From Candidatus Babeliales bacterium (lineage in GTDB: Bacteria > Babelota > Babeliae > Babelales > JANWKD01): 64,000 nt of DNA. The translations under genes were made by a program, and so were the position numbers. Under the pieces are notes generated by a model, which saw only the letters and a list, made by a program, of their open reading frames with translations, did not search any database and had not been told where the DNA came from. Positions 1-64,000 of the stretch are shown piece by piece. Every line of letters starts with the position of its first letter. The stretch's first letter is position 1. The stretch spans positions 512,001 to 576,000 of the forward strand of contig CAVRJO010000001.1 of NCBI GenBank assembly GCA_963722255.1. The letters run 5' to 3'.

Positions 1-212
1 TCAATAATCACAATCATGCTTATAATATTACGCCTGCACTTAGAAAACTGCATGAAAGCTTGGAGGCTGATTGCATTGTTTGGAAAAAATATCATGAAGA
101 AAACAACATTTCAGATACTCTTTATACTCGATTTACTGCGTCTATAAAAAAATTTGGTAATTATTGTAAGATTAAAACAAAAGTCTCTTAAAATTAATTG
201 TATACTGTATAT

Positions 213-674
213 TTACTCTATATATTGATCATACGCTGTTGAGTACATCTCATGAACAACGTTATATGACTTAACTGCTACATCCAATGTAAAACGTGAA
301 CCAAAGAGACATAACGCGACAACTCGTCCAATATAACTTCTTTCATTTTGATTATCTTTATTATAATTTTTAAGAGCATCATAACCCTCTTCATCATAAT
401 CTACCAATGAAGCTCCACAAAAACAGGTCTTACGCTTGCACTTATTAACCCATTGGACATAGCAAAGCGAATGTACTGAATGGCCACAATATAAAGTTGT
501 AATAGATCCTTTTCTAACTGACAATGAGTCTAAACAAAAAGAACATGCGGCATTCAAATCAACTTTTATTTCTTCCACATTACGATTGTGAATTTTTTCT
601 ATTTCAGTTTCCATTGCACAACCAAAAGAACAACTTATCAAACATATAAATAAAAAATTTTTAATTTGTATCAT
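213..674 (-). CDS. Signal-peptide protein with RING-H2-like zinc finger (putative E3 ligase effector)
   Basis: Likely start MIQIKNF (ORF track starts at 725). Hydrophobic leader ends FGCA|METE. Motif CSFC..CGHSVHSLC..WV..CFC. Confidence 0.7.
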   Translation of the reverse strand: MIQIKNFLFICLISCSFGCAMETEIEKIHNRNVEEIKVDLNAACSFCLDSLSVRKGSITTLYCGHSVHSLCYVQWVNKCKRKTCFCGASLVDYDEEGYDALKNYNKDNQNERSYIGRVVALCLFGSRFTLDVAVKSYNVVHEMYSTAYDQYIE

Positions 675-746
675 TATGACCATCGATGTTGAATAGATAT
701 TATTTTTAACAGTTATATGCTTCAAAACTACCTTGGATTGATCTCT

Positions 747-1895
747 TTAAAAATGTGGCGCACTTGCCTCACCATTAAAATTTCCACTTTTAATATCGCC
801 GACATCAGCAGAAACTACCGCTAATGAATCATCCATTCGATCAATTATTTTTGAAATTTTTTCTAACTCTTTTTTTTGCGCAAAATCGCTATTTTTCAAC
901 TGTGCCAACGCAGAACTTATTTGAACTAAGCATTCTCTACATTCTTTAGTAGCTTTGTTTGTCGCGCTAATATCATTTGATGCATTATTAAGTGTTTCAA
1001 TTGCTTTTGTCATTCTCTTATTTAAAGTATCTACTTGTTGTGATAAAGCATGATATCCATTCTCATCAAACTCAGTTTGTATCAACAATAATATTGATCT
1101 ATAGTGTGCAAGATAATTTGCGTACAAAGCACTCGTATTGTCATTAACGGTATTCAATGTTACTTTAGCATTCTGTTCCATCAATTTTATTGAGCTTTGT
1201 GCTTGATCTCTAAGCTCAATAATGGAATTTTTTGCCGCCTGCGCACGTTCCGTTTCAAGCCTTGCTGCTTGAAACTTTTCTTTTTTAATAGCAACATCGT
1301 AATCACGTTTTTGCTGTTCGGCCAATGCTATTTTTTCATTCTGCAGCTCTTTAGCAACTACATTTTTAAACAAAAGGCTATGAGAATCAAAAACCTTCTT
1401 TAAAGATTTTTCTAATTTATCAACAACCTCACGTTCCTCATCAGAAAACTCATTATAATGATCACTAAAGCCTGCAATATCTTTTTCTAATTGACGAGCA
1501 TACCAAACATGTATAAAGGGTGTTTGATGATTAAAGTGTACCGCTGCTCGAGTATCCAATCCTTCTTGCGTTAATGCAGCACCTTTACCTACAATTTCTA
1601 TTTCACAAGCATATTTTTTTTGAACATGTTGAACAAACTTTTCTGCTTCTTCACGCTTTTTCTCCTTTTCTTGCTTTGTTTTTTCTTGCAGATTAAGCCT
1701 TTTTTGTTCTAAACGTTTTGCTTCTGAGCTCCCACTACCAGCAATATAAGCTATTGGAGTAGTTACCAAAAATACTGCTGCCACAGCAATTCCAACAGCC
1801 GGCCTTACAAAATCATTTAGATCCAAAGCCTGTGCATCATTATGCCTTACAAGTATGCTTATACTCATCAAGCCACATAGTACTATTTTTTTCAT
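747..1895 (-). CDS. Exported/membrane-anchored coiled-coil protein
   Basis: Likely start MKKIVLCG, signal peptide to AQA, second hydrophobic segment, then long E/K/Q-rich helical region. Confidence 0.65.
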   Translation of the reverse strand: MKKIVLCGLMSISILVRHNDAQALDLNDFVRPAVGIAVAAVFLVTTPIAYIAGSGSSEAKRLEQKRLNLQEKTKQEKEKKREEAEKFVQHVQKKYACEIEIVGKGAALTQEGLDTRAAVHFNHQTPFIHVWYARQLEKDIAGFSDHYNEFSDEEREVVDKLEKSLKKVFDSHSLLFKNVVAKELQNEKIALAEQQKRDYDVAIKKEKFQAARLETERAQAAKNSIIELRDQAQSSIKLMEQNAKVTLNTVNDNTSALYANYLAHYRSILLLIQTEFDENGYHALSQQVDTLNKRMTKAIETLNNASNDISATNKATKECRECLVQISSALAQLKNSDFAQKKELEKISKIIDRMDDSLAVVSADVGDIKSGNFNGEASAPHF

Positions 1896-2056
1896 AAAAT
1901 CCTTTATAATATTCTCAATAAAATGCGCTACAAAAGCATTTTTTATAAGTGTAATCAAAATAAAATATTTTCATAGGAATCATTATAAGTATTTTTCTGC
2001 TATAAAATCCCTATAACCCTAATTCCTTTTAAGAAAATTTTAGAAATAAAGATATT

Positions 2057-2968
2057 AGACCTCTTCTGAAACTCATTTAACCAACTCAAAATTATAGATA
2101 CCCGCAATAAGATTGAAACGGAGCCCAAATCTTTTTCGTCGATTGCGATATTTGTCAGCAACTATTTTAAAACGTTTTATCATACCAATTACATGCTCAT
2201 TTAAAACACGCTGGCTTGATAATTCTCTATTTCGTTGTTTATCTGTTAATGTTAAAGGATTTTTTTTACTTTTTTTCTTTGGCATAGAAGTATTATTATG
2301 AATTTTTTTTAGACCTAAATAACCTGTATCTGTAAGAACTTCAGTAGATTTTGCGAAGTGAATTTTTGAAGTTTTGAAGAGTTTAAAATCATGTCGTTTA
2401 CCATCTGAAAAATTTGTACAAACAATTTCTTTTGTTTTTTTGTTTACAACTACCTGAGTTTTTATAGTATGACGTTTTTTCTTACCGGAATAAAATTTCC
2501 GCTGTTTTTTTTAGGACGTTCAATAGGACTTTCAGTTGCATCTATTAAAATAACTTCAAATTCATTATCGCTTTTCAGTAGCGCTTTTCTGCCAGGCAAT
2601 CTAAATTCTTTGCTTTGAATAAGAGTATTTTCAACCCATCGTATTGCTTCAAATGCATTGCTTTCAGCAATGCCATAACTTGTCGCAATATGAAGATACG
2701 TTCGATATTCCCGTATATATTCAAGAGTCATCAAAAGCATTTCTTCAATACTGAGCTTATTTGGACGTCCTCCCTTTGCCTTTTTTATTTTTTGCGCTTC
2801 TTTTAAAATAGAAACCAATACTTCAAATGTTTTTCGTTTTACTCCAGTTACTCTTCTAAAGTTTTTTTCTGATGAAATTTTTAATTTTTCATACTTCATA
2901 ATCGCTTACCCTTTTTTTATAAATCGATTATGATTATGCCATAAAATTTATAGTTTCAGAAGAGGTCT
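2057..2968 (-). mobile_element. IS5-family insertion sequence (ISL2-like, 912 bp)
   Basis: Perfect 17-bp terminal IRs AGACCTCTTCTGAAACT (2057-2073) / AGTTTCAGAAGAGGTCT (2952-2968). ATT direct repeat at 2054-2056 and 2969-2971 (TA with 16-bp IRs is an alternative reading). Transposase inside. Confidence 0.95.
2073..2899 (-). CDS. IS5-family transposase, two overlapping frames joined by a -1 frameshift
   Basis: ORF1 2462-2899 has HTH and IDATESPIERPKK. A8 run at 2505-2512. The -1 frame reads QRKFYSGKKKRHTIKTQ..HDF..DTGYLG..EHVIG..KRFKI and is open to 2073. Confidence 0.9.
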
Positions 2969-3030
2969 ATTGTGTGCCCAATACCTTTAATAAAAAAAAT
3001 TATGTGGGTTAACTGCATTGAATAATACAG

Positions 3031-5832
3031 TTATTTGGTCACATCTTGCCAACTATAGCCAAAACGTGTAGTAACTTGAAGGGGAATATTCCAAGAAACA
3101 ACATGCTCTAAAACATTTTTAACAATTTTTTCTGTTACATCGCGTTCATGCTCAGGAACAGAGATCAACAACTCATCATGAATTTGTAAAATCATTTTTG
3201 CATTGAGTTTATGTTCTTCGAAAGCACGATTTAACTGTATCATACCCTGTTTCATTATTTCAGCAGCCGTGCCTTGCGCTTTTGTATTGATCGCAATACG
3301 TTTTGCAACATCATAAAGCATCCTATTTGACTCATAAATTCCAGGAACATAGCGACGCCTCCCCCAGTGAGTGGTAACATAACCATGCTCTTTTGTTTCC
3401 TCAATTACCAGTTCCATCCATTTTTGAATACCGGGATACTGGGCAAAATACTTATCTATATAGAGCTGTGCTTGTTTGAAAGGAATATCTAAATCTTTGG
3501 AAAGACCATAAGGCGTTAAGCCATACAATATACTAAAGTTAATGCGTTTACCCACTTGACGTTGCTCAGACGTCACCTGCGCTAAATCAACATCAAAGAG
3601 CTTGGCAGCAGTTTGCGCATGAATATCTTTATCGTGCAAAAAGGCATCAATAAGTGCAGGATCTTGTGAGAGATACGCAAGGACACGAAGCTCAATTTGG
3701 GAATAATCGGCTGATAAAAAAATATCACCCGGTTGCGGCTTAAAAGCAGAACGAATATGAATATGATAGCGCGTATCGGTAGGTATATTTTGTAGATTAG
3801 GATCAAAACTTGCTAATCTTCCTGTAGCTACAGAGGTTTGGCTAAACGTTGTATGAATTTTTCCCGTTTCTTTATTGACGTATGTAGGAAGCGCATCAAT
3901 ATAGGTGCTTTTAAGCTTAAAAAGTTCTCTATAATGTAATAAAAGTGCAGGAATAGGATGTGTTTTAGCAAGCTCTTGCAACACTTCAACATCGGTAGAA
4001 TAGCCAGTTTTTTTACTACTCTTTTTTTGTGGAACCAATTGCAAGTGAGTAAAAAGAAGCTGTTCAATCTGCTTAGGAGAATTAAGATTAATATCCGGTG
4101 CACAACCACTTACTTCGATTATTTCCTGTTTAATCCGCTCCAAATCTGCAATGACAAAACGATCAAGTTCACGCAATACCGTAAGATCTAAATTGATTCC
4201 TTCAACTTCCATTGCAGTGATAATGTCAACAAGAGGTAATTCTATTTCATAATAAAGCTTATCCATTCTCTGCTTTTTGAGTTCTTCATGCAAAATGGGA
4301 ACTAACTGCAGTGTCTGATGAGCATCCGATGCAGCATATTCAGTTGCCAAGTCAAAAGGGACCTGAGCAAAGTTTTTATAACCTTGATCAGTAACAACTT
4401 CAGCGAATGTTAGCATTTGCTCATTAAGATAAAATTCAGAAATAGCCTTAAGGCTTATTTTTTGCCAATCTTTGGTAACTAAATGCGCCGCAAGCAAGGT
4501 ATCAAAAGAAAGCGAATCCACTTTGAGTCCATAGTGTGAAAATACACGCTCATCAAAGTTGCCGCTATGCATAATTTTTTTTACCGAACTATCCTCAAAC
4601 AATGGTTTGAAGGCCTCTACAACATCTTCACGTTTTAACTGATTAGATTCATTAAGATGGCCAAAGGGAACATAATAGGCTTCACCTTTTTTAAAACAGA
4701 ATGAAATTCCTACCATCTCATTTTCCAAAGGATTTAAACCATCAAGCTCAGTATCCAGCGCGATAACTTTTGTGTCATGTGCTTGTTTAAGAATTGTATG
4801 CAATGTTTTAAGATCGATAATTGCTTTAAAACTATATCCTTTTGATTCAGAAAGTTTCTCTTTTTTTGTAACAACAACTCCCGTTTTTTCAATTTCTTGA
4901 ATTAATGATCGAAACCCAAGCTCTTGAAAGAGAGGCAGAGCATTGGTCCAATTTTTTTTATCAAAAATTAACTGTTCTTTGTTTATGCCTAAAGGCAGAT
5001 ACTGAAGCAAAAAAAGCTTCTGACTTAAAAATGCATTTTCTTTATTTGCCAATAATAGTTTTCGCGTACTCTCCTTAGCAACAGCATCAATATGCTCATA
5101 CATATCCTCAAGCGACGTAAACTGCTCTACTAATTGTGCTGCCGTTTTTGCTCCTATTCCCTTTACACCGGGAATATTATCGGAAGAATCACCCAATAAT
5201 GAAAAATAAAAAACCAATTTATTAACATCAAATCCTCGATACTGTACAAAGCTTGCCGGAGTAATAAAAATATCTTTAAAAGGATCATATATGGAAATAT
5301 GTTCAGTAAGAATCTGTTCCATATCTTTATCGGAAGTTAATAAAAGCAGATCATTACCCTGTTTTGCAAAATCCTGTGCTAATGAATTAAGAAGATCATC
5401 AGCTTCCACGCCCGATTGTTCAACCTGCTTCAGTCCAATAAGATCAGCAAACTTTTGAATATATTTTTTTTGTTCAAAAAGATCACTTGGTGGAGCTTGA
5501 CGAGTTGCTTTATAAGCAGGATAGAGCTCATGTCGCGCTGTAGTACCTTTGCTGTCCCACACTAAAGCCATATACGCGGGATTAAATGTCTCAGCAATTT
5601 TTTTAATCATTCTACAAAAACTATATACTGCTTGCACAGGAATGCCATGAATAGTATGCAAAGGACGCACACCATAATAGGCTCTATATAAAAACCCTGA
5701 ACCATCAATCAGCAGTACAGTCTTCTTTGGATCGGTTGCCACGTTATGACCTTTCTCTCTGTGGTATGCTCTACAAACTAATAGGGTTACTGTACCGCAA
5801 ATAACCAGTAATACAACTATTTTTTTTAACAA
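3031..5832 (-). CDS. polA: DNA polymerase I
   Basis: 5'-3' exonuclease (LIDGS..YRAYY, GDSSDNIPGV), 3'-5' exonuclease (ALDTE), polymerase motifs (ADYSQIELR, QIHDELL). Alternative GTG start at 5742. Confidence 0.97.
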   Translation of the reverse strand: MLKKIVVLLVICGTVTLLVCRAYHREKGHNVATDPKKTVLLIDGSGFLYRAYYGVRPLHTIHGIPVQAVYSFCRMIKKIAETFNPAYMALVWDSKGTTARHELYPAYKATRQAPPSDLFEQKKYIQKFADLIGLKQVEQSGVEADDLLNSLAQDFAKQGNDLLLLTSDKDMEQILTEHISIYDPFKDIFITPASFVQYRGFDVNKLVFYFSLLGDSSDNIPGVKGIGAKTAAQLVEQFTSLEDMYEHIDAVAKESTRKLLLANKENAFLSQKLFLLQYLPLGINKEQLIFDKKNWTNALPLFQELGFRSLIQEIEKTGVVVTKKEKLSESKGYSFKAIIDLKTLHTILKQAHDTKVIALDTELDGLNPLENEMVGISFCFKKGEAYYVPFGHLNESNQLKREDVVEAFKPLFEDSSVKKIMHSGNFDERVFSHYGLKVDSLSFDTLLAAHLVTKDWQKISLKAISEFYLNEQMLTFAEVVTDQGYKNFAQVPFDLATEYAASDAHQTLQLVPILHEELKKQRMDKLYYEIELPLVDIITAMEVEGINLDLTVLRELDRFVIADLERIKQEIIEVSGCAPDINLNSPKQIEQLLFTHLQLVPQKKSSKKTGYSTDVEVLQELAKTHPIPALLLHYRELFKLKSTYIDALPTYVNKETGKIHTTFSQTSVATGRLASFDPNLQNIPTDTRYHIHIRSAFKPQPGDIFLSADYSQIELRVLAYLSQDPALIDAFLHDKDIHAQTAAKLFDVDLAQVTSEQRQVGKRINFSILYGLTPYGLSKDLDIPFKQAQLYIDKYFAQYPGIQKWMELVIEETKEHGYVTTHWGRRRYVPGIYESNRMLYDVAKRIAINTKAQGTAAEIMKQGMIQLNRAFEEHKLNAKMILQIHDELLISVPEHERDVTEKIVKNVLEHVVSWNIPLQVTTRFGYSWQDVTK

Positions 5833-5853
5833 TGCTCAATAGGCCTTTACAAG

Positions 5854-7377
5854 CTAATTTTTTTTCATGTATTTTTCAAAAAGTGCTAGAATTTGAGAAT
5901 CATTTCCAGCATATTCTAAAGGCGTCATCCTGTTTTCATCATGATCAATATATTCCATACGAGGATCCGCATTTTTCTCTAACAAAAATTCAATGAGGTC
6001 TAATTTTTTGTCTGAAACATCAATTGCCCATACCAGAAGAGGTATCTTAAATTGCGCGCTCACTATAGTCGCGTTAGCATCCATACCCCTTTCAACCAAT
6101 TTTTTAATTAATTCTTTATAAAATTTATATTTCTTATCAAAATCTACCGCGCCAATTCTGTAACTGCCTTTTGTTACATCTAAATGAGAATTTTCAGCTA
6201 ATATTTTTAATGCTTCTTCCGGATGCTTAAATACTCCCTCACTGAATCCTTTAAATTTTTGACTTAACTTATTTGCTTCTTTCAATGGTTCTTTAAAAAC
6301 TGGCAATATCCTTAACCTAAATGAACTATCATAAGGATTTCTAAAAGTTCTTATTTCTTTATCAATTTCCCCGATCAACTCATAGCTAACTTTTTTATTC
6401 AATCTCTTTATAATCTCTGCAGCCAAAAAATCATCGCCTGAACATAGGCGATACATAAACTTATTTATTCGAGCAAGATGAGAGATATCGAGCAAAGTTT
6501 GTATGTAATATTTTTTTTCAGAAACACGCGTTGGTATTAAAAAACCCATGATTTCATAAAGTAGTTCATTAGGAAGATCAGAAATACCTAAAATTTTCTC
6601 TTCTTCCTGCTCAACTGAGGAACTATTATTGTCAACTAAAAAAGAGTTCGGTACAAAATAATGCTGCAATGCTTCAATTACTGAACCAAGAGGCTTAAAT
6701 CCTCGCGTTTCTTTTTTTTTAAGTCCACGTTTTTTAAGTTCACGACCTGCTGAAGCATGTTGTATGCATTTTTGAAAAGCAGGTAATATTCTAATTCGAA
6801 ACGATGGATCATAAAAATTTCTACAGGATTTTACAATGTTCTCCATACTGTTAAAAGACAGAATGCTACTCCCAGCCATTTTTTTAAAAAGATCCAATAG
6901 GAAATCTTCATTAGAAGAATAATTATCTTTCATCGTCTTACAAGATTGTGTAAAACTCGTAATATCCTGCAATACCTGTATAAATCGCTTTTCGCTTCCA
7001 ATAAATTCTGGTATCATCCTAAAGACTATTTTCATTACCATTTCATAAGGAAGCACTAAAAAATAGTTACTAATTTGGCTCGTATCTTGTTGGCACCGTT
7101 TATACAAAGAATTTCGAACTATAATCTGCTTATTTGATTCTTCGGGGACCAAGTTATCAAATTTTTTAGCAACGCTTTTTCCCAAAGCAGTTAAAATGGA
7201 GAGTGTGTTGTTATCTACAACAACCAACAATCTCTGATCATCCTTTTTTTCTGATTGTTTATCCACCCCAGGAAAGGTATTGCCTTCTTGCATTGCCCTT
7301 AAAGTCCCAGATACAAAAAGTAGAGAAATAAACAGGCTACAAACTTTTGCTAAAAAATGGCATTTTATGTAATTCAT
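5854..7377 (-). CDS. Signal-peptide protein with two F-box-like repeats and C-terminal ankyrin-like region
   Basis: LRA|MQEG. LVLPYEMVMKIV and SDLPNELLYEIMGFL. Internal duplication. C-terminal LVERGMDAN..PLLVWAI..FLLEKNADP..TPLEYA. Confidence 0.7.
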   Translation of the reverse strand: MNYIKCHFLAKVCSLFISLLFVSGTLRAMQEGNTFPGVDKQSEKKDDQRLLVVVDNNTLSILTALGKSVAKKFDNLVPEESNKQIIVRNSLYKRCQQDTSQISNYFLVLPYEMVMKIVFRMIPEFIGSEKRFIQVLQDITSFTQSCKTMKDNYSSNEDFLLDLFKKMAGSSILSFNSMENIVKSCRNFYDPSFRIRILPAFQKCIQHASAGRELKKRGLKKKETRGFKPLGSVIEALQHYFVPNSFLVDNNSSSVEQEEEKILGISDLPNELLYEIMGFLIPTRVSEKKYYIQTLLDISHLARINKFMYRLCSGDDFLAAEIIKRLNKKVSYELIGEIDKEIRTFRNPYDSSFRLRILPVFKEPLKEANKLSQKFKGFSEGVFKHPEEALKILAENSHLDVTKGSYRIGAVDFDKKYKFYKELIKKLVERGMDANATIVSAQFKIPLLVWAIDVSDKKLDLIEFLLEKNADPRMEYIDHDENRMTPLEYAGNDSQILALFEKYMKKN

Positions 7378-7567
7378 TAAAAGTATCCACATTGAAATAA
7401 TAGTAACTATTTTCTTTATATTAGTATATTTTTATATTTTTTAATAGAATACCACTAAAAAATATTATTCAAAATACTCCTCTGCTAAAGCCCCTTTTTT
7501 GAGGGGTTTTATCTTTTTCTCCTCATTGCCTTGTAGTAAAAAATATTAAAAGTTTTACACTTAGAAT

Positions 7568-9535
7568 ATGTATATACAAGTAAAACTTTTAAATGGCTTT
7601 AAAGAACCTCTCCTTTACCAAACATCGCCTGAAATTGATTCAGCAGTATGCATAGGATCATTTGTACGTGTTCCTTTACGGGCAAGAACGGTGCTAGGCT
7701 ACGTAGAAAAAATATTTACTGAGAAGCCTCAAACAGCATTTGCTATAAAACAAGCCCTTGGGATAGAAAAAATACCTCACGACCGGCACTATTTTACTTA
7801 TATTTCACAATTATCTCACTATTATCAAACTGAACCAAACCATTTTTTTAAGCGACTCCAGCAATTTTTACACCAAAAAAATCCCATAGAAGTGCCCTTT
7901 GGACTTGCTGCAACGCACCTCCATAACAATACGGTACTACTTACTCATGAACAACAGCAAGTCGTCTCTTTTATGAGCAAAGCTTTAGATACCCCAACGT
8001 ACACCCCAACTTTATTACATGGCGTTACGGGTTCAGGTAAAACAGAGGTTTATAAAAAATTAATTGAGCAAACAATTCAATCGGGTAAAACAGTACTACT
8101 TTTGTTACCAGAAGTTACTCTTGCGCTTCAATTTATGCATATCCTCAAGGCCCAGCTTGATAGATCAATCACTATTTCAAGCTTTCATTCAGCAGTGAGC
8201 GCTGCAGAAAAAAAGAAAATTTGGCGAGAACTTCTTGCAGAAAATCCGATGGTAATTATCGGCGTACATCTTCCCCTACTTTTACCGATTGCTAACTTAG
8301 GATTGATTATTGTTGATGAAGAGCATGATACGGGATACCAAGAAAAAAAACATCCAAAAATTAATAGTAAAGAGGCAGCACTTTTACGAGCACAAATAAG
8401 TTCGATTCCCATTCTGCTTGGTTCAGCAACACCATCAATAGCTTCTCTTTATAATGTTACCCATAAAAAATGGCACTTTTTCCAAATCAAACAACGATTT
8501 AGCGGTAGTTTTCCTGCTATCAAAATTGTCTCTATGATTGATAAAAAAGAAAGAAAAAATTTTTGGATCAGCACTGAACTTGCTCAAGCAATAACACAAC
8601 AACTGATTAAAAAAGAACAAACGCTCATTTTTTTAAATCGACGTGGTTTTAGCTTTTTTGTACAATGTAAAAGCTGTAGCTTTATCTTTTATTGCAATGC
8701 ATGCTCAGTAAGTCTAACCTTGCATGAAAACAATGAACTTGTATGCCATTATTGTGGTTATTTGCTGCAACAACCCCCAATCTGCATATCTTGCCAATCT
8801 TCAGAATTGATTAAAAAAGGCATCGGAACTCAACAAATAGTACATATTTTACAAAAAATGTTTCCTTCTGCTCGCATTGCTCGCGCAGATCATGATGCAA
8901 CGATTAATAAAAAAGCATGGCATGCAACAGTATCGGCATTTTATGAAGGAAATTTAGATATTTTGATTGGTACACAAACTATTACTAAGGGATACCATTT
9001 CCCTAAAGTAAGCTTAGTGGGAATAGTATGGGCAGATCTTAATTTGCATTTTCCCATATATAACGCAACAGAAACTACTCTGCAACAACTTATTCAAGTC
9101 GCCGGTAGAGCTGGAAGATCAGGCTTGCCAAGCACCGTTATTGTACAAACTATGTCAGATCATGAGATTTTTTCCTATCTTGATGAACTTTCATACCTAA
9201 ATTTTTACAAGAATGAGTTTGAAAACCGCAAAGTTGTTGGATACCCTCCTGCTCAACGGCTTGCAGAAATTGAACTTAAACATCATGATGAAGAACAGCT
9301 CATAAAAGAAGCCACCGCTATAACTCAACTGTGTCAACGACTTATTTTGCAGTATACCTTACCAGTTATAGTTCTTGGTCCTGCAAAACCTCCGGTTTCA
9401 AAGCTGAAAAATTCTTATATACGAAAGATATATCTAAAGGGCGAAGCATTTGCACCAATAATTAAAACATTCCAAGCAATAAACAAAAAAAACTATTCAT
9501 GCATGATCTCTTTTACTCCTAATCCATTAAATTAG
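7568..9535 (+). CDS. priA: Primosomal protein N'
   Basis: LLHGVTGSGKTEVY, DEEHD, Cys-rich region, QVAGRAGR. Confidence 0.96.
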   Translation: MYIQVKLLNGFKEPLLYQTSPEIDSAVCIGSFVRVPLRARTVLGYVEKIFTEKPQTAFAIKQALGIEKIPHDRHYFTYISQLSHYYQTEPNHFFKRLQQFLHQKNPIEVPFGLAATHLHNNTVLLTHEQQQVVSFMSKALDTPTYTPTLLHGVTGSGKTEVYKKLIEQTIQSGKTVLLLLPEVTLALQFMHILKAQLDRSITISSFHSAVSAAEKKKIWRELLAENPMVIIGVHLPLLLPIANLGLIIVDEEHDTGYQEKKHPKINSKEAALLRAQISSIPILLGSATPSIASLYNVTHKKWHFFQIKQRFSGSFPAIKIVSMIDKKERKNFWISTELAQAITQQLIKKEQTLIFLNRRGFSFFVQCKSCSFIFYCNACSVSLTLHENNELVCHYCGYLLQQPPICISCQSSELIKKGIGTQQIVHILQKMFPSARIARADHDATINKKAWHATVSAFYEGNLDILIGTQTITKGYHFPKVSLVGIVWADLNLHFPIYNATETTLQQLIQVAGRAGRSGLPSTVIVQTMSDHEIFSYLDELSYLNFYKNEFENRKVVGYPPAQRLAEIELKHHDEEQLIKEATAITQLCQRLILQYTLPVIVLGPAKPPVSKLKNSYIRKIYLKGEAFAPIIKTFQAINKKNYSCMISFTPNPLN

Positions 9536-9637
9536 ATTGGCTCTAAATTCAATCTGTTGTATTTCTGTTAACTAATTTTTTACAATAATATCATAATAGT
9601 ATTTTTATATTAATATACCATTCTAATGAGGTGCTCA

Positions 9638-10198
9638 ATGAAAATGTGGAACATATATCTAGGCTTATTGGTGCTTTCCTCTTGTCAACTTGAATGCACA
9701 GTAAGCAAAACTCCGGCTACGGCAAAACCGGTTAAGCTGCAATTACCCACAGCGTCTCCACAAGCAATCAGCAATGCTCAACAAGAGATTTTATCATTAA
9801 AACAACAATTAACGGCTTTAGAAAATAAAAATACAGATCTTAAAAATCTTAAAAAGGTAAAAAAAGAACTCAAAAATAGATTCCAAGTTATGCAAAGCGT
9901 ACTACAGCAACAACAACAAAAAAACAACCCATTTTTTCTTGAATTACAAGCTACCATGAAGAAAAAAACGTTAAATCCAGAACTGAAAAAGAAGGCTCTT
10001 GAAGTCAGACAAACGCTATCTATTGACCATAAAAAACTAGATGATTTACAGAAAAATATACACGGTATAAAAACAAAAATTCTACGAATTGCTCCAGAAC
10101 GAAAAGCTCTTTTAAAAAAACTACATGAAGCCCAAAAGTATTTAAAAGAGTTACAACTTTCCTCAGAGATGGCAAAAATAAAAGATAGACCTGCATAG
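9638..10198 (+). CDS. Exported coiled-coil protein, possible lipoprotein
   Basis: GAGGTG RBS before ATG 9638. Hydrophobic leader with LSSC. K/Q/L-rich heptads. Confidence 0.55.
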   Translation: MKMWNIYLGLLVLSSCQLECTVSKTPATAKPVKLQLPTASPQAISNAQQEILSLKQQLTALENKNTDLKNLKKVKKELKNRFQVMQSVLQQQQQKNNPFFLELQATMKKKTLNPELKKKALEVRQTLSIDHKKLDDLQKNIHGIKTKILRIAPERKALLKKLHEAQKYLKELQLSSEMAKIKDRPA

Positions 10199-10217
10199 GT
10201 TAATAAAAGGAGAAACT

Positions 10218-11351
10218 ATGAATAAGACAAAAAAAAATATAATAAAAATAGCAGTTGCAGTAGGAATATTGGGTGGAACGGCTTCAATTTTTGCAAATCT
10301 TAATTGGATGCAAGCATCAAACTATTGGTTTGCCGGATATATGTATATAGAGGGAAATCAAAACCTTAGCTACAATATGTATGCATGGAATAACAACAGC
10401 AAAAAAATGGAACTTTCTGAAACTCCTTTCACTACAAATACCGTCATTAATGTCCGCGATCTTCTTGGTTCTATTGGTAATTGCCCTTATATGTGGTGGG
10501 GCGGTGACCCTGCTACTGCTACAAAAGTTCTTCTTGTTCCAAGCTTACCTTTAGGAAGTGCGTTTACTAAAGGTAGCGCCCAACAAGGTCAAAAGGATCT
10601 CAAAGCAGGAAAAATAGCTCCTTACATAGTCATTGAACGAGCACAAAATACCATTAATATATTCATTATAGGGCCAGTTTTCAGCGCGACGAGCGGCACA
10701 CCGCCTGAGACAGTAATACAATTTGTTTCAAGAAAGCTTGCATTTAATTTCTTACCTTTTGAAAAGTTATGGGTGTCAAAATCACGTTGGTACAATAATC
10801 TTGATACCCATTGGCCAACAGGCATTGCATTTGCCTTCTCGTTAACCATCGATCTTCCTAATAGAAACGCATATTTTTTTAACAGCCCTGATGCAAATGA
10901 ATATCAGTTCGATATAAATAAACCTCAAAAAAAGATTATTTTAAGCGACGATGCATTCTATGTTTATGGGCTTGAAAAAGATAATGATGCGCTTGGCTGG
11001 AGTTGGACGCATCAAGGACCTGAAAATAATAATCTTCCAATAAGCACTATAACATATCAATATACTGATGCAAACAATAAAATTTATACAAAAATACTCG
11101 GAATAGATGAGCGATGTGCTGATGGCGGACCGGTAATCATGAATAAATCATGTAAAATATGCGATCCGAATGATCCTTCTAAATGTAATATGTATAAACC
11201 AATACGATTCGATGACATTGGTATGACCACAAGAAAACTCCAAGAACAAGGCATCTTAAATTACCAAAGCTCATTATCACCTGATGAACTGCAACGCATT
11301 ATTACATGGATTAATTCTACGGGCCAAGGTAATTTTGAAAGTGTCCTATAA
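10218..11351 (+). CDS. Exported hypothetical protein (W/N-rich, Cys-containing C-terminus)
   Basis: AGGAG RBS, signal peptide to SIFA, 377-aa ORF followed by a terminator. Confidence 0.7.
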   Translation: MNKTKKNIIKIAVAVGILGGTASIFANLNWMQASNYWFAGYMYIEGNQNLSYNMYAWNNNSKKMELSETPFTTNTVINVRDLLGSIGNCPYMWWGGDPATATKVLLVPSLPLGSAFTKGSAQQGQKDLKAGKIAPYIVIERAQNTINIFIIGPVFSATSGTPPETVIQFVSRKLAFNFLPFEKLWVSKSRWYNNLDTHWPTGIAFAFSLTIDLPNRNAYFFNSPDANEYQFDINKPQKKIILSDDAFYVYGLEKDNDALGWSWTHQGPENNNLPISTITYQYTDANNKIYTKILGIDERCADGGPVIMNKSCKICDPNDPSKCNMYKPIRFDDIGMTTRKLQEQGILNYQSSLSPDELQRIITWINSTGQGNFESVL

Positions 11352-11377
11352 ATAGTTTTCTCATAGATATCTTAAAA

Positions 11378-11426
11378 ATAGGGGCGCGTTATTGTTGAAA
11401 TGCACATAACGAAGCCCCTATCTTTT
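11378..11426 (+). terminator. Intrinsic terminator-like hairpin
   Basis: ATAGGGGC..GCCCCTAT stem followed by CTTTT. Confidence 0.6.
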
Positions 11427-11520
11427 AGAACCTAACTTTACAAAAAGCTTCTACAAAAGTAAATTACACTATAGTTCAAATATATTTTCGTAACACTTTT
11501 TACTTATTGGAGACTGTTGC

Positions 11521-13494
11521 ATGGAAGAACAGATGCTTTTTGGGCTTATTTTTTTAAGCTCATTATGTGGATTAGCCGTCGTCGGCTTTCTATTTAAAAA
11601 AATTAGTTCAATTCGGGTAGATAATGCACCGGCAAAAGCTATCGCAAAAGCAATTGCAGATGGTGCAATGACCTTTCTTAAAGAAGAATATAAGGTTATA
11701 GGCATTGTTTCTCTTCTCGTTGCAGGGCTCCTTGGATATATTTTTGGACCACTATCAGCGGGTGCATTTTTATTTGGCGCACTTCTATCTTCGGCAACAG
11801 GCCTCATTGGCATGCAAGCAGCAACAAGTGCAAATGTAAGAACAACCATGGCTGCAAAAAATAGTGGCGAGCATCAGGCATTCTTGGTAGCTTTTTTTGG
11901 CGGTGGCGTGATGGGGTTTGCTGTAGCAACCTTTGGTCTTTTTGGATTGACCGCTATTTTTTATCTTTTTAATACTCATGCACAGTTCATACCAATTATC
12001 ACAAGTTTTGGTTTAGGCGGAAGTTTGGTAGCTTTCTTTGCTCGTGTTGGTGGAGGAATTTATACCAAATCGGCCGATGTTGGTGCCGATTTAGCAGGTA
12101 AAATTGAAGAAGGAATTCCTGAAGATGATCCTCGTAATCCTGCAGTTATTGCTGATAATGTTGGAGATTGCGTAGGCGATACCGCAGGGATGGGTGCTGA
12201 CATTTATGAATCATATGTTGGCGCAATGGTTTCATCAATCATTCTTGCTCTTTCAAATCCTGCATATAACAATTTTTCTTATACCTCATTACCACTCGTA
12301 ATGGCAGCAATCGGACTCGTAAGTTCATTTCTTGGGTTATGCGCAAATCTTGTTTTTAAAAAACAACCTGCTGCTATGCTCCGTAATGCGACTTTTGTTG
12401 CCGTATGCTTTTTTATTATGGGAGCATCCTATTATTTGCATTATATGACTTTAAATACTGCACTTATCTATTCAATAGTGCTTGGTTGTCTTTCGGGCAT
12501 TATCATTGGCTTAATTACCGAATATTATACCGGCGGCAAACCTGTTGAACGCTTAGCAAATAGTTCTCGTTCCGGTGCAGCGACAAATATTATCTACGGC
12601 CTATCATTAGGTATGGAATCAACTGCTCTACCGGTCGTTCTTCTTTCATTTGCTGTGCTGCTTTCTTATAATTATGGCGGTGGTCTTTTTGGCGTTGCAA
12701 TAGCTGCAGTTGCTATGCTTTCAACGGTGGGAATTACCATGACGGTTGATGCCTACGGCCCTATAGCAGATAATGCTGGCGGTATTGCTGAAATGGCACA
12801 TTTTGATCCTAGTGTACGTAAAATAACTGATAAATTAGACGCTTTAGGAAATACAACGGCTGCAATGGGCAAAGGCTTTGCTATTGGTTCAGCGCTCTTA
12901 ACTGCATTAGCACTTTTTTCTGCCTATTCAGAACAAGCACATTTAGTTGCAATTAATATTATGGATCCGCTTGTTATGGCCGGCATGTTTATTGGCGGTG
13001 TTTTGCCCTTCTTAGTTTCAGCATTAACGATGCGTTCTGTTGGTGAAGCTGCATTGAAAATGGTAATGGAAGTGCGCAGACAATTTAAAGAAATCAAAGG
13101 ACTTCGTGAAGGAACAGCACAACCTGATTATACGCGTTGTATTGCCATAAGCACACAAGCTGCGTTACATCAAATGATTCTTCCCGGTGTTATAACTATT
13201 GGCTTACCAATTATCATTAAATTCTCGCTTGGTACCCAAGCTCTTGGGGGGCTTTTGGTTGGCGGTACTCTTGTTGGCGTACTGCTTGCATTAATGATGG
13301 CAAATGGTGGCGGCGCTTGGGATAATGCTAAAAAGTATATCGAAGCCGGTCACCTTGGCGGCAAAGGATCTGATGCACATAAAGCTGCTGTTGTTGGCGA
13401 CACGGTAGGAGACCCTTTCAAGGATACTTCTGGACCTGCGCTTAATATTTTAATTAAGTTAATGTCGATTGTGGCATTATTGTTAGTTTCATAA
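11521..13494 (+). CDS. hppA: Membrane-integral cation-translocating pyrophosphatase, K+-dependent type
   Basis: [26 protein letters not shown] (Ala variant), [10 protein letters not shown], many TM helices. Confidence 0.95.
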
Positions 13495-13519
13495 TTGGCT
13501 TATATATTTTTTGTTGATT

Positions 13520-13552
13520 ATAGGGCATCGTGATACACGATGCCCTATTTTT
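13520..13552 (+). terminator. Intrinsic terminator of hppA
   Basis: Perfect 13-bp stem ATAGGGCATCGTG/CACGATGCCCTAT plus T-run. Confidence 0.85.
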
Positions 13553-13611
13553 ATGCTATACTTTCTTAGATACAATTTATATTTATTTTAAATTTAGAGA
13601 AGAAAAATATA

Positions 13612-14085
13612 ATGGTAAAAAAATCACTTTTTTTATTGAGCATAATATCTATACTGTGTTTTACGACAGCGCCTATGCAACAAGAACTTTCACGCAAAAA
13701 AAAGTTGTCGGCATGTTCATCTCTAATTGCAACTACCATTGGTGTGATAAGCCTCACTGATCAACTCGTTAACAATAAAAAATCATGGCGTCAATCCGCT
13801 TTTACAGTTAGTAGCTGTGTTGTAGGAATTGCAAGTTTCTATAACTATCTTTCGTGGTGTAACCCAACGGTCTATTCGTACTCACATAATATGAATTTGA
13901 TAGGTGTATGCCAAAGAAATTTTTCTTTAGTCAGTTATACGCATGTAGATGTGGTTGAACATACAACTCATTATACAATAGAAGGTAAAAATTATAATAA
14001 AAGTAAATTCTTATCGGAGGAGTATGAATATTCCGATGGTATTATTTATAATGCAGTAGGCAACATAATAGAGCCCAATAATTAA
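13612..14085 (+). CDS. Exported protein with two short hydrophobic segments
   Basis: Signal peptide ending TTAP|MQQE and two hydrophobic stretches. Confidence 0.6.
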   Translation: MVKKSLFLLSIISILCFTTAPMQQELSRKKKLSACSSLIATTIGVISLTDQLVNNKKSWRQSAFTVSSCVVGIASFYNYLSWCNPTVYSYSHNMNLIGVCQRNFSLVSYTHVDVVEHTTHYTIEGKNYNKSKFLSEEYEYSDGIIYNAVGNIIEPNN

Positions 14086-14103
14086 TAACATGCACTCAAT
14101 TAA

Positions 14104-15816
14104 TTAATCAAATGGGAGATGCAAAACAGTGCTTTCACATGCTGATTGTGCAATAATTGTTTCACCCATACTATAAATATCGGTGATCGGATCTTGAATT
14201 CTTATATCAAGTTCTCGTGGTTCACGTGGCTCTTTATCGCTATGTTCAATAAATTTAAGTTTTCCATCCTTCATGCCCATAAGCAATCCATCATCTCGAA
14301 CTTTAAGTGTCACTACATTAGTTACATCAAAAGGTGCATAAAACTCTGTACCATTATCTAAATGAATGCCAATTAGTGCATTTTCTGTTAAATAGACAAG
14401 AACAGGATTATAAAGAGCTATGCTTTTAACTGCCGAATTACAAGGAAAAACCTTGATATACTTCTTGTCTTTTAAATCCCAAACCTTAATAGTTTTATCG
14501 GTTGATCCGGAAAATAGCTTGTACGAATCTTCCATCGTAAATCCAGTAATTTCACCGGCATGCTTTTCTCTAAAAGAAAAGTGTTCATCATCTTTTATGT
14601 TATCAATTTCCAATGATCCATTCTCATAAGCACGCACAAGATAAGGATACTCAAAGTGAATTCGCGTTGGACGATTCTCTTGAGCATTAAAATATACTGA
14701 AATAGTATGAAACATAAACGAAGGTGGACATAAAGTTTCAGTGACTAAATCAGGAATAGAATAATTTTCATCGGCAAAAAACAACGGCTCATTATTCTGC
14801 GTCATATACGTTTTAACTAACAGTTTTTCTTTCAAATCATAACAGTCAACTAATCCATTATGCTGAGGAAGAAAGACAAATCGATCAAAAAAATAGGGCT
14901 TACACGCTAAGCTCGAATCAACTTTTACAATAATTGTATGCCTTCTTGGTCCATGAACCTTCGAAGCTTCATCAAGAAGGTGTTCCATAGGAGAAACATC
15001 TTTATGATGATCCCTACCTGAATGCATATCGCTATACGATCTATTACGATCATAAAAGCCATTATTATGTAAAGAACTTACAGCAGAATGAGAAGCATTA
15101 TCATCTAATAACTTTTGCAGTAATTGAGCATATTTTCCTACTTCTTTTGCAATTATGGGCTCATCGGATAAACGTTCTTGTACATTGCGCAATAGTCTAG
15201 GTTGATCCTTTAATAGCATTGTAGAATAATTATTGAGGAGCCCGACAATTATATCCTTTGAAAGATCTGAATCATTACATGAAAATATTTCACCACATGC
15301 TTTCAGTCCTCCAACAAACTCTCCTGCAATAGAATCTAAATCAGTAGTTTCTTTCTCTTTCTCTTTTTCATAACAAATTTTTTGTGCAATTTGTGCAGAA
15401 CTGCGTAATGAACACAGATTTTTCAACCGAGTAAAAACTTTTTGCTTCCTACCGGGCAAAATAATTTTCTCTATAATCAGATTGCGTACTATTTCTTCAG
15501 ATTCAGTATCTCGTATTTTAGACTCATAAAGATCCATAACAACAAGGCAAAATTTCTTTGTCAATGACCAATTTTTATCAATTACCTCATTAATCATATA
15601 TGATAATGCGTTTACTTGTTCTTTATATGATAAGGTTGTAAGTTCTTTCAACATATCCTGAAATAATCCTAAATACGCTCCATTTTTATCATACATTTCA
15701 TGCAAGTTGCGAGCAACCATGCTACAATGCTCACCTAAACCATCCTCCATAGAAAAAATTCCACTAAAATTCAAACAAACTATAAAAGTGAATGCTATAA
15801 TTATTTTTTTTTGCAT
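14104..15816 (-). CDS. Signal-peptide WD40-repeat protein (paralog A)
   Basis: IFS|MEDG. HAGEITGF..LFSGSTDKTIKVWDL. AGGAG RBS. Confidence 0.8.
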   Translation of the reverse strand: MQKKIIIAFTFIVCLNFSGIFSMEDGLGEHCSMVARNLHEMYDKNGAYLGLFQDMLKELTTLSYKEQVNALSYMINEVIDKNWSLTKKFCLVVMDLYESKIRDTESEEIVRNLIIEKIILPGRKQKVFTRLKNLCSLRSSAQIAQKICYEKEKEKETTDLDSIAGEFVGGLKACGEIFSCNDSDLSKDIIVGLLNNYSTMLLKDQPRLLRNVQERLSDEPIIAKEVGKYAQLLQKLLDDNASHSAVSSLHNNGFYDRNRSYSDMHSGRDHHKDVSPMEHLLDEASKVHGPRRHTIIVKVDSSLACKPYFFDRFVFLPQHNGLVDCYDLKEKLLVKTYMTQNNEPLFFADENYSIPDLVTETLCPPSFMFHTISVYFNAQENRPTRIHFEYPYLVRAYENGSLEIDNIKDDEHFSFREKHAGEITGFTMEDSYKLFSGSTDKTIKVWDLKDKKYIKVFPCNSAVKSIALYNPVLVYLTENALIGIHLDNGTEFYAPFDVTNVVTLKVRDDGLLMGMKDGKLKFIEHSDKEPREPRELDIRIQDPITDIYSMGETIIAQSACESTVLHLPFD

Positions 15817-15848
15817 AAATTCTCCTTTTGCAGAACAAACAAATTAGA

Positions 15849-17450
15849 TTACTTAAGCGGTAAATGAACCATTGCACAATCTTTTTCCGATTGTGCAATA
15901 ACAATATCTTCTAAACAGGTAAGTTTCATTATAGAACCTTCTATTCCGGTTTTTATGGTTATTGGCTCTTGAATCTTCTTGTCAATTTTAATGTATCTAA
16001 GATTGCCATTATTCAAACCAAAAATAAAACCATCGTTACGCGATCTAAAAACTTCGGCCCGATGCGCATCAATATCCATTGGAAATGCTGACCTATCTTC
16101 TGGATCACAATTCATTAACGCATTATCGGTTAAAGAAAAAATCATTGTATCAAAAATAGCAATATCTTTAACTGGCCTCCAACAATCAATTGTTCCTTTA
16201 TATCGTTTTTTTCTTAAATTCCAAAATTTAACAGTCTTATCGGTTGATCCCGATAGCAATCTATGCAAGCCAACGAATATCAAAGAAGTAACTGTCCCAT
16301 TATGCTTCTCTTCAAAAGAAAAATGTTCACCTTCCTTTACATTATCTATTTCAAGAGAAGTATCATACGCTCTTACAAGATAGGGATACTCAAAAAGCAC
16401 CTTACTGGGACAAATCAGATCATTATTGAAATAAGCAAAAATCATTTGCTTCCGTAAACAAGGATGCGCTATTTTTTCGCATGTCATTCCCGGAATAGTA
16501 CAATCTTCTTTGGCAATAAAAAGAGGGTTTTTGCCGGTAAGTTTATATGGTTTATGATATTCTCTTCCCTGAAGATCTAAACAATGAACTGTTCCATTTT
16601 TTGCAGGAAGAAAAAGAAGGTGCCCATATATAAAAGGACGACAGTATGCAAAATCAATATCTTTTCCTACAATATGACCTTTTAGTGTAAACTTCTTTTT
16701 TTTCAAAGAAGCTTTCGGTGCATTTTCTAATTCTTTCTTTTTCACAAATTTTTGCAGAGAAAGAAGATATCTTTTGAGCTCTCTTTGAATATATCCTTTG
16801 TTCATTCTATTTTTTGCTTCTTGAAGAATAGCACACTGATCCTCTAAGGTCACATTCAAGTCATCTAATAAGGTATTAATTATATCACGAGAAACTCCAG
16901 AATCTCCGCACTTAAACATTTCAGACCAAGCAACGAGTCCAGTACAAAATCTTTTTACCAATTCTTCTGATTGACCTGAACTCTTTTCTTTTTCTTTCTC
17001 ATTTTTGCAAGCGACTTTTATTTTGGTCGACCCTTGGAAACAAAGCGCTTCTAACTTTTCAAATATTTTTGGTTTATCACTGCTTTGTAAACTAAGAATC
17101 CTTTCTACAATTTGATGTCGAATAGCATCTTCAATGCCGGTGCCTTTTATTTTGGTATCAAAAAGATTCAATACAACAAGGCACAAATTTTCAGTTAATG
17201 ATCTATTTTTATTAACAACCTCACGAATCATATGTGATAGTGCTTCTATTTGCCCTTCATACGACAACTCATTGAGCTCTCCAAGCATTGTTTGATACAA
17301 AGCTGAATATTTTTTATTTTCATAGTGTTTATTAAGGTTACGAGCAACTGTTATAAAATATTCACCAAAATTATCTACATTCATGGAAAAAGTTACACCA
17401 AAGTTCAAAAAAACCATAAGAGCAAATGTTGTTCTTATATTATTTTGCAT
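15849..17450 (-). CDS. Signal-peptide WD40-repeat protein (paralog B)
   Basis: TFS|MNVD. HNGTVTSL..LLSGSTDKTVKFWNL. Colinear with paralog A (shared FEYPYLVRAY). Confidence 0.8.
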   Translation of the reverse strand: MQNNIRTTFALMVFLNFGVTFSMNVDNFGEYFITVARNLNKHYENKKYSALYQTMLGELNELSYEGQIEALSHMIREVVNKNRSLTENLCLVVLNLFDTKIKGTGIEDAIRHQIVERILSLQSSDKPKIFEKLEALCFQGSTKIKVACKNEKEKEKSSGQSEELVKRFCTGLVAWSEMFKCGDSGVSRDIINTLLDDLNVTLEDQCAILQEAKNRMNKGYIQRELKRYLLSLQKFVKKKELENAPKASLKKKKFTLKGHIVGKDIDFAYCRPFIYGHLLFLPAKNGTVHCLDLQGREYHKPYKLTGKNPLFIAKEDCTIPGMTCEKIAHPCLRKQMIFAYFNNDLICPSKVLFEYPYLVRAYDTSLEIDNVKEGEHFSFEEKHNGTVTSLIFVGLHRLLSGSTDKTVKFWNLRKKRYKGTIDCWRPVKDIAIFDTMIFSLTDNALMNCDPEDRSAFPMDIDAHRAEVFRSRNDGFIFGLNNGNLRYIKIDKKIQEPITIKTGIEGSIMKLTCLEDIVIAQSEKDCAMVHLPLK

Positions 17451-17520
17451 AGATTCTCCTTGCATAATGTTTTTTTACCCTACAGTACCGCTTTTTTGAG
17501 CCGTTGTAAATTTATATGTA

Positions 17521-17556
17521 AAAAGGGAAGACGCTCTAACGCATCTTCCCTTTTTT
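17521..17556. terminator. Terminator-like hairpin
   Basis: AAAAGGGAAGA..TCTTCCCTTTT. Confidence 0.7.
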
Positions 17557-17586
17557 GTGATTTTGTCTACTACTATTTCTTACTGA

Positions 17587-18435
17587 TTATTGATATTCAA
17601 TATTGTTTAAACGTTGGCGCTGACGACGACCTAAATGTCTTACTCTTGATTTTCTTTTTTGACCGGACTCTTTTTGGCTCTGCATAGCACGTTGTTGGCT
17701 CGTTCCTTGTGCCGTTGGTGTCGCAGAACCGGGAGCATTGTGATACGTTATAACTGGTTGAACATCTTGTTGGATTGCTGTTTGTTGCACATTCCTTTGG
17801 CTAGCCGGTTGTTGTACAGATTGCTGCATCATTGATTGCTGTTCATGCATAGGTTGCCCTTGGGCTACTTTTCCTTGCATTTGTTGAGGTGCTACATTGT
17901 GTGGCTGAGCCATTCTACCTTGCGGCGCAGCTGGTTGTTGCATAGTCGATGGCATTTGTTGTGGTTGCCCTTGATATGAAACCGTTGATTGTGGGCAACT
18001 GCCGCCTTTCAACAGACTAATTTCACCTGCAATTTTTGCTTTTGTACGTTCACTGGCTCCACTAAAGGAGCTCTTTTTATTACCTGATTTATCAAAAAAA
18101 ACAAAGGTCGGATGTGATCGAATAGCATAACGAGCTTCTAACGTTTCACTACCCTTAAACGATCCATAACAAATTTCTAAAAAGATCACATCAGGATACT
18201 CTTTTGCCATTGCATAATAGGTATCATGAAAAGCTTTGCATGGTCCGCATGTTGCTGAACCGAAATATGCGACCACAAAATTACCCGATTTCACATAACG
18301 ATCAAATTCTTCTATGGATTTTATAAAAATTACAGATCCGCCAGCTTTTTGGGTCATCTCGGCTGCCTGCACCGTTATCAAAGAAAACAGAAGCGCAATC
18401 ATAGTAACATATGTTGCTTTTCTACCTATGTCCAT
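17587..18435 (-). CDS. Exported thioredoxin-domain protein with Gln-rich, basic tail
   Basis: Signal peptide, TCGPCK, cis-Pro-like HPTF, about 130-aa Q/P-rich tail. Confidence 0.85.
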   Translation of the reverse strand: MDIGRKATYVTMIALLFSLITVQAAEMTQKAGGSVIFIKSIEEFDRYVKSGNFVVAYFGSATCGPCKAFHDTYYAMAKEYPDVIFLEICYGSFKGSETLEARYAIRSHPTFVFFDKSGNKKSSFSGASERTKAKIAGEISLLKGGSCPQSTVSYQGQPQQMPSTMQQPAAPQGRMAQPHNVAPQQMQGKVAQGQPMHEQQSMMQQSVQQPASQRNVQQTAIQQDVQPVITYHNAPGSATPTAQGTSQQRAMQSQKESGQKRKSRVRHLGRRQRQRLNNIEYQ

Positions 18436-18459
18436 AAAAACTCCTTCTTATTAAAAAAA

Positions 18460-18882
18460 TTATTGTAATTGAGCAACTCTGCTTTGTAATTCCTGTTTTG
18501 ATAATCCGCCAGCTTTAACTTTTCCACTAGTTGTACCATTTTTATTAACAAAAACAAAGGTTGGCACACCGGATAATGATTCCTTATTATGCGTTATTGT
18601 TTTGCAAATCTCATTTGCTCCTGACTTGTCAGTGTTAACTTTGTAAAAATGTATTCCATTTTTAGATTCCATAGCAACCTTGCTATAGATTGGCGCCATA
18701 TGTTGACAATGCGGACACGATGGTCTATAAAACTCAACAACCATAGGTGCCATCATCTGCTCTGGTTGAATTTGCTCAGGGACATCTTGTATAGATTGAG
18801 CAAAAACACTCACACCAATAAAAACATTCATTAGGAGCATTGTTACATTTCTTTTTATAAAAATCATAGCGCCATTCCTCAC
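18460..18882 (-). CDS. Exported thioredoxin-family protein (CPHC)
   Basis: VVEFYRPSCPHC, GVPTF, signal peptide. Confidence 0.85.
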   Translation of the reverse strand: MRNGAMIFIKRNVTMLLMNVFIGVSVFAQSIQDVPEQIQPEQMMAPMVVEFYRPSCPHCQHMAPIYSKVAMESKNGIHFYKVNTDKSGANEICKTITHNKESLSGVPTFVFVNKNGTTSGKVKAGGLSKQELQSRVAQLQ

Positions 18883-19290
18883 TTTTTTAAAAAATAGTCA
18901 GTATACTATAACAATTGTAAGTTTTTTAAAAAAAAATTGTCAATAATTTCATTTTGGAAATAATTTAATCCTGTTTTATAAGCATTATGCTAAAAAAATG
19001 ATTATAAATTGTTGGCATAAAATTACAAATTGTTCTGATATGTAATCTGGTTTAGAAAAATAATTAAGAATATATTTTCACCAAAATATTTATTATTTTT
19101 TGTTTGCTTATAAGGCTTTATGGTGCTAGAGTAGATTATAAGAATTAACGATGAATATTTTCAATTAGAATAAATTAATAGGATTTTATGACATTACTCA
19201 ATCTATGATCGCTCTTCAAACAAGCTCATGGAAAGAGGATGCACAAGTCCTATTTTTGTTGTAACTAATTTAACCATATGAGGACCTAGA

Positions 19291-21831
19291 ATGAATACCG
19301 AAAATAACGTGCTGACAAGGAGACTTGATTCTTTGAAGATACAAAGCTGGCAATATCTTTTTGATAATGCTAAATTTACTAATTTGAAAATTGTTAAACG
19401 CAACCAGGCTGATGATCTTTTTAATAAGAACAAACTGTATGCAACAATTAACCGATTAACAGAACAATTATCTTCACCTATCTCTTTAGAACTCGTTATT
19501 AAAGAAATTATAAAAAATCTTTACGATGGTATTACAACACAAGAAATCGAAAAAGCAATTTTACTTGCTGCTTTGCCATTTCTGGAACAAGATCCTTCAT
19601 ATGGAATATTTGCTTCACGCATACTCTTACAAATTTCATATAAAGAAGCTTTTTCAACATCAACAACAGAAACAACTCTTAAGGATGACTATAAAAAAGC
19701 TTTCATTAATGGTATTACAATCGGCGTTAAAAACAATATTCTTAACCCTGAGCTTTTGACCTTTGATTTAGAAATGCTTTCCAATAAATTAAACCTAGAA
19801 CGCGACCATCTTTTGAACTATCTTGGATTGCAAACACTCTATGAACGTTATTTCTTAAAAATTAATAAAAAAAGAGTTGAAGTTCCGCAAACTTTTTGGA
19901 TGCGTATCGCAATGGGTTTAGCAATTAATGAAATTGATAAAAACAATAAAGCAATTGAATTCTATGAGCTTTTTTCTCAATTATTATACATATCATCAAC
20001 ACCAACCCTTTTCCATTCAGGCTATTTACGAGCACAACTAAGCTCATGTTATTTAACGACCGTTAATGATGATTTAAGCCATATATTTAAATGTATGGGC
20101 GACAATGCACAACTCTCTAAATGGGCCGGTGGTATTGGCAATGATTGGACCAATATTCGCGCTACCGGATCACTTATTAAAAGTATTCATGCAACAAGTC
20201 AAGGGGTAATCCCCTTTTTGAAGATCGCTAATGATGTTGTTGTTGGTATAACACGAAGTGGTATTAGACGCGGTGGAACTTGTGCCTATTTAGAAACATG
20301 GCATTATGATATTGAAGACTTTTTAGATTTACGTAAAAACACTGGTGATGAGCGACGCAGAACACATGATATGAACACTGCCAATTGGATTCCCGATCTT
20401 TTCATGAAACGTGTTTTAGAAGATAAAGATTGGACTCTTTTTTCACCACAGGAAGTACCCGATCTTCATGATTTATATGGAAAAGCTTTTGAACAAAAAT
20501 ATGAAGAGTATGAAAAAAAAGCTCAAGAAGGAAAAATAGAACTTTTCCGCGTTATTTCAGCTCAAAAGTTATGGCGTAAAATGCTGAGTAGATTATTTGA
20601 AACAGGACATCCTTGGATTACCTTTAAAGATCCTTGCAATATTCGTTCACCTCAAGATCATGTAGGTGTCGTGCATAGTTCAAATCTTTGCACAGAGATC
20701 ACTCTCAACACTTCAGCTGATGAAACTGCTGTATGCAACTTAGGTTCCATAAACTTAGCTCGTCATACTGATAATGGAAAAGTCGATTATTCACTTCTTG
20801 AAAAAAGTGTAAAAACGGCAATTCGTATGCTTGACAATGTTATCGATCTTAATTTTTATCCAACCCAAGAAGCAAAAAATTCTAACTTGCGTCACAGACC
20901 AATAGGGTTAGGAATGATGGGTTTCCAAGATGCGCTCTTTAAATTAAATATACCTTTTGAAAGCCAGGAAGCCATAGACTTTGCCGATACCGTTGGTGAA
21001 AGGATTCTTTACTATGGCATTGTTGGCTCTTCAGATATTGCACAAGAACGTGGAACTTATTCAAGCTATAAAGGCTCAAAATGGGATCGTGGAATTTTTC
21101 CTCTTGATACTCTTAATCTTCTTGAACAAGAACGTGGTATACCCGTTGAAGTTTCACGTAGTTCAACGATGGATTGGGATGCATTAAAACAAAAAGTTAA
21201 ACAGCATGGCATGCGTAATTCAAATATATTAGCAATTGCTCCAACAGCTACCATTGCAAATATAGTTGGTTGTTATCCATGCATAGAGCCTATGTATAAA
21301 AATATTTATGTAAAATCTAATATTGCAGGTGAATTTACTATTATTAACCATTATTTAATTGAAGATCTTAAAGCCTTAGGCATTTGGAATAATGAAATGG
21401 TAGATAAATTAAAATATTATGATGGAAATTTGACCCAAATCGAAGAAATTCCGGAACATTTAAAACGCAAATATAAAACTGCTTTTGAGCTTGACCCAAT
21501 TCATATGATAAAAATAACGGCAACTCGTGGCAAATGGATTGATCAAAGCCAATCACATAATGTTTTCATGCAAGGTGTATCAGGACAAAAGATCAATGAT
21601 ATTTACCTCACTGCATGGAAAGTTGGTTTAAAAACAACCTATTATTTCCGCACACTTGGCGCAAGTCAAGTTGAGAAATCAACACTTGATCCAAAAAAAT
21701 GGGGCTTTACTCAAAAAAGAGAATATGCTTCATTTCCTACAGAAGAAGTTGCAACTAAGCCACAAACAAACCAATTTGCACCCGGCATAGTTTGCAATCT
21801 GGTAGATACTGATTGCGAATCGTGTCAATAA
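19291..21831 (+). CDS. nrdA: Ribonucleotide reductase alpha subunit
   Basis: N-terminal ATP-cone-like region (IVKRN), STPTLF, SSCY, SNLCTEI, APTAT, KTTYY, C-terminal CESCQ. Confidence 0.97.
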   Translation: MNTENNVLTRRLDSLKIQSWQYLFDNAKFTNLKIVKRNQADDLFNKNKLYATINRLTEQLSSPISLELVIKEIIKNLYDGITTQEIEKAILLAALPFLEQDPSYGIFASRILLQISYKEAFSTSTTETTLKDDYKKAFINGITIGVKNNILNPELLTFDLEMLSNKLNLERDHLLNYLGLQTLYERYFLKINKKRVEVPQTFWMRIAMGLAINEIDKNNKAIEFYELFSQLLYISSTPTLFHSGYLRAQLSSCYLTTVNDDLSHIFKCMGDNAQLSKWAGGIGNDWTNIRATGSLIKSIHATSQGVIPFLKIANDVVVGITRSGIRRGGTCAYLETWHYDIEDFLDLRKNTGDERRRTHDMNTANWIPDLFMKRVLEDKDWTLFSPQEVPDLHDLYGKAFEQKYEEYEKKAQEGKIELFRVISAQKLWRKMLSRLFETGHPWITFKDPCNIRSPQDHVGVVHSSNLCTEITLNTSADETAVCNLGSINLARHTDNGKVDYSLLEKSVKTAIRMLDNVIDLNFYPTQEAKNSNLRHRPIGLGMMGFQDALFKLNIPFESQEAIDFADTVGERILYYGIVGSSDIAQERGTYSSYKGSKWDRGIFPLDTLNLLEQERGIPVEVSRSSTMDWDALKQKVKQHGMRNSNILAIAPTATIANIVGCYPCIEPMYKNIYVKSNIAGEFTIINHYLIEDLKALGIWNNEMVDKLKYYDGNLTQIEEIPEHLKRKYKTAFELDPIHMIKITATRGKWIDQSQSHNVFMQGVSGQKINDIYLTAWKVGLKTTYYFRTLGASQVEKSTLDPKKWGFTQKREYASFPTEEVATKPQTNQFAPGIVCNLVDTDCESCQ

Positions 21832-21857
21832 CAATGCTTAATGAAAGGATTTCCCCT

Positions 21858-22859
21858 ATGTCAAAAAAATCGATTCTTAATAACTCAATAACAGACCCTA
21901 ATAAGATTCTGCCCATGACCTATACATGGGCGCGCGAACATTATAAGAACGGCATCGCCAATAACTGGACTCCTGAAGAAGTTTCTATGCAACTTGATGT
22001 TGAGCAATGGAAATCACCAACATTCCTAACACAAAAAGAACGCCGTTTAATCATTTGGAACTTAGGCTTTTTTTCAACGGCTGAATCATTAACGGCAAAT
22101 AATTTAGTGTTGGCAGTTTATCGTCATGTTACAAATCCTGAATGCCGTCAATATCTTTTGAGACAAGCATTTGAAGAAGCAATACACACGGACACTTTTA
22201 TCTATTGCTGTGATACTCTAGGTTTAGATCCTGATGAAATTTACAATATGTACAATACTATTCCTTCTATTGCAGAAAAAGACAATTTTGTCATTAATTT
22301 AACAAAATCGATCTTCGATCCTAATTTTACTACAGAAGGCGAAGAGAATATAAAAAAATTTCTTCATGACCTTATTGGTTATTATGTCATTATGGAAGGA
22401 ATTTTTTTCTATGCAGGCTTTGCAATGATGCTTGCTTTAAAACGCCAAAATAAAATGGTTGGCATAGGCGAACAATTTGAATATATTATGCGCGATGAGA
22501 GTATTCATTTAGCCTTTGGCTGCGATTTAATCAATACGGTCAAAGCAGAAAATCCATCAATCTGGACTGCAGAATTCCAAAACGAACTTGTTGAATTAAT
22601 TAAAAAAGCAGTTTCACTTGAAGTCCGCTACGCCCATGATGCATGTCCTGAAGGATTACTCGGCATCAATGCTGATCAATTTAGCGATTATGTAGAACAT
22701 ATAGCAGATAGAAGATTGGAACGAATTGGTCTTCCAAAAGTATATTTTAAAGAAAATCCTTTCCCTTGGATGTCTCAATCAACTGATTTAGCAAAAGAGA
22801 AGAACTTTTTTGAAACACGCGTTACTGAATACCAAACTGCCGGTTCACTTGAATGGTAA
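21858..22859 (+). CDS. nrdB: Ribonucleotide reductase beta subunit with class Ic (R2c) signature
   Basis: FFSTAESL, EEAIHTDTF, MEGIFF, RDESIH, NFFETRVTEY. AAGGA RBS before 21858. Confidence 0.95.
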   Translation: MSKKSILNNSITDPNKILPMTYTWAREHYKNGIANNWTPEEVSMQLDVEQWKSPTFLTQKERRLIIWNLGFFSTAESLTANNLVLAVYRHVTNPECRQYLLRQAFEEAIHTDTFIYCCDTLGLDPDEIYNMYNTIPSIAEKDNFVINLTKSIFDPNFTTEGEENIKKFLHDLIGYYVIMEGIFFYAGFAMMLALKRQNKMVGIGEQFEYIMRDESIHLAFGCDLINTVKAENPSIWTAEFQNELVELIKKAVSLEVRYAHDACPEGLLGINADQFSDYVEHIADRRLERIGLPKVYFKENPFPWMSQSTDLAKEKNFFETRVTEYQTAGSLEW

Positions 22860-22867
22860 ATTAGAAC

Positions 22868-22898
22868 GTCACATGAGATTAACATAATCTCATGTGAC
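22868..22898. terminator. Hairpin between convergent genes
   Basis: Perfect 14-bp stem GTCACATGAGATTA/TAATCTCATGTGAC. Confidence 0.75.
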
Positions 22899-22923
22899 AA
22901 AATTTTAGATCAGGGTAACACTA

Positions 22924-23142
22924 TTAAAAATTATCATAAAAATGAATTGGATGTGTAGGACCAGAGCCACAGTTTTGTGTTTGTTGGCTAAAAGATTCTA
23001 TTTGAGCTTCTGCTCCACTGGTACTAGCAACCTGAGAACCGGAATTGGCGACACCATTTGTACCATTTTCCATACTATACGTAGTATGCACAGTAACGAT
23101 TAAAAATAAAATCACTCTATATATACAGTTCTTGATATTCAT
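22924..23142 (-). CDS. Small exported protein
   Basis: GAGG RBS, MNIKNC.. leader ending TYS|MENG, 72 aa. Confidence 0.6.
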   Translation of the reverse strand: MNIKNCIYRVILFLIVTVHTTYSMENGTNGVANSGSQVASTSGAEAQIESFSQQTQNCGSGPTHPIHFYDNF

Positions 23143-23200
23143 TAATAATCTCCTCATTATGATTACGTGAACTTGATTCATGTCTACTATTATTATAATT

Positions 23201-23848
23201 CTACTGAACTATACCTCTATACTTTTGAAAATCTTCTTGAAAGGTGACAAACTTAAAATGCATGAATACCGTAGTACTCATATTGATCATGCGAGCGTCC
23301 ATATCTCTGCATGCTTGTATATATCGAACTCTATTGTTTGCTCTTTCAATAAACTGTTGCGTCACAAGATAAATATTAGAGCTCCCAAATGTCCCTTGCA
23401 TAAACACATTCCCATTTTCTTGTTTTAATTTTTCAATTTTAGAATATGCAGCTCCATAGTCAGTTTCAATGTTAAGAGGTCGTGTTTCAGTAAATTGCTT
23501 GAGACGATCCAATTGCAAGAAAAACTTAAAATCCAATAAAAAATCCGCATTTACATTTTGACCTGTCACTTTTTTAAATGCCAATTCTGTAAGATATGTT
23601 TTGTAATAAAGTGAATCCTTTTCTTCAACTTGTTTAATTAAAGCAGCCAATTTTTCAAGGTTAACATACTCATCACATTCTTTGCTTGTATTTCTAAAAC
23701 AAACAATATTATTATCTTGTACTTCGATTTTGCCTTGCATAAAGGCTTCAATCAAATTGATGGTGAAAGAATAATTATCATTTCGCTCTTCCATAGAATG
23801 CAGGGGTAAAATAGCACTACAAACCAACATAACTAATTTAAACCACAT
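23201..23848 (-). CDS. Exported hypothetical protein
   Basis: AAGGAG RBS, MWFKLVML..LHS|MEER. Confidence 0.7.
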   Translation of the reverse strand: MWFKLVMLVCSAILPLHSMEERNDNYSFTINLIEAFMQGKIEVQDNNIVCFRNTSKECDEYVNLEKLAALIKQVEEKDSLYYKTYLTELAFKKVTGQNVNADFLLDFKFFLQLDRLKQFTETRPLNIETDYGAAYSKIEKLKQENGNVFMQGTFGSSNIYLVTQQFIERANNRVRYIQACRDMDARMINMSTTVFMHFKFVTFQEDFQKYRGIVQ

Positions 23849-23870
23849 AGCACTCCTTAATAACGTACAA

Positions 23871-24422
23871 CTATTGCTCAAAAATACCTTCATCTAAAGC
23901 TTTTTTGTACCAATCAATACTTTGTTCAATAAGAAGATGGGCTTCTTGCTTGTCTAAAAACCGATCCACAATCACTTGTTTTTCTTCTAACTTTTTATAG
24001 GTTTGAAAAAAATCCTTGATTGTTTCGACCAAATCATGCGGGAGCTCTTCAATAGTTTTTATACCATTAACGCTATAATCGTGCGTTGCAACGGCTATAA
24101 TCTTATCATCTTGCTGCCCGGCATCAATCATATGTAATGCTCCTATGGGGGTTATTTCTACAATAGATAAAGGCACAAGCGGTTCTGAACAAATAATAAC
24201 TGCATCAAGGGGATCATTATCATCACAATACGTTTGTGGAATAAATCCATAATGAAAAGGATAGGTCAAATGCGTACGCAAAACTCTATCTAATCGTAAT
24301 AATCCGGTTGCCTTATCAAGTTCATATTTTGCTTTTGAACCTTTGGTAATTTCAATAACAGCATTAACCGTATCCGGCGAACCCTTTCCATAAGACAATG
24401 CATGCCAAGGATGAAGAATCAT
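23871..24422 (-). CDS. ppa: Soluble inorganic pyrophosphatase (family I)
   Basis: KYELDK, YGFIPQT, DNDPLD, DDKIIAV. Confidence 0.96.
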   Translation of the reverse strand: MILHPWHALSYGKGSPDTVNAVIEITKGSKAKYELDKATGLLRLDRVLRTHLTYPFHYGFIPQTYCDDNDPLDAVIICSEPLVPLSIVEITPIGALHMIDAGQQDDKIIAVATHDYSVNGIKTIEELPHDLVETIKDFFQTYKKLEEKQVIVDRFLDKQEAHLLIEQSIDWYKKALDEGIFEQ

Positions 24423-24520
24423 ATATACTTTCTTTTAATAAATGGTTTACTACAATACGATTTTTAGTATAGCATAATTCAGCGTATAACAATAAATGAA
24501 AAGAAAAAAAGTAATGATCT

Positions 24521-26044
24521 ATGAATAAAGATAAGGCTCCGAGCGTTTTAGTCATTCTAGATGGATTTGGTTATTCAAAAGATTCTTTTTCAAATGCAAT
24601 TTATCATGCACAAAAGCCTACTTTCGATTTTCTGCTCAAAACTTTTCCCCACACCTTATTAGATGCTTCCGGAACAGCCGTAGGATTACCCGCAAACACC
24701 ATAGGTAACTCTGAAGTCGGCCATTTAACATTGGGAGCTGGAAGAATTATACAGCAACCTCTCACTCTAATTTCAAACGAAATAAGAGAAGGCACCTTAC
24801 AAAAAAATCCTATTTTGACTAATAACTTTTTAGAGTTACAAAAAAATAAAGGCAATCTTCATCTTATGGGACTCCTTTCTGATAGTGGAGTTCATAGCAC
24901 TATTGAACATCTTTTTGGCTATTTAGAAATCGCAAAAAAATATGATCTTGCAAATGTCTTTATTCACTGCTTTCTTGATGGCCGCGATGTGCCGCCACAT
25001 TCGGCAAACCATTATTTAAGTGAGCTAAATAAAAAAATTGATGAACTGAAGATTGGCACTATAGCTTCTCTGCATGGACGATTTTATGCCATGGATCGTG
25101 ATCACAATTGGCAGCGGACACAAAGCTGCTACAATGTTCTTACACAAAAGCAGGAAATAACCTTTGACTCCTGGAATAAGGTAGTTGATTATTATTATCA
25201 ACGACAAATTTTTGATGAGTTTATTCCTCCCACGCAACTACTCAAAGGTAGCATTATCAAAAAAGATGATGGCATTCTTTTTTTCAACATTCGACCCGAT
25301 CGTGCACGCCAACTTACCCAAGCTTTTACTGATCCTGAATTCAACTTCTTTGAGCGCAGCCCAATCACACTAAGCTTTTTTATTACACCCATAAGCTACA
25401 ACGATAGATGCATAACTACACCCCTTCTTGAGCAAAAAGTTGTGCATAACTCACTTCTTGAATGCTTAAGCAAGTCGGGCAAATCAATATATGCCATTGC
25501 TGAAACTGAAAAATATGCACATATTACCTATTTTTTTAGCGGCGGTAGAGAACAACCTTGGCCTCATGAAATGCGTATGGTAGTTCCTTCATTGCCTTTA
25601 CGTAATTATGTGCAACACCCTGAAATGTCTGCAGATCTAATAACCAAGCAAATTATTGATTCTTTAGAGCATGATCCCTTTGATTTTTATCTCATTAATT
25701 ATGCCAATGCTGATATGGTTGGCCATTCAGGAGATTTTAATGCAACAATTCGTGCTGTTGAATGCTTAGATGGACAACTAGGGGCTTTATACCAAGAGGT
25801 GGTAGTAAAACGAAATGGGACTCTTTATATTACTGCTGATCATGGTAATGCTGAAAAAAAATTTGATGTCAAAACTGGCCAGCCCAGCAAATCTCATACG
25901 ACAAACCCTGTATATCTCATTATGGCTAAAAAAGGGCTCGAAAATAAGCAATTTTCAGCTAATTTAGAAGGCCTTTCAGACGTTGCCCCCTTTATCCTTA
26001 ATAATATGCATATTTCAGTCCCTTCTGAAATGCAGCACATTTAA
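24521..26044 (+). CDS. gpmI: 2,3-BPG-independent phosphoglycerate mutase
   Basis: ILDGFG, GNSEVGH, DGRD, ETEKYAH, DMVGHSG, TADHGN. Confidence 0.97.
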   Translation: MNKDKAPSVLVILDGFGYSKDSFSNAIYHAQKPTFDFLLKTFPHTLLDASGTAVGLPANTIGNSEVGHLTLGAGRIIQQPLTLISNEIREGTLQKNPILTNNFLELQKNKGNLHLMGLLSDSGVHSTIEHLFGYLEIAKKYDLANVFIHCFLDGRDVPPHSANHYLSELNKKIDELKIGTIASLHGRFYAMDRDHNWQRTQSCYNVLTQKQEITFDSWNKVVDYYYQRQIFDEFIPPTQLLKGSIIKKDDGILFFNIRPDRARQLTQAFTDPEFNFFERSPITLSFFITPISYNDRCITTPLLEQKVVHNSLLECLSKSGKSIYAIAETEKYAHITYFFSGGREQPWPHEMRMVVPSLPLRNYVQHPEMSADLITKQIIDSLEHDPFDFYLINYANADMVGHSGDFNATIRAVECLDGQLGALYQEVVVKRNGTLYITADHGNAEKKFDVKTGQPSKSHTTNPVYLIMAKKGLENKQFSANLEGLSDVAPFILNNMHISVPSEMQHI

Positions 26045-26051
26045 TTTCTTA

Positions 26052-26079
26052 TTGACAATTTTTTATTTTTGTATACAAT
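26052..26079 (+). promoter_or_regulatory. Sigma70-like promoter
   Basis: TTGACA-N16-TACAAT upstream of 26135. Confidence 0.5.
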
Positions 26080-26134
26080 AATAGTGAATGGTTAAAAAAT
26101 TGAAATAATAATTGAAACTTCACAGGAAAACCCA

Positions 26135-26719
26135 ATGAAACTACTAAAATTATATAGTCTATTCTTTTTATCTTTTGTTATAGCCAATATTTCAGGCATG
26201 GAAGAACCGCTTACCAGAGAAAACGTTATCGAAAAATTTGAGGAATTGAAAGATTTGTATGAAAAAAACAAGAGTAATCTGTATGATAATAATATAACAC
26301 TTCCTTATAATCGTAGATGCGAGAGAATAGCTAAAGATCTTAATGGTAAAGATCCTAATCTTCAAAATATAGTAAGACTAATTGACGGTTGCACTAAGAT
26401 TATTAATTCTGAAATCGAAAAAATCAGAGGAGATGACTTAGAGTCGAGAAACCGGTACACACAATATAATATGAATAGAGCAGGCATTGCGCCAGCAGCA
26501 GCAACAGCTCCTGCAGCATTTAATACTAGTCCAAAAATCAATATACCAAAAATTGTAGCCTATCTTTGTGGAACAGGAATTTGCACTGGCATTGGGATTT
26601 ATAGCTATTATAAACTTTCCCCTGAAGCATGGTTTCGACCAATTTCATTGGGTTTAAGTTCTGTTGGCGGAATCGCATGCAGTTATTTAACCTATATACA
26701 TTGCATTCATCGAAAATAA
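26135..26719 (+). CDS. Exported protein with C-terminal two-helix hydrophobic domain
   Basis: ISG|MEEP. C-terminal AYLCGTGICTGIGIYSYY..ISLGLSSVGGIACSYL. Confidence 0.7.
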   Translation: MKLLKLYSLFFLSFVIANISGMEEPLTRENVIEKFEELKDLYEKNKSNLYDNNITLPYNRRCERIAKDLNGKDPNLQNIVRLIDGCTKIINSEIEKIRGDDLESRNRYTQYNMNRAGIAPAAATAPAAFNTSPKINIPKIVAYLCGTGICTGIGIYSYYKLSPEAWFRPISLGLSSVGGIACSYLTYIHCIHRK

Positions 26720-27572
26720 AATAGGATTTTTATTACATTAACTATTCTTAGTACTCTTAGAGATAAGCAATAAGCATCATCTATTATTAAGGGCAACCGC
26801 ATGAAATTACCAAAAATCTTTTTTATATTCCTTAGCGTTCTCCTGACGTTACCTCTCTTATCAATGGAAAAATTAACTAAAGAAGGGCTACAACTACAAT
26901 TCGATCAACTTAATGAAAAGTTTATGGAAAATAAATCTTCACTTAATGTCACAACCGAATCCAAAGTGGAAGCTCTAATCAATTCAACACAAGAATCATT
27001 AAAAAAGAAAAAATTGAAAAAAAAGAGTTCAAAAACAGTTTATGAAAATATTACTCAAGCTCAAGAGCTTTTAGATAGTGCAATTAAACAAAAAAAAAGC
27101 GAAGCTCTTTTGCTGGCTAGAGCACAAAAAATGAAAGGAAAAGCACAAGAAGCTGAAAAGCAAACAACTCAACGATTACAATGCCAAGCACCACAATTAC
27201 AACAATTTCCACAACAAGTACAAAATGTTGAATATTTTGTATTACAAATTCCTGAACCTGAAATGTTAGCCCAACCAAATCCAATAACCGAGTTTTCCTT
27301 AAGTGCAATACAAGAGCAAGAACCAGACACTATCCTAACTACTCTTCCAGGACTTCTTCATCCAAAAGAAAATATACCAATGCTTTCAACTGCATTGCAT
27401 AAAGCTCGCCCGATTTCTTGGGGCAAAGTATATGCCTATCTTTGTGGCACTGGACTTTGTACTGGCATTGGGATTTATAGCTATTATAAACTTTCTCCTG
27501 AAACATGGTATCGACCAATTTCATTGGGTTTAAGTTTTCTTGGCGGATCAGCTTGCAGTTATTTAACCTATA
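26558..27572 (+). repeat. 139-bp direct repeat (26558-26696, 27434-27572) encoding the shared hydrophobic domain
   Basis: Long identical runs, e.g. ACTGGCATTGGGATTTATAGCTATTATAAACTTTC and CGACCAATTTCATTGGGTTTAAGTT. Confidence 0.9.
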
Positions 27573-27595
27573 AAAATTTAAGATCTAACAAATAA
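26801..27595 (+). CDS. Exported protein sharing the C-terminal hydrophobic domain
   Basis: LLS|MEKL, K-rich stretch KKKKLKKK, same C-terminal module. Confidence 0.7.
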   Translation: MKLPKIFFIFLSVLLTLPLLSMEKLTKEGLQLQFDQLNEKFMENKSSLNVTTESKVEALINSTQESLKKKKLKKKSSKTVYENITQAQELLDSAIKQKKSEALLLARAQKMKGKAQEAEKQTTQRLQCQAPQLQQFPQQVQNVEYFVLQIPEPEMLAQPNPITEFSLSAIQEQEPDTILTTLPGLLHPKENIPMLSTALHKARPISWGKVYAYLCGTGLCTGIGIYSYYKLSPETWYRPISLGLSFLGGSACSYLTYKNLRSNK

Positions 27596-27654
27596 CAAAC
27601 AAAAAAGAGACGTTGAATTAAAAATTACAACGACTTTTTTATAATTTTACAATC

Positions 27655-28044
27655 TTAAAAGAGAACAAACGCCATTATGGTTGCACCAATTGCCGAGATT
27701 CCCTTAAGAACTTCCCCTACAGGTTTTTTTGCTGCTTCAAAAAAATCTCCCGCCTTAATTGCAAGATACTCTCTCAACAATATGGTATCGCGGTGGGTAT
27801 TATTTTGTAGTAATCCCACTCCATGAACAAAACTATTAGATTGAGCATAACGCGAAACCTTTGATGAAGGATATTTTAATTTAATTCCCGAGACTCTGGC
27901 AACGGTTATAGGTTTTGAATGATAGCGCGATTGAAGAGCGAATAATTGATTAATAACCGTATCTTTAGAGGTAACGATTGGCTTTATAGTTGATTGAAAA
28001 CCTACTATAAGAGCCAAGCTCAAGATAATTTTTATACTTTTCAT
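27655..28044 (-). CDS. Small exported/membrane protein
   Basis: GAGG RBS, signal peptide, hydrophobic C-terminus. Confidence 0.55.
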   Translation of the reverse strand: MKSIKIILSLALIVGFQSTIKPIVTSKDTVINQLFALQSRYHSKPITVARVSGIKLKYPSSKVSRYAQSNSFVHGVGLLQNNTHRDTILLREYLAIKAGDFFEAAKKPVGEVLKGISAIGATIMAFVLF

Positions 28045-28207
28045 AGATAACCTCTTTTTTACTGTTTTTTGTTGCTTTATTACGTATCTAACTTAAGTAT
28101 AAACTATTCTATAAAGTTGTCAATAAATATTTCTATTTGAAGTAAAATAGCCAAGGCGAGCTAATTTTGATGCAAAATAAGCCAAAAAAATGGAAAAAGT
28201 AAGAATT

Positions 28208-28780
28208 TTAAGATTTTGAGGGCGCCAAATACTCATAATAGACAAAACCATCATCCCGAGAGGATTCTCGGAATCCATAGCGTGTATAAAGCTTCTGTGC
28301 CGGAAAATTCGTAGTTCTTGTGACAAGTTCAATTTTAGCAGCTCCTCGTTTAATAAGATCTTTTACTGCATAGTCAAGAAGCTTATAAGCCCATCCTTTT
28401 GATCTAAATTCCGGGTCAAGATCAATAAATCGTAAATCTCCAAGATAAAAGTTCTTCATAAAATAGATCACAAATCCCACCGGCTTTTTATGGTGATAAC
28501 CAACCTTTATGCTTAAGTTACCTAGATGTTCCGGTTTTTTTGATGAAGCACGGTTTCTGAGCATATATTCAGGAGAATAGTCATAGCCTTCTACGAGCCA
28601 ATACCAATCACGTTTGAAACTATCCAAAATAAATGAGGTATCTCGTTCAGGAACAAAATCTAAAATCACGTCTTGCTGACGCATTTGAAAGAAATAGTAA
28701 AGACTTCCGGCAGATGCTGTTAAAAAAATTCCACCTATACATATTTTTAACCAGAGACGAGATTTAGAATGATATACCAT
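28208..28780 (-). CDS. GNAT N-acetyltransferase (RimI-like) with N-terminal membrane anchor
   Basis: LDPEFRSKGWA (motif A), NFPAQKLYTRYGF (motif B), N-terminal TM. Confidence 0.85.
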   Translation of the reverse strand: MVYHSKSRLWLKICIGGIFLTASAGSLYYFFQMRQQDVILDFVPERDTSFILDSFKRDWYWLVEGYDYSPEYMLRNRASSKKPEHLGNLSIKVGYHHKKPVGFVIYFMKNFYLGDLRFIDLDPEFRSKGWAYKLLDYAVKDLIKRGAAKIELVTRTTNFPAQKLYTRYGFRESSRDDGFVYYEYLAPSKS

Positions 28781-28941
28781 CAGTGACCTTTAATTATAGT
28801 TAGTTTGATAGCACTAGAATAAGGCAAAACAGCAATAAAAATCAAGAAATATCATTATCTGAACAGTTCTTTATTGCAAAAAAGATAACCACTAGGTAGG
28901 TTATAATAAACTATGGTTTTATAAAAAAAAGGAAACAAAGA

Positions 28942-29364
28942 ATGGATAAAATTCAACAACACACTAGTTCTTTATACACGCCTTGGTTAGCGCTTAAAAT
29001 AATCTACGGCCTCATTGTACTCATTGCAGGTATAGATAAGTTCTTATTCATTTTAAGCCCTCATAACGACAATTTTATAAGCGCTTTGGTTAAAGCCATT
29101 TTACCAGTATCAACGTTACATTTTCTTTATGGTGTTGGTATTTTTGAAATTATTATTGGCATAATGATTTTAACAAATTTTACCTACTGGGGTGCTCTGC
29201 TCCTTATGGCTTGGTATCTTATTATTGATGTCAATCTTTTTACCATAGGACCAACATTCTATCTTTTAATCCTTACTAATCTTGGTCATGCTGCAGCATC
29301 ATATACCTTAGCAAAACTTACGGCGTTTCTCTACCCCAAATTAGGTAAAAAAACGCCGCAATAA
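28942..29364 (+). CDS. DoxX-like membrane protein
   Basis: LKIIYGLIVLIAGIDKF, GIFEIIIG, four TM segments. Confidence 0.65.
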   Translation: MDKIQQHTSSLYTPWLALKIIYGLIVLIAGIDKFLFILSPHNDNFISALVKAILPVSTLHFLYGVGIFEIIIGIMILTNFTYWGALLLMAWYLIIDVNLFTIGPTFYLLILTNLGHAAASYTLAKLTAFLYPKLGKKTPQ

Positions 29365-29389
29365 TCTTCTACTTTAGATGAATAACTTA

Positions 29390-30394
29390 TTATTGAAGGC
29401 CTGTTCCGGTTGCTCCAGCGGCACCATCATCACCGCCATTATCTCTTTCCGGCTCTTCATCGCTTGATACATCGTCGCCTTCATCATCTATCACAAGAGG
29501 CCTGATATTTGTCATTCTTCTTTTTCTCTTTCTTCTTATATTGGCAACGTCCTTAATAAATTTCCTCACGCGGCCAGTGTTTGGATCAAAATAATAATTT
29601 ACATACTGACTATCTTTTTTAGTAACCTGATTCTCAATAGACAGAATATCTATTTCTTGAGTTCCAAGCCTAACATCATTATCAATGGTTGTTTCAACAC
29701 TGCTAGTAGTACCAACAGGAATCCATTCTCCAAGAGGAATCAAATTATTAAGATTAACTCTTGGGTGAAGTATAGTATCAAACTCTCTAGCGATTTCATC
29801 ACCCTGTCCTAAAGGCCCGAACAATGAATCATTACGATCTTGTGATCTTGGTTGCATATAATCCAAAACAGGTCGATCTGGCGTAGGAGTATTAAACTGC
29901 ATAATTAAATCACGAAGCTCATCTAAATTTCCATTATCAACATTTGAACCAACATCTGACATTTCAGTATCTTGACTATTATTTGACAAAAATGATGAAA
30001 ATATAGCAGACATGCCAACATTGTCTTCATTATCTGCTGAATTCAATTGTTCCAAATTATTATAATAGTTTTCATGATTATAATGCGCTGGATTAAAAGA
30101 ATCAGAATTACCTACATTTTGATTTGGATTCACACGATCAGATACATAAGGATATAAAGCAGCAATTGCTTGACTTATTTGATATGCTCGATTTCGATCT
30201 ACCTCAAGACTTAAAGCTAAGCGCCTGTCCTCTAAATTAGCACGGGTAAAATTTTCACCCAATCCCAAAAACTCACGCGCATTCCTAATTTCCTCACCAG
30301 GTTGAACAATAGGATGATTAGGATTATGTTCCATTGCATTACTCATTGCAACAAACGTCAGTAAAACTAAAATTCCATTTAATTGATTTTTCAT
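29390..30394 (-). CDS. Exported protein with J-like N-terminus, N-rich middle and basic/acidic tail
   Basis: SNA|MEHN, AREFLGLGENFT, RRKRKRR. Confidence 0.65.
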   Translation of the reverse strand: MKNQLNGILVLLTFVAMSNAMEHNPNHPIVQPGEEIRNAREFLGLGENFTRANLEDRRLALSLEVDRNRAYQISQAIAALYPYVSDRVNPNQNVGNSDSFNPAHYNHENYYNNLEQLNSADNEDNVGMSAIFSSFLSNNSQDTEMSDVGSNVDNGNLDELRDLIMQFNTPTPDRPVLDYMQPRSQDRNDSLFGPLGQGDEIAREFDTILHPRVNLNNLIPLGEWIPVGTTSSVETTIDNDVRLGTQEIDILSIENQVTKKDSQYVNYYFDPNTGRVRKFIKDVANIRRKRKRRMTNIRPLVIDDEGDDVSSDEEPERDNGGDDGAAGATGTGLQ

Positions 30395-31032
30395 AAATCC
30401 CCCTTGAAATAAATTTTAAAATATGGAAGTTCAAAAAGCGACTCATATCTTTGCATCATTTGTTCAGAAGTCTCCAATGTTTTTGGTTGCATTAACTGAC
30501 TGCTGTTACTCGCATTGAGTCCTGCAAGTTGTGCATATAATATATTTTCATCATTCGCTTCTTTAATTCCTAAATCTCTATCAACCGGTTTTTTAATTGC
30601 TAACGCTTGATCAATTGTTTTTTTAATTGCTGGAAACGAAAGCATAATAATTAATCTGCGATAACAATCAAAAAAATACGCTGATTCTTCACTTGTAGGC
30701 AGCGTCGTATTCATATATGAGCGCACTTCATTAATTTCTTCTAATGAAGTATTTTTCAAACCCAATTCAGCACAATAATCCACACCCTTCTTAATAACAT
30801 CTTGAATAGTAGTGTTCTCAGGATTTATAAATCCAAAATCTTTGCAACGCTCAATTCGTGTATAGTGCAATTCATTGCAAGAGACATCTTTTGAAAGATC
30901 TAAAATATGTCGCCATTTATTTTGTTCTTGTTCATCGATTTGTCCTAAATAATCATGACTTTCTCTATACATTGCATTATTCATTGCAATAAATGAGAGT
31001 AAAACCCAAACTAATGCTAATTGTTTTTTCAT
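30391..31032 (-). CDS. Exported hypothetical protein, leader paralogous to 29390-30394
   Basis: NNA|MYRE. ATGA overlap with the downstream gene. Confidence 0.65.
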   Translation of the reverse strand: MKKQLALVWVLLSFIAMNNAMYRESHDYLGQIDEQEQNKWRHILDLSKDVSCNELHYTRIERCKDFGFINPENTTIQDVIKKGVDYCAELGLKNTSLEEINEVRSYMNTTLPTSEESAYFFDCYRRLIIMLSFPAIKKTIDQALAIKKPVDRDLGIKEANDENILYAQLAGLNASNSSQLMQPKTLETSEQMMQRYESLFELPYFKIYFKGDL

Positions 31033-31157
31033 AAATCCTCTTTGAAATATTTATTTTTTAAAAAGAACCATTTATTAATGGCCTCATATTACTATTAGTA
31101 TACATGAGAAGCGAAAAAAATATAGGTATTAATCTTTCCTTCAGCGATTTTTACTAC

Positions 31158-31667
31158 CTATTGTGAACTCCACCATGAATTTAATAACCAACCACCAACA
31201 CAACCTATTGCTAAGCAGGATACTGCCCCTAGGCATAATTCTAATCTATGGGGAATAATGTTGGTTTTTATTTTACGATCTTTATAGACTACTTCTTTCT
31301 TTTGAGCGAAGATCTGAGCAAAAAGTTCTTCAATTTTTTTCAACTGAACAATGCTATTTTTTACATTTCTTAGTTCTTCAAGAGCACCATATAGACTATA
31401 TAAATAACTCGTAAAGTATGGCTGCTCTTTAAAATGTGAATCAAAATCTAAAGCAGGGTCGTTTTCTGCCATATTATGATAAGACCTTATTTGTTGTTTC
31501 AAAGCTGCAATAAACTCAGCTTCAATCACTTGCCCCTTCATTCTTCCTATACTTTTTTTTCGCTCTTCAGTAGATACTGTTGAGCCATCTTTTGTCATCC
31601 CCTGCGCACCGGTAAAGGCACCAACTATGAAAATAGTTAAAAATAGGGTAAAAATTCTTTTATTCAT
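31158..31667 (-). CDS. Exported protein with C-terminal TM anchor
   Basis: MNKRIF..AQG|MTKD. C-terminal LCLGAVSCLAIGCVGGWLL. Confidence 0.65.
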   Translation of the reverse strand: MNKRIFTLFLTIFIVGAFTGAQGMTKDGSTVSTEERKKSIGRMKGQVIEAEFIAALKQQIRSYHNMAENDPALDFDSHFKEQPYFTSYLYSLYGALEELRNVKNSIVQLKKIEELFAQIFAQKKEVVYKDRKIKTNIIPHRLELCLGAVSCLAIGCVGGWLLNSWWSSQ

Positions 31668-31794
31668 AACTCCATTCCTTTGAATAAAACTAAATAGTAT
31701 AAACTTGAACATATTTCAAATATACAATATTTTTAAAAAGGCGTCAAATAAGATTTTTAAAGGTATTTTACCTGCCAAAAACACCTTAAAGCAT

Positions 31795-31833
31795 AAGAAG
31801 CTATGGATTTGCTTAATAAACCCATAGCTTCTT
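31795..31833. terminator. Terminator-like hairpin
   Basis: AAGAAGCTATGG..CCATAGCTTCTT. Confidence 0.65.
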
Positions 31834-31856
31834 GTATAAGAGTTCTTTAAAAAATC

Positions 31857-32462
31857 TTAATTCCCGGAATTTGAACTGTTTCCTGTAGGATTAAAATTTG
31901 GATGAGTATCAGTAACTCTGACTCGTTGGAGAGTCTCAGTTGTGTTCGTTAACGTATTTTGATTGGTATGTCTGCGAACTATCGTTGTAACATTACCATT
32001 AGGATATGTTCTTCGTACTAATTGCACTAATGATGGATACTGAACAATAGTCTGATTCGCTGAGATATTAGTTGGCTGATATGCTGTAGCTGAAGGTAGT
32101 GTCAATGAAGCCAAATGGTCTGCCCGAGCTGGATTAATCTGTGGTGCTTGTTCTGGAAACAAAGGAATCAATGCGTTATATGCTATGTCTATTTGCTCAG
32201 CTTCAGCTTCGTCTTTTGCATTCATCCTCCGAACAGAGTAAACTCGATGAATATCATTAATCGTTGGATTAGGAGTAAAGGTAGTATTTACCCCTAAAAC
32301 TCCAAGCCAAATTGCTCTTAAATTTTGCTGCGACCCTTCATTAAGTGCTTGGCTTGCAAAAGTTTCTTGAGGATTAGCATCACTATCTCTTTCTTCCATG
32401 CACAATGCATTACCAGCGCAACAAAGTGCTGCAAATAAAGAAAGCTTGTAAAAACTATTCAT
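31857..32462 (-). CDS. Exported protein with J-like segment and T/N-rich tail
   Basis: ALC|MEER. WLGVLGV..TINDIHRVY..EQIDIAYNAL. Confidence 0.65.
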   Translation of the reverse strand: MNSFYKLSLFAALCCAGNALCMEERDSDANPQETFASQALNEGSQQNLRAIWLGVLGVNTTFTPNPTINDIHRVYSVRRMNAKDEAEAEQIDIAYNALIPLFPEQAPQINPARADHLASLTLPSATAYQPTNISANQTIVQYPSLVQLVRRTYPNGNVTTIVRRHTNQNTLTNTTETLQRVRVTDTHPNFNPTGNSSNSGN

Positions 32463-32657
32463 ATTGGTGTCCCTTCATAAAATAGGTTAAACCTATCTAG
32501 TTTTGTAAAATAAAATAAAACCATTATTTTTATAAACCAATAGCTCTAATGTAATATAGTTGAAATTTATTATAAGCATTATTATTGATTTATATTCAAA
32601 TATTACTATTTAAAACAACTAAAGTCAAAAGCCATGAATAATAATACCTTGAGTAAA

Positions 32658-33404
32658 TTATTCCTTATAGTTAATTTGATAAAGCATAAGGCCATGTGGA
32701 GGAGCCATCATAAAGCGCTGATTAGGGTTTTTTTGCTCTAAAGCCAACAGAAGATCATCAAGAACCATCTTTCCTGAGGCTACATCAATACATGCCCCTA
32801 CTATACGTCGAATCATATACCGTAAAAATCCTTTTGCTCTAAAAGTAAGCCTTGTAGCTCCTGAATCATCTTGAAGAATCTCTATGGAATCTATCCTACG
32901 CACTGTTGATGTATACTCTTTACCCGTACAAAATGAACGAAAATCATGGGTTCCTATAAAAAGCCCTACTGCTTTTTGAAGAAGCTCTACATCAACCTGA
33001 TGCTCATGAAAATAACCATATCGAGCCTGCCAAGGCTGAGGCTCATCACGTAGGAGCATATAATGGTAAACCTTTTCTATAACATCAAAACGAGGATGAA
33101 AAGAATGAGGAACCTGCTTACAAGAGCGAATACGCACACGAGCGGGCATATTATCATTCAATGCCCGCTGTATTGTGCAAGAATCTACTGCAAGATCAGT
33201 AAAAAATGTAGCAACTTGGCCAAAAGCGTGAACGCCGGCATCGGTTCGTGATGCCCCGATCAAATGAATCTCTTTTTTGAAAATACCTTCAAATGTGCGC
33301 TCAATCAAATTAGCAATCGATTGACCATTTTTTTGAATCTGCCAACCTGAAAAATCAGTGCCATCATATGCTATAATGAGCTTATACTGTTTATTTTCTA
33401 ACAT
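32658..33404 (-). CDS. truA: tRNA pseudouridine(38-40) synthase
   Basis: YDGTDFSGWQ, ASRTDAGVHA, GTHDF, FLRYMIR. Confidence 0.96.
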   Translation of the reverse strand: MLENKQYKLIIAYDGTDFSGWQIQKNGQSIANLIERTFEGIFKKEIHLIGASRTDAGVHAFGQVATFFTDLAVDSCTIQRALNDNMPARVRIRSCKQVPHSFHPRFDVIEKVYHYMLLRDEPQPWQARYGYFHEHQVDVELLQKAVGLFIGTHDFRSFCTGKEYTSTVRRIDSIEILQDDSGATRLTFRAKGFLRYMIRRIVGACIDVASGKMVLDDLLLALEQKNPNQRFMMAPPHGLMLYQINYKE

Positions 33405-35205
33405 TTGCTTTAAGAATTTTCTTTCTTAAACGAATGCTATTTGGTGTAACTTCAATAAGCTCATCAGGCATGATCCATTCCATACACTCTTCAAGTTCCA
33501 TAACTTTAGGCGGTGTAAGTTTAATCATATCATCAGTACCTGAAGCACGCATGTTGGTAAGCTTTTTTTGCTTACATGGATTCACATCCATATCATCATC
33601 ACGGCTATTTTCACCAATAATCATACCTTCATAAATATTTTGAGCAGGTCCAATGAAGAGCGTTCCACGAGACTGTAAGTTATCCAATGCAAAGCCTGTT
33701 GATTGGCCGGATTCCATAGAAACCAAAGCACCCTTAGTACGCGTTGGAATGTCGCCCTTATACGGCTGATACCCTAAAAAGGTAAAGTTAGCTAATCCGG
33801 TACCGCGCGTATCGGTTAAAAATTGACTTCTAAAGCCGAGTAATCCGCGGGATGGAACTTCAAACTCAAGACGCATTCTTCCATTTTCATAATTATGAAT
33901 GTTTTTCAATTCAGCTTTTTTTCTACCAAGCTTTTCCATGATAATGCCTTGATGCTCTTCCATCACATCAACTACCAAATATTCGATTGGTTCGCATTTT
34001 ACGCCATCAATCGTTTTATAGATAACTTCAGGAGCAGAAAGTTGTAATTCAAAACCTTCTCTTCTCATATTTTCAACCAAAATACCAAGATGCAATTGCC
34101 CTCTACCGGACACTTTAAATTTTTCCGGCGATTCAGTTGGATCAACTCGAAGCGCCACGTTTGTCTTAAGCTCTTTTTCAAGACGTTCTTTAATTTGGCG
34201 CGAGGTTAATAATTTACCATCTCTTCCTGTGAACGGAGAATCGTTAACCGAAAAATAGATAGAGAGTGTTGGTTCATCAATTTTTACATAGGGATATGGC
34301 AATGGGTGACCAACTTCACAAAGCGTTGTACCAATAGTAACGGGCTCAGTAAAACCTGCTACAGCAACAATATCACCAAATTCTGCTTTTTGTGATTCAA
34401 TTCTTTGCAATCCTTGGAAGGTATATACCTTGGTGAACTTCATGGTTTTGCTGACAGTTTCATCAAGACAACAAGTAAATTGTTGCCCAACTTCAATAGA
34501 ACCACTAAAAACACGCCCAATAGCAATAGGCCCTAAGAAATCGGAATGATCTAAACTGGTAACCAATACTTGCATATGATCACTTTTAGCAACGGGAGCA
34601 GGAATTGTTGCAATAATAGATTCAAAGAGTGGCGTCATGTCGCCCGACATTTTTGTAGCATCAAAATTAGCAAAACCCAATTTAGAAGAACCATATAAAA
34701 TAGGGAATTCAAGTTGTGATTCATTTTGAGCCAAATCTAAAAAGAGATCCTGAATCAAGGATTCCGTTTTTTGTATATCAGCATCCTTACGATCAATCTT
34801 GTTAATAAGCACAATAGGTTTCAAATTAAGTTCAAGAGCTTTTCTTAATACAAAACGAGTTCCGGGTAGCACACCTTCCGCTGCATCAACAAGCAGTAAA
34901 AAGCCTTCTACCATTTGCAAGGTACGTTCAACTTCACCACCAAAATCACTGTGCCCGGGGGTATCAACAATATTAATGGTATATTCACCATCTTTATCCT
35001 GATATTTTATTCCGGTGTTTTTAGCTAAAATGGTGATTCCGCGCTCTTTTTCCAAAGCATTAGAATCCATAACGCGATCGGTAACATCGCTTACTAAAGT
35101 GCCTGATTGACGTAATAATTTATCTACCAAGGTTGTTTTACCATGGTCAACGTGAGCAATAATAGCTATATTGCGCAGATGTGTTCTTTGTGTCATTTTA
35201 TTCAT
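33391..35205 (-). CDS. typA: Translational GTPase TypA/BipA
   Basis: AHVDHGKTT, ERGITILAKN, DTPGH, KKLTNMRASG. Confidence 0.97.
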   Translation of the reverse strand: MNKMTQRTHLRNIAIIAHVDHGKTTLVDKLLRQSGTLVSDVTDRVMDSNALEKERGITILAKNTGIKYQDKDGEYTINIVDTPGHSDFGGEVERTLQMVEGFLLLVDAAEGVLPGTRFVLRKALELNLKPIVLINKIDRKDADIQKTESLIQDLFLDLAQNESQLEFPILYGSSKLGFANFDATKMSGDMTPLFESIIATIPAPVAKSDHMQVLVTSLDHSDFLGPIAIGRVFSGSIEVGQQFTCCLDETVSKTMKFTKVYTFQGLQRIESQKAEFGDIVAVAGFTEPVTIGTTLCEVGHPLPYPYVKIDEPTLSIYFSVNDSPFTGRDGKLLTSRQIKERLEKELKTNVALRVDPTESPEKFKVSGRGQLHLGILVENMRREGFELQLSAPEVIYKTIDGVKCEPIEYLVVDVMEEHQGIIMEKLGRKKAELKNIHNYENGRMRLEFEVPSRGLLGFRSQFLTDTRGTGLANFTFLGYQPYKGDIPTRTKGALVSMESGQSTGFALDNLQSRGTLFIGPAQNIYEGMIIGENSRDDDMDVNPCKQKKLTNMRASGTDDMIKLTPPKVMELEECMEWIMPDELIEVTPNSIRLRKKILKANVRK

Positions 35206-35291
35206 ATTAATACCTATAATTTCTTTATATATAAAAAATTGCCTTTATTTCTAATTGTAAACTATTTTTTATATTTAGCAAATTTTTAATA

Positions 35292-35322
35292 AAAAGCCCG
35301 TATCTTCACAATACGGGCTTTT
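35292..35322 (-). terminator. Terminator after rpsR
   Basis: AAAAGCCCGTAT..ATACGGGCTTTT. Confidence 0.8.
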
Positions 35323-35355
35323 GCATACTCTAATTCTTGTAAAAACAAAGAACGA

Positions 35356-35649
35356 TTAATACTGAGGTGCACAATAAGGAATCAAGGCCATGACACGAGC
35401 TTTTTTTATCATATGAGAAATGATTCTCTGATGACGATTGCATGCGCCTGAAATCCTTGAAGGCAAAATTTTGCCCCGTTCAGTTAAAAAATTTCTTAAC
35501 AAAGTTGCATTCTTATAATCAATAAGTTGCACTTGTGTAAGGTTGGAACAAAAACGGCACTGTTTTGCAACCGTTAATGAACTTTTACGACGATTCTTTT
35601 TTTTAAGCAATCGCGAACTTATCTTAAGCTTTGATATTTTTTTTGACAT
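35356..35649 (-). CDS. rpsR: 30S ribosomal protein S18 (Cys-containing form)
   Basis: CRFC, IDYKN, ERGKILPSRISGAC..HQR..IKKAR. Confidence 0.95.
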   Translation of the reverse strand: MSKKISKLKISSRLLKKKNRRKSSLTVAKQCRFCSNLTQVQLIDYKNATLLRNFLTERGKILPSRISGACNRHQRIISHMIKKARVMALIPYCAPQY

Positions 35650-35657
35650 AGATTCCT

Positions 35658-36170
35658 CTATTCTTCGTCTTCCTGTTCCTCTTGAACATCATCTAATAGT
35701 CCATCACCCTCAAGATCTTCTTCCTGTACATATTCAGATTTTTTTACATCATGATGAGCGCTTTTGGAAATGAGACCTTCCATTTTGTTCTCACGAAGGA
35801 ATGAATCAACATCACGAGCAGGAATATCTTCCAATGACTCTGGCTTAATATAGGTAAGCGGTTGATTTGGATCTAAAACTGTCATCATATTGCGCATAAC
35901 AACATCAGCTTTTTTAAAAGAGAAAAGTGCATTGAGATCATGAAGAAGTTCATGGCTCGATTCGTTTTCAACCTCAAAGCGTAATAAGAAGTATACACCA
36001 TACTCATTTCTTCTGACCGGGTATGCTAAACGATATTTTCCCCAGCGTTCAAAGGATATCATTGATCCTTTAGCCTTTTTTATTAATTGATCGACCTGCT
36101 TTTCCAAAGAAGAAGATTCATCTTTGGTAATTTCAGGTACCGCAAGAAGTAACGTTTCATAACGTACCAT
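35658..36170 (-). CDS. rpsF: 30S ribosomal protein S6 with acidic C-terminal extension
   Basis: RYETLL, WGKYRLAYPV, GVY. Adjacent to rpsR. Confidence 0.92.
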   Translation of the reverse strand: MVRYETLLLAVPEITKDESSSLEKQVDQLIKKAKGSMISFERWGKYRLAYPVRRNEYGVYFLLRFEVENESSHELLHDLNALFSFKKADVVMRNMMTVLDPNQPLTYIKPESLEDIPARDVDSFLRENKMEGLISKSAHHDVKKSEYVQEEDLEGDGLLDDVQEEQEDEE

Positions 36171-36279
36171 ACGACATGCCCTTTATTAAAGATACTAACT
36201 GGAAATACTTCACACAGAAGCATTATAAAACCAACGTTTTATTTAGTACACGGGGCACTAAAATAATGATAAGTATAGC

Positions 36280-36318
36280 ATAAAGGTTACAAAAAAATAG
36301 CTTTTTTGTAACCTTTAT
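36280..36318. terminator. Hairpin downstream of the XRE regulator
   Basis: ATAAAGGTTACAAAAAA..TTTTTTGTAACCTTTAT. Confidence 0.7.
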
Positions 36319-36326
36319 CTAATTTT

Positions 36327-37001
36327 TTATACAAAACACTGATGGCGTTGAATTACGCGACCAATAATTCTGAAATGATCTTTTCCACGAACAAGTGCTA
36401 TTGGTGGATTTTTATGATTTACTGCTTCTAAAACAATAAAATCTTCAGTGTAGGTAATTTGCATAATTGCTTTTATCGGAGCATCATTACCATATTCAAC
36501 AGCAGCTATATCGCCTGAACGGGTCCATACCTCTGGAGAAATAATAAGAATGTCGCCTTTAATAAAAGTAGGTGCCATTAAGTTATTATCAATAGCTAAA
36601 CCAAACATTGCTGCATCAGTAGTATTTAAGATAGGAATAAACTCATCTTTATGGCCACTGGTTATCTGCATTAACTGGTTATTGTACGGTGATGGATTTG
36701 AAGGAACTTCACCCACAACCGGAATAATTTGTACTTTTAATTCTACTTCTGATTTTTCTGGCATGCTTACATTACTGTCAATATTATCAGTACGCTTACG
36801 TCTTTGCGCAAAAAGATCAATTGGACTTATTTCAAAAGCATTTGCAAGCTTTCTCAATGAATCCTCGTTCCAACGACGTGTACCATTTTTAATATGGGTT
36901 AGATAACTTTCAGACATACCTGTTTTTTCTGCAAGAATCTTGGTCGTCCAACCTTTTTCTCGCAAAAGTTCTTTAACTCTTAATTCAGTCATTGAAGACA
37001 T
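36327..37001 (-). CDS. XRE-family HTH regulator with S24-like C-terminal domain
   Basis: LAEKTGMSESYLTHIKNG HTH. IPVVGEV..MAPTFIKGDILII..GDIAAV..IIGRVI. Confidence 0.88.
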   Translation of the reverse strand: MSSMTELRVKELLREKGWTTKILAEKTGMSESYLTHIKNGTRRWNEDSLRKLANAFEISPIDLFAQRRKRTDNIDSNVSMPEKSEVELKVQIIPVVGEVPSNPSPYNNQLMQITSGHKDEFIPILNTTDAAMFGLAIDNNLMAPTFIKGDILIISPEVWTRSGDIAAVEYGNDAPIKAIMQITYTEDFIVLEAVNHKNPPIALVRGKDHFRIIGRVIQRHQCFV

Positions 37002-37072
37002 AGGGATAAACTCCTCTAGTATAATATTGATTGAAATGTGATAGTATGGTTACATTAATATATTTATTTCTA

Positions 37073-37100
37073 ATTGTACTCGCATTATTGTTTTTGTCAA
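37073..37100 (-). promoter_or_regulatory. Sigma70-like promoter of the XRE gene
   Basis: TTGACA-N16-TACAAT on the minus strand. Confidence 0.55.
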
Positions 37101-37200
37101 ATGGAAACTTTCAAAGCAGAGAAAATATATCCCAAGATAAGACCCCCCTTCATGGCCCTACCCTGGAAAACCGCTCCTCCTTAATTGCAATAAATTCAAT

Positions 37201-37229
37201 TTGACAATGTTAAATAACAATGGCATACT
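37201..37229 (+). promoter_or_regulatory. Sigma70-like promoter, divergent
   Basis: TTGACA-N17-CATACT with TG extension. Confidence 0.55.
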
Positions 37230-37282
37230 TTTTATAAACAAAAATTATAACAATCATTTCAATATGTATACTTGGAGATTAT

Positions 37283-38323
37283 ATGAAAAATAGTTTTTTA
37301 TTAAAAATTACACTCTGTATAGGGTTACTTATACCCTTTCAATCGCATGCTTCACTAGACTCGCTTACTAATTCATTGAAAAGCTTTGGTAGCTCATGTT
37401 TTTCGTCCTTATATTCGACGATTAAAGGCCATAAACTTGAAGCCACTATTGGCTTTTTAACAATGAGCGTTGGATTTGGAGCTTTAGCTTATTGGAAATA
37501 TAAAACTATTCAACAGAAAAAAACATTTAAAATAATTGAAGACTCTAAACCAAAAAGATGCACAACGCTATCTTATAAAAAGTTACAAAACCTTATCAAC
37601 GGAATTGGGACAAAAGAATTTTGCGAGCAACTCAATATAGAAGATCCGTTAATACAATTTCTACCATGCGAAAGTCAACGTAATTATCTCTATCTTACAT
37701 CAAGCAGGCTTATGAATTTCACTGCAAGAAATAAGCATACCTTAATGGAATTTCATAAAACTTTTAGCAATCCTACTACTGCAGAAGCAATAGAATATAA
37801 AGAATCTCTTGCAGATAACTATAAAATTCATCTCATGCCAAAAACTGCAGAAGATTTTATGTTATTACTTGAGCGTATTGTTGTAGCATTACACTTTAAT
37901 CCAGAATTCTCTGAAAAGATTGCAATTATAAAGCTCTTTAAAAGCGCAGCATATGGTGACCCTATGCTTCTTAGTAGTTTAAAAGCAAATCCCAAAAGGG
38001 AAGTTTATCCTCTTATCGTTATCTATCCAATAAGCTCATACGATGCTGCAAGCTATATTCACAGCTACTGCTATCACAACTTTAAAGACATTCAGGGACT
38101 TGGTATATCTCCTCGCTTTAATAAAAAAACAAATGACCTTCTTTATTCTGCAGGAGGCGATGGCGATTACAAAGGTAATAATTGTTCTGAAAGTCCTTAT
38201 CTTCCTGGCTATGACTTTACACACTATTATGAAAGACATGAAGGCCACGATGACGATATGGCGCTTTATAAACCTGACTTTGTTGAAGAAGGTGTGGAAA
38301 TCGATTATACCTTGCACCTTTAA
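37283..38323 (+). CDS. Exported/membrane-anchored protein with possible phosphothreonine-lyase/HopA1-like domain
   Basis: Signal peptide plus TM. YKIHLMP..IIK..IVIYP..PRFNK. Confidence 0.55.
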   Translation: MKNSFLLKITLCIGLLIPFQSHASLDSLTNSLKSFGSSCFSSLYSTIKGHKLEATIGFLTMSVGFGALAYWKYKTIQQKKTFKIIEDSKPKRCTTLSYKKLQNLINGIGTKEFCEQLNIEDPLIQFLPCESQRNYLYLTSSRLMNFTARNKHTLMEFHKTFSNPTTAEAIEYKESLADNYKIHLMPKTAEDFMLLLERIVVALHFNPEFSEKIAIIKLFKSAAYGDPMLLSSLKANPKREVYPLIVIYPISSYDAASYIHSYCYHNFKDIQGLGISPRFNKKTNDLLYSAGGDGDYKGNNCSESPYLPGYDFTHYYERHEGHDDDMALYKPDFVEEGVEIDYTLHL

Positions 38324-38411
38324 TGCGATTCATTTTAAAATATTCAAAAAGGGTTAGAATATTCAAGCATTCTATAACGTTACCTTATAAAAAGTTACCT
38401 AGGGGGAAATA

Positions 38412-38972
38412 ATGATGTTTATAAAAGGATATATGCTTCATATAACTCTAGGAATAACTTTCATAACCAGCACACCACAACTGCATGCAATAGATCTAAC
38501 TGATTTCAAAAATTTTAGCTCGAGCATTTTTGAGTCAAGCACAAACTTTATAAAACAATACAGTTATAAGTTTGCTTCATATTCCTATGAAACAGCATAC
38601 AAGTATAATAAACCAGTTCTTTATTGGACTTTAGGATTAACAGCTTTTAGCATTATAGCATACAAGCATCTTCACACCTTTTTTGCAACACAACATAAAA
38701 ATTCATATTTTACGCTAAATAAAGGTATTACCCAAGATGAACCTACTGCCGAACTTGAAGAACCAGAAATCACTACAACTGAGAGAATACCAATTTCAAC
38801 TACAAGTTTTTTTATTGTTACTTCAGTGGAAATTGGGAACCATCGTCGTTATATACTAACTATTTGCGATAAGGTTGGCATTATTGAAAAAATACCACTT
38901 ACATCGAACAATAAGACTATTTTGAATTATTACAAAGACCTTCATACAGAATACTTGAAATCCAAATCATGA
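38412..38972 (+). CDS. Exported/membrane-anchored hypothetical protein
   Basis: AGGGGG RBS, leader to LHA, internal TM. Confidence 0.6.
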   Translation: MMFIKGYMLHITLGITFITSTPQLHAIDLTDFKNFSSSIFESSTNFIKQYSYKFASYSYETAYKYNKPVLYWTLGLTAFSIIAYKHLHTFFATQHKNSYFTLNKGITQDEPTAELEEPEITTTERIPISTTSFFIVTSVEIGNHRRYILTICDKVGIIEKIPLTSNNKTILNYYKDLHTEYLKSKS

Positions 38973-39064
38973 GAAATGATAATTCCCATTTATCGTAAAT
39001 AGGTATATACTTGCTCATAGTATTAAAAAAATTACAACTCTTTTCTATTGAGCATTGTTCTTCC

Positions 39065-39820
39065 ATGGCAACACAAGCAGTTAAAACTCGTTTTAATAAA
39101 AACTATTTTGAACATACTGCATGGAACTCTAATGAACTGATTTGCGGCATTGATGAAGTAGGCAGAGGATGCTTAGCAGGCCCAATTGTTGTTGCTTGCG
39201 TGGTACTCTTTGCCAACAAAATAAGTCGCCATCTTAAAGATTCAAAAGCAATGACTCATGAAGAGCGAGAAAAAGCAGCACTCTGGATCATGAAAAATAG
39301 CTGGTATTCGGTCGGAATTGCACATCATCGCATTGTTGATATACACAATGTATATCAAGCAACGCTCAAAGCAATGAAAAGATCTTATTTACAACTTATG
39401 ACCCAAATTCCAAAAAAGCCAAAAACGATTGTTATCGATGCAATGCCACTCAATTTGGCAAACACAGCCTTTCATGAGACCGATGTATACTATTTTCCTT
39501 ATGGTGAAAGCAAATCGAGCTCAATTGCGGCAGCGTCTATACTTGCTAAAGTTAGCAGAGATTATCTTATGGCAGATCAATTTGAAGCTCTATTTCCCGG
39601 ATACAGCTTTGCAAACCACAAAGGTTACGCTACTCCCTTGCATAAAAATGCAGTACGCACAATAGGCCATTCAATTATTCATAGATTAACTTATTTATCA
39701 CAAGTATATGATCTACAAGCTGACCTGCAAAACCAACAAACGATCGAAGATTATTTGAACAATTGCACCGATATTTCAGATATCGAAGATCATGATGCTG
39801 AAATTTCCTTTATACTATAG
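39065..39820 (+). CDS. rnhB: Ribonuclease HII
   Basis: GIDEVGRGCLAGP, DSK, SIAAASILAKV, HKGY. Likely start MATQAV. Confidence 0.96.
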   Translation: MATQAVKTRFNKNYFEHTAWNSNELICGIDEVGRGCLAGPIVVACVVLFANKISRHLKDSKAMTHEEREKAALWIMKNSWYSVGIAHHRIVDIHNVYQATLKAMKRSYLQLMTQIPKKPKTIVIDAMPLNLANTAFHETDVYYFPYGESKSSSIAAASILAKVSRDYLMADQFEALFPGYSFANHKGYATPLHKNAVRTIGHSIIHRLTYLSQVYDLQADLQNQQTIEDYLNNCTDISDIEDHDAEISFIL

Positions 39821-39835
39821 AAAGTAGGTATAACA

Positions 39836-40438
39836 ATGCATACAATAAAACCATTTGCAGAAGTTATTGAAAGTTCACTTATAGGTTGGCTTGCCCAAAG
39901 TTGGCAATGGGATAGATTTCCAGCATTTGGATCCTTAGTGGTAATTGAAAATAAAAAACGCTGTCTTTTTGGCATCGTTCATCAAATTAAAACAGGCTCT
40001 ATGGATCCGGTTCGCTATCCTTTTGCTTATCAAAAAACAGAAGAAGAACTTGCTCAAGAACAGCCACAAATATTTGAATTTTTAAAAACAACCTTTTCGT
40101 GTCTTACCCTTGGTTACAAAGAAAAAGACAAAATATTATATCAATTAGCTCCTGAACCTCCGAAAATTCACTCGTTTGTTTATGCTGCATCTCCTGAACT
40201 TATTCAAGAATTTTTTTCTAATGAACAGTATTTACATATACTTTTTGGCCTAGCAAACCAACTTTTTAATCTTGAGGAACTCTTGCTGGCTTTATTAAAA
40301 AATTTGAATGATCATAAAATCATGCACCCCAAAACGGTTCAATCATTCGTTCAAACCTTCTCATTGCTCATAGGTAATGATTATCGAAGAGTTAAATTAT
40401 TTCTCCAACGTGCGCAACCACTTTTGACAATTCAATAG
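39836..40438 (+). CDS. Stand-alone HAS-barrel-like protein
   Basis: AEVIESS..PAFGSLV..EQPQIFEFLKT..PPKIHSFV resembles, from recall, cyanobacterial HAS-barrel proteins. Confidence 0.6.
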   Translation: MHTIKPFAEVIESSLIGWLAQSWQWDRFPAFGSLVVIENKKRCLFGIVHQIKTGSMDPVRYPFAYQKTEEELAQEQPQIFEFLKTTFSCLTLGYKEKDKILYQLAPEPPKIHSFVYAASPELIQEFFSNEQYLHILFGLANQLFNLEELLLALLKNLNDHKIMHPKTVQSFVQTFSLLIGNDYRRVKLFLQRAQPLLTIQ

Positions 40439-40500
40439 ACAAAATTAAAATAGTATTAGTTATCTATTTATTTTTTACAGTTTTATTCAAAGGAATTTTT

Positions 40501-41070
40501 ATGAAAAAACAACTCTTATTATCGGTCATCGCTATCGCTACTTTTGCAGGAATGGCCAAGGGAATGCAAGAACCATTACTAGTAGGAAAAACATTCAATT
40601 CTTCTTTTTACGTAGACTGCCATGATCTTTCACAAGATAGAAGGGAAGAATTATGTAAACAATTAGATAAATTACTTAATCTTGAAAGACCAAAGCGAGA
40701 TAAATCACTCTATTCTGTTTATGATATTCTTATTGGTGTTCTAGGAGTAGAAAATCTTAATCCAAAACAAATTGGAGATAATACTAATCATACTACTTTG
40801 ACAATTATGCTAAAGGGTACTTACGTTGATGAGGAAGGAAATCTTGATTTCTATGATGCTGCACATATACTACATGAACATAGCAGCATCCTAAAACCTC
40901 TTATATCAGGTGAGCCACAAAAGCCTAATTTCAAAACCCCTGCACCTATAGGGAATCAAACCTCAGGCCCAAGTCTTTCATGGTTGCTCCCAACTATTAC
41001 CTATGGCGGATTGTTCTTTGGGGGCATGGCAGTTTTAAAAGCATACCAATGGTATAAAGGTACTAAATAG
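40501..41070 (+). CDS. Exported protein with C-terminal TM anchor
   Basis: AKG|MQEP. C-terminal YGGLFFGGMAVL..KGTK. Confidence 0.7.
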   Translation: MKKQLLLSVIAIATFAGMAKGMQEPLLVGKTFNSSFYVDCHDLSQDRREELCKQLDKLLNLERPKRDKSLYSVYDILIGVLGVENLNPKQIGDNTNHTTLTIMLKGTYVDEEGNLDFYDAAHILHEHSSILKPLISGEPQKPNFKTPAPIGNQTSGPSLSWLLPTITYGGLFFGGMAVLKAYQWYKGTK

Positions 41071-41257
41071 TTTTCTTACGGGTATTTTAAGGTAAATAAG
41101 AGCTTTTCATTACAAAAAGGCTCTTATCTACCGTAAAACACCTATCGTTGATCTTTTTTATCATTAGCAATTAAATTCAAATTGACATAATTATAAATAC
41201 CCCTATACTAATATATATATACAAATTAAAGTGAATTAATACTATTGTGAGGTTTTT

Positions 41258-42037
41258 ATGAAGAAAAACAGCTATTCTATACTTTTTCTATTATTATTGG
41301 GTGTATCTTATGCCCAAGCAATGAATATAATGAATTTAGGGAATGAAATTAAGGCTAATAAAATGGCCCATGGCGATATAAGAAGACCACAGTCTTCAAA
41401 TTTTTCGTCAACCCTCTGTAAAGAAATTTTTGGGGAAATAACAGAAAAATTCGATGAACTTAGAAATAACAGCGAATTATCCAGCCAATTCACATTTTTT
41501 TATTTATATCTGTTACAATCTATTAAAGTTACACAGCAAAGCCCCGAAAACACTCGTATTGGTGTTAACCTTGATAAGGTAGTTGCTACAATTTTTACTT
41601 TTAGAGAATTGCTGAACCGTTATTTTGATGATCCCAATATATATACAATTGATGATGAAAATTTCGAACAAAATCCTTACGTAGAAAAATTAACTAACTC
41701 TGAGTGGTACCTACCATGTCCAAGCGACTATGAAGATTTCTTCATCAGGCTGGTTACAAATGTTCGTATCAATAAAGAAAACATCAGTGTCAACTTAAGT
41801 GACTTAAAAAAATTTATAAACTATTTTGAAAACAGAATAAAAGAAATAACAGATTACAAAGAAACATCACGCGAAGAAGAAGATTATGACCAGGATGAAG
41901 TAGATACAACACTGAAGCCTCAGCCAAAACGCGCTATAAAAATTCCCTTTTACAAAAGACCCGTATTTGTAACATCATGTGTTTTTGGTGGACTTGCTAT
42001 AGGCGCCGGCTTACTGTATTACTTTCTAAAAAAATAA
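41258..42037 (+). CDS. Exported protein with C-terminal TM anchor
   Basis: AQA|MNIM. C-terminal VFGGLAIGAGLLYYFLKK. Confidence 0.7.
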   Translation: MKKNSYSILFLLLLGVSYAQAMNIMNLGNEIKANKMAHGDIRRPQSSNFSSTLCKEIFGEITEKFDELRNNSELSSQFTFFYLYLLQSIKVTQQSPENTRIGVNLDKVVATIFTFRELLNRYFDDPNIYTIDDENFEQNPYVEKLTNSEWYLPCPSDYEDFFIRLVTNVRINKENISVNLSDLKKFINYFENRIKEITDYKETSREEEDYDQDEVDTTLKPQPKRAIKIPFYKRPVFVTSCVFGGLAIGAGLLYYFLKK

Positions 42038-42061
42038 CGTTATCATACAAATAACCTACAT

Positions 42062-42094
42062 AAAAGAGCTTTGTCTTTCGGCAAAGCTCTTTTT
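42062..42094 (+). terminator. Intrinsic terminator
   Basis: AAAAGAGCTTTG..CAAAGCTCTTTT. Confidence 0.8.
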
Positions 42095-42166
42095 ATTTAA
42101 ACCATATTCTTTACCTCTCTTATCAAAAAAAAGTATAGTAGTAATAAGCTTTAGGGGAAAAAGGAT

Positions 42167-42766
42167 ATGAAAATAGAGACGCTCTCGACATCTCTTATAC
42201 TCGTAATAATTTGTTCAATTCAATGTTCAGTGCTTAATGGAATGGAGAAGCAAAATCGTCACAGGTCTTTAGAACTTCTTGAACGTCCTCGTATGCTTCA
42301 TGACGTTATCAAAGAACGGTATTACTTGGGAAAAAACATCAATGCAACAGTACAGATTGTTTTTTCTGATACTATTAAAAACAAGGGCGGCCTTGCAGAG
42401 GTCTGGCAAACAGTCTTAGATTTGACACCCGTTACAACAGCATTATATAAACTTGAGAATAATATAATAGTCCAAGTTAACGTAACAGAGGCATCAAAAA
42501 AATTAAAAAAACATTTTAAACCACAAATAACAGCCAAAACTCTTCGGCATATTCAAAGTGGAAAAACAACAGGCCCTCCAATTCAACCTGCACAACTCCC
42601 TCCTCAAAAAAATCCTAGCTTACTGTATTCAACAGCTTGCGGATTAGCGCTTTTTAGTGCCGGATGGCTGGGTAAAACATGGTGGGATGCTGGTGGCAAA
42701 GATAACACTATCGCCTTAGGGACCTATATTTTAAAGTATCTTTTGGCTGAATTTAATCAATATTAG
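42167..42766 (+). CDS. Exported protein with near-C-terminal TM
   Basis: LNG|MEKQ, Pro-rich linker, LLYSTACGLALFSAGWLG. Confidence 0.7.
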   Translation: MKIETLSTSLILVIICSIQCSVLNGMEKQNRHRSLELLERPRMLHDVIKERYYLGKNINATVQIVFSDTIKNKGGLAEVWQTVLDLTPVTTALYKLENNIIVQVNVTEASKKLKKHFKPQITAKTLRHIQSGKTTGPPIQPAQLPPQKNPSLLYSTACGLALFSAGWLGKTWWDAGGKDNTIALGTYILKYLLAEFNQY

Positions 42767-42851
42767 TATCACCGTAATGCTATTTTTACAAATTGTAGAA
42801 ATTGTGCAATAATTACTACTATAATAGTGCCCTTCTTTACCAGGTACCGGA

Positions 42852-43751
42852 ATGTTTAATTTTTTAAAAACCACTTTTTCTTCGCTATTTACCCAAGTAA
42901 GCAATAAAATGCATGCACTCTTTAGTCGCTCAACAATTGATGAGCAAGCACTAAAAGAGCTTGAAATGATTCTTATAACAGCAGATACGGGGGTATCAAC
43001 AACTCGTCGGATACTCACCAACTTACGTGCCTCATTGCATAATGGAACAATTAAGCAAGGACAAGATCTTCACAAAGCATTAGAAGAAGAGCTCCTTTCA
43101 TTACTAACACCGCAAAAATTTATTCCTGAGGAACAGCCTATCTATCTCTTTGTTGGCATCAATGGAAGTGGAAAAACAACAACTATTGGCAAATTAGCGC
43201 ATCTTCTTGGGCAACAGAATAAAAAAGTGTTACTTGTTGCCGGAGATACCTTTCGAGCAGCAGCAACACAACAACTTCAAATGTGGGCCGAACGAACAAA
43301 AAGTGCACTCGTTGTCGGAAGCGAAGGACAGGATCCTGCCTCAGTTGTTTTTAAAGCTTGCCAAGAATTTAAAGATAAAGGGTATGATGCTCTTCTTATT
43401 GATACAGCAGGTCGCTTACAAACAAAAACAAACCTCATGAAAGAAGTTGAAAAAATAGAACGAATCATCCACCGGCAACTTCCTAATAAACCTATTTACA
43501 CACTTTTAACCATCGATGCTATGCTTGGACAAAATTCATTTGAACAGGCAAAAATTTTCAATGAAAGTACCACAATTAATGGCATAGTTTTAACAAAAAT
43601 TGATGGTACGGCTAAAGGTGGAATTGTATTCGCTATAAACCAAGAGTTACACATACCAATAACGTTCATGAGCTTTGGTGAACATCTTGATAATCTCAAA
43701 CTTTTCAATCCAGAGGAATTTGTAAAACAACTTTTACAAGGCAACGCTTAA
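42852..43751 (+). CDS. ftsY: SRP receptor FtsY
   Basis: GINGSGKTTT, DTFRAAA, DTAGR, TKIDGTAKGG. Confidence 0.97.
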   Translation: MFNFLKTTFSSLFTQVSNKMHALFSRSTIDEQALKELEMILITADTGVSTTRRILTNLRASLHNGTIKQGQDLHKALEEELLSLLTPQKFIPEEQPIYLFVGINGSGKTTTIGKLAHLLGQQNKKVLLVAGDTFRAAATQQLQMWAERTKSALVVGSEGQDPASVVFKACQEFKDKGYDALLIDTAGRLQTKTNLMKEVEKIERIIHRQLPNKPIYTLLTIDAMLGQNSFEQAKIFNESTTINGIVLTKIDGTAKGGIVFAINQELHIPITFMSFGEHLDNLKLFNPEEFVKQLLQGNA

Positions 43752-43850
43752 CAATCGTCCGTTCAATATCTCATCTTCATCATTCATATATCTTGACTTT
43801 AATACCATATTTTTTTTAAATTTTTGCAATAAGAACACAAAGGAGATCAA

Positions 43851-44468
43851 ATGAAAAAGTCCGCTATTGCAGTATGTATAGGTCTATACTCATCTATGTG
43901 TGGCCAAGAAACAAAATTTTTAGGACGTATTGTACAACGGGCTAAGGTTCCAAAAATAGCAATAAATAATGAAATTATTCAAAAAAATTTTCTTATACGT
44001 TTTCAAAATGAGCTTTCTAATTTTCTTATGGATTACAGACCTGTTTATAGACTTCTAGAAAACCTTAACTCAGCGCTTATTACGTATAGCAATCAGCCTC
44101 TTGCATACCAACAAAATTATCGTAATGTTGCTCATTTTGATGCTCTTATTAACCAAATAAAGCAAAAAAATCTCACGGTAGCAATTACAAAATTGTTACA
44201 ATATAAAACATCGATTAAAAATCAAGTAGCAGAGCAAGCAGATCTTCTTATTGAGAATTTAAAAAAAGTAGTACAAGACATTCAAACAACGCTTGCAAAG
44301 CTTTCAACAAATAATAATTTATTTATTGAATTCGTCGATAATCCACCAGCCAAAATAGCACATGTTTTCATAGCTGATTATTTTAAAAATTATGTCTCAA
44401 AACAGTTTTTTTTTAGAATAAAAAAAATAAAAAGAGCAATCATTAATTGGGAAAATAAACAGATTTAA
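43851..44468 (+). CDS. Hypothetical helical protein, probable signal peptide
   Basis: AGGAG RBS, MKKSAIAVCIG leader. Confidence 0.6.
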   Translation: MKKSAIAVCIGLYSSMCGQETKFLGRIVQRAKVPKIAINNEIIQKNFLIRFQNELSNFLMDYRPVYRLLENLNSALITYSNQPLAYQQNYRNVAHFDALINQIKQKNLTVAITKLLQYKTSIKNQVAEQADLLIENLKKVVQDIQTTLAKLSTNNNLFIEFVDNPPAKIAHVFIADYFKNYVSKQFFFRIKKIKRAIINWENKQI

Positions 44469-45178
44469 TGGTTCCCAACGAACTCATTAATCAATGGATA
44501 TTTATTCCTGTGAGCACGGAAATCTTCAGATTTTGCCGATTCCACAATTTTGCCTGCTTTCATTAAGTAGATAGTGCACTGTAATTGTGAAATTAAAGCA
44601 GTATCATGAGAAGCCACCAAAACAGTTAGCCCTTCTTGAGCAAGTTGTTGAATATTTTTTGCTACAAAATTAGTAAGGAAAGGATCAAGTGCAGAAGTGG
44701 GCTCATCAGCGCATAACACTTTTGGATTAAGAGCAAGAGCTCGTGCTATTGCAAGGCGCTGTTTTTGACCACCTGATAGTTGCATAATAGAATCATCGGC
44801 CTTGTTTTCAAGACCATATTGTTTTAGAAGTTCTTGTGCTCTTGCATCTGCTACCATTTTTGATTTATTCAAAACCTTTTCTAACGGTAAGGTAATATTT
44901 TGTTTAACAGAAAGATGATCAAATAAGTTCCATTGTTGGAAAATCATGCCTATTGCAAGATTGCTTTTTGTAGCAGTAAGATCAAGAGGAACCCCATCTA
45001 CATAAGCAGTTCCTGAATCTGCCTTTTCCAAACCGTTTAATATACGCAATAAGGTAGATTTACCGACACCGGACTGACCAAGAAGAAGTGCAATTTCTCC
45101 TTTATCAACGCGTAATGAAACGGCATCAAGCACAACAGTGTTTTTATATTTTTTACTTAGATTTTCAATGATGAGCAT
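44465..45178 (-). CDS. Polar amino-acid ABC transporter ATP-binding protein
   Basis: GQSGVGKST, LSGGQKQR, DEPTSALDP. Confidence 0.93.
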   Translation of the reverse strand: MLIIENLSKKYKNTVVLDAVSLRVDKGEIALLLGQSGVGKSTLLRILNGLEKADSGTAYVDGVPLDLTATKSNLAIGMIFQQWNLFDHLSVKQNITLPLEKVLNKSKMVADARAQELLKQYGLENKADDSIMQLSGGQKQRLAIARALALNPKVLCADEPTSALDPFLTNFVAKNIQQLAQEGLTVLVASHDTALISQLQCTIYLMKAGKIVESAKSEDFRAHRNKYPLINEFVGNH

Positions 45179-45818
45179 GTTTATTCATCTTTCTTTCAAT
45201 CATTGTTGCAAACAATGAAAGCGCTGTAGTAAGTGTTAAATATATCATTGCAATCGCGCAATAGATGGGAATAACAGCGTATGTTCGACTTATAATAATC
45301 GTTCCTTCTTTAAAAAGCTCAACTACACCAATTGTTGAGGCTAAACTTGAATCCTTAATTAACGTAATAAACTCATTTAAAAGTGCTGGAACAACCGTTC
45401 GTATCGCTTGCGGAAAAAGTATAAATCGCATAGTTTGCCATGATGAAAAACCCAAAACATGCGCTGCTTCTATCTGCCCTCTACCAATTGATGCTATGCC
45501 AGAGCGAACTATTTGACTAATATATGCCATGCTATTAAGGCCAATTGCAATAACAGCAGTTGCAAAAAGTGATAACTCAATTCCAAGCTCAGGCAGTAGA
45601 TAATAGAAAAAAGGAATCTGAATAAGCATTGGTGTTCCACGAAAAATAGTCACGTAGATCGTCACTAGAGAACGTAACAGTGAATTGGATCTGCTCTGAA
45701 CAAACCCTAATAATGTTCCCCCTAAAAATCCAATAATACTAGAAAAGAAGGCAATTTTTAGCGTGACCAATGTACCTCGTAACAAATAAGGCATTGCTTC
45801 CTGTATAATGCCAATCAT
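45165..45818 (-). CDS. Polar amino-acid ABC transporter permease
   Basis: FRGTPMLIQ, GQIEAA, LIKDSSL. ATGA overlap with the upstream gene. Confidence 0.93.
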   Translation of the reverse strand: MIGIIQEAMPYLLRGTLVTLKIAFFSSIIGFLGGTLLGFVQSRSNSLLRSLVTIYVTIFRGTPMLIQIPFFYYLLPELGIELSLFATAVIAIGLNSMAYISQIVRSGIASIGRGQIEAAHVLGFSSWQTMRFILFPQAIRTVVPALLNEFITLIKDSSLASTIGVVELFKEGTIIISRTYAVIPIYCAIAMIYLTLTTALSLFATMIERKMNKHAHH

Positions 45819-46582
45819 GAAATATCCCATTTCTTTTTTAATGCATCAATAAAGCCTTCTTGCTGCAATTGCATAAGAGCCTGTTCTATCTGTTCTTTAA
45901 GAGCCGGGTATTTTTTGCTAACACCAAAAGCTGTTTTTTCATTGGTATTTGGAATAGTGTACAAAGAAAATTCTTGTTGAGCATATTGTTTAAAAAAAGG
46001 CTTAACATTATTTTCAGCTACTACAAAAGCATCTGCTCTGCCACTACGCAAAGAAAGAAACGCATCAGCTACCGTTGGTAATCTTTTTAAATCAACGCCT
46101 TCTTTGTCAGCCATAAAACGTTCTGCAGTGAAACCTTCATTAACAATCACCGTTTTACCTTGCAAATCATCAAGCGATGTAACCGGTTGCTTTGTTGCTA
46201 AACTTACCACAACAAGAGGATCCGATACTAAATATGGTTGTGTAAATAAAATTTCTTTCTCACGCTCCGGAGTAGGTGTAATCCCTGATGCAATTACATG
46301 CAAAGAGCCACGTTGTGCTTGAGGAATTAATGTTAAGAATGGCATATCTTTCAGAATGATCTTTTTCCCAATACGTTCGGCAATAGCAGTAATTAAATCA
46401 ATATCAAATCCTACAACCTTATCGTCTTTGATAAATTCAAACGGAGGAAATTCAGCGGCAGTGCCCACTACCAGAAGAGATTCATCAATAGGTTGAACTG
46501 TTCTTTTTGAAAACCAATACCATCCTAAAACTAACACACTACCTACAAATAGAAAACTACAAATCTTTTGAAAAAAATTCAT
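45815..46582 (-). CDS. Amino-acid ABC transporter substrate-binding protein
   Basis: GTAAEFPPFEF, GFDIDL, TPERE..FTQPY. Confidence 0.92.
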   Translation of the reverse strand: MNFFQKICSFLFVGSVLVLGWYWFSKRTVQPIDESLLVVGTAAEFPPFEFIKDDKVVGFDIDLITAIAERIGKKIILKDMPFLTLIPQAQRGSLHVIASGITPTPEREKEILFTQPYLVSDPLVVVSLATKQPVTSLDDLQGKTVIVNEGFTAERFMADKEGVDLKRLPTVADAFLSLRSGRADAFVVAENNVKPFFKQYAQQEFSLYTIPNTNEKTAFGVSKKYPALKEQIEQALMQLQQEGFIDALKKKWDIS

Positions 46583-46768
46583 TGTGCAAATCCTGCAATT
46601 GGAGAAAAATAGTCATTATTTTGTTAACTACATAGCCATAAGTATAGAGAATTCAATAGTTTAGTGTCAAGTTGATTATTTTTCAAATTGAAAAAAACGA
46701 ATCTAAAGATTTTACAAACAACAAAAGTTATTTTAGAATCTCTAAAAAATTGATACAGGAGTTATTTA

Positions 46769-48265
46769 ATGAATGCACTATCCCACTATCTATATCGTGA
46801 TTACACTTGGCAAAAACTCGCTATACTCTTTCTTGCAGCATTACTCATTCGTTTTGCTACATTTGAACTTTATATTCAATATGAAGAGCGGTATAGACAA
46901 GCTGATTCATATGATTACCATATATGCGGCACTTGTATAAAAACAGGAAGCGGCATGACACGATTTGATACGAATGAACCAATTTTTTGGCGCACACCGG
47001 GATATCCTCTTTTTTTAAGTTTTTTTTATACGTTATATGATATTACTACAGTCGATTTCAGTAAAATCAAAGAACCATTGAAAGCTGCTCTTCTTGTACA
47101 AATTTTTTTATGTTCGTTCATTCCGCTCATTATTTTCTTCTTAGCTCGATTGCTTACCGGAACTCTGCCTATTGCTTGGATTGCAGCTTGGATAAGTGCA
47201 TTTCATCTAGGTTTTGTATTAGCAAGTTGTTATATCTTATCCGATGCATTAGCGCTCATTTTTTTTCTCGGATTTCTTTATTATTTTTATCAAAGTTTTA
47301 CTTTTTGGTTTGAACCTCCAAATAAGCATCTCACCATGAAATCTATGATTCTTTCAGCCTGCATTGCTGCTTTACTTCTTGGTCTTTACACCTGGATACG
47401 ACCCAATGGACAATTTCTCATTGTCGTTGTCCTTCTACTCCTTTTTTTAGGACAGTGTTCTTGGAGAATTAAAATTTCAAAGATTGCTCTTTTTAGTCTA
47501 ATTTTTTTTGCAACGTTAAGCGGTTGGTATATTCGAAACCATTCAATCACGGGCCATTGGTTTTTTTGTCCCATGTCCGGTCCTTATTTACAGACCTTCT
47601 GCGCTCCAAAAATTATTAGAAGAATTTCCGGACAGCCATTGGGACAGTGTATTAAATACCTTTTTTCATTTATAAAACCTGAAATGCAAAAAGAAGCTTT
47701 AAGACTTTCTCAAGCAACACCCCATTATCAAGTTTGTAAAGAGCTCATTTGTGCAAAAATTGCACAACCATGGATTAGCAAATATCCTTGGTATTTCTTT
47801 TGCGATTGGACAAAAGAAGTGTTAAAAACAACCTTTGATCTTTATGGCAGCCAGCTCGTTTCATTGGTCAATAAAACTCACACCTTTGATCCCCCTGAAG
47901 AGTTTCTTTCAGAAAAACTAATGCTCTGCTTATTTTCTCAGCCAATGCCATGGTTTATGCGTTTTATCTGTTGGCTAGATGCTTTCTTATATCTTTTACT
48001 TTGGATTGGAATCTTAGCCGGTTGCTGGATCTTTTTACTACAACCGGTATATGCTCGACGATTTAATGAACCTGCATTACAAAAAATGCAATCACTGTGG
48101 ATAAAAGTGGGGATTATAATTGGAGCATTACTAGTAATGACAGGAGGATTTGGTTATGCTCGATTACGAATGCCAGCAGATCCACTTCTTATTATTATTT
48201 CACTCACCTTTTGGTATTATATGTTTACTCATTATACCCTACAACCAACAAAGAGAAGATTATGA
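46769..48265 (+). CDS. Polytopic membrane protein, GT-C/ArnT-like glycosyltransferase
   Basis: ADSYDY, RTPGYPLFL, ILSDAL, IRPN, many TMs, C-terminal ARLRMP. Confidence 0.65.
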   Translation: MNALSHYLYRDYTWQKLAILFLAALLIRFATFELYIQYEERYRQADSYDYHICGTCIKTGSGMTRFDTNEPIFWRTPGYPLFLSFFYTLYDITTVDFSKIKEPLKAALLVQIFLCSFIPLIIFFLARLLTGTLPIAWIAAWISAFHLGFVLASCYILSDALALIFFLGFLYYFYQSFTFWFEPPNKHLTMKSMILSACIAALLLGLYTWIRPNGQFLIVVVLLLLFLGQCSWRIKISKIALFSLIFFATLSGWYIRNHSITGHWFFCPMSGPYLQTFCAPKIIRRISGQPLGQCIKYLFSFIKPEMQKEALRLSQATPHYQVCKELICAKIAQPWISKYPWYFFCDWTKEVLKTTFDLYGSQLVSLVNKTHTFDPPEEFLSEKLMLCLFSQPMPWFMRFICWLDAFLYLLLWIGILAGCWIFLLQPVYARRFNEPALQKMQSLWIKVGIIIGALLVMTGGFGYARLRMPADPLLIIISLTFWYYMFTHYTLQPTKRRL

Positions 48266-48810
48266 AACGTCTTTATGCTCCTTGGCGCAGTGCCTATACT
48301 CGTTCAATAGAAAGAACAAAAGATGATTCAGCCCAATGTCATGAGTGTGTTTTTTGCCAACAACTCTCATCACAAAACGATACATCACATTTTATTCTTG
48401 GAAGATACCAACATACCTGTGCCATCTTAAATCTTTATCCTTATAATGCCGGTCATATTTTATTGGTACCATATAGCCACACTGCAGAACTATTCTTACT
48501 TACCCAAGAAGAGCGCGGTGAACTCATAGAGCTTGCAAGCATCACACAAGAAATTTTAATAAACGCGTTAGAAGCACAAGGTCTTAACGTTGGAATCAAT
48601 CAAGGAAAGGCTGCCGGAGCAGGAATTCCTTCACATTTGCATATGCATGTTTTGCCTCGTTGGATAGGAGATACTAACTTTTTACCACTTCTTGCTGATA
48701 CAAAACAGATTTCAACAAATCTTCATGAACTATATCAACAACTTTTACCATTTTTTAAAGAAATTAATTTCCAAATCAAAAATCAAGAGGAAAAAAATCA
48801 TGAAAAATAA
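48262..48810 (+). CDS. HIT-family hydrolase (Fhit/Ap4A phosphorylase-like)
   Basis: LYAPWR, CVFC, NLYPYNAGH, HLHMHVLPRW. ATGA overlap at 48262. Confidence 0.9.
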   Translation: MKRLYAPWRSAYTRSIERTKDDSAQCHECVFCQQLSSQNDTSHFILGRYQHTCAILNLYPYNAGHILLVPYSHTAELFLLTQEERGELIELASITQEILINALEAQGLNVGINQGKAAGAGIPSHLHMHVLPRWIGDTNFLPLLADTKQISTNLHELYQQLLPFFKEINFQIKNQEEKNHEK

Positions 48811-49015
48811 TAAAAAAAATTCACTAGCCGGGTTACTACTCATTGTAATCGGTTCAGTTATTTGCCTAACTGTTGGATTACCATTCTTATCAAGTATTTT
48901 TGCTTGTCTTGTTGGATTTTTATTAATTAACTTTGGTTTACAATTACGTGGTCAGCCATCTTTGCTACTACTCATACAACGTATACTTTATGAGCTACAA
49001 AATCGATTTTTTTAA
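48800..49015 (+). CDS. Small two-TM membrane protein
   Basis: GAGG RBS, two hydrophobic helices. Confidence 0.55.
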   Translation: MKNNKKNSLAGLLLIVIGSVICLTVGLPFLSSIFACLVGFLLINFGLQLRGQPSLLLLIQRILYELQNRFF

Positions 49016-49137
49016 AATAAAACTCTTGAAGAGAAGACCCGTAGTTTTCTAGATTGAAGCAAGAATTCAGATTCAAAAAAATATAATTTCAAAAAACAAT
49101 AAGCTTATGCTCATCATTACCTAGGAACAGTACCAGT

Positions 49138-49944
49138 ATGAAATTCAAAAAGTTTTCAATTGTTGAAGCATTACGATTCGGTTTTTATACAGTTCTAGAA
49201 AATATACTCTTCTTTTTAGGCCTGTGGGCGCTCTATCTAAGTTGGTTAATTTTTGGGGCACTTCTTATTACTCTTATCTGCTATTTTCCATTTTTCAACA
49301 CCATAATAGCATTCTTACAAGAAAATGATTCCACAATAATGAATAATTTAAGGGTGCCTAAATATTATTGGCAATTTGATATCCACAACTCTATTGCATT
49401 ATGCGTTGGAACTATTATTTGGAGTATTGCCTGTACCGTCTGGTATCGATTTTTGTCATTGGGCATTACGCGCATTTGTCTTGATTTCTATGATTATAAA
49501 ACAAGTAGCATCAAACAACTTTTTTCTGGCTTTGGCCTTCTATCAAAAGGCTATTTTGCCGGAATACTCTATTCAATTATTATTCATTTGGGCGTTTTAT
49601 TAGCGGGCATATCTCATATTGGAATTTTTCTTTATTTTGGATTAATGCTTTTTTTCACTGCAAAATATGGATTTTATGAACTCATTTTGGTAGATACGCG
49701 TTGTAAAGCAATTGCCTCAATAAAAGGCAGTGGTCAGTTAACAAATGGATCAAAAGCTCCAATCTTAGGTCTTTTATTTATTCTCTTTTGCATTAATTGT
49801 ATAGCGCTCTTATTTTTTGCTGTTGGTCTTTTAATAACAATTCCTGCAACGCTTTTGGCAAAAACTTTTGTCTACCGAAAACTCACCATGCAAACATTAA
49901 GCACACCAAACAATGATCAACAGCATGATTTCTCAACACAATGA
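49138..49944 (+). CDS. Polytopic membrane protein (YciC/DUF975-like)
   Basis: FSIVEALRFGF, AIASIKGSGQLT, GLLITIP..YRKL. Confidence 0.6.
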   Translation: MKFKKFSIVEALRFGFYTVLENILFFLGLWALYLSWLIFGALLITLICYFPFFNTIIAFLQENDSTIMNNLRVPKYYWQFDIHNSIALCVGTIIWSIACTVWYRFLSLGITRICLDFYDYKTSSIKQLFSGFGLLSKGYFAGILYSIIIHLGVLLAGISHIGIFLYFGLMLFFTAKYGFYELILVDTRCKAIASIKGSGQLTNGSKAPILGLLFILFCINCIALLFFAVGLLITIPATLLAKTFVYRKLTMQTLSTPNNDQQHDFSTQ

Positions 49945-50312
49945 TCGCATGCTTTAATACATTCATCGCAAACAACTTTAATTTGATTGCACACTGCAAT
50001 ACATTGATCATCTAGTTTTTCACACGAAGATTGCGATGAATCACAAAGAAACATACACTCTTCACATTTTCTTATGCATTCTTGCGTAGCTTCTATACAA
50101 TCAGTATCATTGCAGGATTTTAAATGCTCTCTACAACTTTTGATGCATTCTTTGCATGCTTGTATACACTTTTGAAATTTTTTAGTTGAGGCTTCAACAC
50201 ATTGTGAAGAGTCCTTTTTATTAGTTTGAGGTGTTGTGCATTTCGTACAAACATCGATACATTCTTGGCATGCTATAATACAAGCGTTACACGCTTCAAT
50301 ATGATTATCCAT
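49917..50312 (-). CDS. Cys-rich four-helix-bundle protein (Csp3/DUF326-like)
   Basis: 26 Cys in 131 aa in CxxxCxxCxxxC repeats, no signal peptide. Confidence 0.75.
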   Translation of the reverse strand: MDNHIEACNACIIACQECIDVCTKCTTPQTNKKDSSQCVEASTKKFQKCIQACKECIKSCREHLKSCNDTDCIEATQECIRKCEECMFLCDSSQSSCEKLDDQCIAVCNQIKVVCDECIKACDHCVEKSCC

Positions 50313-50435
50313 AATGATCACTCTCTTTTTTTTGGGATACTGTATTATTCAATAAAATGTATACCACATGACAAAAAAAGAAGGCAAGAAGTTGCTAATG
50401 CCTCCCCTATCAACAAAAGCAAAATACCTTATTAT

Positions 50436-52277
50436 TTATTTTCTACGTTTAAACTTCTTTTCAATCTCATCAAGTGACAATACCCAACTTGTTGGCCTAC
50501 CATGCGGACAACTAAATCTATTTTCAGTTTTGGAAAGATCATTTAAAAGTTGATTAATCTGCTCATGAGTTATATCATCTCCGGCTTTTATAGCTGCTTT
50601 ACAAGCCATTTGAGCTTGCATTTTCTTATTAATTTCAGTAAAAAATTGATCTTTTTCTAAATGGCTAAACTCATTAAAAAGATCAATGATTTCGCGAATA
50701 AATTCCGACCAAACAACCGATTTTAAATGCACAGGAATTGATGAAATAACTAACTGATTTTCTCCTTTTTGATCACATATAATCCCATATTCTTGGAGCA
50801 ACACACTATTATCAATGATCAACTTCATATCAGCAGTAGAAAGATGAATAATCTCAGGAAATAAAAGATTTGTTGAAGCAACTTCATGAAATCGACCCGC
50901 GTAACGTTCAAAAAGAATTCTTTCATGCGCTGCATGCTGGTCAACAAACAATATTCCTTCTTCATGATCGACAAGTATATAGGTCTTTTTTAGTACACCA
51001 AGAATTTCAAAACTGGTATCTTGAAATGCAACCTTACTTTGCTGCTGCGCATCGTCTCGAGATGCAAACATTTTTTTATTTGAAACTTCATCTACCGTAC
51101 TAGGCATACTTTTTTGCAAAGGTAGAGCAAAAGGTTCTTGCGATTTCGCCACTGGATCTTTGTGTAAGGCTTGATAATGATGAATATTAAAAGCTCCATA
51201 TTCAAAAAAATCATTGTTCTTAGATGAATCGTATGATTGAATTGGAGGTTCAACCCTTTCTTTTTCAATAAAAGAATCCAAATTAACTGATACCTTTTTT
51301 TCTAATGTTTTTTTAATAGTTGAAGTTATTGCATGTTCGATCTGTTTTTGGTTCGTAAACAAAACTTCTTCTTTGCGTGGATGGATGTTGCTATCGATCT
51401 CCGCCGGATTAACAGAAAGAGAAATGATTGAAACAGGATAACGAGCAGGTGGTAAAACATTCAGATACCCTTTCAGCAGTGCTTGCATTAAACAATAGTT
51501 ATTTACCCATCGTTTATTAACAAAAAAGAAAATATTGTTTCGATTATAACGGAAAAAATGGTGCTGAGAACTAAGAGCTTCTTGAACTATTAAACCATCT
51601 GTTTGTACATCAATAAGATTTCGAGCAACACTGACATCCCAAATTTGAGCAGAACGATCAATCAAACTATCAGCCGGCGGGCAGTTATGAACTAACGCGC
51701 TATCATGATACAATTGAAAATGTATGTCCCTATGAGCAAAGCAAAATGCCTGAAAAAGTTGAATAATCAATCGCCATTCAGTCTCTTCTTTTTTTAAAAA
51801 TTTTTTTCGAACAGGAACATTACAAAAAAGATCTTCAACTGAAATGTCAGTACCAGTTCCAAAAGCAGTTGGTTCAATTTTTACAAACTGTCCTTGATTA
51901 AAGATGACCCGAACACCTTCTTTATTCTCAACTTCTTTTGTCAACATGGTAACATTACTCACAGCACCAATGGTATACAGTGCCTCCCCGCGAAATCCAA
52001 AACTGTTTAATGAAGATAACTCCTCAAAAGAAGTTAATTTACTTGTTGCATGCCGTTCAAAACATAGTTCAGCATCCACTGGCGACATTCCACAGCCATT
52101 ATCTACGATACGGATTAAGGATTGGCCAGCATTTTTACAATAAATAGATATTTTTGTTGCTCCCGCATCAAGCGAATTTTCAACAAGTTCTTTTATTACA
52201 TTTACTGGTCGCTCAACAACTTGCCCTGCAGCAATTTTTTGAATCTCATGTATGAGTAATCGTTTAATCTTTTGCAT
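50436..52277 (-). CDS. mutL: DNA mismatch repair endonuclease MutL
   Basis: KELVENSLDAGA, GFRGEAL, DQHAAHERILFE, ACK, CPHGRP. Confidence 0.96.
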   Translation of the reverse strand: MQKIKRLLIHEIQKIAAGQVVERPVNVIKELVENSLDAGATKISIYCKNAGQSLIRIVDNGCGMSPVDAELCFERHATSKLTSFEELSSLNSFGFRGEALYTIGAVSNVTMLTKEVENKEGVRVIFNQGQFVKIEPTAFGTGTDISVEDLFCNVPVRKKFLKKEETEWRLIIQLFQAFCFAHRDIHFQLYHDSALVHNCPPADSLIDRSAQIWDVSVARNLIDVQTDGLIVQEALSSQHHFFRYNRNNIFFFVNKRWVNNYCLMQALLKGYLNVLPPARYPVSIISLSVNPAEIDSNIHPRKEEVLFTNQKQIEHAITSTIKKTLEKKVSVNLDSFIEKERVEPPIQSYDSSKNNDFFEYGAFNIHHYQALHKDPVAKSQEPFALPLQKSMPSTVDEVSNKKMFASRDDAQQQSKVAFQDTSFEILGVLKKTYILVDHEEGILFVDQHAAHERILFERYAGRFHEVASTNLLFPEIIHLSTADMKLIIDNSVLLQEYGIICDQKGENQLVISSIPVHLKSVVWSEFIREIIDLFNEFSHLEKDQFFTEINKKMQAQMACKAAIKAGDDITHEQINQLLNDLSKTENRFSCPHGRPTSWVLSLDEIEKKFKRRK

Positions 52278-52307
52278 AAGAGGGTCAAATAAAAACAAGA
52301 ATATTTT

Positions 52308-52847
52308 TTACAACCCTTTTAGTTTACCTTTGATAAGAAAATTAACCAACTTTTTTTCATCATAGACCATTGAAGATGGTTTTAATTCTATAAGATTCAT
52401 TGCTTGAAATAGTTCTGTAGCATTTAAATCATGAATAAAACCCAAAAGAGTCTCTATTGATTGAGTTTCACCTTCCATTGTAATCTCTTCTTCATTGCAA
52501 ATAACTGATTCGAGCATAACACAAGCAGGTATCATTTCAGAAATCTTGAAAATATGAGTATAAAAAAATGACGATTGTTGCCAAGATAGTATCTGCTTTA
52601 TTTGTTCTTTAAGTATAGAATAGTTGCGACATAACTGTTCATAGTTTTCAAGTGCAGCCGATGCACCGGAACTACGGAATGCAGTCAGCTTTTTCTTTAC
52701 ACTATATATCTCATAACAAAGTTGGACAGTATACCCAAATAAAATTGTTCCAACAAGACCTATACTGAGTAATGAACCAATACACCAGCGCCGCCAGCTC
52801 ATCTGCTCTTGAGGAGAAAAAGGATTAATTAGATTATATGGATTCAT
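52308..52847 (-). CDS. PilN-like protein
   Basis: NLI/NPF N-terminus, TM, coiled coil, IPACVMLESV..ITMEG..FIHDL. Confidence 0.7.
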   Translation of the reverse strand: MNPYNLINPFSPQEQMSWRRWCIGSLLSIGLVGTILFGYTVQLCYEIYSVKKKLTAFRSSGASAALENYEQLCRNYSILKEQIKQILSWQQSSFFYTHIFKISEMIPACVMLESVICNEEEITMEGETQSIETLLGFIHDLNATELFQAMNLIELKPSSMVYDEKKLVNFLIKGKLKGL

Positions 52848-53532
52848 AATTTTCCCCTAAAAGATATAAGCCCATTGATGCGCATAATGATTCAACTTCA
52901 TATTCTGAATACGCATAACCCTCATGAGTATCTTTTCTATTCTCCAAAAGTTCTAAAAATGATTTTAACCGATGACGAAAATCCAATCTTTCTCCTGACA
53001 CAACTTCGGCAGATGATTTTATTCCACGTACAGTCCAAAGTAGATTCAATAATGCTCTTTGTACCGACGTTATAAATATACAGTTAAAAGGAGCTCTGAG
53101 GGCAGCTAATTGATAGTGCAATATCTGAGAACGTGATAACCCGTAGACGTATACTAACACGTCTTTCGTTTCATTGGTGTGATCAAGCACACAATAGTTC
53201 CAAACCAGAGATTTGTTCTCAACTTGAAACATATTCATTACTATAGATTCACGTTCAACCCGATAATAGTTCTCATAGAGAGCATCTGACGAAAGTCCTA
53301 AAAGCACAAATGGATTTTTTAATGAATGTTTTTGTAAAAAATTCTGAATGCAACCATTCAAATAGGTTGAGTTTAATAAAGAGGTTTTATTGGTATAGAT
53401 AAAATCGGTTCTATGCACTTCATAGGCACGCATACAAAATGATAAAGAATCTTTCTTAGAGTGTTGAAGCCATATACAAAAAAGATGATCCGATCTGATA
53501 ATCACCGTAACAATTTCAGATGAGCTCCACAC
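52834..53532 (-). CDS. Hypothetical protein, possibly divergent PilM-like
   Basis: Overlaps the start of the PilN-like gene, ends ASMGLYL. Function inferred from position only. Confidence 0.4.
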   Translation of the reverse strand: MWSSSEIVTVIIRSDHLFCIWLQHSKKDSLSFCMRAYEVHRTDFIYTNKTSLLNSTYLNGCIQNFLQKHSLKNPFVLLGLSSDALYENYYRVERESIVMNMFQVENKSLVWNYCVLDHTNETKDVLVYVYGLSRSQILHYQLAALRAPFNCIFITSVQRALLNLLWTVRGIKSSAEVVSGERLDFRHRLKSFLELLENRKDTHEGYAYSEYEVESLCASMGLYLLGENYESI

Positions 53533-53616
53533 GCTTCATACTCCTAACCCTCTTTAACGTCCTCTTACTTCATTATTGATTTACTATAGAAAGTTTAACA
53601 ACTAACTCGCAATAGT

Positions 53617-54495
53617 TCATACTAATGAACCACATACAACACGATCTTTGCCATTACAATCACGCAACAAAGTAGGAGAAGAAAACAAATTATTCATACG
53701 CTGTAAAGCAGCTTCTCCTTGATTATAACCTATTTCACAATAAAGTTGGGCTATCCCATACAAAGATAGAGAAGAATTTTTATGTAGATAGTTACTCGCT
53801 TGGAGGCAAATTGAATCCACCAATGCTAGGCCATTTTCCGGAGCAACCAACGCATGATAATCTTCCCAATCTTTTACACTTGGTTCAACTGTTTGCCATT
53901 CAGCTACGCTAATATAAGGAGGATTAGTTACAATAAGATCAAAGCTCATTCCGGAAAGCGCAGAAAAAAGATCTGATTGGATACACGTAATTGCTACCCC
54001 ATTCGCTTCGGCATTTTTTTTTGTTTCAGCAACAGCAAATTCTGAAATATCAGTTGCCACCAACGTAGCCTCAGGAAGGGCCTTTGCCAAAGCACATGCA
54101 ATAGCGCCGGAACCGGTACACAAATCAAGAATTTTTATTTTTTTATTGGGCAATTTTTGAAGCTTTTGAATAAGACCCGCTACCCATTCCTCAGTCTCAG
54201 GTCTTGGAATTAACAAAGGGGGTTTAACAGCAATAGTACAATCAATAAAAGGCACCGTACCAATCAAATAAGCCAACGGCTTATTATTCTTAGTATGCTC
54301 AAAAACCCACTGCTGAAGAGCAGCATTCTGCTGCTCATTAAGAATTTGGTGGCTAAAAAGAAGCTCAAGTTTAGTTTTACCAGTTATGGCACTCAGCATC
54401 CACCAGATAACAGCCTCTGCTTGCTCTGAGTTGCCATAGAGCGGCACTAACTGTTCTTTACTTTTTATTACTATTAAATCTAATTCACGGTTCAT
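53617..54495 (-). CDS. prmC: Release factor glutamine methyltransferase
   Basis: PLAYLIG, LIPRPETE, LDLCTGSG, NPPY. Confidence 0.95.
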   Translation of the reverse strand: MNRELDLIVIKSKEQLVPLYGNSEQAEAVIWWMLSAITGKTKLELLFSHQILNEQQNAALQQWVFEHTKNNKPLAYLIGTVPFIDCTIAVKPPLLIPRPETEEWVAGLIQKLQKLPNKKIKILDLCTGSGAIACALAKALPEATLVATDISEFAVAETKKNAEANGVAITCIQSDLFSALSGMSFDLIVTNPPYISVAEWQTVEPSVKDWEDYHALVAPENGLALVDSICLQASNYLHKNSSLSLYGIAQLYCEIGYNQGEAALQRMNNLFSSPTLLRDCNGKDRVVCGSLV

Positions 54496-54586
54496 TTAAA
54501 AGCCTTTCCGGGACTATTTTTTCCAAAAATAATCTTTACGTGGTATCCTAGTTATAAGTATACCATTTTTATACAGGGAAGTATTT

Positions 54587-55513
54587 ATGATATTAATCGT
54601 ACTACTTTATGCATTACTCGCGGGAACCTTTTCCTTGGGTAAAATGATTTTAGCCTATTCACAGCCAATTTTTGTGGTTGGCATGAGAATGTCTATTTCA
54701 GGAGCAATCCTGCTTTTATATCATAGCTTATGGAACCATACACAATTGCGCATAAAAAAAGAGCATCTCTGGAAATTTATACAAGCTACCCTATTTACCA
54801 TTTATATCCCTTACCTACTTCGTTACTGGGGACTTGTTTATCTTTCTTCAAGCAAAGCATGCCTTCTTTATAACTTTGGTCCTTTTTTGACCTACTTTTT
54901 TTCTTATATTATATGCAAAGAAAAGGTAACCCTAAAAAAAATCACCGGTCTTTGTATTGGATTTATCGGCCTAATACCGTTGTTTCTTACAAGATCTTTC
55001 CATCTACCTGAAAATCATGGGCTCTTTATATTGCCAGAGATAGCATTGCTCGTTGCTGTTTCTTCTATGAGTTATGGTTGGCTTATTATTCATAAGCTCA
55101 TTAATAAGGATTCGTATTCGCCCAGTATGACCAATGGCATAATAATGTTTGCCGGAGGTATACTTGCTTTACTTACGTCGATGCTTTTTGAAGATCATTC
55201 AGCCTATGTTACTGATTTTGTTCCATTTATTACTATTTTAAGCATTATCATCGTTGTAAGTAATTTAATCTGTCATAATCTCTATGGAGCTCTTTTAAAA
55301 ATTTATTCACCAACAATGCTCTCATTTACCAGCTTTCTATCGCCTCTTTTTGCAGCGCTTTATGGTTGGCTTTTTATGCACGAAATAATACCTCTTCATT
55401 TTTATGGCTCTGCAGGAATTATTTTTATAGGACTTGCACTCTTTTATTCTGATGAACTTGGTAGCCAAAAATCATCTACGAGTACTGAATCAACGTTAGA
55501 ACAAACAGCATAA
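54587..55513 (+). CDS. DMT/EamA-family transporter
   Basis: Ten-TM duplicated pattern, GMRM, PLFAALYGWLFMHE. Confidence 0.88.
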   Translation: MILIVLLYALLAGTFSLGKMILAYSQPIFVVGMRMSISGAILLLYHSLWNHTQLRIKKEHLWKFIQATLFTIYIPYLLRYWGLVYLSSSKACLLYNFGPFLTYFFSYIICKEKVTLKKITGLCIGFIGLIPLFLTRSFHLPENHGLFILPEIALLVAVSSMSYGWLIIHKLINKDSYSPSMTNGIIMFAGGILALLTSMLFEDHSAYVTDFVPFITILSIIIVVSNLICHNLYGALLKIYSPTMLSFTSFLSPLFAALYGWLFMHEIIPLHFYGSAGIIFIGLALFYSDELGSQKSSTSTESTLEQTA

Positions 55514-55537
55514 AGCACTTAATTGTTCCAAAAAAAT

Positions 55538-55577
55538 AAAATGGCACGTATATAAAATTTATATCACGTGCCATTTC
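55538..55577. terminator. Hairpin between convergent genes
   Basis: AAATGGCACGT..ACGTGCCATTT. Confidence 0.7.
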
Positions 55578-55605
55578 TATCTTCTCAAACTAAACAATTG
55601 AGCTC

Positions 55606-56664
55606 TTATTTTGGTTTTACAATCAGTTCATATTTTTCTAGCAACTTGTTACAATCAAGATTGTTTTGAACATTGCGTGCTATGCGCGTAAAACTATTTT
55701 TTATCAATGACGATAAAGCAGATTCTTCATTTCTTTCTATTGCATGATCAAATGGTGAACGGTGCGCATTATCTTTATGAAGAATATTAATATTTTTATT
55801 CCCCATTAATAACGAAATTATAGAATCAAATCCTTTTTGTGATGCATGTGTTAATGCAGAATACCCAAAATCATCAGTAGCATTAACATCAAGATCAGAT
55901 CTTTCAAGCATAAGCTCAACATAATAATCTGAGCCGGTGTTTACAGCAGTAATAAGTGGCGTGAAACCATAACCATCTTTACTATTTATATTAATGCGCT
56001 CATCTGCCAATAATGCTTGCAAACTTTGAAGATCGTTATTGTTTAAAGCAACAAATATAGGATTAAAGCCGTGTTTTTTAAGACTATCAAAATTTGCATT
56101 TAAAAGTTTTTTTGATACTTTACCTGAATTCACATACTTTTTACATAGGGGTTGGTTGGATTTTTGTGCAAGCTTACACAATGTCGAGTAAGTATTAACT
56201 TCAACGGGTAGATCATGTGAGACTCTTACAACGTTTTCTGCATTTACTAATGATTGAGCTGCAAAAAATTTCAAGCAAGGAACAGTTTTTTTTATTGGTT
56301 TTTGATCAGCCAAAGCCGCGCTCAAAGAAACAATTGGTTGAATATGTTGAATAGGTTCTTGAGAAGCTTCAGAGGCCAAATCATGTGGTATTCTTACAAC
56401 GGCTAATGCTGAATGCTCATTATCTTTATTAATTATTTCTTCTTTCTCAATAGACTCATCATCATTGTTTCTTGCAGGCTCTACTTCAAAAGCAATAGAA
56501 GGCGTATTGCCTTTGTCTTTATCATGACTATTTCCTTGAGCAAAATAGATCAAAGAATGTGCACGTAATGGGCTATCTTCATCTAAATCGCTAAGCTGCA
56601 TAGCATACAACCCAAAAGGTACAATTAAACCGCATAGAAAAAACATACAATATTTTTTTACCAT
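55606..56664 (-). CDS. Signal-peptide ankyrin-repeat protein with BC-box-like motif
   Basis: LYA|MQLS, VPCLKFFAAQSL, GFTPLITAV, GYSALTHAS, RSPFDHA. Confidence 0.8.
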   Translation of the reverse strand: MVKKYCMFFLCGLIVPFGLYAMQLSDLDEDSPLRAHSLIYFAQGNSHDKDKGNTPSIAFEVEPARNNDDESIEKEEIINKDNEHSALAVVRIPHDLASEASQEPIQHIQPIVSLSAALADQKPIKKTVPCLKFFAAQSLVNAENVVRVSHDLPVEVNTYSTLCKLAQKSNQPLCKKYVNSGKVSKKLLNANFDSLKKHGFNPIFVALNNNDLQSLQALLADERININSKDGYGFTPLITAVNTGSDYYVELMLERSDLDVNATDDFGYSALTHASQKGFDSIISLLMGNKNINILHKDNAHRSPFDHAIERNEESALSSLIKNSFTRIARNVQNNLDCNKLLEKYELIVKPK

Positions 56665-56794
56665 AGATAACTCCGCACTGTTTTTATAATAAATTATCAC
56701 TTGTAATATCATATCATATACAATAAAAAGTGACAAATGGTGCCATAAGAAATTTACTATGAGAAAATACAGAGATAAATAAGCTATTGCAAGC

Positions 56795-57718
56795 TCACTT
56801 GATCGGAGCTTCTATAGTCTCAAAAAATGCAGTAACCTGTTGCACATAATCATCAGGATAGATCTTAAAAATACCTGCATGATGAGCACCATCAACAACC
56901 CACAGCTTTTTGTGACAGGAAACTTTAGCATATAATTCATGCGCAGCTGCAACATCAGCGAGCATATCGTGATTAGAGTGGATAATAAAAATCGGGGTTG
57001 TTAACTGATCAGCCCAAGCATGAGCATTAACCTCTTCCATGCTACACTGGCACAAATATTCAAAAATAGTCTGGCAAAATGTCATAAAAGGCATTAACGG
57101 CAAACCGGTCTTTTCAGGAAACATCTTTGCAAGCTGCAAATCAAGACTCTTAAACGCAGAATCTATAACAATTCCTTTAAAAGGTGTTCCTTGAGAAGCA
57201 GCACCCAACAATGAAACGGCGCCCATAGATATACCAATTCCAAAAATTGGCAACATATTCGCTTTTTCATGGGTATGCAAAAAATTAAATGCGGCAATAA
57301 CATCATTCATCTCATAAAAGCCAATGGTGGTAAAATCACCCTGACTTTCCCCATGAGCACGATAATCAAATATCAAAATATTATCATTAGGAAATAGCTT
57401 TACTAAATTATATAATCGTTCTTTACTTCGTGAATAGCCGTGGCACATAAGAAAGTTGCGTTTTGCTTGTGGCCGAATAAATAAAAGACCTGCTAAATGC
57501 ATCCCATCAGAAGCTTTAAACGTTATCGGTTGCCCACCCTGTTCTTTGCACAAAAGAGTATTAAATTCACCATTACGAACGAGCCATTCCTGCTTGTGAA
57601 TGCGACGAAATATAAATTTTTTTACAATAAGATATGAAATCCAGCTTATGGCTGCTAAGGCGATCATACAGCTCAAAACAAACGCAATTATGACTTTTCT
57701 TAATTTCACTTTTACCAT
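56795..57718 (-). CDS. Membrane-anchored alpha/beta hydrolase
   Basis: N-terminal TM, CHGY, DYRAHGES, GISMG, GAHH. Confidence 0.9.
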   Translation of the reverse strand: MVKVKLRKVIIAFVLSCMIALAAISWISYLIVKKFIFRRIHKQEWLVRNGEFNTLLCKEQGGQPITFKASDGMHLAGLLFIRPQAKRNFLMCHGYSRSKERLYNLVKLFPNDNILIFDYRAHGESQGDFTTIGFYEMNDVIAAFNFLHTHEKANMLPIFGIGISMGAVSLLGAASQGTPFKGIVIDSAFKSLDLQLAKMFPEKTGLPLMPFMTFCQTIFEYLCQCSMEEVNAHAWADQLTTPIFIIHSNHDMLADVAAAHELYAKVSCHKKLWVVDGAHHAGIFKIYPDDYVQQVTAFFETIEAPIK

Positions 57719-57724
57719 ACTCTA

Positions 57725-58066
57725 TCACAGTTTAAATAGATTTTTTCCTGCCAAAAAATGAACATGCAGATGAAAAACAATCTGTCCGGCTGCAGCACCA
57801 TTATTTACTACAAGATTAAATGCTCCTGCTCCCGGCAATAGCTCTGTAAGCTTTTTAGGAACTTCAACAAAAATTTTATGAGTAATTACATCATCTTCTG
57901 CAGTCAATGCACTCAAATCAGAAACATGTTTTTTGGGAATGATGAGATTATGAATTGGAGCCTTTGGATGAATATCTTTAATGACCATGACGTCCTCATC
58001 CTGCCAAACAACCGCTGCAGGAAGAATGCCTTCTATAATTTTACAAAAGATACAATCAGTATGCAC
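57725..58066 (-). CDS. HIT-family protein (Hint/HinT-like)
   Basis: GTG start at 58066 after a purine-rich RBS. DCIFCKII, HPKAPIH, GQIVFHLHVH. Confidence 0.9.
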   Translation of the reverse strand: MHTDCIFCKIIEGILPAAVVWQDEDVMVIKDIHPKAPIHNLIIPKKHVSDLSALTAEDDVITHKIFVEVPKKLTELLPGAGAFNLVVNNGAAAGQIVFHLHVHFLAGKNLFKL

Positions 58067-58129
58067 TCTCTTTCTCCCTAGAAAGTTTAGCGAAGTCTGG
58101 CTCAGCCAGGCATTTCTGGAAGAAATGAC

Positions 58130-58216
58130 TGGTGCCGGGAGTCGGACTCGAACCGACATGGTGTTGCCACCGCGGGATTTTGAGTCCCGTGCGTCTGCCA
58201 ATTTCGCCATCCCGGC
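58130..58216 (-). tRNA. tRNA-Leu(CAA)
   Basis: GCCGGGA acceptor, anticodon arm CGGGA-CTCAAAA-TCCCG, long variable arm, GTTCGAG T-loop, encoded CCA. Confidence 0.97.
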
Positions 58217-58299
58217 TTATATATTTCAATAGTATCAACTTTAAAAAAGAATATAAGAAAATAGAGAATTGGTCAATTCAAAAATCTTTTTATCTCTAG

Positions 58300-58537
58300 T
58301 AGGGCAAACGCACTAAAAATTCAGATTTTAAACTTATTATATTAACACAAGATTACTGTAATTTATCAAAGCAAAATTAACGAATTAAGCATAATGTCAT
58401 CACGAGGAATGAAATGACGTGGTGACCCAGTAATAAAATGAAAAATCTTTATAAATCGCAATAACAGGCGAAAATTTATTGTTACTTCAAGAAAGTTTTT
58501 TTCCTTTTTTAAATTCGACACTAATGCGTTTGCCCTA
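58300..58537. mobile_element. MITE, 238 bp, ISAs1-like ends
   Basis: TIRs TAGGGCAAACGCA(C)TA / TA(A)TGCGTTTGCCCTA. Exact 9-bp flanking duplication TATCTCTAG (58291-58299, 58538-58546). No ORF in the track. Confidence 0.9.
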
Positions 58538-58555
58538 TATCTCTAGCCAGACTCA

Positions 58556-58585
58556 TTGACAAAAGAGACCTTAATTTTTTATAAT
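58556..58585 (+). promoter_or_regulatory. Consensus sigma70 promoter of the MNT-HEPN operon
   Basis: TTGACA-N18-TATAAT. Confidence 0.6.
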
Positions 58586-58637
58586 TATTTACAGATTAAA
58601 ATAACTTTTAATACACAAAAATTTGGTCTCTTTATCC

Positions 58638-58958
58638 ATGATATCTATAAAAACAATAGAAGAAGTCAAAAAAAGACTTATCAATACTTATAACCCCCTA
58701 GAGATATATCTATTTGGTTCATATGCCTGGGGAAAGCCTGATGAAGAAAGCGACCTGGATTTGCTTATCGTGGTTGAAGATTTTAAGAACAATCGTTATC
58801 AAGACTTGGTCTTAGGGCACAAGGCGTTAATGGATATGAGTTTATCTAAAGATATTTTACTTTTTAACAAAAAAGAATTTGATCTAAAATCTAAAGACAG
58901 TTCGGAATTCTGTTACAAAGTCAAAAATTTGGGCAAAAAAATTTATGCAAAAGCATGA
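58638..58958 (+). CDS. Minimal nucleotidyltransferase (MNT antitoxin)
   Basis: IYLFGSYAWG..ESDLDLLIV. Confidence 0.9.
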   Translation: MISIKTIEEVKKRLINTYNPLEIYLFGSYAWGKPDEESDLDLLIVVEDFKNNRYQDLVLGHKALMDMSLSKDILLFNKKEFDLKSKDSSEFCYKVKNLGKKIYAKA

Positions 58959-59318
58959 TGAATGGCTTTTATTTGCCGAAAATGATTTAAAGGTCGCTAA
59001 ATATTACTCAATGCTCATGAAGTTATTTTGGGCCCCATTTATTATCATGCTCAGCAATGCGCTGAAAAATCATTAAAGGCCTATTTAATTTTTCAAAACA
59101 ACGGACTAAAAAGAACTCATGATCTTGTTGCTCTTGTCAATGTATGTTCCGAATTTGACAAACAATTTGACATACTGCTTAATGACGCTGCTGATTTAAA
59201 TCCTTATTCCATAGCCGGTCGTTATCCTGATGATTTCTTTACTCCGGACGCCACAACAGTAAAAATCTGCATAGATAAAGCAGAGAAGATTTTAGATTTT
59301 GTAAAAATTAAAATTTAA
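58945..59318 (+). pseudogene. HEPN-domain protein, frameshifted near codon 19
   Basis: MQKHDEWLLFAENDLKVAK is in one frame. (I)LLNAHEVILGPIYYHAQQCAEKSLKA..THDL..RYP is in another. One extra A at 58999-59001 would join them. Confidence 0.8.
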
Positions 59319-59438
59319 TACTGATTTAGATTTCTTCAAAATCGTTCTTTGTATATTAGCTGCTAAACTCTTGATTTAAAAATTGATTGTGTGCAATTTT
59401 GACCATATCAATAGTTTTTATAACCAAGAAAGACACCG

Positions 59439-59870
59439 ATGAAAAATCTAACAAATTTTTTTAAAAAAAGCGCCGTTGCTATCGGCATTTCAATCGTATT
59501 CCCTTTACTTATTAGTGCAGCATTTGATCTACTATGTCCAAGACCTCAGTATCCTGACTTTGCATCGGTAAAAGAGGAAGAACGACCACAAGTAAGAAAT
59601 AAATGGAACAACGAGTATCAAACCTATCTTTTTTACTATTTGTGCGTTGCAGCAGTTGCCGGATGCTTGGCTATAGTAGCAGGTTCGCTTATAAAAATTG
59701 ATTTTTTAGCAAGCGGATTTATTGTTGGAGGAGTTCTTTCTCTCCTTTCTGGCTTTCTTTTTTATTGGCACTATCTGCAGCGATTTTTTCAATTGGGAGC
59801 ATTAGTTATTGCACTGCTCTTGCTTATTATATGCGGATATTTTTTTATTGAACGGCAAAAAACTTTTTAG
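59439..59870 (+). CDS. Four-TM membrane protein
   Basis: Four hydrophobic helices with a PRPQYP loop. Confidence 0.7.
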   Translation: MKNLTNFFKKSAVAIGISIVFPLLISAAFDLLCPRPQYPDFASVKEEERPQVRNKWNNEYQTYLFYYLCVAAVAGCLAIVAGSLIKIDFLASGFIVGGVLSLLSGFLFYWHYLQRFFQLGALVIALLLLIICGYFFIERQKTF

Positions 59871-59871
59871 T

Positions 59872-60434
59872 TTAGGTATTTTTATGTCAAAATTTTTTTT
59901 ATTAAAGGTATATTGTGTGTCCAATATACCTTAACTACAAAGGAATTATATTTTAACAGTATTTTACCTGTCTAAAATACTGTAGACAAAAGGACACAAA
60001 CGGTTCCGTTTGATCCCTCTCCCGCTCCAATATGGCCCACTTCAACATTAATGCTTACAGCATTAAGTTTTCGGGACCACGTGTAGCTACCGGAAAGATT
60101 TTATACATTTACGATTGTCATCCAGAGACCTTCACCTAAGTGGAGGTCGTGCGTGTCCGCCAAAGCTTGCCAAGCCGGAAGGCCTGGATAAGCGTCGGCT
60201 GGGGGATCCAGTAATAAAAATGAAAAGTCCTTTGAGCGCAACCGTTGAAGGATTTACAGCACGTAAGTGCGCGTGTCCGTCGAAGCCCTGGCGAAGTCGG
60301 AAGAATCCGCCTTTTGCGCGACAGAGATTCCTAAGATACTTCTTAGGTGCCCTTTTGGTTTTAGGTATTTTTGACATAAAAATACCTAATTTAAAAAAAT
60401 GTATTAAAGGCATTGGGCTTACAATACCTTTATA
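59872..60434. repeat. Cluster of palindromic/REP-like elements
   Basis: 21-bp perfect IR 59872-59892/60369-60389. Hairpins at 59905-59932, 59957-59984, 60127-60148, 60405-60432. Two GCGTGTCCG..AAG..CGGAAG units at 60151 and 60271. Confidence 0.85.
60013..60098 (-). ncRNA. Candidate rod-shaped structured RNA of unknown class
   Basis: GC-richer island whose ends pair, with a terminal TTAATGC/GCATTAA stem. Pairing improves with G-U on the minus strand. Confidence 0.3.
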
Positions 60435-60560
60435 AATAAAATATCTTTGTCTAAATATTTTGAATGCCCAAAATATTGTATTAAAAATATCTTGACAAAC
60501 AAGCAAGCATTGTTTACATCTAGACTCGTCATAAAATCAACACCCATAGCAGGAGCAACA

Positions 60561-61622
60561 ATGTTTATTCTTATACTTTTCATTTCATGTTTTAATCTTC
60601 AGGCATTGCATACTTATGATACAACCATTGCACCCCGAAAAACTATAACCGCATTAGAAGTTGCTGCAAATAATCAAGGCCAACTAGTGTACGAAAATAA
60701 TTTGCCTATCCCCAATCCAAAATTTGTTCTTGAGCTTGCAAATGCACGCGTTTATGAAGATGGCCACATTATTACATACGATAATTTTCTTTTAGAAGAT
60801 ACCGTCATTAAGTATCCGGAAAAACCACTATCAGAGTATCATATGCTCCACCGCAATGAACTTCCCAAAGCACACCATTTTAAAGGTAAATTAGCTATCA
60901 TCGCCTCTCCAGGTAGCCAATGCTATTATCATTGGATGTTTCAGATTTTACCCCGCTTAAAAATTCTTAAAGACCTACATATCGAGTATGATGCATTGTA
61001 TATTGAGCCTCTCAGCCATCCATTTCAGCTTGAAACTCTTGCAAAAATTGGAATTGATAACAAAAAAATAGTTTTTGCAAAACCAAATTCACAAATCATT
61101 GCTGATGTTTTACTTGTTCCTTCAATTGCTATTAAAGAACCTTCTTTTGCTTTTCCACAGTGGGTTATTGATTTCTTACGATCAGAATTTCTTGATGCAA
61201 CAAATCTCGAAAAATACAAAAACTCTAAAAAAATTTATATTTCTCGTAGCAAAGCTGCATCACGAAGAATTGTTAATGAAGGTGAAGTTATAAAATTCTT
61301 AGAATCACAAGAATTTACTACTGTACATCTTGAAGACTATTCTTTACTCGAACAAGCAGCCATTATTGCATCAGCCAATACTATTATAAGTCCGCATGGT
61401 TCCGGCCTTTCAAATCTTGTTTTTGCAGATAAAGGAGCACAGGTTATTGAAATTTTTAATCAAGAAGGTTTTAATAAACTATTTTATAATTTATCTCAAT
61501 CGGCTGAACTGCAACATCATGCATTAATTTGTACAGATGAAGAACTTACTTGGGAACAACAACAAAATGAAGATATAGTTGTAGATATACCCAGATTAAA
61601 ATCTTTAATTAATTCAATTTAA
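60561..61622 (+). CDS. Glycosyltransferase family 61 (DUF563) protein with signal peptide
   Basis: AGGAG RBS. YYHWM..LPRL, IYISRS..RRIVNE, SPHGSGLSNLVF, VIEIF. Confidence 0.88.
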   Translation: MFILILFISCFNLQALHTYDTTIAPRKTITALEVAANNQGQLVYENNLPIPNPKFVLELANARVYEDGHIITYDNFLLEDTVIKYPEKPLSEYHMLHRNELPKAHHFKGKLAIIASPGSQCYYHWMFQILPRLKILKDLHIEYDALYIEPLSHPFQLETLAKIGIDNKKIVFAKPNSQIIADVLLVPSIAIKEPSFAFPQWVIDFLRSEFLDATNLEKYKNSKKIYISRSKAASRRIVNEGEVIKFLESQEFTTVHLEDYSLLEQAAIIASANTIISPHGSGLSNLVFADKGAQVIEIFNQEGFNKLFYNLSQSAELQHHALICTDEELTWEQQQNEDIVVDIPRLKSLINSI

Positions 61623-61675
61623 TAGAACTACATAAGAACAAAAAACCCGATTCATCCTCAAAAAGATTGCGTAAT

Positions 61676-62131
61676 CTACTTTTTTTCTTCGAGTATAAAT
61701 TGAGATACATTAGGTGCGATGCCTGGTTTTATGCTTATAGTATAATCCTTTTCTTTTTCTTTGGTGGGATTAATTATTATAGGTTCGCTAAAAGCAATAT
61801 ATGGCTGGTTTTGCTTAAAAATTCCTATTGCTGTGAATGAATTATCTTCATCATTACCATAATTGCCTATTTCAAAAAATTTTGTCGTTGAACTATTTGA
61901 ATTTGATTTTGGCTCAATGAGAAGTCCAACACTATTAGCTCCCGAAATAGCTTTAAAAAATGGTGATGGCGAATCATAACCAGCAAAACTTGCTCTTACC
62001 ATTATCGGATACTCCGTTGTGTTATAAATTTTATGTTTTTTAAACCATGCCGGCAGAGTATATGTGGTAGTTGCTGGTAAAATATCAACCATTGAGATCA
62101 AAATAAGTATAAATAATAGTATTTTTTTCAT
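61676..62131 (-). CDS. Exported hypothetical protein
   Basis: GAGAGG RBS, MKKILLFILIL leader. Confidence 0.65.
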   Translation of the reverse strand: MKKILLFILILISMVDILPATTTYTLPAWFKKHKIYNTTEYPIMVRASFAGYDSPSPFFKAISGANSVGLLIEPKSNSNSSTTKFFEIGNYGNDEDNSFTAIGIFKQNQPYIAFSEPIIINPTKEKEKDYTISIKPGIAPNVSQFILEEKK

Positions 62132-62267
62132 TAACCTCTCCTTGAAAGAACAAAATTATATTATATATATATAATTGTAATAAATTTATAATAAAGATAT
62201 CAATAGTTTTCATTCAGCTCTATGAATCAAACAAAAAATATTGCCAAAGAAAAAATCTATCGAACTT

Positions 62268-63467
62268 TTACGCTATTACTGAAGAAAGATTAAATAATGG
62301 AACATACACCGCAAAGACAAGTGCAGTAATTAAGAGCCCTAAAATAATCATAAGCAGTGGTTGAACCAACGTTGCCATAGTGGTTAAAAACTTATCAATG
62401 CGCTCTTTATAAACCATTGCAATCTGACCAAAAATAAAAGGTAAGCAACTCGATTCTTGGCCTACTGAAAGCAATGCTTGAACATGTTCTGAAAATAATC
62501 GTGGATCTTGCATCGCAGCTTTACTTAATGAATGTCCTTCTTGCACTGCATCTAGCATCCAACCAATCTGTCCTTGTATGATTCTATTTCCAATTGATTG
62601 ATGAGCAATTGAAAGCGCTGTCATTGTATGCACTCCAGTTTTTGTTAAAATTGCCAATGACTGAAAAAAATAGACAAAGGTTGTATCATAGAGCAATTGC
62701 CCAAGAAATGGAGTATGCACAAGGCAATAGTGCAAAAACCTTTTTACATGAGAAAATGTAAAAAGATACCAGGCGCTTATCATCAAACCGCTACTTGCTA
62801 CCACAAAAAACAACATACTTTTCCAATTACGAACAAAATCACTCACCATAAGAAGAATGTGCGTTGTTGTTGAAAGATTTTGACCAGAAGATACTATCAT
62901 CGAGCCTAGTGTTGGAACTATTACAATAAAAATAACAGACGCAATTGCTATAAAAAAAAGAAATGTAATACAGGGCATCAAAAGCACCGCTTTAACCTTC
63001 TTTTTAAATTGAAAAACCATTTCTTGATGCATACATAAATGCTCGAGCGCTTCAACAAGCTTGCCCGATTCTTCTCCAGTTTCTATCATTTGAACCGTAA
63101 GAGAATCAAACACGGTAGGATAATTCTTTAATGCCATACTTAACCTTGTACCATGCTGAACATCAAGCAAAATATCGTTAATGATTTCTTTAAAAAACTT
63201 CTTCTTTGTATAATGCATAACTAATAACAATGCTTGATCTAGAAAAATTCCTGAACTTAAAAGTAAAGCAATCTGTTTAAAAAAATCGATTTTTTCATGC
63301 AAAGGCAATGTATGAATAATTGGCAAAGGTTTTTTATTGCTACTTGATAGCAGCGCTATATCTTGCTGAAAAAGTTTTAATGCAAGCTCTTGTGTAGAAC
63401 GAACAGCCATAACGCCTGTTCGCTGCGTACCTGAAAGATCTATACCTTTCCACTTTATATAAGCCAT
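62268..63467 (-). CDS. pilC: Type II secretion F / type IV pilus PilC-family protein
   Basis: FFKQIALLLSSGI, GEESGKL, GQESS, QPLLMIILG..YVPLF. Confidence 0.9.
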   Translation of the reverse strand: MAYIKWKGIDLSGTQRTGVMAVRSTQELALKLFQQDIALLSSSNKKPLPIIHTLPLHEKIDFFKQIALLLSSGIFLDQALLLVMHYTKKKFFKEIINDILLDVQHGTRLSMALKNYPTVFDSLTVQMIETGEESGKLVEALEHLCMHQEMVFQFKKKVKAVLLMPCITFLFFIAIASVIFIVIVPTLGSMIVSSGQNLSTTTHILLMVSDFVRNWKSMLFFVVASSGLMISAWYLFTFSHVKRFLHYCLVHTPFLGQLLYDTTFVYFFQSLAILTKTGVHTMTALSIAHQSIGNRIIQGQIGWMLDAVQEGHSLSKAAMQDPRLFSEHVQALLSVGQESSCLPFIFGQIAMVYKERIDKFLTTMATLVQPLLMIILGLLITALVFAVYVPLFNLSSVIA

Positions 63468-63481
63468 TTTTTCCGCCTTTT

Positions 63482-63781
63482 TTAATTAAAAAGCTTTTCC
63501 TGCTTATCAAGGGGCGCTACCTGCAATAGTTTCATAAGCTGTTCAAACGTATCCAGCCCTTCAATCTTAATCTTCTTCTTTCTTGAGATGTCACCAGATA
63601 AAAGCATAATCGAAGCTTGAGGAATTTTTAAAGACTTTGAAAGCATACCTATAAGCTCTTTATTAGCTAATCCCCGTTCTGGTTGACTTTTTAGATAACA
63701 TTTAAGTTCACCTGATTTATCAAGAATGCATTCCTGTCTTCCTGATGAAGGAACAACTTTTACCATAAAAATTAATGCCAT
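63482..63781 (-). CDS. DUF167/YggU-family protein
   Basis: VKVVPSSGR, PERGLANKEL, SGDISRKK. Confidence 0.85.
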   Translation of the reverse strand: MALIFMVKVVPSSGRQECILDKSGELKCYLKSQPERGLANKELIGMLSKSLKIPQASIMLLSGDISRKKKIKIEGLDTFEQLMKLLQVAPLDKQEKLFN

Positions 63782-63908
63782 AGCTCTTCAAAATTTAAAA
63801 AAGTTTGTAATTACTCTAAATCGCTCTCATCATTGTATAGTGAAAAGCATATTAGTGCTTGCATAAATTAGTAAATATTTTATTCTAGATATGTGTTTCT
63901 TGCGTTAA

Positions 63909-63999
63909 GGAGAGATGGCTGAGCGGCTTAAAGCACTTGCCTGCTAAGCAAGAGTTCCAGAAATGGGGCACGAGGGTTCGAATCCCTCTCTCTCCACCA
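63909..63999 (+). tRNA. tRNA-Ser(GCT)
   Basis: GGAGAGA/TCTCTCC acceptor, CTTGC-CTGCTAA-GCAAG anticodon arm, long variable arm, GTTCGAA, CCA. Confidence 0.96.
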
Positions 64000-64000
64000 G

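Follow-up and report, generated by a model that had tools for sequence, protein, structure and literature searches.

Exported proteins of one class in this bacterial genome probably obey a class-specific P1-prime Met rule, in which ordinary Sec/SPase I signal peptides are predicted to be cut directly before a Met that selection maintains within part of the order. The window, that is the whole stretch of DNA analysed, comprises 64,000 nt (contig CAVRJO010000001.1, positions 512,001 to 576,000; GCA_963722255.1), and all coordinates are window positions.

Leader-Met Genes of the Window

The initial annotation of this DNA had listed 17 ORFs with a Sec-type leader followed directly by Met. All 17 are present where it had placed them, with junctions exactly as written (Table 1), and a site profile picks these ORFs and no others in the window. 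The residue after Met (+2) is E, Q or N in 15 of the 17, as had been claimed, the exceptions being MY (30391) and MT (31158). The positional counterpart of the 13612 ORF in the same-genus genome G066 (L083:9883-10113), beside the H+-PPase gene, likewise carries a leader followed by MQQ.

Table 1. Window ORFs with a Sec-type leader followed by Met (residues after the codon positions begin at the +1 Met unless stated).
ORF	Position	Strand	Leader	+1 Met codon
RING-like	213..725	-	MIQIKNFLFICLISCSFGCA, ATG at 674; junction GCA/ME	612-614, then ETEIE
Weak ankyrin and F-box-like hints	5854..7392	-	end LRA	7291-7293 (MQEGNT)
Orphan	13612..14085	+	21 aa, end TAP	13675-13677 (MQQELS)
WD40/beta-propeller	14104..15816	-	22 aa, end IFS	15748-15750 (MEDGLG)
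Paralogue of 14104	15849..17465	-	end TFS	17382-17384 (MNVDNF)
Small orphan	22924..23181	-	end TYS	23071-23073 (MENGTN)
Orphan	23201..23893	-	end LHS	23792-23794 (MEERND)
Orphan, C-terminal hydrophobic tail	26135..26719	+	end ISG	26198-26200 (MEEPLT)
Paralogue of 26135	26801..27595	+	end LLS	26864-26866 (MEKLTK)
Orphan	29390..30394	-	end SNA	30332-30334 (MEHNPN)
Leader paralogous to that of 29390	30391..31032	-	end NNA	30970-30972 (MYRESH), +2 exception
Orphan, C-terminal hydrophobic tail	31158..31712	-	end AQG	31596-31598 (MTKDGS), +2 exception
Orphan	31857..32462	-	end ALC	32397-32399 (MEERDS)
Orphan, C-terminal hydrophobic tail	40501..41070	+	end AKG	40564-40566 (MQEPLL)
Orphan, C-terminal hydrophobic tail	41258..42037	+	end AQA	41321-41323 (MNIMNL)
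Orphan, C-terminal hydrophobic tail	42167..42766	+	end LNG	42242-42244 (MEKQNR)
Ankyrin-repeat	55606..56736	-	MVKKYCMFFLCGLIVPFGLYA, ATG at 56664; junction LYA/MQ	56599-56601 (MQLSDL)

All RING, F-box, ankyrin, WD40 and J-like proteins had been assigned to this class. The assignment stands for ankyrin, which is clear in the 55606 ORF and weak in the 5854 ORF. It rests on a marginal match for RING (213 ORF; 21.3 bits, cut-off 21) and on weak WD40 or beta-propeller matches in the 14104 and 15849 ORFs. The F-box part was not confirmed, the F-box-like match of the 5854 ORF (E 0.02) being below the cut-off and a hint only; nor did the J-like part, no J domain being detected among the window ORFs. 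The thioredoxins (17587, 18460), the SBP_bac_3 binding protein of the ABC type (45815) and GT61 (60447) each lack the +1 Met, in agreement with their earlier exclusion from the class. The PilC/GspF- and PilN-like genes named in the initial annotation do occur in the window (T2SSF, 62268-63467; PilN, 52308-52847).

Enrichment of Met throughout the Genome

The Met-first pattern is real and extends well beyond the window. Genome-wide, Met occupies 112 of 606 hydrophobic-to-hydrophilic junctions that follow a small residue (18.5% vs 1.9% background), which bears out the proposed enrichment at +1 with a factor of 9.8; all other residues at the same junctions lie between 0.4x and 1.5x (Gln, 1.4x). 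Under a strict junction test, 109 of 328 signal-peptide-like ORFs, i.e., at least about one third, have Met at +1. The cut positions are predicted from the -3/-1 rule and our own hydrophobicity heuristics, not from a trained predictor of the SignalP type. A PSSM derived from 149 strict sites across the genome, with a threshold at the 99.8th percentile of scores over 5103 internal Met positions, assigns 296 of 1656 ORFs to the Met class (4.4 expected false), a count that is partly circular because the model includes positions -1 and +2.

Enrichment at +2 relative to native N-termini was also found: Glu follows Met in 95 of 203 sites (47%) vs 21 of 521 second residues of native N-termini (4%). 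The sites read Met-E/N/Q/D in 154 of 203 cases, with Asp in only 9. Literature searches found no published description of the Met-first pattern, consistent with its having been called undescribed.

Anatomy of the Leaders

Residue composition supports the reading of the leaders as genuine translated signal peptides of the Sec/SPase I type, with a -3/-1 rule that is anchored on Met. One of A, S, G, T and C occupies position -1, which was left free in the selection, at 171 of 203 Met sites, compared with 27% of comparable positions; L, I, S, V, A or T stands at -3 in 161 of 203, and bulky residues (F, Y, N, L) predominate at -2. The 188 leaders have a median length of 22 aa (IQR 20-25), and 166 of them have K or R within residues 2-8. 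Their median uncharged run is 16 aa, the h-region test being partly circular because hydrophobicity entered the selection of leaders. The ten residues following Met are polar, with a mean net charge of -0.6.

Features of other export signals are rare or lacking at these sites. The +1 residue is Met and not the Cys of an SPase II lipobox; 5 of 188 leaders contain RR-x-hydrophobic, indicative of Tat; the hydrophobic stretch lies before Met and polar residues after it, the reverse of a type IV prepilin leader; and RxLx[EQD], the PEXEL-type motif, occurs within 40 residues after Met in only 9 of 188.

Cargo Class

The Met class is enriched for eukaryote-like repeat and adaptor proteins and orphans, and excludes exported proteins of the enzyme, transporter and chaperone types. 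The association with eukaryote-like domains suggested earlier is seen among 73 sampled strict members, which include nine ankyrin, four WD40, two DnaJ, one C2H2 zinc finger and one Sel1/TPR protein, the other 56 having no Pfam family. Enzyme, transporter, chaperone, membrane-protein or DUF families were found in 40 of 128 non-Met signal-peptide-like proteins; after reclassification, none of those 40 conserved exported or membrane proteins belongs to the Met class. Members of the class are fast-evolving and of the host-interaction type. There are exceptions to the association: three ankyrin proteins of the genome that have a signal peptide lack the +1 Met, so that the claim of universal membership fails at genome scale, and in one family a single paralogue has Met at +1, most of the others having T or D.

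In the two DnaJ-type members, both located outside the window, the J domain starts 12-16 residues past Met, and no paralogue lacking a signal peptide starts at Met. Of 149 strict members, 41 have further hydrophobic segments, which are solely C-terminal in 24 and internal in 17. They would anchor the proteins in the bacterial inner membrane and so fit poorly with delivery purely to the host cytosol.

Conservation and Distribution in the Order

Among 19 homologue pairs with relatives of family f1, 15 (11 of 14 distinct subjects) retain the leader followed by Met, while the ten residues on each side of Met are about 21% identical. This supports selection on the Met, as judged from sequence comparison. 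The 188 Met-class genes form 155 sequence families, 143 of them singletons, and only 20 pairs of similar leaders were detected among the 188.

The rule is confined to one part of the order, namely families f1, f2, f19 and part of f3. Met junction ORFs relative to ORFs with any junction number 10/23, 10/30 and 10/28 in f1 kin, 6/17 and 8/20 in f2 and 5/8 in f19. In rule-poor kin, the ratios are 0/16 (f5), 1/20 (f6), 0/6 (f7), 0/11 (f9), 0/8 (f11) and 0/7 (f13). These kin controls have similar GC and are mutually non-independent samples of 37-140 kb per genome.

The genome has two intact-looking SPase I genes (PF10502, above the cut-off), 65% identical to each other, and one copy adjoins two Met-class genes. 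Two SPase I genes are also found in the f1 and f19 genomes and in several rule-poor genomes; the f2 genomes, in which the rule is present, have a single match. The kin genomes gave no partner gene whose distribution tracks the rule; the number of SPase I matches, the neighbouring GNAT and CsgG all failed. The GNAT (28208-28780) occurs in five of five rule-rich and three of five rule-poor genomes. T2SS and pilus genes are reported for all TM6 genomes that the authors of one study compared (PMC4776705), and such genes therefore cannot explain a clade-limited rule.

Start Codon and Alternative Explanations

Translation begins at the leader ATG, and the leader is translated. Of 188 genes, 83 have an SD core before the leader start, compared with 215 of 521 general genes; before the inner ATG it occurs in 2 of 188, below the level of random internal Met codons (216 of 6272). 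In 40-nt windows, leader starts have a mean MFE of -2.33, close to the -2.36 of general starts, whereas the inner ATG has -4.25, like random internal Met codons (-4.20, p = 0.73). An internal translation initiation site would be expected to show an SD and weak mRNA structure, and neither was found at the inner ATG. That the inner ATG is the sole real start and the leader an artefact of ORF extension is thus very improbable, even though gene finders may pick the inner ATG; leader lengths fall in a narrow range, most n-regions bear K or R, the -3/-1 residues fit the SPase I rule, and open frames of this kind in about 300 genes cannot be chance. The inner ATG could instead be a second initiation site, named earlier as an alternative, which would give each gene both an exported product and a cytoplasmic one without the leader, and would conserve Met as a start codon. 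Diverged homologues almost always retain the ATG, and any +1 residue would satisfy SPase I, E. coli LepB accepting any residue there. Alternative N-terminal proteoforms are, moreover, known to exist in bacteria (PMC13515050). Besides the missing initiation signals, dual starts are opposed by the next residue, which is typically Lys (28%) or Asn (18%) at true starts of the genome and Glu here, and by the lack of any enrichment of TTG and GTG at +1 (2 of 27 Leu codons, 2 of 11 Val codons). They would also leave the small -1 and aliphatic -3 residues anchored on Met without a reason, and we regard them as quite unlikely.

The Met could also be the old start codon, now functionless, of genes to which a signal peptide was added upstream by 5' extension or by grafting. 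Such an origin would suit a class of young, fast-evolving, lineage-specific genes, with ancient exported proteins lacking the Met, and the T-rich upstream DNA of this 34% GC genome may readily encode hydrophobic peptides. It is nevertheless unlikely, because a relic would hardly persist in most homologue pairs between such diverged flanks or be followed by Glu far more often than native starts are. The position of the J domains well inside the putative mature protein and the lack of a signal-peptide-less paralogue beginning at Met speak against it too, as does the near absence of Met from sister families rich in signal-peptide-like junctions (f5, f6). The grafted leader cassettes considered by the initial annotation are disfavoured by the scarcity of similar leaders and the many sequence families. 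Alternatively, the signal peptidase of the clade might simply cut best before Met-Glu, with abundant or new substrates tracking this optimum and no later role for the residues. The clade-limited rule and the paired SPase I genes of the f1 and f19 genomes, with one copy here next to two Met-class genes, would agree with this. Gene number, however, does not follow the rule in f2 or in the rule-poor genomes, and the two copies here are ordinary paralogues. None of the 40 conserved exported proteins adopted Met, although they faced the same peptidase for far more time. A processing optimum alone accordingly appears rather improbable.

Proposed Role and Significance

Under the preferred reading, a P1-prime Met rule, ordinary Sec signal peptides would be translated from an upstream, SD-preceded ATG, and SPase I would cut the predicted bond between the small -1 residue and the conserved Met. 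The exported protein would then begin with Met-Glu, less often with Met-Asn, Met-Gln or Met-Asp. Selection would retain the Met in families f1, f2, f19 and part of f3, attached to about 300 fast-evolving host-interaction-type and orphan secreted proteins and not to conserved exported proteins.

The Met-Glu end may act after export. Tentatively, it could be recognised in the envelope at a second step of sorting or release; a somewhat more doubtful possibility is that it serves as a stable, nascent-like N-terminus in the host. In a broader and equally tentative form, Met-Glu could be a second address label that decides the post-Sec fate of about 300 fast-evolving cargo proteins in a clade that parasitises protists and lacks type III, IV and VI injection systems. 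Such a label could be read by an envelope factor that releases the cargo across the outer membrane, or could take the form of a degradation-resistant, nascent-like end in the host cell.

Dependentiae have large sets of ankyrin, WD40 and orphan proteins to deliver to their protist hosts, and no injection systems are known from them. An N-terminal Met mark would separate this cargo from housekeeping periplasmic proteins and help to predict the effector set (about 18% of ORFs here) from sequence. Met and Glu would be targets for point mutation, and the rule a trait for phylogenetic profiling of the reading machinery. For annotation, gene models that begin with the inner ATG would lose their signal peptide, and the proteins would be mislabelled as cytoplasmic. 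Even without a post-cleavage function, this would be the second lineage-specific rule for a first mature residue, after the Bacteroidetes Q-rule.

Comparison with Known Systems

With classical Sec/SPase I export, the leaders share the charged n-region, the uncharged hydrophobic core, a small -1 and a small or aliphatic -3 residue, a length of about 20-25 aa and the presence of SPase I genes. They differ in having Met at +1, with Glu next in about half of the cases; in the sampled rule-poor sister families, Met at this position is close to background. In E. coli, Ala dominates +1.

In Plasmodium, the host-targeting PEXEL motif lies downstream of the signal peptide and contains RxL, and a second protease makes the new end. 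The short motif near the mature N-terminus, the fast-evolving parasite exports and the acidic or amide second residue are similar here. The organism, however, is a bacterium, RxL is absent, and the new end would come from SPase I itself. Eukaryotic NatB works on chains still being made at the ribosome, and its substrates have Met-Asp, Met-Glu, Met-Asn or Met-Gln N-termini, Met-Asp being taken equally well. The NatB pattern invoked by the initial annotation is matched by most Met sites, but the analogy is only loose, because NatB-type mimicry should accept the Asp that is rare here.

Closest in kind is the Bacteroidetes Q-rule, described as Gln at +1 of SPase I substrates, which is cyclised to pyroglutamate (PMC5837995, PMC10653852). 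Both are lineage-specific, strongly preferred first mature residues found by proteome-wide site statistics. No candidate for a modifying enzyme comparable to glutaminyl cyclase was found for the Met rule, and we know of none. By analogy, then, the Met rule would be of the same kind as the Q-rule and differ in residue and scope: Met instead of Gln, one cargo class instead of most SPI substrates, housekeeping ones included, and part of an order instead of a phylum.

Methionine at the leader junction

In the Candidatus Babeliales genome studied (1.62 Mb, two contigs, 34% GC), a class of proteins carries a Sec-type leader whose predicted cut site directly precedes Met (+1), which is usually followed by Glu (+2). 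The window covers positions 512001–576000 of contig C1. All 17 window ORFs for which the initial annotation had described such a Met were found, and their junctions read as it stated. Each possesses a short N-terminal Lys/Arg stretch followed by about 12–16 hydrophobic residues, a small residue and Met; E, Q or N at +2, also part of that description, is present in 15 of the 17.

The enrichment of Met at +1 was checked genome-wide by a junction test applied to 1656 non-overlapping ORFs of at least 70 aa. The test is blind to Met and requires a hydrophobic 9-residue window just upstream, ten hydrophilic residues next and a small preceding residue. Met occupies 112 of 606 junction positions (18.5% vs 1.9% background, 9.8x), all other residues lying at 0.4x–1.5x background, and 109 ORFs have a Met junction among the 328 having any junction. 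With the residue before the cut (−1) unconstrained, 203 Met junctions in 188 ORFs are obtained. The −1 residue is then A, S, G, T or C in 171 of the 203 (84%, vs 27% at comparable non-Met positions), −2 is frequently bulky and −3 is mainly L, I, S, V, A or T; the +2 counts are Glu 95, Asn 31, Gln 19, Lys 14 and Asp 9.

A site profile (PSSM) was trained on 149 strict sites, its threshold being the 99.8th percentile over 5103 internal Met positions. It picks 296 of 1656 ORFs, with 4.4 false ones expected; some circularity is built into this count, since the model includes −1 and +2. Within the window it recovers exactly the same 17 ORFs, and among 147 sites not used for training −1 is small in 136 and +2 is Glu in 69.

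Start-site usage and origin of the methionine

As alternatives to an export signal, the initial annotation had offered a second start codon at the Met (inner ATG) and leader cassettes grafted in front of intact genes. Initiation at the inner ATG finds no support in the search for a ribosome-binding site: a Shine–Dalgarno core (GGAG, GAGG or AGGA, 4–16 nt upstream) precedes it in 2 of 188 genes, which is rarer than at random internal Met codons (216/6272). Ahead of the leader start such a core is present in 83 of 188, comparable to general genes (215/521). Over 40-nt windows, predicted folding averages −2.33 kcal/mol at leader starts and −2.36 at general starts, both weak, and −4.25 at the inner ATG, no different from the mean for random internal Met codons (−4.20, p = 0.73). 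The inner ATG is thus without both initiation-site hallmarks, a Shine–Dalgarno core and weak folding, seen at the real starts of this genome. Leaders have a median length of 22 aa (interquartile range 20–25), with K or R within residues 2–8 in 166 of 188. These results on initiation signals, folding and leader anatomy refute the reading in which the leader is untranslated. Alternative start codons at +1 are near background (TTG in 2 of 27 Leu codons, GTG in 2 of 11 Val codons).

Grafting of a leader would make the Met a leftover start codon of the recipient gene. The J domains of two DnaJ-type members start 12–16 residues past the Met; no paralogue that lacks the signal peptide and begins at the Met was found. 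At native N-termini the second residue is Lys in 28%, Asn in 18% and Glu in 21 of 521, whereas after the post-leader Met Glu reaches 47%. By sequence, the 188 genes group into 155 families, of which 143 have a single member, and just 20 detectably similar leader pairs exist among the 188 leaders; a recently copied leader cassette is therefore no explanation. Paralogous leaders, with only 6 usable pairs, differ at 20, 17 and 26 sites by codon position, with 13 synonymous vs 32 non-synonymous codon changes.

The Met is under selection. Strict Met-class proteins were compared, as best pairs, with homologues in 120–140 kb samples of a genome of the same genus (G066) and two same-family genomes; the leader followed by Met is retained in 15 of 19 pairs (11 of 14 distinct subjects), in which the ten residues on each side of the Met are only ~21% identical. 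G066 is syntenic with the window (H+-PPase 83% identical, TypA 88%); the ORF directly after the H+-PPase gene has a leader followed by MQQ in both genomes, the remainder having diverged past BLAST detection. BLAST against seven 100-kb samples yielded few orthologues of use, most matches being to ankyrin repeats.

Proteins carrying the methionine

Pfam scanning took in every class member located in the window or in 40 further stretches, 864 kb in total, with cut-offs of E <= 1e-4 for the strict Met class and E <= 1e-6 for signal-peptide-like proteins lacking a strict Met site. The 73 strict proteins comprise 9 ankyrin, 4 WD40 or beta-propeller, 2 DnaJ, 1 C2H2 zinc finger and 1 Sel1/TPR protein, and 56 without a family. 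The 128 proteins without a strict Met site comprise 40 enzymes, transporters, chaperones, membrane proteins or DUFs, 7 ankyrin or WD40 proteins and 81 without a family. SurA, Skp/OmpH, FKBP, two thioredoxins, DsbD, SBP_bac_3, S8, S41 and M23 peptidases, two GH1, PS decarboxylase, FtsH and GT61 are found among the 40.

The PSSM moves 12 of the 128 to leader-plus-Met, taking in 4 of the 7 with ankyrin or WD40 and not one of the 40; the thioredoxins, the ABC binding protein (SBP_bac_3) and GT61, placed outside the class by the initial annotation, accordingly stay there. Of the eukaryote-like domains that it had linked with the class, ankyrin, WD40 and DnaJ occur among the strict members; three signal-peptide ankyrin proteins are genuinely without Met. 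This reclassification and the three Met-less proteins make the association strong, not absolute.

The class is fast-evolving; for instance, one WD40 protein of the window is matched at E <= 1e-10 in just 2 of 121 genomes from the order, the studied genome counted. A C-terminal-only hydrophobic segment was rejected as a class mark, since the difference is weak (24/149 strict members vs 23/220 non-Met signal-peptide-like ORFs). Coordinates of individual features are collected in the table.

Coordinates of features in the genome studied (G000; C2, contig; L002, locus)
Location	Strand	Feature
Window 14104-15816		WD40 protein, Met class
Window 26135-26719		Gly-rich hydrophobic C-terminal segment (signal peptide plus tail-anchor layout; 6/17 window members)
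Window 26801-27595		Same layout
Window 31158-31712		Same layout
Window 40501-41070		Same layout
Window 41258-42037		Same layout
Window 42167-42766		Same layout
C2:553438-555612	-	~720-aa exported family, with paralogues
Window 3031-5832	-	DNA polymerase I (PF00476, both exonuclease domains)
C2:137986-138699	-	SPase I
C2:701964-702665	+	SPase I, second gene
L002:2354-3232	-	Met-class gene adjoining second SPase I gene
L002:3336-3602	-	Met-class gene adjoining second SPase I gene
Window 28208-28780	-	GNAT acetyltransferase (PF00583, E 3e-14)
Window 58623-58958	+	Small ORF; with the next, by eye resembles nucleotidyltransferase/HEPN pair
Window 59028-59318	+	Small ORF, adjacent to the preceding
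Window 49917-50321	-	134-aa ORF, very high Cys content, repeated C-x-x-C-like spacing
Window 2462-2899	-	145-aa ORF, by eye N-terminal part of transposase; may be gene fragment

The ~720-aa exported family has mostly T or D at +1 (e.g., YA before and TFDPRMTRD after the predicted cut) and Met in one copy, so a single Met site can also turn up in proteins that are not of the class. DNA polymerase I has a hydrophobic leader-like start followed by a positive stretch and no Met; this segment would seem to anchor a cytoplasmic enzyme to the membrane, not to direct its export.

Distribution across the order

The Met rule is limited in clade range within the order. The same junction test was run on 37–140 kb samples of 20 related genomes, small samples in which kin are not independent, and gave the following ratios of ORFs with a Met junction to ORFs with any junction: family f1, 10/23, 10/30 and 10/28; f2, 6/17 and 8/20; f19, 5/8; f3, 5/20, 4/16, 3/20, 2/13 and 1/21; f8, 2/23; f12, 1/7; f6, 1/20; f4, 0/5; f5, 0/16; f7, 0/6; f9, 0/11; f11, 0/8; f13, 0/7. 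The GC content of rule-poor genomes (29–47%) overlaps that of rule-rich ones (34–40%); therefore, neither base composition nor the heuristics used are the source of the signal.

Signal peptidase and candidate partners

The two SPase I genes are 65% identical to one another, and both copies carry by eye what we take to be the Ser and Lys box motifs of E. coli LepB. Specialisation of SPase I was rejected: by PF10502 matches, f1 and f19 have two copies, f2 has one, yet the rule is present, and rule-poor genomes have one or two. The GNAT acetyltransferase has an N-terminal hydrophobic segment and lies within a run of Met-class genes; as a candidate modifier it does not track the rule, since homologues were found in all 5 rule-rich genomes compared and in 3 of the 5 rule-poor ones. 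A curli-type CsgG channel reading the mature N-terminal segment was likewise discarded, PF03783 being found in none of the 121 genomes searched. Among these candidates (SPase I number, GNAT, CsgG) no partner gene co-distributed with the Met rule was found.

Proposed role and comparison with described systems

The analysis shows the anatomy of the signal peptides, which start site is used, that the Met is under selection, and that the rule is specific to one class of proteins and limited in clade range. Beyond this, SPase I would cleave before the Met and leave mature Met-Glu ends. Such an end most likely acts after export, as we propose: the envelope could recognise it as a label, or it could act inside the host as a stable terminus resembling that of a nascent chain. 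The Met has not spread to housekeeping proteins that use the same peptidase. Further hydrophobic segments are present in 41 of 149 strict members and should be anchors in the bacterial inner membrane, which counts against a purely host-side role; the rarity of Asp after the Met and the lack of a co-distributed partner gene also count against it.

In the text available from the literature on signal peptides, N-terminal methionine and effectors, no description of the Met rule was found, and it is apparently unpublished. In the portions consulted, the Q-rule paper (PMC5837995) mentions neither methionine nor TM6 or Dependentiae. The available part of the Chromulinavorax paper, which reports signal peptides on 44% of CDS, ankyrin proteins included (PMC6561590), does not contain the words 'motif', 'N-terminal' or 'methionine'. 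The accessible text on Babela, with signal peptides on 79 of 126 ankyrin proteins (PMC4378268), lacks 'methionine' and 'cleavage', and that of the TM6 comparison, which lists components of type II secretion and of pili for 7 of 7 genomes (PMC4776705), leaves signal peptides unmentioned. Within part of the Babeliales, Sec substrates follow a real, strongly selected and class-specific rule for the residue at which the mature protein would begin.
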